Positions 1 through 64,000 of a stretch of DNA of 64,000 nucleotides are shown here, one piece after another (within the stretch, counting starts at the first letter, position 1; the number at the start of each line of letters is the position of its first letter). Origin of the DNA: Macrostomum hystrix. Lineage: Eukaryota; Animalia; Platyhelminthes. A model generated the notes under the pieces. It was not told the origin of the DNA. It made no database searches and saw only the letters and a program-made list of their open reading frames with translations. The DNA is taken from positions 2,170,001-2,234,000 of the forward strand of contig CATNEN010000007.1 of the NCBI GenBank assembly GCA_950097015.1. Reading direction: 5' to 3'. Position numbers and translations under genes: made by a program.

Positions 1-729
1 ACCAATGGCTAGCTACTTTTTTCCGAGAAGACTAGAACAATCAGCCTGCGCACTACGAAAATGAATTCTAGGCCCAGAACAGAAAATGTTCTACACACAG
101 CGCATTTGGCATGCGACTCATCAAGCAGAACTAGCTCAATGCGGTAGTTCCTCGGGGGAAGTACTCGTAACTGCTCGAGGATAGATTTTTATCGAGCAAT
201 CGATGCTCCGTCGGTCATTGCGAAACACATGGTTAAGCAACACGCTTGGCCCTAGATTTCCGCATCAGAAGTCAATGCTATTATAAACTAAGAACTGCAT
301 TTTGTGCGCCTGTTTGGCTCGACGCAGTGCAATTTAGATAATTATGGGATTCCAACAATGTGGGCAAATATCAGCACGGGGAGTAATTTTTCTCTCCAAA
401 ATACGGACTGGAAAAAAGTATTTTTTGTTAAGGTAGACAATGCAGTTGCTAAGGGAGGGTCCGGGTTGAGGAGGGTCAGAATTCTATTGAGATTGTTTCT
501 CAGCATCGCCATGGATACCGGTTGAGCAGGAGGCCCAGTCTCCCTTCTGTTTTCTAGTCTAGAGCACGGGCCTTTCCATCCTGCCCTACCCCGGACAGAA
601 AGGGAATTGCAATTGGGGCAGAGAGCCAGGGGCCAGAACATTTTTTAAACTAGAAAATCGATGCCACCAACCCAACCCTGAAGACGAGATCTTCTCTTCA
701 GCTGGCTGATCGGCCAATCCAGAGCCCGG

Positions 730-813
730 GCAGTCAGGCGGCTGGCTTGCAGCAGCTTCCAGAGCAGGAGCAGTCAGGCGGCTGGCTTGCAGCAGCTTCC
801 AGAGCAGGAGCAG
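730..813. repeat. 40-bp direct tandem repeat, 2 copies
   Basis: gcagtcaggcggctggcttgcagcagcttccagagcagga occurs at 730 and 770, about 200 bp upstream of the gene 1 ATG. Confidence 0.9.
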
Positions 814-1008
814 CAGCTATTGAAAAGGCAACAAATTAGCTACCGGTTGCTAACCGGAGAGAAGAGCCGCGCCACATCTCACCCTACTGGCTTGTGTCTG
901 GCGTAAAACTAAGGCTTTTATTCTATTCTGCAGCAACTTTTTCTAAAATTTTCTTTCTAGGAAGACGGGAACTTTCTGGAACAGAAGCGACAATCGGACT
1001 TTAGAACA

Positions 1009-4000
1009 ATGCACTTTGGTGAGGCAATCTTGAAAGATCATGGCGATTTTTTAATATACATTTTCAGATAACGATGAAGTTTTAAGGATTAAATTAAAAC
1101 TTTTGATTCTCCGAATTTTGAAAGAAAACTAGTCGCGACTCGTGACTAGTGTACAAATGAACTGCAACTGCTATTTATAATTCTATTGGAAAACATTTTG
1201 AAAGTTTGTAATTTTTGCGACCGCTGTACATGCTTTCACTATGCTGACTAAAATATTTAAATTGCTCACATGTAACAATGAATTGCAGCATCCCAGCTGG
1301 TAACAGCTGCGCTGGGACTTTGGCTAGCTGTGCAGCTGCTCAACGGGCCCCTGGTGGCGTTCGCTGCCGGCAGCTGTCCTGATGCTGTAAGTTTCGAACT
1401 ATTAAGCCTGGCACTCTTGTGTATGACTTACGCAAATCTCGTAGATTTCGCTAGTGCTTGGTAAAATGAATAGAGAAAACATAACAGGTGATTCAGTCAA
1501 GGAGTGTTCGGCTAGTGGAGTTGGTTTAGTGTGGGTTTAGCTGGTGTTTCAGATAGAGTGCTGGTTCAGTGTGGGTTCTAGTGTTGTAAGGCTCAGTGGG
1601 TCATGTAGAGACAAGGGGATAGGAAGAAAGCTAAAAGGAATTTCAGGGAAGTTCAAAGGTTGGCTGGAGCAATCGGTGTGAAATCGGTTTTAATACGGGG
1701 GCTGGGCTGGGCTATTGGAAATGTTAGTCAATTATCATGATACGGAATACTTAATTACGGCGTGCAGTGTTTATAAATAGGGTAAGCCTTGAATATACAC
1801 CCTCGTAGAAAGTGCTCTGAAATAAAGTAAACCTGAATGAAGGAAAGGCTTGGGCTAGGTAGCAGAGCAGTCTATAACGCTTTTGCCTCTTACAACAAGG
1901 TTCCCAAGGTCGATTCCGCGGTGAGGCCACATTCATTTGAGGCACAGCCGCAAAGAGTCAGGAAATTTACACCCTTGTGTCCTTTAAGTGGAAGGCTTAC
2001 AATGATGAACTTGGGTTGTGTAGGTAGGTTTAATTGGCGATTGTTCATAAGCTACGAGCGATGTTAAATCACATCTATAACTCGATGCATCTACCATAAA
2101 ACAAGAGTTCGCAAGAATTAGTGCGAAAGAATAATAAAGGCTTCACTTTATTATTGGATAAATTAATTCGCAATTCTTATCTTACAGTCCCAGATGGTTT
2201 GTTCAGTGTCCAAAGCCTGCAAAAACGTCTCGACATGCCTCGATGAGTTGGTGGCCGCCGAGGAAACCTGTGCTTCAACTGAAACGGTGATGCGATAAAA
2301 ATGCTCAGTTTGAAGCGCAATAGTTTTCAGTTACCCTAAGTTAAGCAGCCTAATTGCCCTCCGCATAATTAAATACAAGGAGTCTAACCTTTCGCATGCT
2401 TCAGGGCCTGTGTCCGAAACAGGGCCGTTGTCTGAATCGCACGGAGTACTACAACTGGTACAATTGTGACTACGGGAGCGACATCTGCAGCAGCAGCTCA
2501 AATGCTTCTAATGCAACCGCAGGTCCTAAATCACAGTGCTTCTTTGGCTACAATCTATGCCTAGATCAAAAGCTGTGCGACGAAGCAGTCACGAAAAGAA
2601 ATTGTCAAAACAATAAAACCATCATCTCGTCTGTGACACCCGGGAACGCATGCGTTTTACCATGGAACGTAAACGTTTTCTACACAGTTTTGCAGCAAGC
2701 GGGTCCGGCAGTGCTGAGGTTCGGGTCGCAGCGACTCGACAGCAGCCGCATCGGTCAGGAGATGCAGCTCAACCGATCCATCGACAACAACAGCTGCGTG
2801 AGCGCAGATGCGCTGTCAATGTCCAGCTACACGGCATCAAACGGAAGTCTGTCGTTGGTGAAGCTCAAGATGCGCTTCGCCGACAGTAGCGGCAAAGTGA
2901 TTTCAGAGTGTCAGCCGAGCTTCGGATTGTTGCTTCCACCAAAGTCGCGACCCACAGCTCCGTTTTCAACAGTCGTGATCAGAAAGAACAACAGCGGCAG
3001 CGTTTACGAAACTGTGTACCCATCATCGTTTTTGGGTGCATTGATGAATCAGTCGTCCGATTTGGCGCCATGGTGCGACAGTCTGGGCATCTCCGACTTC
3101 CCTGCGGTAGGAAGCAACGTTCAAGCCCGACAGCTGTGCCGAGATGCTCATCGGAAGGCGGCCTTCTGCTACATCGATGCCCCACCTCTCTTCACGGACT
3201 TCAACCTGTATGCAACTTCATACAATGGTGGAAGTCCTGTGCTGCCATTCGGATCTGGCTATCTGACTCTGTCAGTTGACAGGGTGTACTTGAACGTGTA
3301 CCTCAGACAGCCCGGCAGCGTGAATCTGACCTGCAGGCTTTGGAACGGACATTTGCCGATGCGCGACACCCCAGCGACTCACTCAGGCTTCTTTGGAGAC
3401 GAGATTCTGCGCATCGAGTACACTTTGATGTGTTTCTCTGGCTACGTGCCGTGTTTGGCATCAAGAAACTGCATATCGTTTGGTACTCCATGCATAGCGG
3501 TTTCAAACTGCAGCATGGTGGGCTTAAATTTGCCTTAAGTTTTGCTATGACTGTATTTATTTAAAAATGCATTGGAATAAAAATAATACTTTTTTGTTTT
3601 TTTCAATTTTTTTTGTAGAATGAGACTTTCTGTCCAGCCGTGAATGCATGTGTCAGAAATGGCAGCTGCCCTGGCAACACGACATGGGTTGAAAGAACGA
3701 CGGGCAGGCTACCATCTACAACTGGTGTGCGATCAATCACAACAACTGCAAGGCCTGAGTTTAGAACAACAGCTGGATGGAAAGATTGCGAGAGACGAGT
3801 AAAATAAATTGATTTTTTATTCTTGCCGAGTAAATCCTAAATTATTTAGCCTTATGAAATTTACTATTTTCAGGTCGCTTGTCCACCAGGAGGTCAGCAG
3901 GTTTGCAAGTCTGCCTGCGTAATATCACTAGTCGATATCCGTTCGCGTTGCAACTCTGAGGGCAAGGTGAGAAAATGCTCAGGAAGTTCTGGATGGCTTT

Positions 4001-7000
4001 TGCAGGCAGTAAATATACTTTTTTCCGATTTAAAAATTTCAGGACATTTGCCCCTCCATGGGTTCGTGTGGAAGCGCACTAGCCTCTGATTGCCCAGCTT
4101 TGCCGAATAATTTTAGTATTTGCGACGGTTATAACGAGGTAAAGTAGTTGCTTAATCGGTTTTGTTGCCACGTGTACCTTTAAATTTTCCGTTCCAGATA
4201 AAAGGTGATGAAGTTCCACCCTGAATGTCAAACTATCAATTATTCAAAAGAAATAAGAAATGAACTCATGTATTTAATTATGTTTTTGTGCACAAATTCA
4301 CTCAGACCGCCTGCCCGCACGCATTCGGTGCCTGCCTTGATTTCGCCAGCTGCCGGCAGCTGTGTCCTCGCTCTGACCGACTCCTGCCAGCTGCCCAGCT
4401 CGTTTCAGACTTCAAGACCCTGTACAGAGATGCAGCGGACTCCGGCGTCTGCCGCACCGGCCATCTACTGGGTGCCGCTTCTGCTGCCAGCCTCCGCGTG
4501 CTCTCTGCGGTGCCGGCTGGTGTAGAAATGGAGCTCGACGGGCTCAGGGTCAACATGAGCGGCAGGCCGGTGATGATCGGTCGGGACAGCTGCTTCCAGA
4601 TCCGTGCTAACAGCTACCAAAATGTGGCTGTCAACGTTACTTACTCCTTGCAACTGTCAGACGGCTCCGAATGTATCCTGAGGGCCACAGTACTTCTGCC
4701 GCCAAGAGCAGCGCCTTCCAATGTGACTGCGATCAGAAGCAGTCTCAGCTTGCAGGACACCTCAGCTCTGGATGTGGCGCTCTCCACTGTGTTGTCGGCG
4801 TCGCCATCTGCATTCCCTGGGAATGACGTGTGCAATCTGCAACTGAACAATCCACTCGACTTGCATGCTGAGAGAAGCGCCTGCAGGGCCCGCTCTGGCG
4901 TTGAGGCCACAATTGCTAGCGGTGTTTTCTGCTACTACCTTGTGCCACCTGTGTGGTAAGGACTTTTGAACGCATTTAACAATCGTCTTTTTTGCTAAAC
5001 ATCTATGGAGAGCCAATAAATCGCATTATTTTTGTTACTGGTTATAATTATCTTCCTCTTATTTCTTCTATTTTCTTTCCTATCTATTTCAGGCCTGATA
5101 TTTATGGAAATTTGACCTTCCGAAGCACAGTTTCGTCCATCATCATCAGCGAGTATCGTGGAGGCTTTCTGGTGCCCAGTCCCGAGCAGGCCTACATGCG
5201 CTTTGAGCCCAATCGCAATGCGGCAACAAAGACCTTCGTTCTAGTTTGTCAGGGCTGGAGCGGTCTGCCTCCGCTGGTGAGTTACACCAGCTCAGGCTCT
5301 CTAGTTGTTTCTGCTCTACCTTCTACGGCACTCGGAAACCAAGTGAGAATCACAATCAGCGTGCTGCACCTAGACCAGCCTCCAGTTGTGAACAAAAACT
5401 TCTTCACCTCTGGAGTCCTTCGAGACAGTGAGAGCGAGTACGTGAGCCTCCGCTTGCAGCGGGAGCGAGGCTTCATGCTGCAAAGACACGGCGAGACTGT
5501 CGCCAGTCAGATCCGGATCGGCGATATGGTATCCATGTTCTTCTGCGACGATGACACTTTCGATTTGGGGGCTCTGGTACTGCAGGCCGTCAGCGACAGT
5601 AGATTCGGCATTTTCGAATATCTCCTGCCAGGTGCGGTCTCATGGCAGCTTCTAAATGTCTCTGCAGATAAACCGCAGTTCGCCCAGTATCGAATGCTCT
5701 CACGCTTCAAAGATCAATCCAGGACTGCAGATGCGTTTTCAACCATTCAGTGCGCTGGCAGCATCTCATCGACGTTGCCACTGAGCTTGCAAAATGCCCA
5801 GCTGTCCGACTTTCTCGCTGATGACATCAATGGAACCGGGCTCATAAGTGCCATATACCTGCCACCCAACGCTACTCTCCGGTACTCACCGATTGCTCCG
5901 GCTTCGTGGTCCCGCAGTCGTGTCGTCATTGCCTTCACAGCGGCCGAGAAGCTCGCTGCCCAGCAACAGGTCCAAATCAACCCATTGCTTGTCAGCAGCG
6001 TTGTTAACAAAAGCTCAGCCGCCGGCTGGGCAGTGGCTCGTCCGATAACCATTGGATGTGATAATCAACCATGGTCGGGGCTTCAGACTGATGTGTGCAG
6101 CGTTTGTGGAGGAAATGGTCGCTCCTGCATAGACTGCCACGGCGACGCTAATGGCACGGCGATCTGGAACGACTGTGGCTACTGCGTTGGAGGGAAAACC
6201 AGCAGAGGCATGCGATACGGCAAAGACTGCTCTGGTCAGTGCAACGGGACGTTTGTGTCGCCAATGCCCGGCCTCTGCTACAACTCAAGCCGATTCCCAA
6301 CTTCCGATGAGTATATTCGGTCTGTATGGTGCGATGGCGTGGTGAACAGCACGGCTTACATCAATAAGTGCGGCTTCTGCACAGAGGGCAGCACCGGAAA
6401 GCCCGCCACCTTTGGTATTGGCCCCTGCGGCTGCGGAAACGACACTTCCTGCATCACCGGCTGCGACGGTGTCGCTCAGACGTCTGCTTTACTTCGAAAG
6501 AGCTTTGACAAGTGCGCCCGGTGCCTGCTGCCTACTGACTCTCAGCGAGACATCTGTCCCAGCATTCGCTTTATCATCAGCCCACAAGTCTGCGTTGGAT
6601 CCTACGGCATTGACCAGCAAGTGACAGTCATCAGCAGCGCTGTTAACATCACTATCAGCTCGATCACTCTGCGCTTACTTCGGGTGTCCGATCGGGTGAG
6701 GCTACCGGGAACTGCATACTAGAACATTCTATTGAGCAAACACCCCGTTAGAAGTAAAATAATTCTAAGCCTCTAGTGAGTCTTGCTGATCGCATATTTC
6801 CGAATTTCCTATTTCAGTCGTTCTATTTGGAGCTTCAGTCCAAGTCCATCGACGCCTCATCTGGTGTGTTTACCTTCTGGGTACCAGCGGGTCTCGTATC
6901 GGGTCAGTACTTGCTGCAGGCAAAGTACACCATCTCGACAGGAGTGAATGTTACCGCGGATGTCTCCGGCGGCCAACTGACTGTGTTTGGACCACCCAGC

Positions 7001-10000
7001 CTGTCTAGCTTTGGAATTGGCAGCTCAATCAACGTTGAGGACCGAGTTCTGTCACTACCAGTGAGCGGGCAAGGATTCGCAAACAGATCAGATCTTGCCT
7101 GCCTTTTGTACTGCGACAGTCTTAGTCGTCACACCAGCTGTGACCCGCGCACCAGCTTTTTGACTGTACCGGCAAAGTTTGTGAGCGAGAGAAGCGTCAT
7201 TTGCGACATCTCGGCATTGGCTGAAGTAAAACAGCCGCTTCAGTGGAGGCTCAGTGTCATGTCCTGCCAGCCGCAGCATCTCACAAATGACGCCTACGCG
7301 GTGTTCAGGTAAGCCACCTGGCACATCAATACTTCGAACCTTCCACGCTCCACGGTATTAAATCCTATCACGTGTTCTCATCCCTTAGATAATATCATAA
7401 TATTTACGAGTATTAGCTCTTATCGCTGATTGCAGATTTGATCTTTGAAATCATCAATTTTCAGCATTACAGAAGATTTGTAAGATTTGCAGCATCAGAT
7501 TTACCAGCAGTAAATTATGTGGAATTCAGGGGCGAACGTACTCCAGACCGCAAAACGGGCAAAAAAAACGTAACGACCGTCTCAATTAGTCAAAGCCTGT
7601 TAAAATTTGTGTATTTGATTACCTTCACTAACTGGTGTGACGCGTCTCACTTACAAAAACTTGCTTAAAATTTGCGCCCTAAAACAGACAACACTCTCTG
7701 GTGCTTTCCATCCGCTCGAGTCGAGGCCCAGTACTTCGATCGGCCACCGAAGATGCAAGTGGCTACTTTCTTCGCCTGCAGTTTGACACCAATATCCAGC
7801 TCCGCCAAGCATCTTGCTCAGCCATACTTGACGCTGCAAGCCTCGCACTGATGGGCTCGGAGCCTGAGTGCTACACGATTGCCAACAATCTCATCCTGCG
7901 GAAAGGCCGGGACGCTTCAGCCTGTGCTGGCTCGCGAATCAGCCTGAATCCGAATGTTGTGTACGTGCAGGGCTGCGACTTTAACTTGGCTGCGAGTTCA
8001 AGCGTCAGCAACGCTGTTCTAGCAGGGAGCAGTCGGGAGCCGCCTACCATTGCTCTATTAGGATTGTCGCCAGATGCAGATCAGGTGGCCACTGTTGGAA
8101 ACTGCGACAGCTTCCAGCTGTACGCCATTGTTAGGAACTCAATGGTGCGTCGCATCACGTGGGATATTCAGTGTGCCAGTGGGTCTGCATGCGAGCCGAC
8201 TCAGCTCGCTACTTTCAGGTCCAAGTTCAGCACCGACTTTGCATATTACATTGGAACCGACGTAAGTAGCACAACGAAAATATGTTTTTCAAGTATTAGT
8301 AACAGAGAATATTAGTAACTACGAGAATACAAAAACTCCTACCTTTTGCGGCACGTACTATTGCGTCAAAATCGTATAGCCCTGGAAAGGAATAGGTGGA
8401 GAGAAACGCACAGTTACAGGGGTGGAGACACGGAGAGGGAGAGAAAGCATTATATAGCAGGCAGTGGCCTCAATAAAAAATCACAAGTTATAGGAACTGG
8501 AAGTGCGGAGCCTAGCCATTCACTTTTGCATTATAAATCAATGTTAGTATGCATTCCGACTGTCCCTCAAGATTCCTCCTGGAGAATCCTACAACATCAC
8601 TGCCTCGGCTGCGAATGAGTGCGGTACTCAGTCGAGTCGCGTGAGCATTGTGGTCCGACGACTCATCGAAAAGACGCCTTTCAGGATTGAAGTCATCGGT
8701 CAAAAAAAGTTTGTTTCACCTGATGAGATCTACACTGCAGTGTTGTTCGTATATCCTTCAATATGCTATGCGAAAGCACTGGACAGCCTGAGTGTAAGCA
8801 AAAATTTGCACTTCTTGAGGTAGAGAAAATGTACGTTTCTGCAAATTTCTCTGTGATTGATGTGTATTTTTGTTGGTGCGTTGATAGCTAAAAACACATT
8901 GAGAGTCCCGTTGAATTCCGAATCGTTCCGCCTTTCTATAGCAGTTTTTGCTTTGAAAATATCTACATTTACAGTACAGCTGGAAGATCGTCGGCGGAAG
9001 CCGGGCAGTCGGAGTCGATGTGCAGTCGATTCAAGGACGCTTCTTCCGACTGCAGGCTGGAGTTCTCCAAGGCGGTCAAACGTACAACGTGAGCGTCTGT
9101 GCCTCAATGCCAACTTGGCAGAATGCCGCGTGTGGTTTCATCATGGTGGAGACAATAAGTCGACCCTTGGTTCCGCTGTTTCTCCGCGGAGGACGTTCAG
9201 ATCTTGGCATGTCCGAGTCACTCCAGGACTCAGTGTACGTTATTGACCCGGACTTCTCAACTGAGGATCTCTTCGTGGCCATCTACCTGACCAACTTGTC
9301 GAATGGCGGAGCCATCTACATGCGCAATCTGCACAGCGGTGGTGTCATCTCTTCTTTCAGCTTCTTTGGCCTTGACGGCTTCCGAACATCTTCAAGCATC
9401 GTTCAAATTCCTTGGCCTAATCCGAGCGTCTATGAGCTGCCCTCAGGCTGGCTGAGGCTCACCGTCATCTGCCAACGTGGCCAACGTAGATCCAGCATCG
9501 CCAAGATTGTGCAGATTTTGCCGCGACCTCCTCCGTCAGTTCGATTTCTGACAGAGCCGAGTAACAGGCCGAAAAATCCGAACGCAGCTATTGTCGTGAC
9601 CGCCGTAGTAACTGCCAACGAGATTACGCAGACTCAGTGGGCTCTGGAAACTCAGCAGGCAGGATTTGGCTCGCTGCCACTTGAGATTTGCTCAGTGGGG
9701 CCACCGCTGGCTGAAACCTGCTCACCAGGCCGCAGATGCTTCATCACTCTTGTCTTGAAGCCAGGACCGAGCTGCGTGTTTGCCGCCGGTGCTTCTTATC
9801 GACTGCTTCTGACTGCCAGTGCCAGTTCTGGAACAGCCCAGGCTCAGTTCGACTTCCGAATTAACTCCCCTCCAAGGGGAGGAGCGCTCTCTGTCACGCC
9901 AAGCCAGGGCACCGCTCTCAGGACCTCCTTCGCTCTTACCATGTGGCCAAACATCACCGACGACTCAGACGTGTCCTTCTTCTACAGCGTCATGTGCTGC

Positions 10001-12478
10001 CGCCAGGATTCTCCAAGCCAGTGCATCTCAGTCACAAGTGAGCCAACGCCTTCATCGATCATCACAACCCGACTGCCAAGCGGCAACTGGATTTGCAAAG
10101 CCTCAGCCATCGATTCTAACGGTGCAGGCTCGGACTGGTTCTCCAGCATTGGTGCGATTCAGGTGCAAACAGAGCAGTTGACTCTAGCTAAGATCGATGA
10201 CATGATCAGCAACCTGAACAATATTTCTTCTAGCTGTGAGTGCTTCTCTCTTTAAATCTGGCTGGAAAGCTGTAGTTTGTTTTTTGTTTACAATTGAATG
10301 CATTAAAAATTCCAGTCGATGCTCCGGCTCTGGGCAGTATGATCATGAGCGAGCCGGATAGCAGTTTATCAACAGCAGAAAAAAACAAAGTGCAAGAGTT
10401 GGTTCGAGGTCTGGTTTCTCGAGATTTGCTCGCATTGGATACTACGTAAGCTATGATTTCCAGCGGATTCGGAATTTTGCCGCTCATTAAAAAATGATTT
10501 CTTTAAGCAAAAAACCTTGGCTTTTTATTAAAATTGAGTCACACAGTAGGAGCTATCATGTTCTGTCTGTGGGTATTGTTTGGTTTAATGCAGTCGGTAA
10601 CTCTAAAGAATTAACTTATCAAGTTTAACTTAATCATACTCAAGATAATGATCCCCAAAGCGAACGCTATCTATTGGTTTGAATAATATATTAGGCCTTA
10701 AATCTGTTTCATTTTAGTGTACCATCAGCCTCCTGCTCTAGAGCTGCCAGCAGCTGCCAACTGCTTCGACGAACCAGGGCTGATAGCCAGTACTTTGCCA
10801 ACCTTGTATCCGATTCGCTGGAGAAATGCTTTAAAGCATTCATCTCACCAACGTCCTCCACATCATTGTCAGTTGGGGCGGTCGGAAAGCGCCGCCGCAA
10901 ACGTGATTCTAACTCTCAGGGTGGCACATCGAGCAAGATGACTGTGACTGAAGTAAAGTCCGTGCTTGACATTGCCTCCGGAAGCTTCTATTCTAATCTT
11001 GATTCAACCGCGTCAGCTAATATGCAGGCAAAAATTCTTGGCACTGTACCAGCTTTCTGCAATAACCAGAACCCGAACGCTCTCGCCCAATCTGCGGCAT
11101 CGCAGATGGCCGTTGTGCGAGTTTACAAAACATCTTTTAAAACGATCGGCTCCGTCGATCTCGAGATGGGGTGTGAAGCTGGAGCCACTGACTGTCTAAA
11201 CTCCTTCGCAGCTCGTCAGCAGATTTTACTCGGAGCTGATCTGCAGCAGCGCTACTACAACTGGTCATGCGGACAGCCAGACTGCTTCCAGGACGGTGCC
11301 TGCATTGGCACGATCCTTCTGGATAAAGACCTGCTCACACCACAAGCGAAAGTTGCCACTCCAACAATTTCAACCCGACGCAGTCCATTGGCATACGTTG
11401 GCATATTTCATCCTAGCAATGGTGCCAACCAAAACGTCTCGCGCCTCAGCAATGCCGTCACCATCACAGCCAACATCAGTGGCTCCGTAAACTTAAGCAG
11501 CACAAGCCTTATTTGCCGAAGCTGGAGTGGCGTCGACTGGACTCCGGAAAACTGCACTACCAGAGCCCCATTCCAGACCAGCGATGGAATCTGGCACGTA
11601 ACATGTTTGTGCCGCGACATCTCCTCCTTCATCGGTGTTTTCGAGGGGCCACCTGGCTTCCAGCCAGAAACTACCGTTGCTCCATCGACCACTGAGACCA
11701 CAACAGTGACAACGACTGTAGCGCTGAGTGTGACCGCGCCGACTCTCTCGGATACTTCAATACGGGCTGTAACCCTGCGAATCAGAATCATGGAGAGCTA
11801 CGCCACAGTTGTGATCAGTGAAAGCAGTTTTCGTAGCCATCTGATCAGCCAACTTGCACGTCAGTTGAGGCTTGCTGAATCGCAGATATCTGACATGCAG
11901 TTCGCGAATGGTAGCGTCCTCGTCAGCTTTACGGTGAGCAGTCAGACAGGAGCGAACACTAGCGCTAGCGCAGCGGTGCAACTGCTGGTGCAGCTGATGA
12001 ACAATCGACAGCTAGTGCTTCTTGGACTGAATAACGGCACTCTGACGCTTTCATGGGATTATCTGCAAGTTCTGGGCGTGCAGACAAGTGCTGTAAAAGC
12101 TGACAATGGCAGCAGCAACGTCATCGCAATTGCTGTCGGAGCTTCAATCGGAGGTGTATGCCTTCTTGTTGCAGTTTTAGTTCTGATACTGCTGATGAAG
12201 AAGAGCTCGCAAAACCGTAAGGTGACCGACGAATCACAGCGAGACGTACGGGCGATTAGTAGCACCAGAAGAGGGAGCGGCGGAGGCGGAGGCAGCAGCA
12301 GCAGCCGACTCGAAATGGCTGGTGGTAGTCGATCAGGAGGCTCCCACGCCAGCTTGTTGGGAAATAGTGAGGCTTATTTTGTCACTACGTTGCAACAGTA
12401 ATTTTTTAATTCAAATTTAAATGTGCATAATTTTCAGGAAACAGTGAAGCCATTGAGATGTCTCGAGTTGAGAACTGA
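1009..12478 (+). CDS. Gene 1: multi-exon single-pass REJ/GAIN-like/SEA-like (polycystin-1-ectodomain-like) cell-surface protein, ~2,737 aa
   Basis: Hand-spliced exons, all GT-AG with consistent phases: 1009-1018, 1289-1386, 2188-2286, 2405-3517, 3619-3798, 3874-3966, 4306-4955, 5093-6695, 6818-7308, 7688-8261, 8572-8793, 8975-10235, 10316-10445, 10718-12366, 12438-12478 (8,214 nt, open frame). The N-terminus MHFASQLVTAALGLWLAVQLLNGPLVAFAAG is signal-peptide-like, and there is one TM (VIAIAVGASIGGVCLLVAVLVLILLM, ~12120-12197). The last intron is less certain; reading through it stops at 12401. Confidence 0.85.
2188..3517 (+). CDS. Gene 1 exons 3-4: single copy of the Cys-rich module (A exon plus B exon)
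   Basis: Exon 2188-2286 (SQMVCSVSKACKNVSTCLDELVAAEETCASTET) and exon 2405-3517 align colinearly with the gene 2 repeat exons, with the same phase-0 boundaries. Confidence 0.85.
4306..6695 (+). CDS. Gene 1 exons 7-8: diverged module copy followed by Cys-rich repeats (GCD...DVCSVCGGNG.SC; DCHGDANGTAIWNDCGYC)
   Basis: Track ORFs 4288-4959 and 4992-6722 join through TG|gtaagg (4956) and tttcag|G (5093). The Cys motifs are visible directly. Confidence 0.8.
6818..8261 (+). CDS. Gene 1 exons 9-10: IPT/TIG-like domain and pre-REJ segment
   Basis: GPPSLSSF...VSGQGF...LACL...VPAKFVSERSVICD matches the IPT/TIG pattern. LRLQFDTN...CSAILD...LMGSEPEC resembles the segment preceding REJ in REJ-domain proteins. 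Recognised by eye; no HMM was run. Confidence 0.6.
8572..10235 (+). CDS. Gene 1 exons 11-12: PKD/REJ-like module
   Basis: YSWKI...LQAGVLQGGQTYNVSV, PLVPLFLRGG, DPD and the REJ hallmark INSPPRGGALSVTPSQGTALRTSF...WP...DDSD...FFYS. Confidence 0.75.
10718..12366 (+). CDS. Gene 1 exon 14: furin site, GAIN/GPS-like region, Thr-rich stalk, SEA-like domain, TM and tail
   Basis: KRRRKR at 10887-10904; CRSWSGVDWTPENC...VTCLCRDISSF at 11514-11630; Thr-rich run; GSVLVSF at ~11910; hydrophobic helix followed by KKSSQNRK. Confidence 0.8.
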
Positions 12479-14603
12479 GATTGGAAGAAGAAGAAGACTG
12501 TAGAATACCCATGGAGTTTCGAAAGTGACGACAAGAGGAACAAAGCTATTTAAGTTTACGTTTGTACTACCAACGTTTCGTTTGAAATCTATGAGCAGGA
12601 ACAAACAAAGTTTTCTTACTCTTACTCGTATAATCTGTTTATATATAAACGATCTATTTATAACTCTGAACTCTGAACTCTTATCTATCTTTGATTTTAC
12701 GTATCACTACTATTGGCTTATCTGTCTGATCTCTGTCATAAAAGAACTAATTTTAACTTTAATTTTGAAGTCTCACGTAATAGCCTCGTACAGTGACTTG
12801 CTTCTCAAAGCACCAGCAAAGTGTAGCATATAAAACTGTGTCGAATGAGTCAACCAGAAAATAATAATGTTCTTGGACTTAATTGTTTAAATGAGTGACT
12901 AAGTGTCGATTGCGGTAGTTATTCGACCATTTCAGTTGATTCGCGAAGGACTTTTTTGGCGGAAGATAAAAACAACGATTTTTAAGGTGAAGCACATAAA
13001 TTTTTGCCCGGTGCCAGCACATGGTATATTTCGGCATGAATGTTTGTGACTGTGAGTATTTAGCGATAAGCAGTTGGATCTAAATTCGTTTGCCCAGCTA
13101 GAGACAGGCACCTATTCATTCGCAAATCATATTTTCTCACAATTTTTGTGTCTGATCTCCAAAGTTCGAGTACTCTTTAGCGTTGTGCAACGTTTTTTCA
13201 GTTTTTTTTCAGTGTGCCTTAAATATGTTATACCTTGTTGTCATTTAAATCGCCTGGATGGACATTTTTAGACTCTTTTGTGAAGGACTTATTTTTGAAA
13301 TTCTCTTTTTTTCTCTCCGAGGATTTTCACTCCTGCGCTATATTTTATGAATTATGCATCCGCTCTATATTAGGCCTTAAATACGTTATACTTTGTTGTG
13401 ACTTATAATCACAACATTTATTTTTATATACCCTCGTACTGTTTTCTGAAGAAAATATTTTCGAAGTTCTGCTTTTTCTCTCCCAGAAGTTTCAATTCTG
13501 GCGCTATATTTTTTTTGTGAAGAATTTTTTTCTACAACGCTAAAAATTTAGTATCATAAAATACAGTACTATTGGCTACCTTTTAAAGTTTATTTTCTGC
13601 AGAAATTTTAAACGTCAAGTGTCTCTCTGAATTAAACTATATGTTGGTCTTTTGCCTTTGTTGATTTTTTAAACATTAAACATTTTATGTTTTGAAACTG
13701 CTAACGTAGGCTCGTAATCTTGTGCACCGAAAACTATTTAGCATTTCAGTGGCGCAACCAAGCAGTACACTTTTCAGTACAAACAGAATATGTCTTCAAA
13801 CACATTCAAAACATTTTGATCAGGTTTAAGAGGAGCCAAATAGTTCCCAAAAAGTGACCCCAATGTGAATTCAACCTAGGGCTGAAGCCACCGGCCAGAA
13901 AACGACCCGACTGGCCCGTCTAATCGGGGGTTCAAGTGGCGCAATATTTATTTGACTGTTTCTTTTAATCTTCTTTCGGAGGGGGTTGACTGGTGCAGTG
14001 TTTGAATGCGAGCGAAAGGCAAAGGCCTCCATATGGCCGGTGCTTCGACATTTATATTTTCCTATTATAAATAAGTTAGTTTAGGTGCAGGGGTGGCATG
14101 TTGTACATTATTATTGGCATCTGATTATGTAATACATAAGGAGTGATTTGCGCTGCAGAACATGACCAATTAATTGCAGAGCGGTCTAACGAGTTTGCCT
14201 CTCGCACCATGGTTCCTGAGCTGGATTCCACGACGAGGCCATATTCATTTGGGGCGCAACCGCGAAGAGAAGGCTTGGAGGCTTGTCAAGCAATTTACGC
14301 CCTTGAGTGCCAACCTCCAAGGTACTGTACACTGAAGTGTACACTGCCTGACGATGAGAAAGTCAGGGCAGACGTACGCTCGTACCAAGGACCACTAGCA
14401 GTTGGCTAGTCAGCTAGGAACAATAGTTAGTCTACTTTAGTAGTCCTTAAGACGTACACACCTGTGTGAGCGTGTGCCTGCATACGGTATCTGTGTGCGT
14501 ATGTGCTCAGGAGTCAGCGAAATGGGCAGATTGCCTCCTCGCTTGCTGCGTGTCTACTGTCAGTCTGTCTGTGCCGTTGCCCGCAGCCCTTGAATTAATA
14601 ATT

Positions 14604-14619
14604 TTACTATTACTATTAC

Positions 14620-14685
<66 letters not shown>
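14604..14685. repeat. (TTA)n microsatellite with a (TTACTA) start
   Basis: Visible run; it accounts for the spurious poly-Leu and poly-Asn ORFs in the track. Confidence 0.95.
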
Positions 14686-16447
14686 CCATCTGCTCTCTCT
14701 TTATCTCTCTCAATCTCTCGTTCTTCCTTTGGTAAGTATTCCCCTTGCAGCTGGAGGGCAAAAGTTTTTGCGCGATTGAAGGCGGGCAACCCCAGTCCTT
14801 TCATGGATCCCTCGCCCGACGGCAATAACCCGTTGGCGAAATATTTCTCGGCGATGGCCGTCTATAGTGTGATATTTTTTACTTAGGTCTCTCTTTGCGT
14901 TGAGATTCCTAAATTTGGTCGGGTGTCCAACTCTTTGCGAGAGATTCTATTGCCGTAACTCGAAAATAACGAAGACAAGACGATTCAAAAGTCCAAGTTA
15001 AACAGCTGATATTTAAGTGTTAATCAGTTAATAAGAGAAGGCTATGAATGATTAATTCCCCTGGCACCTGCCAGGTACTGTACTTAATTTAATTCGATTC
15101 CCAATTCACACTGGTAATTTAGTCGTACTTAACAAAATCTCAATAACTTCAACACAATAACAACAACGCGAACTCTACTCGATAATGCTCTGGATGATAA
15201 CAAGAACTCACGAAAATAACACGAAAATTAACACGAATAACTCCTGGACAAAAAAACAAGATAGTCCCTACAACAGAACAAGGAAAATAACGAGGACCAA
15301 TAACACGAAACCTAACCCAAAGTCCCTAGTCTGAAACCGAGGCGACCAGCAAGCACTTCCGAACTATGGTACAACGATAGTTCTATCGTGCCACACCTAA
15401 TGTCAATTCGATGGCGTCCCACTGATGATTGGGAATGATGATTCCCACTGATGATTCGTGCTTGCCAATCCCTGTCTAACACTGCTAACACTCCGTCAGC
15501 AGTTGGCCAGACGTGCCGAGCTCAGCGCAAGCTACTTACTGACGTGGGATTGAGTGTGGGGTTTTCTTCGACTAGCTGGTTGGACCGGTTTACCTGTCCC
15601 GGTATCTATTACTATGCAACGACAGATAGGGTGCGTAACAACACGGAAAAGAAAAGGAAGACAGATAGGCCTTCACAACGCAATAGCTAGTTATATAGTC
15701 AAACGCCCGCCCCCAGCCCCCATCAAAGCCTGGGTGCCGACCGCGCCGCTTGTTCCACTGCCGCAGGTCGACCCTGCCGGTTAACGAACTGGTCGCTGAT
15801 TGGCCCCGCCCGGGGTGTCGCGCTTAAGTCGGGTCGCATCAGATTGGCTAGCCGTCTTCCTATTGGCTGGGCCCACCAGACCGGGGTTAGTCCGATGCCT
15901 TGGCTGTAGAGCAGGGTGACCGGCCGGTCGCGTGTGTAAGCCTGGCTGGGGCGCGCATGCAGTAACAACTAACATATAACACACATTATAATAATTCATT
16001 AATATTGACGTGCGCGACTAAGTTACTTTAAGTAGAAATATACGCATTATATAATAAACATGTCGACACTAAGTCTCCATGGAAGACTTGGAATCTGCAA
16101 GGCGAGAGGGTTGCGACAATGTCAGGCGGCGCACTCTCGCAGACATGGTCCATCTGGCACGAATTTAACCGAGGAACGTGGACAACCTGCGTGGCGTGAA
16201 GGCTGTATCCCCTCTGTACCACCTTGCCGAGGTTTCCCGGAACTTTTATTGATTGAATCTAAATATACCTTTAACTACTAGATACTCGTGTGAGAGATAC
16301 AATTCAGACTACTGACAACAGTAGAAAAGCAAAGACTTGGCTGCAAAACTGTCACATATCACTAAAAAATATCGCCATAAAAATGGCAAGCTTAAAAGAG
16401 ACTTCTGTGCACACTGAGAGTGGTGGGAGAGGACTGCGTGTGGCTAT

Positions 16448-16490
16448 GGCTGACTGACGAAGGCAAACAAGCCAGAAACCGGTCTCGGTC
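16448..16490 (+). ncRNA. Minimal type I hammerhead ribozyme (Penelope/retrozyme-like)
   Basis: Stem I GGCUGA (16448-53) pairs with UCGGUC (16485-90); core CUGACGA (16454-60); stem II GGC-aaacaa-GCC; GAAA (16475-78); palindromic ACCGGU followed by C17 (16484). Stem II has an extra A on each side. Confidence 0.6.
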
Positions 16491-19097
16491 TGCCAGCGCG
16501 AGGTTCGTTCCCCACTTTTAGTGTACGTGTTATGTTACAACTCGTATAAATACTTTATAAGGTAAATAAGGCATCTATCTAGATCTCGCTCCCGTCGACG
16601 CTCTCATTGGTTCCGTCGGCGCGATCCCTAATGCTTTTATTTATTTTAAATAATTAACTTATTTCCATTACACTTGCTTCGTACGTTTGTTATTATGTGG
16701 TTGACGGGGTGGATTTTATATAGCTTTTCATATACTCGTAACTTCTCTTCCTATTTCGCTTCTCTTCTGTTGTAGTTTTTTATCTAGTTTTGCTCTATAA
16801 GTTTGCTTTGTTCTTCTTTAGTTTGTTGATTTTCGTTTTTGCTTTTCTGCTCTCCTTTTCTTGTTTAATTAGTTTCTTTTGCTAATTTTCTTGTTTGCTT
16901 CACTATTATAACATATTATTCTGCTTAAATAGGATCTAGCCGCCTTCGCAAAAGCTACTATACTTTTACTGAAAGCGGCTGTTAGACAGTTGCAATTACA
17001 TCATTGCAAAGTTTCCATGTGATTATTTTAGACCTGCAATCTAATTTTTGCATCGAGACTTAATAGCATAGTGATAATATCACAGCACATTGAGAAAGTT
17101 TCCCACACTTGCTGGAATCGACTGTCTGGTGGTAAAATGGGAATGTTAGGAGGGGACAAATCTTGCAAGTTATTTGATAGGTGCAACTATGCCTATAGGT
17201 GTCAGATATGCATATACATGTAGCAGAGAAAGCACAATTTAAATGAGAATATCTAAAAAGTACTTGACAAATGTGTGTATCTGAGGCGTCATTTTGTCGC
17301 AGGGACATTCGTCAAGCAGTTGTAGCAGTATCTGGTGAAATAATTGACCCATGCCTTTGTTGAGGCAGAAGTATGATCATAAGACGCATGAAAAAACTGA
17401 AGTTATTACGAGCCGTAGAACCGAATGTGTTTAAATCTCTTTTATTACTACTTTTCTCTAACCTTGCAGCTAAAAATAAGCTTTCAAAACAGAAATATGA
17501 AACGCCTTAATTCACTTTCGTTCCCCTTTGTTCTTACTTATTCTTTTTTCTGTACTTCTTTAGTTTCTGCTTCTTTTATCAGACTTTTAGTTTTACAACA
17601 GTATGTATTTTTAACCTTACATAACCAAAATTAGCACCCAATTGCTAATACGTGAACAATTTAATTAAAACTTAATTAGTTTTTGTGAGTACAACTTTGT
17701 GTCAAGAAACTACCTTTCGTCGCGTTCTCTTTTTGGCTGAACAAGTCCAGTGCAATTTAACAATTTAAGTGCTTTTAGAACTTTTACTTGTCATATTATA
17801 GTTTTTTATGTTGTTAAGAGGCACGGACTACTCAACTACTCACGGACCACGCTATCTACTAGTGGTCCTTGTTAAGAGGTTGTCAACTTTGCTTATGTTA
17901 CTATTTTTAGCATTCAAGCAGCTTAATTGCATTCTATCTCATAAGAACACTGCATGGTGAGACAGTATTTCATCTAGACGCAGTACGTGTACATTCGCCT
18001 CCATCTACGCGGGAGAATAGCTTTTCCTAGAAATTTCAGTAACCAGTGCCGCTGCCATCCGCGGCGCTCATTGTTCTTGAGTGACGACCCTCTACCCTTG
18101 TTCATACAAAAATGCAAAAGCATTAGGCAACTTTGGTGGCTAGGGTTGGCAAACAATATCCCGCTGCGCCTGTCTGTCTACCATGGGCATTGTTCATCGA
18201 TCTGGGCCGCACCACTACAGGAAACCATCAGACCCCTCCGGGCAAGGCTCCACTCCGACTCAAGTCCTTGGCGAAATAAAGTACTTCAGCCCACAAAATA
18301 TGAAAAGGGCAGTTTAATAAAAAAGCAACCACTGACAGAAGTTTATTCTGCATAGAGTATTTCCATTGCTTCGAAAACTATTTGCAAAAGCGTGAGAGCT
18401 GCCAGCAGGAAAACATATATATATTTGCAGTATACGCTCGTGTTTGTCGGCCAACCCTCAGCTAAATCGGCATAAAAAGCGCGAACACAGTTTATTTGGG
18501 TTGTGTCTAAATACGAAACCAATCTTTGTATTAATTCTTTCCAGCAACATATCCTAACCAAACTCTTTAGTCCTCGCAATAAAATCTAAATGAATCGTTT
18601 CGGAACCTAAAGACAGGTAGGCACAACTTAACTTTCATAGATTTGAAAAGCCATTATGCCCTATAAAATAAATATATTCTTTTATAATTTATTCATTAGA
18701 TTGAGCTCCAGTACAGGACATAATTTTGTTTAATATCACCTTTCCAAATAAAAAGATTCGCTTCGGCAATGTTTCATTATTTTGCGCTCTCTGCTAAACT
18801 GTTGCTTGCAATTGAAGCTTCCGTTCCACATTTTCTGCTATATTGAATGCATTAAGACGAGCGCCATTTGTAATTATCGTCAAAAGCAACAGAAAAATAA
18901 GTGCATATACTCGTAACTTGATCGCAGAATGTTAAAAACACGACACCCACCAGAAACTAACTCGTTAGCGCTCAAAGATATTCTGAGTTGAAGCAGTATC
19001 AAAAAGAATACCTAAAGACATAAAAATGTATAATTTATTTTACAGAATCAATATTACCAAGTATAAATCTACTTTTCCTTCGTCTCAGATCTTCACA

Positions 19098-22000
19098 ATG
19101 ACATCAAAGAAAGTAACATTCCTGCTCCTGCTGATTTGCTACTTTATAACAATAACAAAACAAGTCTGCACAACATCGGTAAGAAATACCAGCTTCCAAA
19201 AATACAATAAAAAGTATATATTCTACAAAACCTACATGGCCAAAAATTGGACTTTTACAGGAGCAGATGGACTGTGCTGCGGCCAACGCTTGCCTGAATG
19301 TGAGCAACTGCTTGAACAGGATGGCCGAGATGGAGCAGCAGTGTGCAGCAAATGACCAGGTGAGGTCTCTCTTTCTCGTGTCGATCGATATATTTGCAAG
19401 TTTCACGCCCTGTGCGCTCAGCTATAGCTAATGAGAAACTGCTTCCAATGACTAATAGGTATTTTGCGACACAATTGCAGAACTTTTGCGTAAAGCAAGG
19501 AGTGTGCTACAATCGGACGTTATACCTGCCCTACGCGACCTGCGACTATGGTAGCGACTATTGCAACACCTCGATAAGCGCCAACAGCAGTGGAGCTGGT
19601 GAAAAAGTTCGCTGCTATGCCGGATTCAACCTGTGCCTCACTCGGGAACAGTGCGTCGAAGCAGCCGCAAAGAGGTCGTGCCCCAGCAACGGGACCATCA
19701 TCACATCTGTCTCGTCGAGCAACTCCTGCTTTGTGCCGCCAGATGTGGAGCTTCGCTTTACCCTACTGGAACAGGCTGGCCCAGGTGTGATGAGGCTTGG
19801 CTCGCACCTGCTCGACAGCAGTCGCATCAACCAGGAAATTCAGCTAAACAGATCTATTGACAACAACAGCTGCGTGAGTGCGGATGCGCAGGCGCTTGCT
19901 GGCTACACTGGATCAAATGCTAGCCTGTCATGGGTGAAGCTGAGGATGCGTCTCATTGACAGGCAGGGCAGAGTGATTGCACAATGCCAGCCAACCTATG
20001 GATTCCTGCTGCCACCAAAGTCGCGTCCAGCAGCATCCGCATTCCCGACAGTTGTGCTGCAGAAGAACAGCACCGGAAGTGGCTACTACTACTACAGCGG
20101 CTACTACTACACCGACTACGTGTACCCGTCGAGTCTGCTGCGCACAGCTGCAAACGAATCGAATGCAACAGTGGCACCGTGGTGTGACACTCTTGGCGTC
20201 GCCGAGTTCCCTAGCTATGGACGAAACGCTGCTGCGCGACAGCTGTGTCGAGAGGCGCCAAGAAAGGCTGCCTACTGCTACATCGAGGCGCCGCCACTCT
20301 ACACAGAAGTAACACTCAGTGCATATTCCTACAATAATTTTGCTCCGGCGGTGCCACACAAATCTGGATACCTATTGTTGACGATGGAAAACGCGTACAT
20401 GTATGTCAACCTCAGACAGCCAGGAAGCGTGAGCCTAGTTTGTCGATCGTGGAACGGACTGCTGCCGACGCCCGACACGCCAGTAACTGACAATGACTAC
20501 TTTGGAGATGAGATTCTCCGCATCGGCTACAGTCTGCTCTGCGGCTACGGCAGTGAGCCGTGTCTGGCCACCAAGAATTGCATTGCCATCGGAAATCCAT
20601 GTCGCCGGAGCTTAAACTGCAGTCTAGCGGTGAGTTTTGAGGCTTGCAAAAGTAACAGTGCTGATTGGGGTGCTTCTCTGTTTTTGCTTCCTTCTGCGAC
20701 TGTTACATTGAAAGAGCATCATTTTTGCTATATTACAATTTCAAGGCTATAGAATCTGCTGACTAAATTAGGTTGAAAACTGAGCACATTCTATACGTAC
20801 ACTATACACTATACGTACACTAGCTTCAAGCGCCTCTCCCAGTGAATGCTAGGCGTCGATCGGCCAACCTAAAATGTGACTACTGTATGGCCAAACATTG
20901 GACTTTTACAGGAGCAGATGGACTGTGCTGCGGCCAACGCTTGCCTGAATGTGAGCAACTGCTTGAACAGGATGGCCGAGATGGAGCAGCAGTGTGCAGC
21001 AAATGACCAGGTGAGGTCTCTCTTTCTCGTGTCGATCGATATATTTGCAAGTTTCACGCCCTGTGCGCTCAGCTATAGCTAATGAGAAACTGCTTCCAAT
21101 GACTAATAGGTATTTTGCGACACAATTGCAGAACTTTTGCGTAAAGCAAGGAGTGTGCTACAATCGGACGTTATACCTGCCCTACGCGACCTGCGACTAT
21201 GGTAGCGACTATTGCAACACCTCGATAAGCGCCAACAGCAGTGGAGCTGGTGAAAAAGTTCGCTGCTATGCCGGATTCAACCTGTGCCTCACTCGGGAAC
21301 AGTGCGTCGAAGCAGCCGCAAAGAGGTCGTGCCCCAGCAACGGGACCATCATCACATCTGTCTCGTCGAGCAACTCCTGCTTTGTGCCGCCAGATGTGGA
21401 GCTTCGCTTTACCCTACTGGAACAGGCTGGCCCAGGTGTGATGAGGCTTGGCTCGCACCTGCTCGACAGCAGTCGCATCAACCAGGAAATTCAGCTAAAC
21501 AGATCTATTGACAACAACAGCTGCGTGAGTGCGGATGCGCAGGCGCTTGCTGGCTACACTGGATCAAATGCTAGCCTGTCATGGGTGAAGCTGAGGATGC
21601 GTCTCATTGACAGGCAGGGCAGAGTGATTGCACAATGCCAGCCAACCTATGGATTCCTGCTGCCACCAAAGTCGCGTCCAGCAGCATCCGCATTCCCGAC
21701 AGTTGTGCTGCAGAAGAACAGCACCGGAAGTGGCTACTACTACTACAGCGGCTACTACTACACCGACTACGTGTACCCGTCGAGTCTGCTGCGCACAGCT
21801 GCAAACGAATCGAATGCAACAGTGGCACCGTGGTGTGACACTCTTGGCGTCGCCGAGTTCCCTAGCTATGGACGAAACGCTGCTGCGCGACAGCTGTGTC
21901 GAGAGGCGCCAAGAAAGGCTGCCTACTGCTACATCGAGGCGCCGCCACTCTACACAGAAGTAACACTCAGTGCATATTCCTACAATAATTTTGCTCCGGC

Positions 22001-25000
22001 GGTGCCACACAAATCTGGATACCTATTGTTGACGATGGAAAACGCGTACATGTATGTCAACCTCAGACAGCCAGGAAGCGTGAGCCTAGTTTGTCGATCG
22101 TGGAACGGACTGCTGCCGACGCCCGACACGCCAGTAACTGACAATGACTACTTTGGAGATGAGATTCTCCGCATCGGCTACAGTCTGCTCTGCGGCTACG
22201 GCAGTGAGCCGTGTCTGGCCACCAAGAATTGCATTGCCATCGGAAATCCATGTCGCCGGAGCTTAAACTGCAGTCTAGCGGTGAGTTTTGAGGCTTGCAA
22301 AAGTAACAGTGCTGATTGGGGTGCTTCTCTGTTTTTGCTTCCTTCTGCGACTGTTACATTGAAAGAGCATCATTTTTGCTATATTACAATTTCAAGGCTA
22401 TAGAATCTGCTGACTAAATTAGGTTGAAAACTGAGCACATTCTATACGTACACTATACACTATACGTACACTAGCTTCAAGCGCCTCTCCCAGTGAATGC
22501 TAGGCGTCGATCGGCCAACCTAAAATGTGACTACTGTATGGCCAAACATTGGACTTTTACAGGAGCAGATGGACTGTGCTGCGGCCAACGCTTGCCTGAA
22601 TGTGAGCAACTGCTTGAACAGGATGGCCGAGATGGAGCAGCAGTGTGCAGCAAATGACCAGGTGAGGTCTCTCTTTCTCGTGTCGATCGATATATTTGCA
22701 AGTTTCACGCCCTGTGCGCTCAGCTATAGCTAATGAGAAACTGCTTCCAATGACTAATAGGTATTTTGCGACACAATTGCAGAACTTTTGCGTAAAGCAA
22801 GGAGTGTGCTACAATCGGACGTTATACCTGCCCTACGCGACCTGCGACTATGGTAGCGACTATTGCAACACCTCGATAAGCGCCAACAGCAGTGGAGCTG
22901 GTGAAAAAGTTCGCTGCTATGCCGGATTCAACCTGTGCCTCACTCGGGAACAGTGCGTCGAAGCAGCCGCAAAGAGGTCGTGCCCCAGCAACGGGACCAT
23001 CATCACATCTGTCTCGTCGAGCAACTCCTGCTTTGTGCCGCCAGATGTGGAGCTTCGCTTTACCCTACTGGAACAGGCTGGCCCAGGTGTGATGAGGCTT
23101 GGCTCGCACCTGCTCGACAGCAGTCGCATCAACCAGGAAATTCAGCTAAACAGATCTATTGACAACAACAGCTGCGTGAGTGCGGATGCGCAGGCGCTTG
23201 CTGGCTACACTGGATCAAATGCTAGCCTGTCATGGGTGAAGCTGAGGATGCGTCTCATTGACAGGCAGGGCAGAGTGATTGCACAATGCCAGCCAACCTA
23301 TGGATTCCTGCTGCCACCAAAGTCGCGTCCAGCAGCATCCGCATTCCCGACAGTTGTGCTGCAGAAGAACAGCACCGGAAGTGGCTACTACTACTACAGC
23401 GGCTACTACTACACCGACTACGTGTACCCGTCGAGTCTGCTGCGCACAGCTGCAAACGAATCGAATGCAACAGTGGCACCGTGGTGTGACACTCTTGGCG
23501 TCGCCGAGTTCCCTAGCTATGGACGAAACGCTGCTGCGCGACAGCTGTGTCGAGAGGCGCCAAGAAAGGCTGCCTACTGCTACATCGAGGCGCCGCCACT
23601 CTACACAGAAGTAACACTCAGTGCATATTCCTACAATAATTTTGCTCCGGCGGTGCCACACAAATCTGGATACCTATTGTTGACGATGGAAAACGCGTAC
23701 ATGTATGTCAACCTCAGACAGCCAGGAAGCGTGAGCCTAGTTTGTCGATCGTGGAACGGACTGCTGCCGACGCCCGACACGCCAGTAACTGACAATGACT
23801 ACTTTGGAGATGAGATTCTCCGCATCGGCTACAGTCTGCTCTGCGGCTACGGCAGTGAGCCGTGTCTGGCCACCAAGAATTGCATTGCCATCGGAAATCC
23901 ATGTCGCCGGAGCTTAAACTGCAGTCTAGCGGTGAGTTTTGAGGCTTGCAAAAGTAACAGTGCTGATTGGGGTGCTTCTCTGTTTTTGCTTCCTTCTGCG
24001 ACTGTTACATTGAAAGAGCATCATTTTTGCTATATTACAATTTCAAGGCTATAGAATCTGCTGACTAAATTAGGTTGAAAACTGAGCACATTCTATACGT
24101 ACACTATACACTATACGTACACTAGCTTCAAGCGCCTCTCCCAGTGAATGCTAGGCGTCGATCGGCCAACCTAAAATGTGACTACTGTATGGCCAAACAT
24201 TGGACTTTTACAGGAGCAGATGGACTGTGCTGCGGCCAACGCTTGCCTGAATGTGAGCAACTGCTTGAACAGGATGGCCGAGATGGAGCAGCAGTGTGCA
24301 GCAAATGACCAGGTGAGGTCTCTCTTTCTCGTGTCGATCGATATATTTGCAAGTTTCACGCCCTGTGCGCTCAGCTATAGCTAATGAGAAACTGCTTCCA
24401 ATGACTAATAGGTATTTTGCGACACAATTGCAGAACTTTTGCGTAAAGCAAGGAGTGTGCTACAATCGGACGTTATACCTGCCCTACGCGACCTGCGACT
24501 ATGGTAGCGACTATTGCAACACCTCGATAAGCGCCAACAGCAGTGGAGCTGGTGAAAAAGTTCGCTGCTATGCCGGATTCAACCTGTGCCTCACTCGGGA
24601 ACAGTGCGTCGAAGCAGCCGCAAAGAGGTCGTGCCCCAGCAACGGGACCATCATCACATCTGTCTCGTCGAGCAACTCCTGCTTTGTGCCGCCAGATGTG
24701 GAGCTTCGCTTTACCCTACTGGAACAGGCTGGCCCAGGTGTGATGAGGCTTGGCTCGCACCTGCTCGACAGCAGTCGCATCAACCAGGAAATTCAGCTAA
24801 ACAGATCTATTGACAACAACAGCTGCGTGAGTGCGGATGCGCAGGCGCTTGCTGGCTACACTGGATCAAATGCTAGCCTGTCATGGGTGAAGCTGAGGAT
24901 GCGTCTCATTGACAGGCAGGGCAGAGTGATTGCACAATGCCAGCCAACCTATGGATTCCTGCTGCCACCAAAGTCGCGTCCAGCAGCATCCGCATTCCCG

Positions 25001-28000
25001 ACAGTTGTGCTGCAGAAGAACAGCACCGGAAGTGGCTACTACTACTACAGCGGCTACTACTACACCGACTACGTGTACCCGTCGAGTCTGCTGCGCACAG
25101 CTGCAAACGAATCGAATGCAACAGTGGCACCGTGGTGTGACACTCTTGGCGTCGCCGAGTTCCCTAGCTATGGACGAAACGCTGCTGCGCGACAGCTGTG
25201 TCGAGAGGCGCCAAGAAAGGCTGCCTACTGCTACATCGAGGCGCCGCCACTCTACACAGAAGTAACACTCAGTGCATATTCCTACAATAATTTTGCTCCG
25301 GCGGTGCCACACAAATCTGGATACCTATTGTTGACGATGGAAAACGCGTACATGTATGTCAACCTCAGACAGCCAGGAAGCGTGAGCCTAGTTTGTCGAT
25401 CGTGGAACGGACTGCTGCCGACGCCCGACACGCCAGTAACTGACAATGACTACTTTGGAGATGAGATTCTCCGCATCGGCTACAGTCTGCTCTGCGGCTA
25501 CGGCAGTGAGCCGTGTCTGGCCACCAAGAATTGCATTGCCATCGGAAATCCATGTCGCCGGAGCTTAAACTGCAGTCTAGCGGTGAGTTTTGAGGCTTGC
25601 AAAAGTAACAGTGCTGATTGGGGTGCTTCTCTGTTTTTGCTTCCTTCTGCGACTGTTACATTGAAAGAGCATCATTTTTGCTATATTACAATTTCAAGGC
25701 TATAGAATCTGCTGACTAAATTAGGTTGAAAACTGAGCACATTCTATACGTACACTATACACTATACGTACACTAGCTTCAAGCGCCTCTCCCAGTGAAT
25801 GCTAGGCGTCGATCGGCCAACCTAAAATGTGACTACTGTATGGCCAAACATTGGACTTTTACAGGAGCAGATGGACTGTGCTGCGGCCAACGCTTGCCTG
25901 AATGTGAGCAACTGCTTGAACAGGATGGCCGAGATGGAGCAGCAGTGTGCAGCAAATGACCAGGTGAGGTCTCTCTTTCTCGTGTCGATCGATATATTTG
26001 CAAGTTTCACGCCCTGTGCGCTCAGCTATAGCTAATGAGAAACTGCTTCCAATGACTAATAGGTATTTTGCGACACAATTGCAGAACTTTTGCGTAAAGC
26101 AAGGAGTGTGCTACAATCGGACGTTATACCTGCCCTACGCGACCTGCGACTATGGTAGCGACTATTGCAACACCTCGATAAGCGCCAACAGCAGTGGAGC
26201 TGGTGAAAAAGTTCGCTGCTATGCCGGATTCAACCTGTGCCTCACTCGGGAACAGTGCGTCGAAGCAGCCGCAAAGAGGTCGTGCCCCAGCAACGGGACC
26301 ATCATCACATCTGTCTCGTCGAGCAACTCCTGCTTTGTGCCGCCAGATGTGGAGCTTCGCTTTACCCTACTGGAACAGGCTGGCCCAGGTGTGATGAGGC
26401 TTGGCTCGCACCTGCTCGACAGCAGTCGCATCAACCAGGAAATTCAGCTAAACAGATCTATTGACAACAACAGCTGCGTGAGTGCGGATGCGCAGGCGCT
26501 TGCTGGCTACACTGGATCAAATGCTAGCCTGTCATGGGTGAAGCTGAGGATGCGTCTCATTGACAGGCAGGGCAGAGTGATTGCACAATGCCAGCCAACC
26601 TATGGATTCCTGCTGCCACCAAAGTCGCGTCCAGCAGCATCCGCATTCCCGACAGTTGTGCTGCAGAAGAACAGCACCGGAAGTGGCTACTACTACTACA
26701 GCGGCTACTACTACACCGACTACGTGTACCCGTCGAGTCTGCTGCGCACAGCTGCAAACGAATCGAATGCAACAGTGGCACCGTGGTGTGACACTCTTGG
26801 CGTCGCCGAGTTCCCTAGCTATGGACGAAACGCTGCTGCGCGACAGCTGTGTCGAGAGGCGCCAAGAAAGGCTGCCTACTGCTACATCGAGGCGCCGCCA
26901 CTCTACACAGAAGTAACACTCAGTGCATATTCCTACAATAATTTTGCTCCGGCGGTGCCACACAAATCTGGATACCTATTGTTGACGATGGAAAACGCGT
27001 ACATGTATGTCAACCTCAGACAGCCAGGAAGCGTGAGCCTAGTTTGTCGATCGTGGAACGGACTGCTGCCGACGCCCGACACGCCAGTAACTGACAATGA
27101 CTACTTTGGAGATGAGATTCTCCGCATCGGCTACAGTCTGCTCTGCGGCTACGGCAGTGAGCCGTGTCTGGCCACCAAGAATTGCATTGCCATCGGAAAT
27201 CCATGTCGCCGGAGCTTAAACTGCAGTCTAGCGGTGAGTTTTGAGGCTTGCAAAAGTAACAGTGCTGATTGGGGTGCTTCTCTGTTTTTGCTTCCTTCTG
27301 CGACTGTTACATTGAAAGAGCATCATTTTTGCTATATTACAATTTCAAGGCTATAGAATCTGCTGACTAAATTAGGTTGAAAACTGAGCACATTCTATAC
27401 GTACACTATACACTATACGTACACTAGCTTCAAGCGCCTCTCCCAGTGAATGCTAGGCGTCGATCGGCCAACCTAAAATGTGACTACTGTATGGCCAAAC
27501 ATTGGACTTTTACAGGAGCAGATGGACTGTGCTGCGGCCAACGCTTGCCTGAATGTGAGCAACTGCTTGAACAGGATGGCCGAGATGGAGCAGCAGTGTG
27601 CAGCAAATGACCAGGTGAGGTCTCTCTTTCTCGTGTCGATCGATATATTTGCAAGTTTCACGCCCTGTGCGCTCAGCTATAGCTAATGAGAAACTGCTTC
27701 CAATGACTAATAGGTATTTTGCGACACAATTGCAGAACTTTTGCGTAAAGCAAGGAGTGTGCTACAATCGGACGTTATACCTGCCCTACGCGACCTGCGA
27801 CTATGGTAGCGACTATTGCAACACCTCGATAAGCGCCAACAGCAGTGGAGCTGGTGAAAAAGTTCGCTGCTATGCCGGATTCAACCTGTGCCTCACTCGG
27901 GAACAGTGCGTCGAAGCAGCCGCAAAGAGGTCGTGCCCCAGCAACGGGACCATCATCACATCTGTCTCGTCGAGCAACTCCTGCTTTGTGCCGCCAGATG

Positions 28001-31000
28001 TGGAGCTTCGCTTTACCCTACTGGAACAGGCTGGCCCAGGTGTGATGAGGCTTGGCTCGCACCTGCTCGACAGCAGTCGCATCAACCAGGAAATTCAGCT
28101 AAACAGATCTATTGACAACAACAGCTGCGTGAGTGCGGATGCGCAGGCGCTTGCTGGCTACACTGGATCAAATGCTAGCCTGTCATGGGTGAAGCTGAGG
28201 ATGCGTCTCATTGACAGGCAGGGCAGAGTGATTGCACAATGCCAGCCAACCTATGGATTCCTGCTGCCACCAAAGTCGCGTCCAGCAGCATCCGCATTCC
28301 CGACAGTTGTGCTGCAGAAGAACAGCACCGGAAGTGGCTACTACTACTACAGCGGCTACTACTACACCGACTACGTGTACCCGTCGAGTCTGCTGCGCAC
28401 AGCTGCAAACGAATCGAATGCAACAGTGGCACCGTGGTGTGACACTCTTGGCGTCGCCGAGTTCCCTAGCTATGGACGAAACGCTGCTGCGCGACAGCTG
28501 TGTCGAGAGGCGCCAAGAAAGGCTGCCTACTGCTACATCGAGGCGCCGCCACTCTACACAGAAGTAACACTCAGTGCATATTCCTACAATAATTTTGCTC
28601 CGGCGGTGCCACACAAATCTGGATACCTATTGTTGACGATGGAAAACGCGTACATGTATGTCAACCTCAGACAGCCAGGAAGCGTGAGCCTAGTTTGTCG
28701 ATCGTGGAACGGACTGCTGCCGACGCCCGACACGCCAGTAACTGACAATGACTACTTTGGAGATGAGATTCTCCGCATCGGCTACAGTCTGCTCTGCGGC
28801 TACGGCAGTGAGCCGTGTCTGGCCACCAAGAATTGCATTGCCATCGGAAATCCATGTCGCCGGAGCTTAAACTGCAGTCTAGCGGTGAGTTTTGAGGCTT
28901 GCAAAAGTAACAGTGCTGATTGGGGTGCTTCTCTGTTTTTGCTTCCTTCTGCGACTGTTACATTGAAAGAGCATCATTTTTGCTATATTACAATTTCAAG
29001 GCTATAGAATCTGCTGACTAAATTAGGTTGAAAACTGAGCACATTCTATACGTACACTATACACTATACGTACACTAGCTTCAAGCGCCTCTCCCAGTGA
29101 ATGCTAGGCGTCGATCGGCCAACCTAAAATGTGACTACTGTATGGCCAAACATTGGACTTTTACAGGAGCAGATGGACTGTGCTGCGGCCAACGCTTGCC
29201 TGAATGTGAGCAACTGCTTGAACAGGATGGCCGAGATGGAGCAGCAGTGTGCAGCAAATGACCAGGTGAGGTCTCTCTTTCTCGTGTCGATCGATATATT
29301 TGCAAGTTTCACGCCCTGTGCGCTCAGCTATAGCTAATGAGAAACTGCTTCCAATGACTAATAGGTATTTTGCGACACAATTGCAGAACTTTTGCGTAAA
29401 GCAAGGAGTGTGCTACAATCGGACGTTATACCTGCCCTACGCGACCTGCGACTATGGTAGCGACTATTGCAACACCTCGATAAGCGCCAACAGCAGTGGA
29501 GCTGGTGAAAAAGTTCGCTGCTATGCCGGATTCAACCTGTGCCTCACTCGGGAACAGTGCGTCGAAGCAGCCGCAAAGAGGTCGTGCCCCAGCAACGGGA
29601 CCATCATCACATCTGTCTCGTCGAGCAACTCCTGCTTTGTGCCGCCAGATGTGGAGCTTCGCTTTACCCTACTGGAACAGGCTGGCCCAGGTGTGATGAG
29701 GCTTGGCTCGCACCTGCTCGACAGCAGTCGCATCAACCAGGAAATTCAGCTAAACAGATCTATTGACAACAACAGCTGCGTGAGTGCGGATGCGCAGGCG
29801 CTTGCTGGCTACACTGGATCAAATGCTAGCCTGTCATGGGTGAAGCTGAGGATGCGTCTCATTGACAGGCAGGGCAGAGTGATTGCACAATGCCAGCCAA
29901 CCTATGGATTCCTGCTGCCACCAAAGTCGCGTCCAGCAGCATCCGCATTCCCGACAGTTGTGCTGCAGAAGAACAGCACCGGAAGTGGCTACTACTACTA
30001 CAGCGGCTACTACTACACCGACTACGTGTACCCGTCGAGTCTGCTGCGCACAGCTGCAAACGAATCGAATGCAACAGTGGCACCGTGGTGTGACACTCTT
30101 GGCGTCGCCGAGTTCCCTAGCTATGGACGAAACGCTGCTGCGCGACAGCTGTGTCGAGAGGCGCCAAGAAAGGCTGCCTACTGCTACATCGAGGCGCCGC
30201 CACTCTACACAGAAGTAACACTCAGTGCATATTCCTACAATAATTTTGCTCCGGCGGTGCCACACAAATCTGGATACCTATTGTTGACGATGGAAAACGC
30301 GTACATGTATGTCAACCTCAGACAGCCAGGAAGCGTGAGCCTAGTTTGTCGATCGTGGAACGGACTGCTGCCGACGCCCGACACGCCAGTAACTGACAAT
30401 GACTACTTTGGAGATGAGATTCTCCGCATCGGCTACAGTCTGCTCTGCGGCTACGGCAGTGAGCCGTGTCTGGCCACCAAGAATTGCATTGCCATCGGAA
30501 ATCCATGTCGCCGGAGCTTAAACTGCAGTCTAGCGGTGAGTTTTGAGGCTTGCAAAAGTAACAGTGCTGATTGGGGTGCTTCTCTGTTTTTGCTTCCTTC
30601 TGCGACTGTTACATTGAAAGAGCATCATTTTTGCTATATTACAATTTCAAGGCTATAGAATCTGCTGACTAAATTAGGTTGAAAACTGAGCACATTCTAT
30701 ACGTACACTATACACTATACGTACACTAGCTTCAAGCGCCTCTCCCAGTGAATGCTAGGCGTCGATCGGCCAACCTAAAATGTGACTACTGTATGGCCAA
30801 ACATTGGACTTTTACAGGAGCAGATGGACTGTGCTGCGGCCAACGCTTGCCTGAATGTGAGCAACTGCTTGAACAGGATGGCCGAGATGGAGCAGCAGTG
30901 TGCAGCAAATGACCAGGTGAGGTCTCTCTTTCTCGTGTCGATCGATATATTTGCAAGTTTCACGCCCTGTGCGCTCAGCTATAGCTAATGAGAAACTGCT

Positions 31001-34000
31001 TCCAATGACTAATAGGTATTTTGCGACACAATTGCAGAACTTTTGCGTAAAGCAAGGAGTGTGCTACAATCGGACGTTATACCTGCCCTACGCGACCTGC
31101 GACTATGGTAGCGACTATTGCAACACCTCGATAAGCGCCAACAGCAGTGGAGCTGGTGAAAAAGTTCGCTGCTATGCCGGATTCAACCTGTGCCTCACTC
31201 GGGAACAGTGCGTCGAAGCAGCCGCAAAGAGGTCGTGCCCCAGCAACGGGACCATCATCACATCTGTCTCGTCGAGCAACTCCTGCTTTGTGCCGCCAGA
31301 TGTGGAGCTTCGCTTTACCCTACTGGAACAGGCTGGCCCAGGTGTGATGAGGCTTGGCTCGCACCTGCTCGACAGCAGTCGCATCAACCAGGAAATTCAG
31401 CTAAACAGATCTATTGACAACAACAGCTGCGTGAGTGCGGATGCGCAGGCGCTTGCTGGCTACACTGGATCAAATGCTAGCCTGTCATGGGTGAAGCTGA
31501 GGATGCGTCTCATTGACAGGCAGGGCAGAGTGATTGCACAATGCCAGCCAACCTATGGATTCCTGCTGCCACCAAAGTCGCGTCCAGCAGCATCCGCATT
31601 CCCGACAGTTGTGCTGCAGAAGAACAGCACCGGAAGTGGCTACTACTACTACAGCGGCTACTACTACACCGACTACGTGTACCCGTCGAGTCTGCTGCGC
31701 ACAGCTGCAAACGAATCGAATGCAACAGTGGCACCGTGGTGTGACACTCTTGGCGTCGCCGAGTTCCCTAGCTATGGACGAAACGCTGCTGCGCGACAGC
31801 TGTGTCGAGAGGCGCCAAGAAAGGCTGCCTACTGCTACATCGAGGCGCCGCCACTCTACACAGAAGTAACACTCAGTGCATATTCCTACAATAATTTTGC
31901 TCCGGCGGTGCCACACAAATCTGGATACCTATTGTTGACGATGGAAAACGCGTACATGTATGTCAACCTCAGACAGCCAGGAAGCGTGAGCCTAGTTTGT
32001 CGATCGTGGAACGGACTGCTGCCGACGCCCGACACGCCAGTAACTGACAATGACTACTTTGGAGATGAGATTCTCCGCATCGGCTACAGTCTGCTCTGCG
32101 GCTACGGCAGTGAGCCGTGTCTGGCCACCAAGAATTGCATTGCCATCGGAAATCCATGTCGCCGGAGCTTAAACTGCAGTCTAGCGGTGAGTTTTGAGGC
32201 TTGCAAAAGTAACAGTGCTGATTGGGGTGCTTCTCTGTTTTTGCTTCCTTCTGCGACTGTTACATTGAAAGAGCATCATTTTTGCTATATTACAATTTCA
32301 AGGCTATAGAATCTGCTGACTAAATTAGGTTGAAAACTGAGCACATTCTATACGTACACTATACACTATACGTACACTAGCTTCAAGCGCCTCTCCCAGT
32401 GAATGCTAGGCGTCGATCGGCCAACCTAAAATGTGACTACTGTATGGCCAAACATTGGACTTTTACAGGAGCAGATGGACTGTGCTGCGGCCAACGCTTG
32501 CCTGAATGTGAGCAACTGCTTGAACAGGATGGCCGAGATGGAGCAGCAGTGTGCAGCAAATGACCAGGTGAGGTCTCTCTTTCTCGTGTCGATCGATATA
32601 TTTGCAAGTTTCACGCCCTGTGCGCTCAGCTATAGCTAATGAGAAACTGCTTCCAATGACTAATAGGTATTTTGCGACACAATTGCAGAACTTTTGCGTA
32701 AAGCAAGGAGTGTGCTACAATCGGACGTTATACCTGCCCTACGCGACCTGCGACTATGGTAGCGACTATTGCAACACCTCGATAAGCGCCAACAGCAGTG
32801 GAGCTGGTGAAAAAGTTCGCTGCTATGCCGGATTCAACCTGTGCCTCACTCGGGAACAGTGCGTCGAAGCAGCCGCAAAGAGGTCGTGCCCCAGCAACGG
32901 GACCATCATCACATCTGTCTCGTCGAGCAACTCCTGCTTTGTGCCGCCAGATGTGGAGCTTCGCTTTACCCTACTGGAACAGGCTGGCCCAGGTGTGATG
33001 AGGCTTGGCTCGCACCTGCTCGACAGCAGTCGCATCAACCAGGAAATTCAGCTAAACAGATCTATTGACAACAACAGCTGCGTGAGTGCGGATGCGCAGG
33101 CGCTTGCTGGCTACACTGGATCAAATGCTAGCCTGTCATGGGTGAAGCTGAGGATGCGTCTCATTGACAGGCAGGGCAGAGTGATTGCACAATGCCAGCC
33201 AACCTATGGATTCCTGCTGCCACCAAAGTCGCGTCCAGCAGCATCCGCATTCCCGACAGTTGTGCTGCAGAAGAACAGCACCGGAAGTGGCTACTACTAC
33301 TACAGCGGCTACTACTACACCGACTACGTGTACCCGTCGAGTCTGCTGCGCACAGCTGCAAACGAATCGAATGCAACAGTGGCACCGTGGTGTGACACTC
33401 TTGGCGTCGCCGAGTTCCCTAGCTATGGACGAAACGCTGCTGCGCGACAGCTGTGTCGAGAGGCGCCAAGAAAGGCTGCCTACTGCTACATCGAGGCGCC
33501 GCCACTCTACACAGAAGTAACACTCAGTGCATATTCCTACAATAATTTTGCTCCGGCGGTGCCACACAAATCTGGATACCTATTGTTGACGATGGAAAAC
33601 GCGTACATGTATGTCAACCTCAGACAGCCAGGAAGCGTGAGCCTAGTTTGTCGATCGTGGAACGGACTGCTGCCGACGCCCGACACGCCAGTAACTGACA
33701 ATGACTACTTTGGAGATGAGATTCTCCGCATCGGCTACAGTCTGCTCTGCGGCTACGGCAGTGAGCCGTGTCTGGCCACCAAGAATTGCATTGCCATCGG
33801 AAATCCATGTCGCCGGAGCTTAAACTGCAGTCTAGCGGTGAGTTTTGAGGCTTGCAAAAGTAACAGTGCTGATTGGGGTGCTTCTCTGTTTTTGCTTCCT
33901 TCTGCGACTGTTACATTGAAAGAGCATCATTTTTGCTATATTACAATTTCAAGGCTATAGAATCTGCTGACTAAATTAGGTTGAAAACTGAGCACATTCT

Positions 34001-37000
34001 ATACGTACACTATACACTATACGTACACTAGCTTCAAGCGCCTCTCCCAGTGAATGCTAGGCGTCGATCGGCCAACCTAAAATGTGACTACTGTATGGCC
34101 AAACATTGGACTTTTACAGGAGCAGATGGACTGTGCTGCGGCCAACGCTTGCCTGAATGTGAGCAACTGCTTGAACAGGATGGCCGAGATGGAGCAGCAG
34201 TGTGCAGCAAATGACCAGGTGAGGTCTCTCTTTCTCGTGTCGATCGATATATTTGCAAGTTTCACGCCCTGTGCGCTCAGCTATAGCTAATGAGAAACTG
34301 CTTCCAATGACTAATAGGTATTTTGCGACACAATTGCAGAACTTTTGCGTAAAGCAAGGAGTGTGCTACAATCGGACGTTATACCTGCCCTACGCGACCT
34401 GCGACTATGGTAGCGACTATTGCAACACCTCGATAAGCGCCAACAGCAGTGGAGCTGGTGAAAAAGTTCGCTGCTATGCCGGATTCAACCTGTGCCTCAC
34501 TCGGGAACAGTGCGTCGAAGCAGCCGCAAAGAGGTCGTGCCCCAGCAACGGGACCATCATCACATCTGTCTCGTCGAGCAACTCCTGCTTTGTGCCGCCA
34601 GATGTGGAGCTTCGCTTTACCCTACTGGAACAGGCTGGCCCAGGTGTGATGAGGCTTGGCTCGCACCTGCTCGACAGCAGTCGCATCAACCAGGAAATTC
34701 AGCTAAACAGATCTATTGACAACAACAGCTGCGTGAGTGCGGATGCGCAGGCGCTTGCTGGCTACACTGGATCAAATGCTAGCCTGTCATGGGTGAAGCT
34801 GAGGATGCGTCTCATTGACAGGCAGGGCAGAGTGATTGCACAATGCCAGCCAACCTATGGATTCCTGCTGCCACCAAAGTCGCGTCCAGCAGCATCCGCA
34901 TTCCCGACAGTTGTGCTGCAGAAGAACAGCACCGGAAGTGGCTACTACTACTACAGCGGCTACTACTACACCGACTACGTGTACCCGTCGAGTCTGCTGC
35001 GCACAGCTGCAAACGAATCGAATGCAACAGTGGCACCGTGGTGTGACACTCTTGGCGTCGCCGAGTTCCCTAGCTATGGACGAAACGCTGCTGCGCGACA
35101 GCTGTGTCGAGAGGCGCCAAGAAAGGCTGCCTACTGCTACATCGAGGCGCCGCCACTCTACACAGAAGTAACACTCAGTGCATATTCCTACAATAATTTT
35201 GCTCCGGCGGTGCCACACAAATCTGGATACCTATTGTTGACGATGGAAAACGCGTACATGTATGTCAACCTCAGACAGCCAGGAAGCGTGAGCCTAGTTT
35301 GTCGATCGTGGAACGGACTGCTGCCGACGCCCGACACGCCAGTAACTGACAATGACTACTTTGGAGATGAGATTCTCCGCATCGGCTACAGTCTGCTCTG
35401 CGGCTACGGCAGTGAGCCGTGTCTGGCCACCAAGAATTGCATTGCCATCGGAAATCCATGTCGCCGGAGCTTAAACTGCAGTCTAGCGGTGAGTTTTGAG
35501 GCTTGCAAAAGTAACAGTGCTGATTGGGGTGCTTCTCTGTTTTTGCTTCCTTCTGCGACTGTTACATTGAAAGAGCATCATTTTTGCTATATTACAATTT
35601 CAAGGCTATAGAATCTGCTGACTAAATTAGGTTGAAAACTGAGCACATTCTATACGTACACTATACACTATACGTACACTAGCTTCAAGCGCCTCTCCCA
35701 GTGAATGCTAGGCGTCGATCGGCCAACCTAAAATGTGACTACTGTATGGCCAAACATTGGACTTTTACAGGAGCAGATGGACTGTGCTGCGGCCAACGCT
35801 TGCCTGAATGTGAGCAACTGCTTGAACAGGATGGCCGAGATGGAGCAGCAGTGTGCAGCAAATGACCAGGTGAGGTCTCTCTTTCTCGTGTCGATCGATA
35901 TATTTGCAAGTTTCACGCCCTGTGCGCTCAGCTATAGCTAATGAGAAACTGCTTCCAATGACTAATAGGTATTTTGCGACACAATTGCAGAACTTTTGCG
36001 TAAAGCAAGGAGTGTGCTACAATCGGACGTTATACCTGCCCTACGCGACCTGCGACTATGGTAGCGACTATTGCAACACCTCGATAAGCGCCAACAGCAG
36101 TGGAGCTGGTGAAAAAGTTCGCTGCTATGCCGGATTCAACCTGTGCCTCACTCGGGAACAGTGCGTCGAAGCAGCCGCAAAGAGGTCGTGCCCCAGCAAC
36201 GGGACCATCATCACATCTGTCTCGTCGAGCAACTCCTGCTTTGTGCCGCCAGATGTGGAGCTTCGCTTTACCCTACTGGAACAGGCTGGCCCAGGTGTGA
36301 TGAGGCTTGGCTCGCACCTGCTCGACAGCAGTCGCATCAACCAGGAAATTCAGCTAAACAGATCTATTGACAACAACAGCTGCGTGAGTGCGGATGCGCA
36401 GGCGCTTGCTGGCTACACTGGATCAAATGCTAGCCTGTCATGGGTGAAGCTGAGGATGCGTCTCATTGACAGGCAGGGCAGAGTGATTGCACAATGCCAG
36501 CCAACCTATGGATTCCTGCTGCCACCAAAGTCGCGTCCAGCAGCATCCGCATTCCCGACAGTTGTGCTGCAGAAGAACAGCACCGGAAGTGGCTACTACT
36601 ACTACAGCGGCTACTACTACACCGACTACGTGTACCCGTCGAGTCTGCTGCGCACAGCTGCAAACGAATCGAATGCAACAGTGGCACCGTGGTGTGACAC
36701 TCTTGGCGTCGCCGAGTTCCCTAGCTATGGACGAAACGCTGCTGCGCGACAGCTGTGTCGAGAGGCGCCAAGAAAGGCTGCCTACTGCTACATCGAGGCG
36801 CCGCCACTCTACACAGAAGTAACACTCAGTGCATATTCCTACAATAATTTTGCTCCGGCGGTGCCACACAAATCTGGATACCTATTGTTGACGATGGAAA
36901 ACGCGTACATGTATGTCAACCTCAGACAGCCAGGAAGCGTGAGCCTAGTTTGTCGATCGTGGAACGGACTGCTGCCGACGCCCGACACGCCAGTAACTGA

Positions 37001-40000
37001 CAATGACTACTTTGGAGATGAGATTCTCCGCATCGGCTACAGTCTGCTCTGCGGCTACGGCAGTGAGCCGTGTCTGGCCACCAAGAATTGCATTGCCATC
37101 GGAAATCCATGTCGCCGGAGCTTAAACTGCAGTCTAGCGGTGAGTTTTGAGGCTTGCAAAAGTAACAGTGCTGATTGGGGTGCTTCTCTGTTTTTGCTTC
37201 CTTCTGCGACTGTTACATTGAAAGAGCATCATTTTTGCTATATTACAATTTCAAGGCTATAGAATCTGCTGACTAAATTAGGTTGAAAACTGAGCACATT
37301 CTATACGTACACTATACACTATACGTACACTAGCTTCAAGCGCCTCTCCCAGTGAATGCTAGGCGTCGATCGGCCAACCTAAAATGTGACTACTGTATGG
37401 CCAAACATTGGACTTTTACAGGAGCAGATGGACTGTGCTGCGGCCAACGCTTGCCTGAATGTGAGCAACTGCTTGAACAGGATGGCCGAGATGGAGCAGC
37501 AGTGTGCAGCAAATGACCAGGTGAGGTCTCTCTTTCTCGTGTCGATCGATATATTTGCAAGTTTCACGCCCTGTGCGCTCAGCTATAGCTAATGAGAAAC
37601 TGCTTCCAATGACTAATAGGTATTTTGCGACACAATTGCAGAACTTTTGCGTAAAGCAAGGAGTGTGCTACAATCGGACGTTATACCTGCCCTACGCGAC
37701 CTGCGACTATGGTAGCGACTATTGCAACACCTCGATAAGCGCCAACAGCAGTGGAGCTGGTGAAAAAGTTCGCTGCTATGCCGGATTCAACCTGTGCCTC
37801 ACTCGGGAACAGTGCGTCGAAGCAGCCGCAAAGAGGTCGTGCCCCAGCAACGGGACCATCATCACATCTGTCTCGTCGAGCAACTCCTGCTTTGTGCCGC
37901 CAGATGTGGAGCTTCGCTTTACCCTACTGGAACAGGCTGGCCCAGGTGTGATGAGGCTTGGCTCGCACCTGCTCGACAGCAGTCGCATCAACCAGGAAAT
38001 TCAGCTAAACAGATCTATTGACAACAACAGCTGCGTGAGTGCGGATGCGCAGGCGCTTGCTGGCTACACTGGATCAAATGCTAGCCTGTCATGGGTGAAG
38101 CTGAGGATGCGTCTCATTGACAGGCAGGGCAGAGTGATTGCACAATGCCAGCCAACCTATGGATTCCTGCTGCCACCAAAGTCGCGTCCAGCAGCATCCG
38201 CATTCCCGACAGTTGTGCTGCAGAAGAACAGCACCGGAAGTGGCTACTACTACTACAGCGGCTACTACTACACCGACTACGTGTACCCGTCGAGTCTGCT
38301 GCGCACAGCTGCAAACGAATCGAATGCAACAGTGGCACCGTGGTGTGACACTCTTGGCGTCGCCGAGTTCCCTAGCTATGGACGAAACGCTGCTGCGCGA
38401 CAGCTGTGTCGAGAGGCGCCAAGAAAGGCTGCCTACTGCTACATCGAGGCGCCGCCACTCTACACAGAAGTAACACTCAGTGCATATTCCTACAATAATT
38501 TTGCTCCGGCGGTGCCACACAAATCTGGATACCTATTGTTGACGATGGAAAACGCGTACATGTATGTCAACCTCAGACAGCCAGGAAGCGTGAGCCTAGT
38601 TTGTCGATCGTGGAACGGACTGCTGCCGACGCCCGACACGCCAGTAACTGACAATGACTACTTTGGAGATGAGATTCTCCGCATCGGCTACAGTCTGCTC
38701 TGCGGCTACGGCAGTGAGCCGTGTCTGGCCACCAAGAATTGCATTGCCATCGGAAATCCATGTCGCCGGAGCTTAAACTGCAGTCTAGCGGTGAGTTTTG
38801 AGGCTTGCAAAAGTAACAGTGCTGATTGGGGTGCTTCTCTGTTTTTGCTTCCTTCTGCGACTGTTACATTGAAAGAGCATCATTTTTGCTATATTACAAT
38901 TTCAAGGCTATAGAATCTGCTGACTAAATTAGGTTGAAAACTGAGCACATTCTATACGTACACTATACACTATACGTACACTAGCTTCAAGCGCCTCTCC
39001 CAGTGAATGCTAGGCGTCGATCGGCCAACCTAAAATGTGACTACTGTATGGCCAAACATTGGACTTTTACAGGAGCAGATGGACTGTGCTGCGGCCAACG
39101 CTTGCCTGAATGTGAGCAACTGCTTGAACAGGATGGCCGAGATGGAGCAGCAGTGTGCAGCAAATGACCAGGTGAGGTCTCTCTTTCTCGTGTCGATCGA
39201 TATATTTGCAAGTTTCACGCCCTGTGCGCTCAGCTATAGCTAATGAGAAACTGCTTCCAATGACTAATAGGTATTTTGCGACACAATTGCAGAACTTTTG
39301 CGTAAAGCAAGGAGTGTGCTACAATCGGACGTTATACCTGCCCTACGCGACCTGCGACTATGGTAGCGACTATTGCAACACCTCGATAAGCGCCAACAGC
39401 AGTGGAGCTGGTGAAAAAGTTCGCTGCTATGCCGGATTCAACCTGTGCCTCACTCGGGAACAGTGCGTCGAAGCAGCCGCAAAGAGGTCGTGCCCCAGCA
39501 ACGGGACCATCATCACATCTGTCTCGTCGAGCAACTCCTGCTTTGTGCCGCCAGATGTGGAGCTTCGCTTTACCCTACTGGAACAGGCTGGCCCAGGTGT
39601 GATGAGGCTTGGCTCGCACCTGCTCGACAGCAGTCGCATCAACCAGGAAATTCAGCTAAACAGATCTATTGACAACAACAGCTGCGTGAGTGCGGATGCG
39701 CAGGCGCTTGCTGGCTACACTGGATCTAATGCTAGCCTGTCATGGGTGAAGCTGAGGATGCGTCTCATTGACAGGCAGGGCAGAGTGATTGCACAATGCC
39801 AGCCAACCTATGGATTCCTGCTGCCACCAAAGTCGCGTCCAGCAGCATCCGCATTCCCGACAGTTGTGCTGCAGAAGAACAGCACCGGAAGTGGCTACTA
39901 CTACTACAGCGGCTACTACTACACCGACTACGTGTACCCGTCGAGTCTGCTGCGCACAGCTGCAAACGAATCGAATGCAACAGTGGCACCGTGGTGTGAC

Positions 40001-43000
40001 ACTCTTGGCGTCGCCGAGTTCCCTAGCTATGGACGAAACGCTGCTGCGCGACAGCTGTGTCGAGAGGCGCCAAGAAAGGCTGCCTACTGCTACATCGAGG
40101 CGCCGCCACTCTACACAGAAGTAACACTCAGTGCATATTCCTACAATAATTTTGCTCCGGCGGTGCCACACAAATCTGGATACCTATTGTTGACGATGGA
40201 AAACGCGTACATGTATGTCAACCTCAGACAGCCAGGAAGCGTGAGCCTAGTTTGTCGATCGTGGAACGGACTGCTGCCGACGCCCGACACGCCAGTAACT
40301 GACAATGACTACTTTGGAGATGAGATTCTCCGCATCGGCTACAGTCTGCTCTGCGGCTACGGCAGTGAGCCGTGTCTGGCCACCAAGAATTGCATTGCCA
40401 TCGGAAATCCATGTCGCCGGAGCTTAAACTGCAGTCTAGCGGTGAGTTTTGAGGCTTGCAAAAGTAACAGTGCTGATTGGGGTGCTTCTCTGTTTTTGCT
40501 TCCTTCTGCGACTGTTACATTGAAAGAGCATCATTTTTGCTATATTACAATTTCAAGGCTATAGAATCTGCTGACTAAATTAGGTTGAAAACTGAGCACA
40601 TTCTATACGTACACTATACACTATACGTACACTAGCTTCAAGCGCCTCTCCCAGTGAATGCTAGGCGTCGATCGGCCAACCTAAAATGTGACTACTGTAT
40701 GGCCAAACATTGGACTTTTACAGGAGCAGATGGACTGTGCTGCGGCCAACGCTTGCCTGAATGTGAGCAACTGCTTGAACAGGATGGCCGAGATGGAGCA
40801 GCAGTGTGCAGCAAATGACCAGGTGAGGTCTCTCTTTCTCGTGTCGATCGATATATTTGCAAGTTTCACGCCCTGTGCGCTCAGCTATAGCTAATGAGAA
40901 ACTGCTTCCAATGACTAATAGGTATTTTGCGACACAATTGCAGAACTTTTGCGTAAAGCAAGTAGTGTGCTACAATCGGACGTTATACCTGCCCTACGCG
41001 ACCTGCGACTATGGTAGCGACTATTGCAACACCTCGATAAGCGCCAACAGCAGTGGAGCTGGTGAAAAAGTTCGCTGCTATGCCGGATTCAACCTGTGCC
41101 TCACTCGGGAACAGTGCGTCGAAGCAGCCGCAAAGAGGTCGTGCCCCAGCAACGGGACCATCATCACATCTGTCTCGTCGAGCAACTCCTGCTTTGTGCC
41201 GCCAGATGTGGAGCTTCGCTTTACCCTACTGGAACAGGCTGGCCCAGGTGTGATGAGGCTTGGCTCGCACCTGCTCGACAGCAGTCGCATCAACCAGGAA
41301 ATTCAGCTAAACAGATCTATTGACAACAACAGCTGCGTGAGTGCGGATGCGCAGGCGCTTGCTGGCTACACTGGATCTAATGCTAGCCTGTCATGGGTGA
41401 AGCTGAGGATGCGTCTCATTGACAGGCAGGGCAGAGTGATTGCACAATGCCAGCCAACCTATGGATTCCTGCTGCCACCAAAGTCGCGTCCAGCAGCATC
41501 CGCATTCCCGACAGTTGTGCTGCAGAAGAACAGCACCGGAAGTGGCTACTACTACTACAGCGGCTACTACTACACCGACTACGTGTACCCGTCGAGTCTG
41601 CTGCGCACAGCTGCAAACGAATCGAATGCAACAGTGGCACCGTGGTGTGACACTCTTGGCGTCGCCGAGTTCCCTAGCTATGGACGAAACGCTGCTGCGC
41701 GACAGCTGTGTCGAGAGGCGCCAAGAAAGGCTGCCTACTGCTACATCGAGGCGCCGCCACTCTACACAGAAGTAACACTCAGTGCATATTCCTACAATAA
41801 TTTTGCTCCGGCGGTGCCACACAAATCTGGATACCTATTGTTGACGATGGAAAACGCGTACATGTATGTCAACCTCAGACAGCCAGGAAGCGTGAGCCTA
41901 GTTTGTCGATCGTGGAACGGACTGCTGCCGACGCCCGACACGCCAGTAACTGACAATGACTACTTTGGAGATGAGATTCTCCGCATCGGCTACAGTCTGC
42001 TCTGCGGCTACGGCAGTGAGCCGTGTCTGGCCACCAAGAATTGCATTGCCATCGGAAATCCATGTCGCCGGAGCTTAAACTGCAGTCTAGCGGTGAGTTT
42101 TGAGGCTTGCAAAAGTAACAGTGCTGATTGGGGTGCTTCTCTGTTTTTGCTTCCTTCTGCGACTGTTACATTGAAAGAGCATCATTTTTGCTATATTACA
42201 ATTTCAAGGCTATAGAATCTGCTGACTAAATTAGGTTGAAAACTGAGCACATTCTATACGTACACTATACACTATACGTACACTAGCTTCAAGCGCCTCT
42301 CCCAGTGAATGCTAGGCGTCGATCGGCCAACCTAAAATGTGACTACTGTATGGCCAAACATTGGACTTTTACAGGAGCAGATGGACTGTGCTGCGGCCAA
42401 CGCTTGCCTGAATGTGAGCAACTGCTTGAACAGGATGGCCGAGATGGAGCAGCAGTGTGCAGCAAATGACCAGGTGAGGTCTCTCTTTCTCGTGTCGATC
42501 GATATATTTGCAAGTTTCACGCCCTGTGCGCTCAGCTATAGCTAATGAGAAACTGCTTCCAATGACTAATAGGTATTTTGCGACACAATTGCAGAACTTT
42601 TGCGTAAAGCAAGGAGTGTGCTACAATCGGACGTTATACCTGCCCTACGCGACCTGCGACTATGGTAGCGACTATTGCAACACCTCGATAAGCGCCAACA
42701 GCAGTGGAGCTGGTGAAAAAGTTCGCTGCTATGCCGGATTCAACCTGTGCCTCACTCGGGAACAGTGCGTCGAAGCAGCCGCAAAGAGGTCGTGCCCCAG
42801 CAACGGGACCATCATCACATCTGTCTCGTCGAGCAACTCCTGCTTTGTGCCGCCAGATGTGGAGCTTCGCTTTACCCTACTGGAACAGGCTGGCCCAGGT
42901 GTGATGAGGCTTGGCTCGCACCTGCTCGACAGCAGTCGCATCAACCAGGAAATTCAGCTAAACAGATCTATTGACAACAACAGCTGCGTGAGTGCGGATG

Positions 43001-46000
43001 CGCAGGCGCTTGCTGGCTACACTGGATCTAATGCTAGCCTGTCATGGGTGAAGCTGAGGATGCGTCTCATTGACAGGCAGGGCAGAGTGATTGCACAATG
43101 CCAGCCAACCTATGGATTCCTGCTGCCACCAAAGTCGCGTCCAGCAGCATCCGCATTCCCGACAGTTGTGCTGCAGAAGAACAGCACCGGAAGTGGCTAC
43201 TACTACTACAGCGGCTACTACTACACCGACTACGTGTACCCGTCGAGTCTGCTGCGCACAGCTGCAAACGAATCGAATGCAACAGTGGCACCGTGGTGTG
43301 ACACTCTTGGCGTCGCCGAGTTCCCTAGCTATGGACGAAACGCTGCTGCGCGACAGCTGTGTCGAGAGGCGCCAAGAAAGGCTGCCTACTGCTACATCGA
43401 GGCGCCGCCACTCTACACAGAAGTAACACTCAGTGCATATTCCTACAATAATTTTGCTCCGGCGGTGCCACACAAATCTGGATACCTATTGTTGACGATG
43501 GAAAACGCGTACATGTATGTCAACCTCAGACAGCCAGGAAGCGTGAGCCTAGTTTGTCGATCGTGGAACGGACTGCTGCCGACGCCCGACACGCCAGTAA
43601 CTGACAATGACTACTTTGGAGATGAGATTCTCCGCATCGGCTACAGTCTGCTCTGCGGCTACGGCAGTGAGCCGTGTCTGGCCACCAAGAATTGCATTGC
43701 CATCGGAAATCCATGTCGCCGGAGCTTAAACTGCAGTCTAGCGGTGAGTTTTGAGGCTTGCAAAAGTAACAGTGCTGATTGGGGTGCTTCTCTGTTTTTG
43801 CTTCCTTCTGCGACTGTTACATTGAAAGAGCATCATTTTTGCTATATTACAATTTCAAGGCTATAGAATCTGCTGACTAAATTAGGTTGAAAACTGAGCA
43901 CATTCTATACGTACACTATACACTATACGTACACTAGCTTCAAGCGCCTCTCCCAGTGAATGCTAGGCGTCGATCGGCCAACCTAAAATGTGACTACTGT
44001 ATGGCCAAACATTGGACTTTTACAGGAGCAGATGGACTGTGCTGCGGCCAACGCTTGCCTGAATGTGAGCAACTGCTTGAACAGGATGGCCGAGATGGAG
44101 CAGCAGTGTGCAGCAAATGACCAGGTGAGGTCTCTCTTTCTCGTGTCGATCGATATATTTGCAAGTTTCACGCCCTGTGCGCTCAGCTATAGCTAATGAG
44201 AAACTGCTTCCAATGACTAATAGGTATTTTGCGACACAATTGCAGAACTTTTGCGTAAAGCAAGGAGTGTGCTACAATCGGACGTTATACCTGCCCTACG
44301 CGACCTGCGACTATGGTAGCGACTATTGCAACACCTCGATAAGCGCCAACAGCAGTGGAGCTGGTGAAAAAGTTCGCTGCTATGCCGGATTCAACCTGTG
44401 CCTCACTCGGGAACAGTGCGTCGAAGCAGCCGCAAAGAGGTCGTGCCCCAGCAACGGGACCATCATCACATCTGTCTCGTCGAGCAACTCCTGCTTTGTG
44501 CCGCCAGATGTGGAGCTTCGCTTTACCCTACTGGAACAGGCTGGCCCAGGTGTGATGAGGCTTGGCTCGCACCTGCTCGACAGCAGTCGCATCAACCAGG
44601 AAATTCAGCTAAACAGATCTATTGACAACAACAGCTGCGTGAGTGCGGATGCGCAGGCGCTTGCTGGCTACACTGGATCAAATGCTAGCCTGTCATGGGT
44701 GAAGCTGAGGATGCGTCTCATTGACAGGCAGGGCAGAGTGATTGCACAATGCCAGCCAACCTATGGATTCCTGCTGCCACCAAAGTCGCGTCCAGCAGCA
44801 TCCGCATTCCCGACAGTTGTGCTGCAGAAGAACAGCACCGGAAGTGGCTACTACTACTACAGCGGCTACTACTACACCGACTACGTGTACCCGTCGAGTC
44901 TGCTGCGCACAGCTGCAAACGAATCGAATGCAACAGTGGCACCGTGGTGTGACACTCTTGGCGTCGCCGAGTTCCCTAGCTATGGACGAAACGCTGCTGC
45001 GCGACAGCTGTGTCGAGAGGCGCCAAGAAAGGCTGCCTACTGCTACATCGAGGCGCCGCCACTCTACACAGAAGTAACACTCAGTGCATATTCCTACAAT
45101 AATTTTGCTCCGGCGGTGCCACACAAATCTGGATACCTATTGTTGACGATGGAAAACGCGTACATGTATGTCAACCTCAGACAGCCAGGAAGCGTGAGCC
45201 TAGTTTGTCGATCGTGGAACGGACTGCTGCCGACGCCCGACACGCCAGTAACTGACAATGACTACTTTGGAGATGAGATTCTCCGCATCGGCTACAGTCT
45301 GCTCTGCGGCTACGGCAGTGAGCCGTGTCTGGCCACCAAGAATTGCATTGCCATCGGAAATCCATGTCGCGAATATTTAAGCTGTGGAGTTGTAAGTTTT
45401 TTGTAGTTTGGATTGTGTTTTAGTCAGTCTCTTTGGTTTTGCTTTTTATTAGTGATGTAGTACTATGTCTTGTTTTGCTTTTCTTGAAGCAACTCGCCGT
45501 GTACTATTAGTACCCTTTGGGTGATGTGATTTGAAAACTAATTAGCGTGTTTTTTCAGGTTGTGTGTCCCGGAAGCAAACTTCTATTGTGTTATTCCTCT
45601 TGTATTTCGTCTCTTCTTGAGCTGCGATCGCGGTGCAGCTTGTCCGACAAGGTGTGTTTGATTAAATAAAATTGTTCTTAATCTCAGGGTGACTTTTCTG
45701 TAAAAAATTCTGTAAGCATAAATTTTATATACAGGATTTTTGTCCGTCGACTGCGAAATGTGGCGTTGTTTCTTCGGAGAGTTGTCCGGCGCTGTCTGCA
45801 AATTTAACACAATGTGGGGACGAGAATAAGGTGCGATTAGTAGCTTTTTTGCTCTAATAATACTTTTACATTAGCTTTTACAATAACTTTTAAACATTAG
45901 TTGTGCAACTTCCAGTACTCTTCTTACCTACCAACAGAAATGGACTGCAGAGCTATCAAATGCAATGTGGGCCCCATTCTAGCACTCTGAGCCATGATTT

Positions 46001-49000
46001 AATTCAGCTGTCTTTATTATTCCTAATATCATTCTCCCTGCCTGCTCTCTCAGTTGTCTATTATCAGTTTTGTAGACTAGAGTACTTCTCAGTTGCATAA
46101 TATGTCCTAAATCATTATTTGCGCTAAATGGAGAAGAAAATGAACTCATGGGTTTAATTACCTTTTTCCGCACGAATTCATTCGCAGACCGCCTGCCCGC
46201 ACGCATTCGGTGCCTGCCTTGATTTTGCCAGCTGCCGGCAGCTGTGTCCTCGCTCTGACCGACTCCTGCCAGCTGCCCAGCTCGTTTCAGACTTCAAGAC
46301 CCTGTACAGAGATGCAGCGGACTCCGGCGTCTGCCGCACCGGCCATCTACTGGGTGCCGCTTCTGCTGCCAGCCTCCGCGTGCTCTCTGCGGTGCCGGCT
46401 GGTGTAGAAATGGAGCTCGACGGGCTCAGGGTCAACATGAGCGGCAGGCCGGTGATGATCGGTCGGGACAGCTGCTTCCAGATCCGTGCTAACAGCTACC
46501 AAAATGTGGCTGTCAACGTTACTTACTCCTTGCAACTGTCAGACGGCTCCGAATGTATCCTGAGGGCCACAGTGCTTCTGCCGCCAAGAGCAGCGCCTTC
46601 CAATGTGACTGCGATCAGAAGCAGTCTCAGCTTGCAGGACACCTCAGCTCTGGATGTGGCGCTCTCCACTGTGCTGTCAGCGTCGCCCTCTGCATTCCCT
46701 GGGAATGACGTGTGCAATCTGCAACTGAACAATCCACTCGACTTGCATGCTGAGAGAAGCGCCTGCAGGGCCCGCTCTGGCGTTGAGGCCTCAATTGCTA
46801 GCGGTGTTTTCTGCTACTACCTTGTGCCACCTGAGGGGTTAGTATTCCTTAGTTCTACGTTGTACTGAATTTTTTCTCTTTTCACTCTATTTAGACGTAT
46901 ATTTTATATATGCTCTAGCCTGGCCTAGCTATTTCAAGAAAGCCCCAGCAGTTTTTTATGAGTTAAATGACTTTATGAAGTACGTTTACGAGCTATATAC
47001 TCATGCGCGAGTATGTCCGAGATTTTGTACTTTTTATTCCTTCAAAATAGAGAATAATTTTTATTCCTACAAAATAGGGAATAATGGGACGTAGGGGTAC
47101 TTGACTTACTTGACTTTGCTGCAGGGCGGTCCGAAGACTCAGTGGGGAGGCGACAGTCACCCATTTCGCTAATCCATGAAAAGCCCGCTTCAGCCAATTG
47201 TTCGGGGCCAGTCAAGGAGATCCGTGGCCGGTCTTTCCTGCAGCGTATTCCTCGCTAGGGAAGAAGGATGCTCCTCTGGTAGCCCTCCGGAGGAGCCGTA
47301 AGATGCTCTCGGATCTGCAAACGTCTTCTATGGATGGGTTCGGTCCAAGGTGATTTATCCTCTCTTTATTAAATAAATAGCAGTGACCGAAGAAGTGTAG
47401 GGCACCCCATTCTCGAGCATTCAGGATGCATACAGCTCGTTCCGAAGGTCTCCCCGGAGGAAGCAGTGCCTGGCATAGCAGCCAAGGCCTATAAGGGTCA
47501 TGGTGACGGCTCGGATTTCCTTCCGGATATGGTTCAGGAGGACCTTCCGGAGCCGGGTGGCTGGAACCCGGACCACCGCTCTGGATTGGCGGCATGTACA
47601 GGACAAAATGGTTGTCGGAATTAAAGATGATTGTCTTGCCTCAAATTTTCTTTTGGCTCAGTTTTGTGGGACAGAAGCTGAGGACTAAGAATTCATTTTG
47701 AAAAAAAAGTACATGAATTTCCAGTGTGTTGGGCGTCGGTGGCGATGACATGCCCATTGATGAGGATGCAGACCCCGAAACCGGCATTACCGTCTTTCAT
47801 GGAATCCGTACGTGTACAATGGACCTCCTGGGCTCTCCAGTGGACCACTCTAGCTTGCTGCCAGTAGGGATTGAGAACCTTGAAGCGGTTAGGACGGTGA
47901 TTCCGTTGCACATCCCGACATACTTTGGGTAGAGGGCTGTGTGTGGTGCGAGCTTTCGGTGTGGATTAAAGCGCACCCCAGCGTCGAGGAGGCACCGGGT
48001 GGCTTTTTGCGGCCTCGCTGTGGATATAACGATCAAGCGGGAGAATATTTAAAAATGCGTTAAGACCGTCAAAAGGGGAAGATGGCGGCGCGCTCATGAT
48101 CATGCGACACGCGTGGCCCTGCACTCTCATGGCATGTCTTTAGGTGCAGGGCGCTGGCTGCATAACTGCTTATCCAGCGGTTATAAATTTGGGTGGCTTG
48201 TAGCGGCTCCAGTCAATGGACTAAACAGCGCCGCGCAATAGCTGTACGTCTAACTCCTTCAATTAATCTACCTTTTCGGTCAAGGTGCCTTTAAGTTTAA
48301 GGCATACTTTGCTTTACTTTTTCGGATTAAGATACATTTTCACACTCGATGAGCTCCATGTTGTTTTTAGTACCTGATTATTATCCAAGAAGTAATTAAA
48401 TAGTAGCAATTTATAAATAAAATTTGTTCAGATCTTGCGCAGTGCATCAGTAGTTTTCAAAGCTTCCTCATTTTTCTTCTATTTGCTTTCCTATCTATTT
48501 CAGGCCTGATATTTATGGAAATTTGACCTTCCGAAGCACAGTTTCGTCCATCATCATCAGCGAGTATCGTGGAGGCTTTCTGGTGCCCAGTCCCGAGCAG
48601 GCCTACATGCGCTTTGAGCCCAATCGCAATGCGGCAACAAAGACCTTCGTTCTAGTTTGTCAGGGCTGGAGCGGTCTACCTCCGCTGGTGAGTTACACCA
48701 GCTCAGGCTCTCTAGTTGTTTCTGCTCTACCTTCTACGGCACTCGGAAACCAAGTGAGAATCACAATCAGCGTGCTGCACCTAGACCAGCCTCCAGTTGT
48801 GAACAAAAACTTCTTCACATCTGGAGTCCTTCGAGACAGTGAGAGCGAGTACGTGAGCCTCCGCTTGCAGCGGGAGCGAGGCTTCATGCTGCAAAGACAC
48901 GGCGAGACTGTCGCCAGTCAGATCCGGATCGGCGATATGGTATCCATGTTCTTCTGCGACGATGACACTTTCGATTTGGGGGCTCTGGTACTGCAGGCCG

Positions 49001-52000
49001 TCAGCGACAGTAGATTCGGCATTTTCGAATATCTCCTGCCAGGTGCGGTCTCGTGGCAGCTTCTAAATGTCTCTGCAGATAAACCGCAGTACGCCCAGTA
49101 TCGAATGCTCTCACGCTTCAAAGATCAATCCAGGACTGCAGATGCGTTTTCAACCATTCAGTGCGCTGGCAGCATCTCATCGACGTTGCCACTGAGCTTG
49201 CAAAATGCCCAGCTGTCCGACTTTCTCGCTGATGACATCAATGGAACCGGGCTCATAAGTGCCATATACCTGCCACCCAACGCTACTCTCCGGTACTCAC
49301 CGATTGCTCCGGCTTCGTGGTCCCGCAGTCGTGTCGTCATTGCCTTCACAGCGGCCGAGAAGCTCGCTGCCCAGCAACAGGTCCAAATCAACCCATTGCT
49401 TGTCAGCAGCGTTGTTAACAAAAGCTCAGCCGCCGGCTGGGCAGTGGCTCGTCCGATAACCATTGGATGTGATAATCAGCCATGGTCGGGGCTTCAGACT
49501 GATGTGTGCAGCGTTTGTGGAGGAAATGGTCGCTCCTGCATAGACTGCCACGGCGACGCTAATGGCACTGCGATCTGGAACGACTGTGGCTACTGCGTTG
49601 GAGGTAAAACGAGCAGAGGCCTGCGATACGGCAAAGACTGCTCTGGTCAGTGCAACGGGACGTTTGTGTCGCCAATGCCCGGCCTCTGCTACAACTCAAG
49701 CCGATTCCCAACTTCCGATGAGTATATTCGGTCTGTATGGTGCGATGGCGTGGTGAACAGCACGGCTTACATCAATAAGTGCGGCTTCTGCACAGAGGGC
49801 AGCACCGGAAAGCCCGCCACCTTTGGTATTGGCCCCTGCGGCTGCGGAAACGACACTTCCTGCATCACCGGCTGCGACGGTGTCGCTCAGACGTCTGCTT
49901 TACTTCGAAAGAGTTTTGACAAGTGCGCCCGGTGCCTGCTGCCTACTGACTCTCAGCGAGACATCTGTCCCAGCATTCGCTTTATCATCAGCCCACAAGT
50001 CTGCGTTGGATCCTACGGCACTGACCAGCAAGTGACAGTCATCAGCAGCGCTGTTAACATCACTATCAGCTCGATCACTCTGCGCTTACTTCGGGTGTCC
50101 GATCGGGTGAGGCTACCGGGAACTGCATACTAGAACATTTTATTGAGCAAATACCCCGTTAGAAGTAAAATAATTCTAAGCCTTTAGTGAGTGTCTTGCT
50201 GGTCGCATATTTCCGAATTTCCTATTTCAGTCGTTCTATTTGGAGCTTCAGTCCAAGTCCATCGACGCCTCATCTGGTGTGTTTACCTTCTGGGTACCAG
50301 CGGGTCTCGTATCGGGTCAGTACTTGCTGCAGGCAAAGTACACCACCTCGACAGGAGTGAATGTTACCGCGGATGTCTCCGGCGGCCAACTGACTGTGTT
50401 TGGACCACCCAGCCTGTCTAGCTTTGGAATTGGCAGCTCAATCAACGTTGAGGACCGAGTTCTGTCACTACCAGTGAGCGGGCAAGGATTCGCAAACAGG
50501 TCAGATCTTGCCTGCCTTTTGTACTGCGACAGTCTTAGTCGTCACACCAGCTGTGACCCGCGCACCAGCTTTTTGACTGTACCGGCAAAGTTTGTGAGCG
50601 AGAGAAGCGTCATTTGCGACATCTCGGCATTGGCTGAAGTAAAACAGCCGCTTCAGTGGAGGCTCAGTGTCATGTCCTGCCAGCCGCAGCATCTCACAAA
50701 TGACGCCTACGCGGTGTTCAGGTAAGCCACCTGGCACATCAATACTTCGAACCTTCCACGCTCCACGGTATTAAATCCTATCACGTGTTCTCATCCCTTA
50801 GATAATATCATAATATTTACGAGTATTAGCTCTTATCGCTGATTGCAGATTTGATCTTTGAAATCATCAATTTTCAGCATTACAGCAGATTTGTAAGATT
50901 TGCAGCATCAGATTTACCAGCAGTAAATTATGTGGAATTCAGGGGCGAACATACTCCAGACCGCAAAACGGGCAAAAAAAACGGAACGACCGTCTCAATT
51001 AGTCAAAGCCTGTTAAAATTTGTGTATTTGATTACCTTTACTAACTGGTGTGACGTGTCTCACTTACAAAAACTTGCTTAAAATTTGCGCCCTAAAACAG
51101 ACAACACTCTCTGGTGCTTTCCATCCGCTCGAGTCGAGGCCCAGTACTTCGATCGGCCACCGAAGATGCAAGTGGCTACTTTCTTCGCCTGCAGTTTGAC
51201 ACCAATATCCAGCTCCGCCAAGCATCTTGCTCAGCCATACTTGACGCTGCAAGCCTCGCACTGATGGGCTCGGAGCCTGAGTGCTACACGATTGCCAACA
51301 ATCTCATCCTGCGGAAAGGCCGGAACGCTTCAGCCTGTGCTGGCTCGCGGATCAGCCTGAATCCGAATGTTGTGTACGTGCAGGGCTGCGACTTTAACTT
51401 GGCTGCGAGTTCAAGCGTCAGCAACGCTGTTCTAGCAGGGAGCAGTCGGGAGCCGCCTACCATTGCTCTATTAGGATTGTCGCCAGATGCAGATCAGGTG
51501 GCCACTGTTGGAAACTGCGACAGCTTCCAGCTGTACGCCATTGTTAGGAACTCAATGGTGCGTCGCATCACGTGGGATATTCAGTGCGCCAGTGGGTCTG
51601 CATGCGAGCCGTCTCAGCTCGCTACTTTCAGGTCCAAGTTCAGCACCGACTTTGCGTATTACATTGGAACCGACGTAAGTAGCACAACGAAAATATGTTT
51701 TTCAAGTATTAGTAACAGAGAATATTAGTAACTACGAGAATACAAAAACTCCTACCTTTTGCGGCACGTACTATTGCGTCAAAATCGTATAGCCCTAGAA
51801 ACTAACAGATTGAGAGAAACGCACAGTTACAGGGGTGGAGAGACGGAGAGGGAGAGAAAGCATTATATGGCAGGCAGTGGCCTCAATAAAAAATCACAAG
51901 TTAGGAACTGGAAGTGCGGAGCCTAACCATTCACTTTTGCATTATAAATCAATGTTAGTATGCATTCCGACTGTCCCTCAAGATTCCTCCTGGAGAATCC

Positions 52001-55000
52001 TACAACATCACTGCCTCGGCTGCGAATGAGTGTGGTACTCAGTCGAGTCGCGTGAGCATTGTGGTCCGACGACTCATCGAAAAGACGCCTTTCAGGATTG
52101 AAGTCATCGGTCAAAAAAAGTTTGTTTCACCTGATGAGATCTACACTGCAGTGTTGTTCGTATATCCTTCAATATGCTATGCGAAAGCACTGGACAGCCT
52201 GAGTGTAAGCGAAAATTTGCACTTCTTGAGGTAGAGAAAATGTACGTTTCTGCTCATTTCTCTGTGATTGATGTGTATTTTTGTTGGTGCGTTGATAGCT
52301 AAAAAACACATTGAGAGTCCCGTTGAATTCCGAATCGTTCCGCCTTTCTATAGCAGTTTTTTCTTTGAAAATATCTGCATTTACAGTACAGCTGGAAGAT
52401 CGTCGGCGGAAGCCGGGCAGTTGGAGTCGATGTGCAGTCGATTCAAGGACGCTTCTTCCGACTGCAGGCTGGAGTTCTCCAAGGCGGTCAAACGTACAAC
52501 GTGAGCGTCTGTGCCTCAATGCCAACTTGGCAGAATGCCGCGTGTGGTTTCATCTTGGTGGAGACAATAAGTCGACCCTTGGTTCCGCTGTTTCTCCGCG
52601 GAGGACGTTCGGATCTTGGCATGTCCGAGTCACTCCAGGACTCAGTGTACGTTATTGACCCGGACTTCTCAACTGAGGATCTCTTCGTGGCCATCTACCT
52701 GACCAACTTGTCGAATGGCGGAGCCATCTACATGCGCAATCTGCACAGCGGTGGTGTCATCTCTTCTTTCAGCTTCTTTGGCCTTGACGGCTTCCGAACA
52801 TCTTCAAGCATCATTCAAATTCCTTGGCCTAATCCGAGCGTCTATGAGCTGCCCTCAGGCTGGCTGAGGCTCACCGTCATCTGCCAACGTGGCCAACGTA
52901 GATCCAGCATCGCCAAGATTGTGCAGATTTTGCCGCGACCTCCTCCGTCAGTACGATTTCTGACAGAGCCGAGTAACAGGCCGAAAAATCTGAACGCAGC
53001 TATTGTCGTGACCGCCGTAGTAACTGCCAACGAGATTACGCAGACTCAGTGGGCTCTGGAAACTCAACAGGCAGGATTTGGCTCGCTGCCACTTGAGATT
53101 TGCTCGGTGGGGCCACCGCTGGCTGAAACCTGCTCACCAGGCCGCAGATGCTTCATCACTCTTGTCTTGAAGCCAGGACCGAGCTGCGTGTTTGCCGCCG
53201 GTGCTTCTTATCGACTGCTTCTGACTGCCAGTGCCAGTTCTGGAACAGCCCAGGCTCAGTTCGACTTCCGAATTAACTCCCCTCCAAGGGGAGGAGCGCT
53301 CTCTGTCACGCCAAGCCAGGGCACCGCTCTCAGGACCTCCTTCGCTCTTACCGTGTGGCCAAACATCACCGACGACTCAGACGTGTCATTCTTCTATAGC
53401 GTCATGTGCTGCCGCCAGAATTCTCCAAGCCAGTGCATCTCAGTCACAAGTGAGCCAACGCCTTCATCGATCATCACAACCCGACTGCCAAGCGGCAACT
53501 GGATTTGCAAAGCCTCAGCCATCGATTCTAACGGTGCAGGCTCGGACTGGTTCTCCAGCATTGGTGCGATTCAGGTGCAAACAGAGCAGTTGACTCTAGC
53601 TAAGATCGATGACATGATCAGCAACCTGAACAATATTTCTTCTAGCTGTGAGTAAATATTAGTTTCTGTGCTTTAGTTCGAATGAATCATGCAGATTTCG
53701 CAGTTGAAAATATGAAAAAATCTATTTGAAATCGCAGTTGACACTCCCAGTCTGGGTGGTATGATAATGATCGAGCCGGACGCCAGCTTGTCAGCAATCG
53801 AGAAAAGCAAACGTCAGGAGTTGGTGCAAGTATTGGCGACTCGCGATCTGCTCATGTTGGACACAAAGTGAGAGGACGCTTCTGTAGTTTTTAAATTCAT
53901 TTAAAAAATAACATACCAACCAATAGTTACTAACCGTCTTTTTTGACTGCAGCATCCGTACTCTTTATATTGTTTTACATTTATACACACACCTTATAAG
54001 TCAAGCGTGTCCCCGTTTTACTTTGCGACTCGCTTTAAGTACAATGTTTTATTTTCGTGTATGGTAGTAAAGTGCATGTCCTTTCAAAGTGATGGAGATC
54101 AATCGGTATCGCAGGACGCAAAGTGGTCTTACGCAGGACGGATAATCCTATAGGACTCGATTCTAAGCAGCTACAAAGAGGAATATGGTTCGCAAGTGCA
54201 AGTAAACAGGACAATTTCCTACGGGATCACGTAAATCAGGCATTCAAAACGGACAAACAAGCAGGCCATGGGATCACTTCTCTGGCGTACAAAAGGCATA
54301 CACAATGCACATAGACAGTTTGGGCGAATCAGAGTGTGGGAACAAAGACCTAAAACGAGATAATTTTTGGAGAAAAAACATCTTAGGATTGATATTCAAA
54401 ACGTAATGAAAGGCTTGAGTTGAATGCAAAAAGCCTAGGGAGTAGGCCTAGTTAAAAATTGTCGAATTTTTACTCCTGTAGTTAATTTTTTCCGCGAGTT
54501 GTTGCCTGTGGTCAGAAAAAATCTGAAGATAGATGCTAATGAAAGTCCAGAATTCAGAATTTTTAACTCAACTCGCGCGCTTCTGGGGCGCCATTCAATA
54601 TACGAGCGTAATGCTGTATTCTAAAACTACAATTTTCTGCGCAACTGTGAAAAATCAAATTCGTCGGAATGCCATTGCATTAGAAAGTATTTCGTTCCAT
54701 GTTGACATGTCGGCATCCCGCCAATTGAAAGAAAAATATCGCTACTTCGATTTCCCTTAGTGTTTTGAGAGACAGGATTGATAATCAACAATGCTATGCT
54801 GCTAACTTTTGCGTAAATTTTTTACCCTTACATTCGTTTCAGTGAGCCGTCGACATCATGCATGAGAGCTGCCAGCAGTTGCCAACTGCTTCGACGAACC
54901 AAGGCTGACAGTCAGTTCTTCACGAGCCTAGTACTTGACTCTCTGGAGAAATGCTTTAAAGCATTCATCTCACCAACGTCCTCCACAACATTGTCAGTTG

Positions 55001-56672
55001 GGGCGGTCGGAAAGCGCCGCCGCAAACGTGATTCTAACTCTCAGGGTGGCACATCGAGCAAGATGACTGCGACTGAAGTAAAGTCCGTGCTTGACATTGC
55101 CTCCGGAAGCTTCTATTCTAATCTTGATTCAACCGCGTCAGCTAATATGCAGGCAAAAATTCTTGGCACTGTACCAGCTTTCTGCAATAACCAGAACCCG
55201 AACGCTCTCGCCCAATCTGCGGCATCGCAGATGGCCGTTGTGCGAATTTACAAAACATCTTTTAAAACGATCGGCTCCGTCGATCTCGAGATGGGGTGTG
55301 AAGCTGGAGCCACTGACTGTCTAAACTCCTTCGCAGATCGTCAGCAGATTTTACTCGGAGCTGATCTGCAGCAGCGCTACTACAACTGGTCATGCGGACA
55401 GCCAGACTGCTTCCAGGACGGTGCCTGCATTGGTACGATCCTTCTGGATAAAGACCTGCTCACACCACAAGCGAAAGTTGCCACTCCAACAATTTCAACC
55501 CGACGCAGTCCATTGGCATACGTTGGCATATTTCATCCGAGCAATGGTGCCAACCAAAACGTCTCGCGCCTCAGCAATGCCGTCGCCATCACAGCCAACA
55601 TCAGTGGCTCTGTAAACTTAAGCAGCACAAGCCTTATTTGCCGAAGCTGGAGTGGCGTCGACTGGACTGCGGAAAACTGCACTACCAGAGCCCCATTCCA
55701 GACCAGCGATGGAATCTGGCACGTAACATGTTTGTGCCGCGACATCTCCTCCTTCATCGGTGTTTTCGAGGGGCCACCTGGCTTCAAGCCAGAAACCACC
55801 GTCGCTCCATCGACCACCGAGACCACAGCAGTGACCAGAACAGGGACCACAACAGGGACGACAACAGGGACCACAACAGTGGCAACGACCGTAGCGCTAA
55901 GTGTGACCGCGCCGACACTCTCTGATTCTTCAACACTGGCTGTAACCCTGCGAATCAGAATCGTGGAGAGCTACACCACAGTTGTGACCAGTGAAAACAG
56001 GCTACGTAGTTATCTAATCAGCCAACTTTCACGTCAGTTGAGGCTTGCTGATTCGCAGATATCTGACATGCAATTCGCGAATGGTAGCGTCCTCGTCAGC
56101 TTCACATTGAGCAGCCAGGAAGGCGACACTTCCAGTCTCGTAGCTGCGGTACAGTTGCTGGTGCAGCTGATGAACAATCGACAGCTAGTGCTTCTTGGAC
56201 TGAACAACAGCACGCTGACGCTTTCTTGGGACTATCTAGATGTGCTTGGTGTGCAGAAAAGGGCCGTGAACACTGACAGCGGAAGCAGCAATGTCGTCAT
56301 CATTGCAGTTGGAGTCTCTGTTGGAAGCGTTTGTCTTATCATCGCATTGGTAGTCGTTATAATAATGATGAACAGGAGCTTCCGGAGTAAAAAAGTAGCT
56401 GACGAGTCGCAGGAACAGAATGCTGGGAATGACAGCAGTGGGTACAGAACTGGCGACATCAACGCATCCGTCACCGGTAACGGCGAAAGTCAAGTTGCGA
56501 AAAAGAGTAAGTTTTTGAGCCATTTAAATCTCGAAGTTTATGCAGTGGTGACGTAAGGTCGTGTATGCACTTAAATTAATTTTTTTATGAATATAATAAC
56601 TCTGCCCTGTAAATATTTTTAGATATAATACAACGAGCCGATTCTGTTGACATCGTGAAATTGGACGGCTAA
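19098..56672 (+). CDS. Gene 2: giant paralog of gene 1 with 16 tandem Cys-rich modules, ~8,927 aa, 43 exons
   Basis: Exon 1 is 19098-19178 (MTSKKVTFLLLLICYFITITKQVCTTS, signal-like, donor gtaaga). Then 16 x [A exon 19261-19359 and B exon 19481-20629, each +1651n], with the last B exon at 44246-45391. Then 45559-45651, 46188-46837, 48504-50106, 50231-50721, 51101-51674, 51983-52204, 52387-53647, 53738-53867, 54843-56506 and 56623-56672. Total 26,784 nt with no in-frame stop. Eight downstream exons have exactly the gene 1 lengths (93, 650, 1603, 491, 574, 222, 1261, 130). AATAAA at 56693. Confidence 0.8.
19236..45370 (+). repeat. Coding tandem array: 1,651-bp unit, 15.8 copies (16 A/B exon pairs), near-identical
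   Basis: Track ORFs recur at exactly 1,651-bp spacing from 19394 to 44159. Unit = 99-nt exon + 121-nt intron (gtgagg...ttgcag) + 1,149-nt exon + 282-nt intron (gtgagt...ttacag). Few variants seen: A>T at 39727, 41378 and 43029; G>T at 40963. Confidence 0.97.
46188..53867 (+). CDS. Gene 2 core exons (diverged module, Cys repeats, IPT-like, REJ), mostly near-identical to gene 1
   Basis: Track ORFs 48523-50133, 50240-50725, 51114-51728 and 52432-53655 are almost identical to gene 1 ORFs 4992-6722, 6776-7312, 7701-8315 and 9020-10255. Confidence 0.88.
47098..48030 (-). mobile_element. Decayed non-LTR retrotransposon fragment (RNase H plus C-terminal CCHC) in a gene 2 intron
   Basis: Minus strand, broken by frameshifts and stops: TDSMKDGNAGFGV...GNSCTF and KTIIFNSDN (RNase H motifs), then KEIRAVTMTLIGLGCYARHCFLRG and a decayed C-x2-C...HFFGHC knuckle. 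Short (CAAGTAAGT)-like tail at 47098-47118. This intron is 1,666 bp versus 137 bp in gene 1. The 5' boundary is approximate. Confidence 0.7.
54843..56672 (+). CDS. Gene 2 terminal exons: furin site, GAIN/GPS-like, Thr-rich, SEA-like, TM, tail
   Basis: KRRRKR at 55012-55029; GPS-like from 55639; GSVLV at 56083; TM VVIIAVGVSVGSVCLIIALVVVIIMM at ~56293-56370. The phase-1 donor A|gtaagt at 56507 has the same phase as gene 1's last intron. Last exon 56623-56672 ends ...ADSVDIVKLDG*. Confidence 0.8.
55839..55876 (+). repeat. 12-bp coding repeat (GTTT)x3 in the Thr-rich stalk of gene 2
   Basis: acagggaccaca-type units encode TGTTTGTTTGTTT; absent from gene 1. Confidence 0.85.
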
Positions 56673-57855
56673 GAAACTATCAAGGCGAGAGTAATAAAGC
56701 GGGAGTTACAGAGTAGTGTTTTGAAGCACAAGGACCAGCTGACATAAATTTAATGCTTTTTAATTTTTGTCTATTTTGCTTCATTATATATCAATTATTT
56801 TTAACATTTTCGAATGTTTGATAACAATAGGAAACTATTCGAAACTTCGCATTGTGTAAGAACATTGTTGATTGAGTTCAACAAGGGCTTGAGAGTAGTG
56901 CTTAATGGAATAAAATAAAAATTCTGTAAATAATTCAATAATTACTTTTTATTACATCCACCAAACTGTACTGTCAATGTGATAATTTAAAAAGTGCTTG
57001 TGGTAATTACTTTTTGACCCATATGCTAAGGGGGCTCTTGTGGATATATATTTTTTTTGTATATGCACGTACACTTTATATATTACTGAAAAAACGTTAA
57101 TTATTTTATATAAAAATATGACAACACAAATGTAATTTAGCAGTTATTCAAGTAAATACGCCACAGTCGTAATAATGCTATTTATACAAATTATACGAAT
57201 ATATCCTATAACTCATGCATAACTTGTCGCTAAATATGTCGTAATCAAATAAACAGCAAAAATAGAAATCAAAACTTCTGTCCAAGGTATAATCTAAAGC
57301 CCTTTTTGTTTGCCCTGTTCTTTTCGTCGTTCCACCTTCTTCCTTTAACTCTCCGCATACACACAGGTTGTCTCAGCTCAGCATTGGGTCCATCAGCTCA
57401 ATTTTTTATAAAGCAATTTGCTGCAATGTTTCACTATTGCTATACAAAACTAATGCAACAAAAAGGCCCAATTACTTTCTAGACATCTTGTAGTGTCAGC
57501 TTGTTTGCCGTGTTATTATTCAGTACTTATTTTTAGACACGTGCATTTTGCTAAGAGTTCACCCACGCCAAGCCAGACTGGGCCGGACCAGCTGGGGGAA
57601 CGGACGCCCACCACCCCGCGAGCGCTACCCCTGGGCTACGGTCCCGGCTAATCAGCGAGCGACCCGGCCTCACTACCTGTCTACCCTCGGCAAGAAGCGA
57701 CCCCGGGGCTCAGAACGGCGGTCACAAGTCTACTGTGATTTGTCGCCTTGGCTCAAGCTACAGCCAGGCATCCACCTCGCCGATCGACCTAATTTGGGGT
57801 TAAAATGACTCTATATAACGAAGGGTGTTTTTGTAGTCCAAATTATCTTTTTCTT

Positions 57856-57937
57856 CGCAATTCGCCTCACACTGTGAGAAGCACGTGCAAATTATCGTTC
57901 TCCGCAATTCGCCTCACACTGTGAGAAGCACGTGCAA
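57856..57937. repeat. 47-bp-period direct repeat, 2 copies, containing the palindrome CTCACA-C-TGTGAG
   Basis: cgcaattcgcctcacactgtgagaagcacgtgcaa occurs at 57856 and 57903. Confidence 0.9.
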
Positions 57938-59593
57938 CCAGTCAACTTGTTTTGTCCCTCCCCGCCCGACCACACTCCGCTTGTTCAGTTAGGTAGCTTT
58001 CGGCGCTACGCGTCTTGAGAGTGCGCCGCTGACAAGGGTGGTCTAGATAGGCGCTTGTTGTCGAAGTCAGTACGTGCTCTCTTCGGAGACTCCGCCGTCA
58101 GGCAGAAGGAGTGCCAACCGATAGGATCTGTCGGGGCAGCGCTGAAAGCAGAGACAACCGGAGCCTCTCGGGAAGAGTAGGGCGCGGATGTAGGCCAGTT
58201 AAATAAAAATTGTTATATCCAAATTGTTAGACCAGACTTGCTTCTCACTGTGAGCACGCTATAATTTATTTCCGTGTGAACATCTATTCTGTCAGTATAA
58301 CTTTTAAGTAAAGTAAACTATATTCAAAGTAATTCCTATTCGTATCTGGAATCTTAGTCACAGCCGATTAACTCACTCCTAATCAAATTATTCGAGTCTT
58401 AGCGTTCATACTGTGTTATTCTTTTTCATTGGGAGTTTCGCCGGGCCGGAGGACGACACACGGGTCTCATCGCTTATCTATTCCACTTCGCTCGCTACCA
58501 GTCTCTAACGCTATTTAATTCCAGATTCCCTGCTGCTATTGAAACGATTGGTAGGACACCGACCCCGGTGAATAGTGAATAGTCGCTAGCTTTAAATACC
58601 TCACGCTCCAGCTAGGACATTCATTTTATTACAATCTCTCCCACAGCTATGAGTGTTGCAAAGCTCCACGGACTGATATGTACGCTCGTAAACTATTTAC
58701 GCAGTAAATAGTGATTTCTGTCTTGACATATTTAACTAACCCATTTCGATGTAAATAGTTGTCGTATATATTTACATTTTTTTTTGGATGAACGCTTAAA
58801 AAGGCTAGGCTATGCTATTCCGATTAAATGCTTTTTGGTTGCTTGTTGGTTAGATCGTCGACTCATGACGAAGTTTGGGGTTCGATACTCCATTCCACTA
58901 GAACAATGTGTCTTTTTAGTGGCAGTTAGACACAAAGTGCTGCATTGCCCCAGTTCATCCAGCTGTAAAATGTTTATCAACATTAGCTGGGCTTATGATT
59001 GACGGTGGGTGCGGCATCCTTTTAATCCAATTTGGACTAAACGCCCGCATGCAGGCGAATTAGATAGTGCATACAGCAGATACTACTGAAGTAGTAAGGA
59101 GCGAGACAGAACCGGTGGAAAATAGTGCGAAACAGCTAGGTAAATTTGCTCTGGTTCATTAATACCCGATTTTAGACGGACAGACCGCGGGGTTGGTCGT
59201 CTGATGAGGTATGTTGCTATAGTATCTGAGGCTGCACTGTTGACTTCACACCACACAGAGGGCGCTCTCGCACCAGGTGTCTCGATCAGACGAGATCAGA
59301 CCAGATCAGACCAGGCCTGCTAAACGCCGGTCGCTCTCTTATTGGCCGGGCTCCAGCACAGGGCGGCGAATGCTGGCCCACGTACCTAGCTCGGCTAGTA
59401 GGAAGTTTGGTGTTACCTGCAAGCTCTAAAAAAATAATTTTACAGCTTTAATAAGTTTTAAGTGAACTAAAAAGAAGAATCAATATTGCTAAAACCATTT
59501 AACGTTTGAATAGCATGGGAAAATCAACTATTTAAGAGTGACAATTTGAAAAGCGACATATTATGACATATTAGCAATTGGACTCTCACTAAG

Positions 59594-60222
59594 TGTGACC
59601 ACACCACCAATGCGGCATTCTATCGCCGCGCCGGCCTTGCTCGTCCAAACGAGTTGCAGCGACGCCGGCGACTTCAGCTGGCGGGCCACCTCATCCGCGC
59701 CGAAGCGTATTGCCCACAGCCTGTGGAGGAGGTGTTGCTGCTCACGCTGCAGGCACCCTACCGGCGAGGGCAGGTGCGCACCCGGCGCTTCATCGACGAC
59801 TCGACTGTCTGCTAGCAGACGCCCGCGCCCCGGACACTACCGGCGGCCCCGCGCACATTCGCGCCCAGGCCCTGAGGCCCGCCTTCTGACGCTGCAATTT
59901 GATCTTGACAGCGTACTTTGTTGTTGTTGTTGTTAGTGTTGGGTTTGCGGTTGCACTTTTATGCTTTAGACCTCGTTTACTTTCTATGTTATCTTACTCC
60001 CTTTCTCTCGTGCGCTGTCTCACTCTGTAGCAGTGTTTACTCACCGCATGTGCACCTGCGTGTCAGTGCATGTTTTAGCCCTCAACCTATCAAATCGTTT
60101 CAATAATCAATGTACATTCATCGACCAGTCTGTGCATAATAAATAGATCGCAAGTTTTGGCTCTGGCTCTCAACTGTTCGTTTGTCCGCTAACATGACCT
60201 GACTAGTGTTATTCAGCTTACA
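59594..60222 (+). repeat. Putative 5' LTR
   Basis: Starts TGTGAC (start uncertain), ends CTTACA just before the PBS; AATAAA at 60138. No second copy in the window to confirm it. Confidence 0.55.
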
Positions 60223-60225
60223 TTT

Positions 60226-60244
60226 TGGCGTCGCAAGCAGGATT
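60226..60244 (+). promoter_or_regulatory. Primer binding site, tRNA-Ser-like
   Basis: TGGCGTCGCAAGCAGGATT; its reverse complement AATCCTGCTTGCGAC-G-CCA has tRNA T-arm/acceptor geometry with a G discriminator. It lies 5 nt upstream of the gag ATG. Confidence 0.7.
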
Positions 60245-60249
60245 GCAAA

Positions 60250-61480
60250 ATGAGCATCAAACTGAGAGAGACACTGTCTCTAAACAGCATTGAAGAACTG
60301 CGCGCCTGGGTGGAAGTGTTTGACGCCCAGGCCAGGTCGAAGGGAGTCAGAGACGAAGACGGAAACCTGGCGCTGACCGATGCGTTCCTCGTCAGTCTAG
60401 GCGTGGCGGAGCTCATCAAAGTCAAGCAACTGGTGGCTCCGAAAATCCTCCCACAGATGAAGTGGGCGGACATAAAAGCGAAATTGCTGCTCTTCCTGGA
60501 GCCCAAGAAGAAGCTGCTGATCGCCGAGAGGACGTCGTTCATGTCGATGCGCCAGGCCGACGGCGAGTCTGTCACCAGCTTCGCTGCCCGCCTGAGGGAG
60601 CAAGCCGTCGTCTGCGAGTTCGATCAGCTGAAGGCTAAGGAGGCGGATCCTGCTGAACAGCTCATCGATCAAGATGCGGCTGATCGCGGGCCTGGCCAAC
60701 CAGCACATCAGGAACAAGGTGCTGGAGCGCGAGGTGACGCAGGAGCTGGCAGTTGATCAGATCACCGACTACGTCCAGCAGCTGCAGATGGTCAGCACAT
60801 TTTCCTTGAATGCTGCGGCTTCGGCGCCAGCGGACTCCGCGGTGCACCAGGCCACCCCGCTGCCCATCGGACCAGCTGCAGATGCGCGACCCAGCAACTC
60901 TGCGAGCTCATCCAGCGTGAAGGCCGTAGAGAAGCAGAGACCGCAGAGCTTCGGGTCCAAGAGCTGCCAGCGCTGTGGCATGCCAGCACACGGGAGGCCT
61001 GCCGACTGCCGTGCTCTACAAGCCACTTGCCACAAGTGTGGAAAGCAGGGCCATTTCTCCCGCGTGTGTCGAAGCGCCAGGCTCACTTCGCGGTGCCGAG
61101 TGGAGCAGAGCGCAGCATGCCGATCGGAACTAGCAACGAGCCTGTGTTCTACTGCAGAGAAGGACGGCAAGCCGAGTACTGCACGGTGAGGATCAACCAC
61201 CGGGACGTGCAGATGGAAAAGGACAGCGGCGCCTCCTGCTCGCTGGTCTCCCGGAGGATCTGGGACGAACTCGGCCGGTCCCCGCTGAAGTCGGCAAAGT
61301 CGCGTATGCTGGCCTACGACGGTCACGTGATGCGGCAGCTGGGCGTGCTGGAGTGCCTGGTGGAGACTAGCGGCAAGAAGGGCCAGTTCAAGGCGGCGGA
61401 GCTGCCGGTAATCGACTGCCAGCAGGAGTTCGTCCTGCTCGGACGGGACCTGCTGGGCCTCACCTCTGTTCACCATGCCA
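60250..61480 (+). pseudogene. gag: Gypsy gag-protease, frameshifted
   Basis: A 4-nt duplication near 60665 (ctcatcgatcaag) interrupts EQLIKMRLIAGL. Knuckles CQRCGMPAHGRPADC and CHKCGKQGHFSRVC. A second frame change near 61080 leads into the protease (MEKDSGASCSLV...LLGRDLL). Confidence 0.8.
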
Positions 61481-63690
61481 TTCTCGGTTCATCAGAGAAT
61501 CCGGACAGGCCACTGGGGCCAGGTTTCGCAGGTGGAGCGGCCGTACAAAGCCTGTCGAGAAGCGCTGTCGGTGGAGAACGGAATGGTCATTCACGGCACC
61601 AGGGTGGTCCCGCCAACAATCCTCCGCAGGCGCATCCTGGAGGTTGCGCACGACGAGGTGCACCCAAGTGCGGAGAACACCAAGGCACATGTCTCAAGGG
61701 AGTTCTGGTGGCCGGGGCTGGACCGCGAGGTGCGTCAGTTTGTTGAGCGGTGCCAGCTGTGCTCAGAGAGGCGACCGGTTGCTCAGAGAAAGATTGACAT
61801 TTGGCCACCAGAGAGCGAACCTTGGTCCCGGGTGCACATGGACCACTGCGAAGTGCCAGGTGTGGGTCTGCTGCTGCTGCTGTCGGATGCGTACTCAGGC
61901 TGGCCGGAAGCAATTCAGGTTCCTGACAGGTCTGCGGCTTCGGTGCTGCGAGTGCTGAGGGCGGTGTTCGCCCGGAACGGAGTGCCGCGGACGCTGGTGT
62001 CGGACAATGCTCCGAAGTTCAAGTCAGAGAGAGTGTCGCAGTGGCTGAGCAGCGTCGGGTGCCAGGAGGTACACACCCCGCCTTATCATCCGCAGTCTAA
62101 TGGACAAGCTGAGCGGCTTGTGAGAAGTCTGAAAGGCGGGTTGAAGACGTGGACCAAGGTGGTGCCATTCGACCAATTTCTGCAGAAGCTGCTCCTGACT
62201 ATCCGCACCAGCAGGCCAAGCGGGAACCGCTCGGACTCTCCGGACCAGCTCATGTGGGGCCGCCGCCTACGCCATCCGCTGACCATGACCGAGCAGGTGG
62301 GCGACTCCATCTGGCCCGGACAGGCCACTGGGGCCAGGTTTCGCAGGTGGAGCGGCGCGAGGAGCCCCCGGAGGTCCGACGCGCGAGGGCCTTAGATCTG
62401 CTGGACTCCCTTCGCCGGAGCGACCCGCCGTACCTCGAAGTCTGGACAGACGGGGCGGCGGAAGAAGGCTTCAGAAATGGCGGTGGAGGCTACATCATCC
62501 GGCGTAATGCTATCGGCCCCGACGTCAAGGGCAGTATCCCGACCGGACGGTGGACCAGTTCGACCACTTCAGAAGCGGCCGCGGCGGCGGCGGGGCTCGA
62601 GGCAGCCCTCGGTCTCCTTCGGGGGAAGCCGAGCTCGGCGATCTGGCTGCTGTTCGACTCACGAGCCCTGTTCCAGCGGCTGCAGTCCTCGACCAAGTGC
62701 CTGCAAGACCACGCCACCGCGCAAGCCGCGATCCTGCTCCAACAGCTGGCCAGCGAGCACAGGCCAACGGTCATCTGGATCCCAGGGCATGCAGGCCTTG
62801 CGCTTAACGAGGCCGCCGATGAGCTGGCCCGGAGAGGGTCCGCCATGCAGCAAGACCCCCAGCCTGTCCCCGTGTCGGCCGCCAGGGCCGCCCTCCGTCG
62901 CCAGGGACGAGCGGCCGAATTGGCTGAGTATAATCAGCTGGTTCCGGCGGACCACCCCCACAGGCTCTGCGGCGGAGCGCAGTTCATCCACCGGCCAGGC
63001 TGGCCGCGGACGGCCGAGGTGGCGCTGTACCAGCTTCGGGCCAACCGGGCGCCCTTCCTGCAGGCCACCCGGCATCGTTGGGGCCGCGACCCAACCGCTG
63101 CCTGCCCGCACTGCAATGCCCCCGAAGAAGACACCCGGCATTTCCTGTTAGACTGCCCCAGGTGGGCGGAGGAGCGCCGGCTTCACATCCCAGAGGCTAT
63201 CAACGGCTCTATGTCCCCACTGCAGAACGACCCAGAAGGGGTGCGGGCCTTCGTCGAGGCGTCGGGCGCGCTGGCGCGCCCCCCGTATGCCTAGCGAGGG
63301 ATCTGAACCAACACACACACACACTCCATCTGGCTGCGGACTCGAACCGGCACCGCTCCGATTCCGGCCAAGTTTGTCGACCAACACGGTCAGAATACCG
63401 CGCTGGTGGCTGCAGCCGACCTGCTGGACGGCCCACGGATGCGGATGGCCCACGCGAACCAGTGGAGCAGCCGGCCGGAGACCGACGCTGAGCTGAGACC
63501 GACCGAGGCGGCTGGACCTGAGGACCAAGGCGGCCGGGCCGTCACTGGTGCCAGCGCTGGCGCCGACCGGCAGCAGCCGGGACCTGGTGCTTCTGCAAAC
63601 AGCTCCGTGCAGAGTCCAGGTGTCCCCACTGAAGAGCGAAATGATTCTTATGATTTGCGTCCTCGTAAACCTGTGTGTTATAAAGTTTAG
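61480..63690 (+). pseudogene. Gypsy integrase, interrupted by a LINE insertion
   Basis: HDEVHP...WWPGL...CQLC; RVHMDH...SDAYSGWPEA...LVSDNAPKF...HPQSNGQAER. The frame resumes after the TSD at 63335 (IWLRTRTG...AHANQW...YDLRPRK). Confidence 0.85.
62316..63322 (+). mobile_element. 5'-truncated non-LTR retrotransposon (RNase H plus CCHC) nested in the gypsy integrase
   Basis: WTDGAAEEG...SEAAA...FDSRA...WIPGHAGLALNEAADELA (RNase H); CPHCNAPEEDTRHFLLDC; stop at 63294; (CA)n tail; TSD actccatctggc at 62304-62315 and 63323-63334. Confidence 0.92.
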
Positions 63691-63885
63691 TAACGGCCTT
63701 TTTGTGAGTTGGCGACTTCCTGCTGCTTTGACTCTTGATTGTGTATTGTAATTGCTAAATGAAATTATTTGCTTGTTATTATTGTCTTCTGTTTGAGGGG
63801 AGCAGTTAGCAAGTATTATCTATAATTATCCAAATATCAAGCCAAGTAGAAAGTTGTGGTTTTTTTCATGGCAGAGCTTATTCCC

Positions 63886-63957
63886 ACGGTCCCGTGCCGA
63901 TAATTTCAATTTTATCCATACGGACCCGTGCCGATAATTTTCTGCTTATCCACACGG
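63886..63957. repeat. Short imperfect tandem repeat, 2 copies
   Basis: acgg(t/a)cccgtgccgataattt...tatcca occurs twice. Confidence 0.7.
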
Positions 63958-64000
63958 CAGCTTGTATGAATAGGTCTACAACTCTTTATATAAATATGAC

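Follow-up and report, generated by a model that had tools for sequence, protein, structure and literature searches.

A Macrostomum hystrix gene predicted to encode a giant REJ-domain membrane glycoprotein from a homogenised array of exon pairs

A stretch of 64,000 nt from Macrostomum hystrix (GenBank assembly GCA_950097015.1, contig CATNEN010000007.1, positions 2,170,001 to 2,234,000; hereafter the window) carries what appears to be a real protein-coding gene of a Macrostomum flatworm, predicted to specify a giant type-I membrane glycoprotein. As modelled, the gene combines a single-pass REJ protein with a multi-exon array of the LPA KIV-2 style. We favour, with somewhat more than even confidence, this identity taken together with an origin of the array by amplification of one exon pair and a role of the product as a rod on the cell surface.

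Gene model and tandem array

The model joins a signal-peptide exon, the array, and nine downstream exons that encode a core of about 2,250 residues. All 41 introns are of the GT-AG type, and the resulting CDS of 26,787 nt runs with no internal stops to the stop codon at 56554-56556, giving a protein of 8,928 residues with a predicted mass of ~970 kDa before glycans and 226 N-glycosylation sequons. The sixteen modules of the array make up three quarters of its length. Exon 1 encodes a short basic start followed by a hydrophobic run and ends at a GTAAG donor. A first-pass annotation of this DNA had proposed a protein of ~8,900 residues, left without a stop by splicing and consisting of a signal-peptide exon followed by a long ectodomain of repeated modules on a REJ-containing, membrane-anchored stalk. 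The gene model, the Pfam match to REJ, and the transmembrane helix bear this out, but the feature end at 56672 was not reproduced. An alternative 70-nt terminal intron would alter the last few residues only.

19098-19178, forward strand: exon 1, with the start codon and an N-terminus of 27 aa resembling a signal peptide (read by eye; gene model)
19236-45370, forward strand: tandem array, 15.76 copies of a 1,651-bp unit (self-BLAST, unit comparison)
19261-19359, forward strand: exon A in the first unit, a phase-0 exon of 99 nt encoding 33 aa with 4 Cys (read from the sequence; gene model)
19481-20629, forward strand: exon B of unit 1, 1,149 nt, 383 aa, 20 Cys, phase 0 (read from the sequence; gene model); returns every 1,651 bp
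44246-45391, forward strand: last exon B, 382 aa; matches the array to 45370, then has its own tail and donor

Self-BLAST and a unit-by-unit comparison agreed on the 1,651-bp period. Each unit contains a 99-nt exon A and a 1,149-nt exon B, both in phase 0, which together encode 416 residues with 24 cysteines and 12 sequons; the unit introns are 121 and 282 nt long. There are 16 A exons, repeating every 1,651 bp to a final copy at 44026-44124, and 16 B exons. Units 1-12 match at every base, introns included, amounting to 19.8 kb without differences. Only two variant sites occur in the whole array, both confined to units 13-15: a synonymous A>T change (TCA>TCT) is common to these three units, unit 14 has an additional G>T change (Gly>Val), and unit 16 is back at the reference base after this ordered block. 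The tail of the last exon B comprises seven residues that are diverged yet homologous to the array module. A motif search of the unit found neither AATAAA nor ATTAAA polyadenylation hexamers. We infer that all 32 array exons would be joined in one mRNA. The first-pass description of the array (sixteen units of two phase-0 exons and 416 residues, 12 sequons in each, and introns as identical as exons) was matched on every point, the sequons by an independent count.

The module family in Macrostomum

The module was found only in Macrostomum. Three M. lignano UniProt models (A0A1I8J2W3, A0A1I8FW02, and A0A1I8FVC6), for which we found no mention in the literature, carry it at 51-63% identity to the array module. 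In A0A1I8J2W3, four identical modules come after two diverged ones, and the model breaks off inside the array. The M. lignano models have the same A/B exon boundaries and a core with a poly-Arg site and a TM helix, as here. A contig from another sequencing run (Logan L001; 1,744 bp, 67% amino-acid identity) begins and ends with the same 30 nt, as expected of a k=31 assembly closing on a uniform tandem array, and so implies a 1,714-bp unit. Judged from the four identical M. lignano modules and this self-closing contig, homogenised arrays are a trait of the family. Nucleotide similarity to three related contigs is restricted to exons A and B, with no detectable similarity in introns, and M. lignano protein models join B-A-B at boundaries matching those of the array gene; together these observations give outside support for the exon boundaries. 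In a tree, modules group by gene or species, and those of separate genes or species differ by 30-45%.

Pfam gave no match in the module. A confident fold was obtained for residues ~150-375 only and is a generic Ig-like β-sandwich; a fold search with the module returned generic Ig-like sandwiches only (Z <= 6.5), and no recognisable ligand-binding fold emerged.

The neighbouring paralogue

Upstream of the array gene lies a paralogue, part of which falls within the window, and its terminal exon ends near 12398. Within that part, as the first-pass annotation had noted, it carries the module once.

2188-3517, forward strand: single module of the paralogue (gene 1), exon A 2188-2286 and exon B 2405-3517 (sequence comparison)
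4255-11710, forward strand: paralogue core; identity to 46134-55835 is 97-99%, in introns as well

The paralogue's module is an old and diverged one that shares about 57% amino-acid and 75% nucleotide identity with the array module. Their dN/dS of 0.19 suggests purifying selection, although dS is saturated and the test correspondingly weak; a paralogue module under such selection would be a functional domain. For the cores, dS is about 0 over 7 kb, introns included, alongside the module with its saturated dS. This juxtaposition points to gene conversion or recent exchange in the core tract, and suggests that gene conversion is active at the locus.

The core and membrane-proximal region

Downstream of the array, the core exons and the features of the terminal exon are as follows.

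45735-45830, forward strand: Cys-rich linker exon, 32 aa (gene model); a similar small exon is present in the paralogue
46188-46837, forward strand: core exon; its 3' end and the start of the next exon carry between them a diverged old copy of the module's C-terminal half
48504-50106, forward strand: core exon, 534 codons, Cys-rich with several C-G-x-C motifs; without Pfam match, collinear with M. lignano P0008
50231-50721, forward strand: core exon, no recognised domain (gene model, Pfam)
51101-51674, forward strand: core exon immediately 5' of the REJ match; exon end agrees with P0008
51983-52204, forward strand: core exon, 74 codons; both boundaries fit the P0008 protein
52387-53647, forward strand: REJ-domain exon, Pfam match over about 52873-53568
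53738-53867, forward strand: small exon; relative to paralogue 10276-10446, protein conserved and DNA diverged
54843-56556, forward strand: terminal exon, 570 codons plus TAA, with furin-type site, GPS-like motif, linker, SEA-like stretch, TM helix, and tail
55012-55029, forward strand: K-R-R-R-K-R furin-type dibasic site; identical in the paralogue, comparable poly-Arg site in M. lignano P0008
55639-55773, forward strand: GPS-like motif C-x2-W-x4-W-x4-C ... C-x-C (Cys/Trp pattern read by eye; weak Pfam match)
55774-55935, forward strand: Thr/Pro-rich mucin-like linker, about 55 aa (read by eye)
55936-56256, forward strand: SEA-like stretch with G-S-V-L-V (motif read by eye; alternating strand/helix pattern)
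56293-56370, forward strand: single transmembrane helix of 26 hydrophobic residues, with basic residues after it (read from the sequence)

The half-copy of the module in the core (about 46746-46837 and 48504-48684) aligns across a splice junction with a local alignment score of 68 (z 6.2), which 0 of 500 shuffles reached, and hhalign gave hints besides. The REJ domain (PF02010) was matched with an E-value of 1.4e-17 and 63.9 bits against a cut-off of 25, over profile positions 179-412 of 452. Searches with the REJ and terminal exons found no relatives within the length windows searched, and the likeness to characterised REJ proteins is therefore carried by one Pfam match.

Nearer the membrane the signals are fainter. 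The GPS-like motif has D-I-S in place of the canonical cleavage triad H-L-T, and Pfam GPS, the sole family reported there, scored well short of its threshold (9.4 bits against 22.5, E 2.1, over profile positions 2-42 of 45). The G-S-V-L-V of the following stretch resembles the SEA cleavage motif G/SVVV; for SEA over 55936-56256 there was no Pfam match at E<=10 and no PDB sequence match, and the structure model had a pLDDT of 30. Likewise, GAIN gave nothing significant in Pfam and no PDB sequence match, and its structure model (pLDDT 30) was unusable. Of the REJ/GAIN/SEA/TM core named in the first-pass annotation, REJ and the TM helix stand, and Pfam, PDB search, and folding lent no support to GAIN or SEA. 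The TM helix is the only hydrophobic segment of transmembrane length; it lies about 520 nt (170 residues) from the GPS-like motif and precedes a C-terminal tail of 61 residues. A single helix rather than seven, together with this 170-residue spacing, sets the protein apart from adhesion GPCRs.

Comparison with known repeat and REJ proteins

With the REJ/polycystin-1 family, and with suREJ1 in particular, the predicted protein shares REJ followed by a GPS-like Cys/Trp motif, a membrane anchor, and a large modular ectodomain. Reportedly, suREJ1 is likewise anchored by one TM helix with a short tail and lacks a PLAT or 11-TM polycystin part; the flatworm protein has no PLAT or PKD_channel match and no 11-TM part. 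Unlike these proteins, however, it showed no EGF, C-type lectin, or PKD repeats by Pfam in module and core exons (E<=0.1 to 10), its GPS-like triad is altered, its N-terminal modules are sixteen copies of a genus-restricted orphan domain, and a Thr-rich linker plus about 110 residues separate its GPS-like motif from the membrane.

Human LPA KIV-2 is an intragenic two-exon repeat with near-identical units of 5.5-5.6 kb (PMC6314250, PMC4378929). The flatworm array is alike in that near-identical copies of a two-exon unit, with its introns, follow one another in frame, such that protein length would track copy number; here too the unit consists of whole exons, preserves the frame, and has introns as uniform as exons. 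By contrast, the flatworm unit is only 1.65 kb long, encodes a 416-residue non-kringle module, and belongs to a membrane-anchored product; moreover, the likeness concerns array structure in one assembly, whereas KIV-2 is a copy-number repeat.

VERL and EBR1 are also large extracellular tandem-repeat proteins. In VERL, concerted evolution keeps internal repeats uniform while edge repeats diverge, and the diverged tail of the last unit here and the diverged first two modules in M. lignano are similar in this respect. The module and core nevertheless show no ZP-N/ZP, CUB, or TSP1 signal (Pfam found no Zona_pellucida match in the window pieces or in M. lignano P0007 or P0008), and the flatworm unit contains introns. 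The VERL/EBR1 comparison drawn in the first-pass annotation was not sustained, as Pfam and the fold search found the module unlike the repeat types of either protein. Another giant Macrostomum protein with dozens of long tandem repeats, the M. lignano adhesive protein Mlig-ap2, has repeats of 21 x 255 aa and 25 x 221 aa and is built from vWD, TIL, LDL-receptor, and TSP1 domains; REJ is not described, and the word transmembrane occurs 0 times in the text (PMC6410801). Its repeats, however, are unrelated to the array module.

Discussion

We propose that unequal crossing-over amplified one A+B exon pair, a state still present in the neighbouring paralogue, and that continuing unequal exchange or gene conversion maintains the uniformity of the array. 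Such ongoing exchange would account for introns no less identical than exons, for the abrupt boundary of the homogenised block 21 nt before the last exon B ends, and for a module tree ordered by gene or species rather than by position. That the array is homogenised, as first annotated, is borne out by its uniformity at the DNA level, the confinement of similarity in relatives to exons A and B, and the module tree. The chance that the array is real and its size misassembled, by over-expansion or collapse of identical units, is appreciable but below even; 16 units and 8,900 residues would then not be the true allele. Because 19.8 kb of identical units is hard for most reads to span, the assembled count may err in either direction. 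Published Macrostomum assemblies, among which that of the window is not necessarily included, combine noisy PacBio reads, canu, and Arrow plus Pilon, a polishing able to even out repeat copies, and one M. lignano model ends abruptly inside its own array. Ordered variant units followed by a reference-like unit 16 are nonetheless unlike a naive duplication artefact, and homogeneous arrays occur in two further independent data sets. It is very unlikely, in our judgement, that the array is a recent runaway expansion, functionless or harmful, with a long form that is poorly expressed, partly skipped, or becoming a pseudogene while the one-module paralogue does the work. Near-zero divergence between units would leave selection without time to act, and any number of phase-0 A+B pairs could be skipped in frame; yet 26.8 kb of CDS contain no stop or frameshift and every splice site is intact, multi-module genes in M. 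lignano and two other sources suggest that the genus at large tolerates or favours arrays, and the last unit, with its diverged tail, indicates an array older than its present uniformity.

If the array is as assembled, its architecture suggests a long, stiff, multivalent rod on the cell surface for adhesion or recognition, with the number of units setting reach and valency. Membrane-proximal cleavage would be probable at the furin-type site and perhaps occur at the GPS-like or SEA-like sites, and the cleaved ectodomain may stay held non-covalently or be shed. Two more specific roles both strike us as doubtful. A gamete-recognition receptor in the manner of suREJ1, VERL, or EBR1 would carry its multivalent array on sperm or egg, evolving in concert within a species and diverging between species. 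REJ with a single TM helix is the layout reported for suREJ1, the VERL-like pattern of uniform units within the array and 30-45% difference across genes and species fits, and sexual selection is strong in Macrostomum; yet Pfam found no C-type lectin, EGF, ZP, or CUB/TSP matches in the module, and the low (if saturation-limited) dN/dS is at odds with the rapid adaptive divergence that gamete-recognition proteins usually show. Equally doubtful is a membrane-tethered, mucin-like protein of the epithelial glycocalyx, acting as spacer, barrier, or anchoring surface with MUC1/MUC16-like membrane-proximal break points under force. The order seen here, in which a Thr-rich linker and a stretch with G-S-V-L-V lead up to the TM helix and its short tail, is that of tethered mucins, and the sequons are abundant; in addition, binding to the glycocalyx on the microvilli of anchor cells has been proposed for the M. 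lignano glue (PMC6410801). Against this role, SEA was unconfirmed and the repeats are disulfide-rich folded modules: long Pro/Thr/Ser tandem repeats are missing, and the only Thr-rich sequence is the ~55-residue linker. A bolder reading, which we think unlikely, takes the array as a species-specific, length-variable recognition surface for mating or fertilisation in hermaphrodites whose genus is noted for sexual conflict. It would be a flatworm counterpart of VERL on a REJ stalk, with concerted evolution keeping the array uniform within each species and distinct from those of related species. A further option, also unlikely, is that the amplified module derives from the GPS-bearing β-sandwich, in which case the protein would have 17 GAIN-B-like domains; the module, its old core copy, and the GPS-like region have in common a short strand motif that ends in C-R-S-W-(N/S)-G.

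Should the long form be expressed, few single-pass surface proteins predicted from any animal would be as large, and the gene would be a clean non-vertebrate case of a multi-exon coding array in which copy number sets protein length. A family confined to Macrostomum, with its own uniform module in each gene or species, makes a workable system for studying concerted evolution within a coding region, and the locus adds apparent gene conversion between paralogue cores beside strongly diverged ends. Because M. lignano is amenable to RNAi and transgenesis, the function of a channel-less, REJ-stalked protein is directly addressable. Public M. lignano models of the family call for care in annotation: they are fragments, none covering a full array, listed in UniProt as uncharacterised entries, and the automatic names attached to them (EGF-like, ZP, disintegrin, GON) are unrelated and misleading.

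Gene model and support for its exons

The array gene was modelled as 42 exons with GT-AG at every intron, comprising a signal-peptide exon, 16 units of exon A plus exon B, and nine downstream exons. Positions of the first unit, and of the upstream paralogue, on the forward strand of the window were as follows.

19098: start codon of the array gene; 27 signal-peptide-like residues and a GTAAG donor, read from the sequence
19261-19359: exon A of unit 1; 33 aa, phase 0
121-nt intron between exon A and exon B
19481-20629: exon B of unit 1; 383 aa, phase 0
282-nt intron from exon B to the next exon A
about 2188-12398: gene 1, the paralogue, with one module (exon A, 2188-2286; exon B, 2405-3517)

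The nine downstream exons were picked by open frame, splice consensus, and match to P0008, a Macrostomum lignano UniProt entry of the same family. The resulting coding sequence of 26,787 nt translated into 8,928 aa with no internal stops, in line with the stop-free product of ~8,900 aa claimed in the first-pass annotation, whose 1,651-bp, two-exon, phase-0 unit, repeated in frame, was likewise reproduced by the measured period and by the model. Each unit encoded 12 N-glycosylation sequons, the number counted previously, and 24 cysteines; the whole protein contained 226 sequons and 463 cysteines in a mass of ~970 kDa. The earlier description of the gene was thus confirmed and differed at the 3′ end only: the model stop codon fell at 56554-56556, where an alternative 70-nt intron would alter the last residues only.

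Comparisons with relatives bore on the exon boundaries. Three short contigs from other samples carried related modules at 52–77% amino-acid identity, and at the DNA level they resembled the window unit in exons A and B alone, up to the proposed boundaries, with no similarity between the introns. M. lignano UniProt models joined B-A-B at the same positions as the window model, and a local alignment of module against core crossed the 46837/48504 junction without a break, which supports a splice there. No AATAAA or ATTAAA occurred within the array unit. All units are predicted to be included in one mRNA.

A homogenised array

Because the 1,651-bp period exceeds the 500-bp maximum of Tandem Repeats Finder, which did not report the array, we measured the period by self-BLAST of one unit, and found 15.76 copies at 19236-45370. 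Units 1–12 were identical at all 1,651 positions, and the earlier remark that the introns are as identical as the exons thus held. Units 13–15 shared a synonymous A>T change (TCA>TCT), unit 14 additionally carried a G>T change (Gly>Val), and unit 16 had the reference base again before departing from the repeat at 45370. The homogenised block began 25 nt 5′ of the first exon A and stopped within the last exon B, 21 nt short of its end; past this point, the tail of the last unit was homologous but diverged and its intron was unrelated. A single recent burst of duplication would have copied this tail as well, and its divergence argues that the array is older than its present uniformity and that unequal exchange keeps the units uniform.

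A run of identical units might also be produced by over-expansion during assembly. Uniform arrays of the module are, independently, seen in two other data sets. In the M. lignano protein A0A1I8J2W3 (2,727 aa), a signal peptide is followed by two diverged modules and then by four identical ones of 409 aa, with junk at the contig end. The Logan contig L001 (1,744 bp, run SRR28338156) contained an exon A and an exon B, each followed by an intron, and its first 30 nt were the same as its last 30 nt, as expected of a k=31 assembly closing on a uniform 1,714-bp tandem unit. A second contig, L002, contained exon B and then exon A, and a module tree grouped modules by gene or species rather than by position. 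Taken together, the uniform arrays in relatives, the exon order in L002, and the tree make it very likely that the array itself is real rather than a mere product of assembly. The number of units, 16, is uncertain because 19.8 kb of identical units surpasses the span of most reads.

Exact look-ups of two M. lignano UniProt entries, P0007 and P0008, found no contigs. P0005 and P0007–P0010 are fragments of one family to which automatic annotation has given four unrelated names (EGF-like, ZP, disintegrin, and GON domain-containing). Pfam found no EGF-like, ZP, disintegrin, or GON domain in P0007 and P0008, the entries scanned, and the names probably stem from chance matches to cysteine-rich patterns.

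The repeated module

The 416-aa module had no Pfam match at E≤10. Five relatives emerged when 1.8 billion representative proteins were searched exhaustively with HMMER; those with a named source were M. lignano UniProt entries and the remainder contigs. A structural model built from a 10-sequence family alignment (pLDDT 61) was confident at residues ~150–375 only, where it predicted a beta-sandwich with helices; exon A and the first 150 residues formed a series of short cysteine-spaced motifs without a usable model. Foldseek gave no match to the model at E≤0.001, and a VIA fold search matched many unrelated Ig-like domains (best Z 6.5) with no standout family. As no match rose above the others, the module was not labelled a PKD domain, a ZP-N domain, or a lectin.

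The core contained a diverged old copy of the module's C-terminal half (local alignment z 6.2; 0/500 shuffles). At the GPS-like region of the terminal exon, a short strand motif with C-R-S-W-(N/S)-G at its end occurred again (z 3.3; 5/500 shuffles), a match that is suggestive only. Every array unit contained a tyrosine-rich insertion, G-Y-Y-Y-Y-S-G-Y-Y-Y-T-D-Y, at 20085-20130 in unit 1, which the paralogue and all aligned relatives lacked or had in a much shorter form; each unit had 29 tyrosines.

Core and membrane-proximal region

The core features bearing on its domain assignment were as follows.

52387-53647: exon with the REJ domain
54843-56556: terminal exon
55012-55029: K-R-R-R-K-R
55639-55773: GPS-like motif
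55936-56256: SEA-like stretch
56293-56370: transmembrane helix

The first-pass annotation had described a REJ/GAIN/SEA/TM core. Its REJ domain was recovered by Pfam (E 1.4e-17), and its membrane anchor corresponds to a single 26-residue hydrophobic helix followed by a 61-aa tail. The GAIN and SEA labels are plausible but unproven. The Cys/Trp pattern of the terminal exon fits a GPS motif, with D-I-S replacing the expected H-L-T, and GPS was the sole family that Pfam listed for this stretch, although its score (E 2.1, 9.4 bits) fell far short of the threshold. A threonine-rich linker precedes a stretch containing G-S-V-L-V, which we take to recall the SEA cleavage motif. AlphaFold2, given a 3-sequence alignment of the terminal exon, returned an unusable model (pLDDT 29.8), and PDB sequence searches, run with a profile of that exon and with single pieces of it, yielded no meaningful hits. 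Most core exons had no Pfam match at E≤10. A word-index protein search with the terminal and REJ exons found no match within the length windows that it covered.

K-R-R-R-K-R, a stretch of five to six basic residues, separates the REJ domain from the GPS-like motif. It was identical in the paralogue (10890-10910), P0008 has a comparable poly-Arg run, and the stretch is a likely furin-type (proprotein-convertase) site.

The paralogue and probable gene conversion

The claim that the paralogue has the module once held for the part visible in the window. No signal-peptide exon was found upstream of its exon A in 1-2190, and the gene may start beyond the window. The paralogue and array modules shared 57% amino-acid and 75% nucleotide identity, with saturated dS (about 1.8), dN of 0.33, and dN/dS of 0.19, values from which we read ancient divergence under purifying selection; given the same ratio, we rejected rapid evolution of the module as a claim with support.

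By contrast with these modules, 4255-11710 and 46134-55835 were 97–99% identical over ~7 kb of core, introns included. Identity fell to 84% across the SEA-like/TM part, the C-terminal tails were unrelated, and a small exon (10276-10446 in the paralogue, 53738-53867 in the array gene) was old and diverged. This mosaic of a near-identical, sharp-ended core tract and diverged ends is typical of gene conversion and indicates that it has operated between these cores. Intron 46838-48503 of the array gene spans 1,666 nt, compared with a ~100-nt gap (4951-5052) in the paralogue; the extra length is probably an insertion, and no long ORF was present on either strand.

Comparison systems and possible function

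The structure of the product as a single-pass REJ-family protein with a homogenised multi-exon coding array and a genus-restricted orphan module is well supported. The sea-urchin REJ receptor, a single-pass protein with lectin and EGF modules, has the nearest layout; the array protein lacks those modules and has an extra, mucin-like membrane-proximal part. At the DNA level, the likeness is to KIV-2 of human LPA, also an in-frame two-exon repeat unit, whose copy number determines protein length (PMC6314250, PMC4378929).

As a best reading of the sequence, the array protein would stand on the cell surface as a long multivalent rod, cleavable at its base and acting in adhesion or recognition; the first-pass interpretation was partly supported. 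Such a rod may act in mating or fertilisation, along the lines of the gamete-recognition comparators named in that annotation, or in an epithelial glycocalyx. Identity with the adhesive proteins Mlig-ap1 or Mlig-ap2 was rejected, as their domains differ and no membrane anchor has been described for them. We found no published descriptions of REJ or polycystin proteins in Macrostomum or flatworms, and no published mention of the M. lignano UniProt accessions of the module family; relatives of the array protein are already in public databases, uncharacterised.

Other features of the window

A 6.7-kb AT-rich spacer separating the paralogue and the array gene contained a long simple-sequence tract (14450-14880) that reads as poly-Leu or poly-Tyr depending on frame. 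GC-rich (about 60%) retroelement debris occupied 60250-63700, where one ORF encoded an integrase zinc-binding domain and rve core (E 1e-16 and 2e-13), a second ORF overlapping it matched RNase H and, weakly, zf-RVT, and gag-like ORFs carried a CCHC-type motif; the region looks like nested or broken elements.
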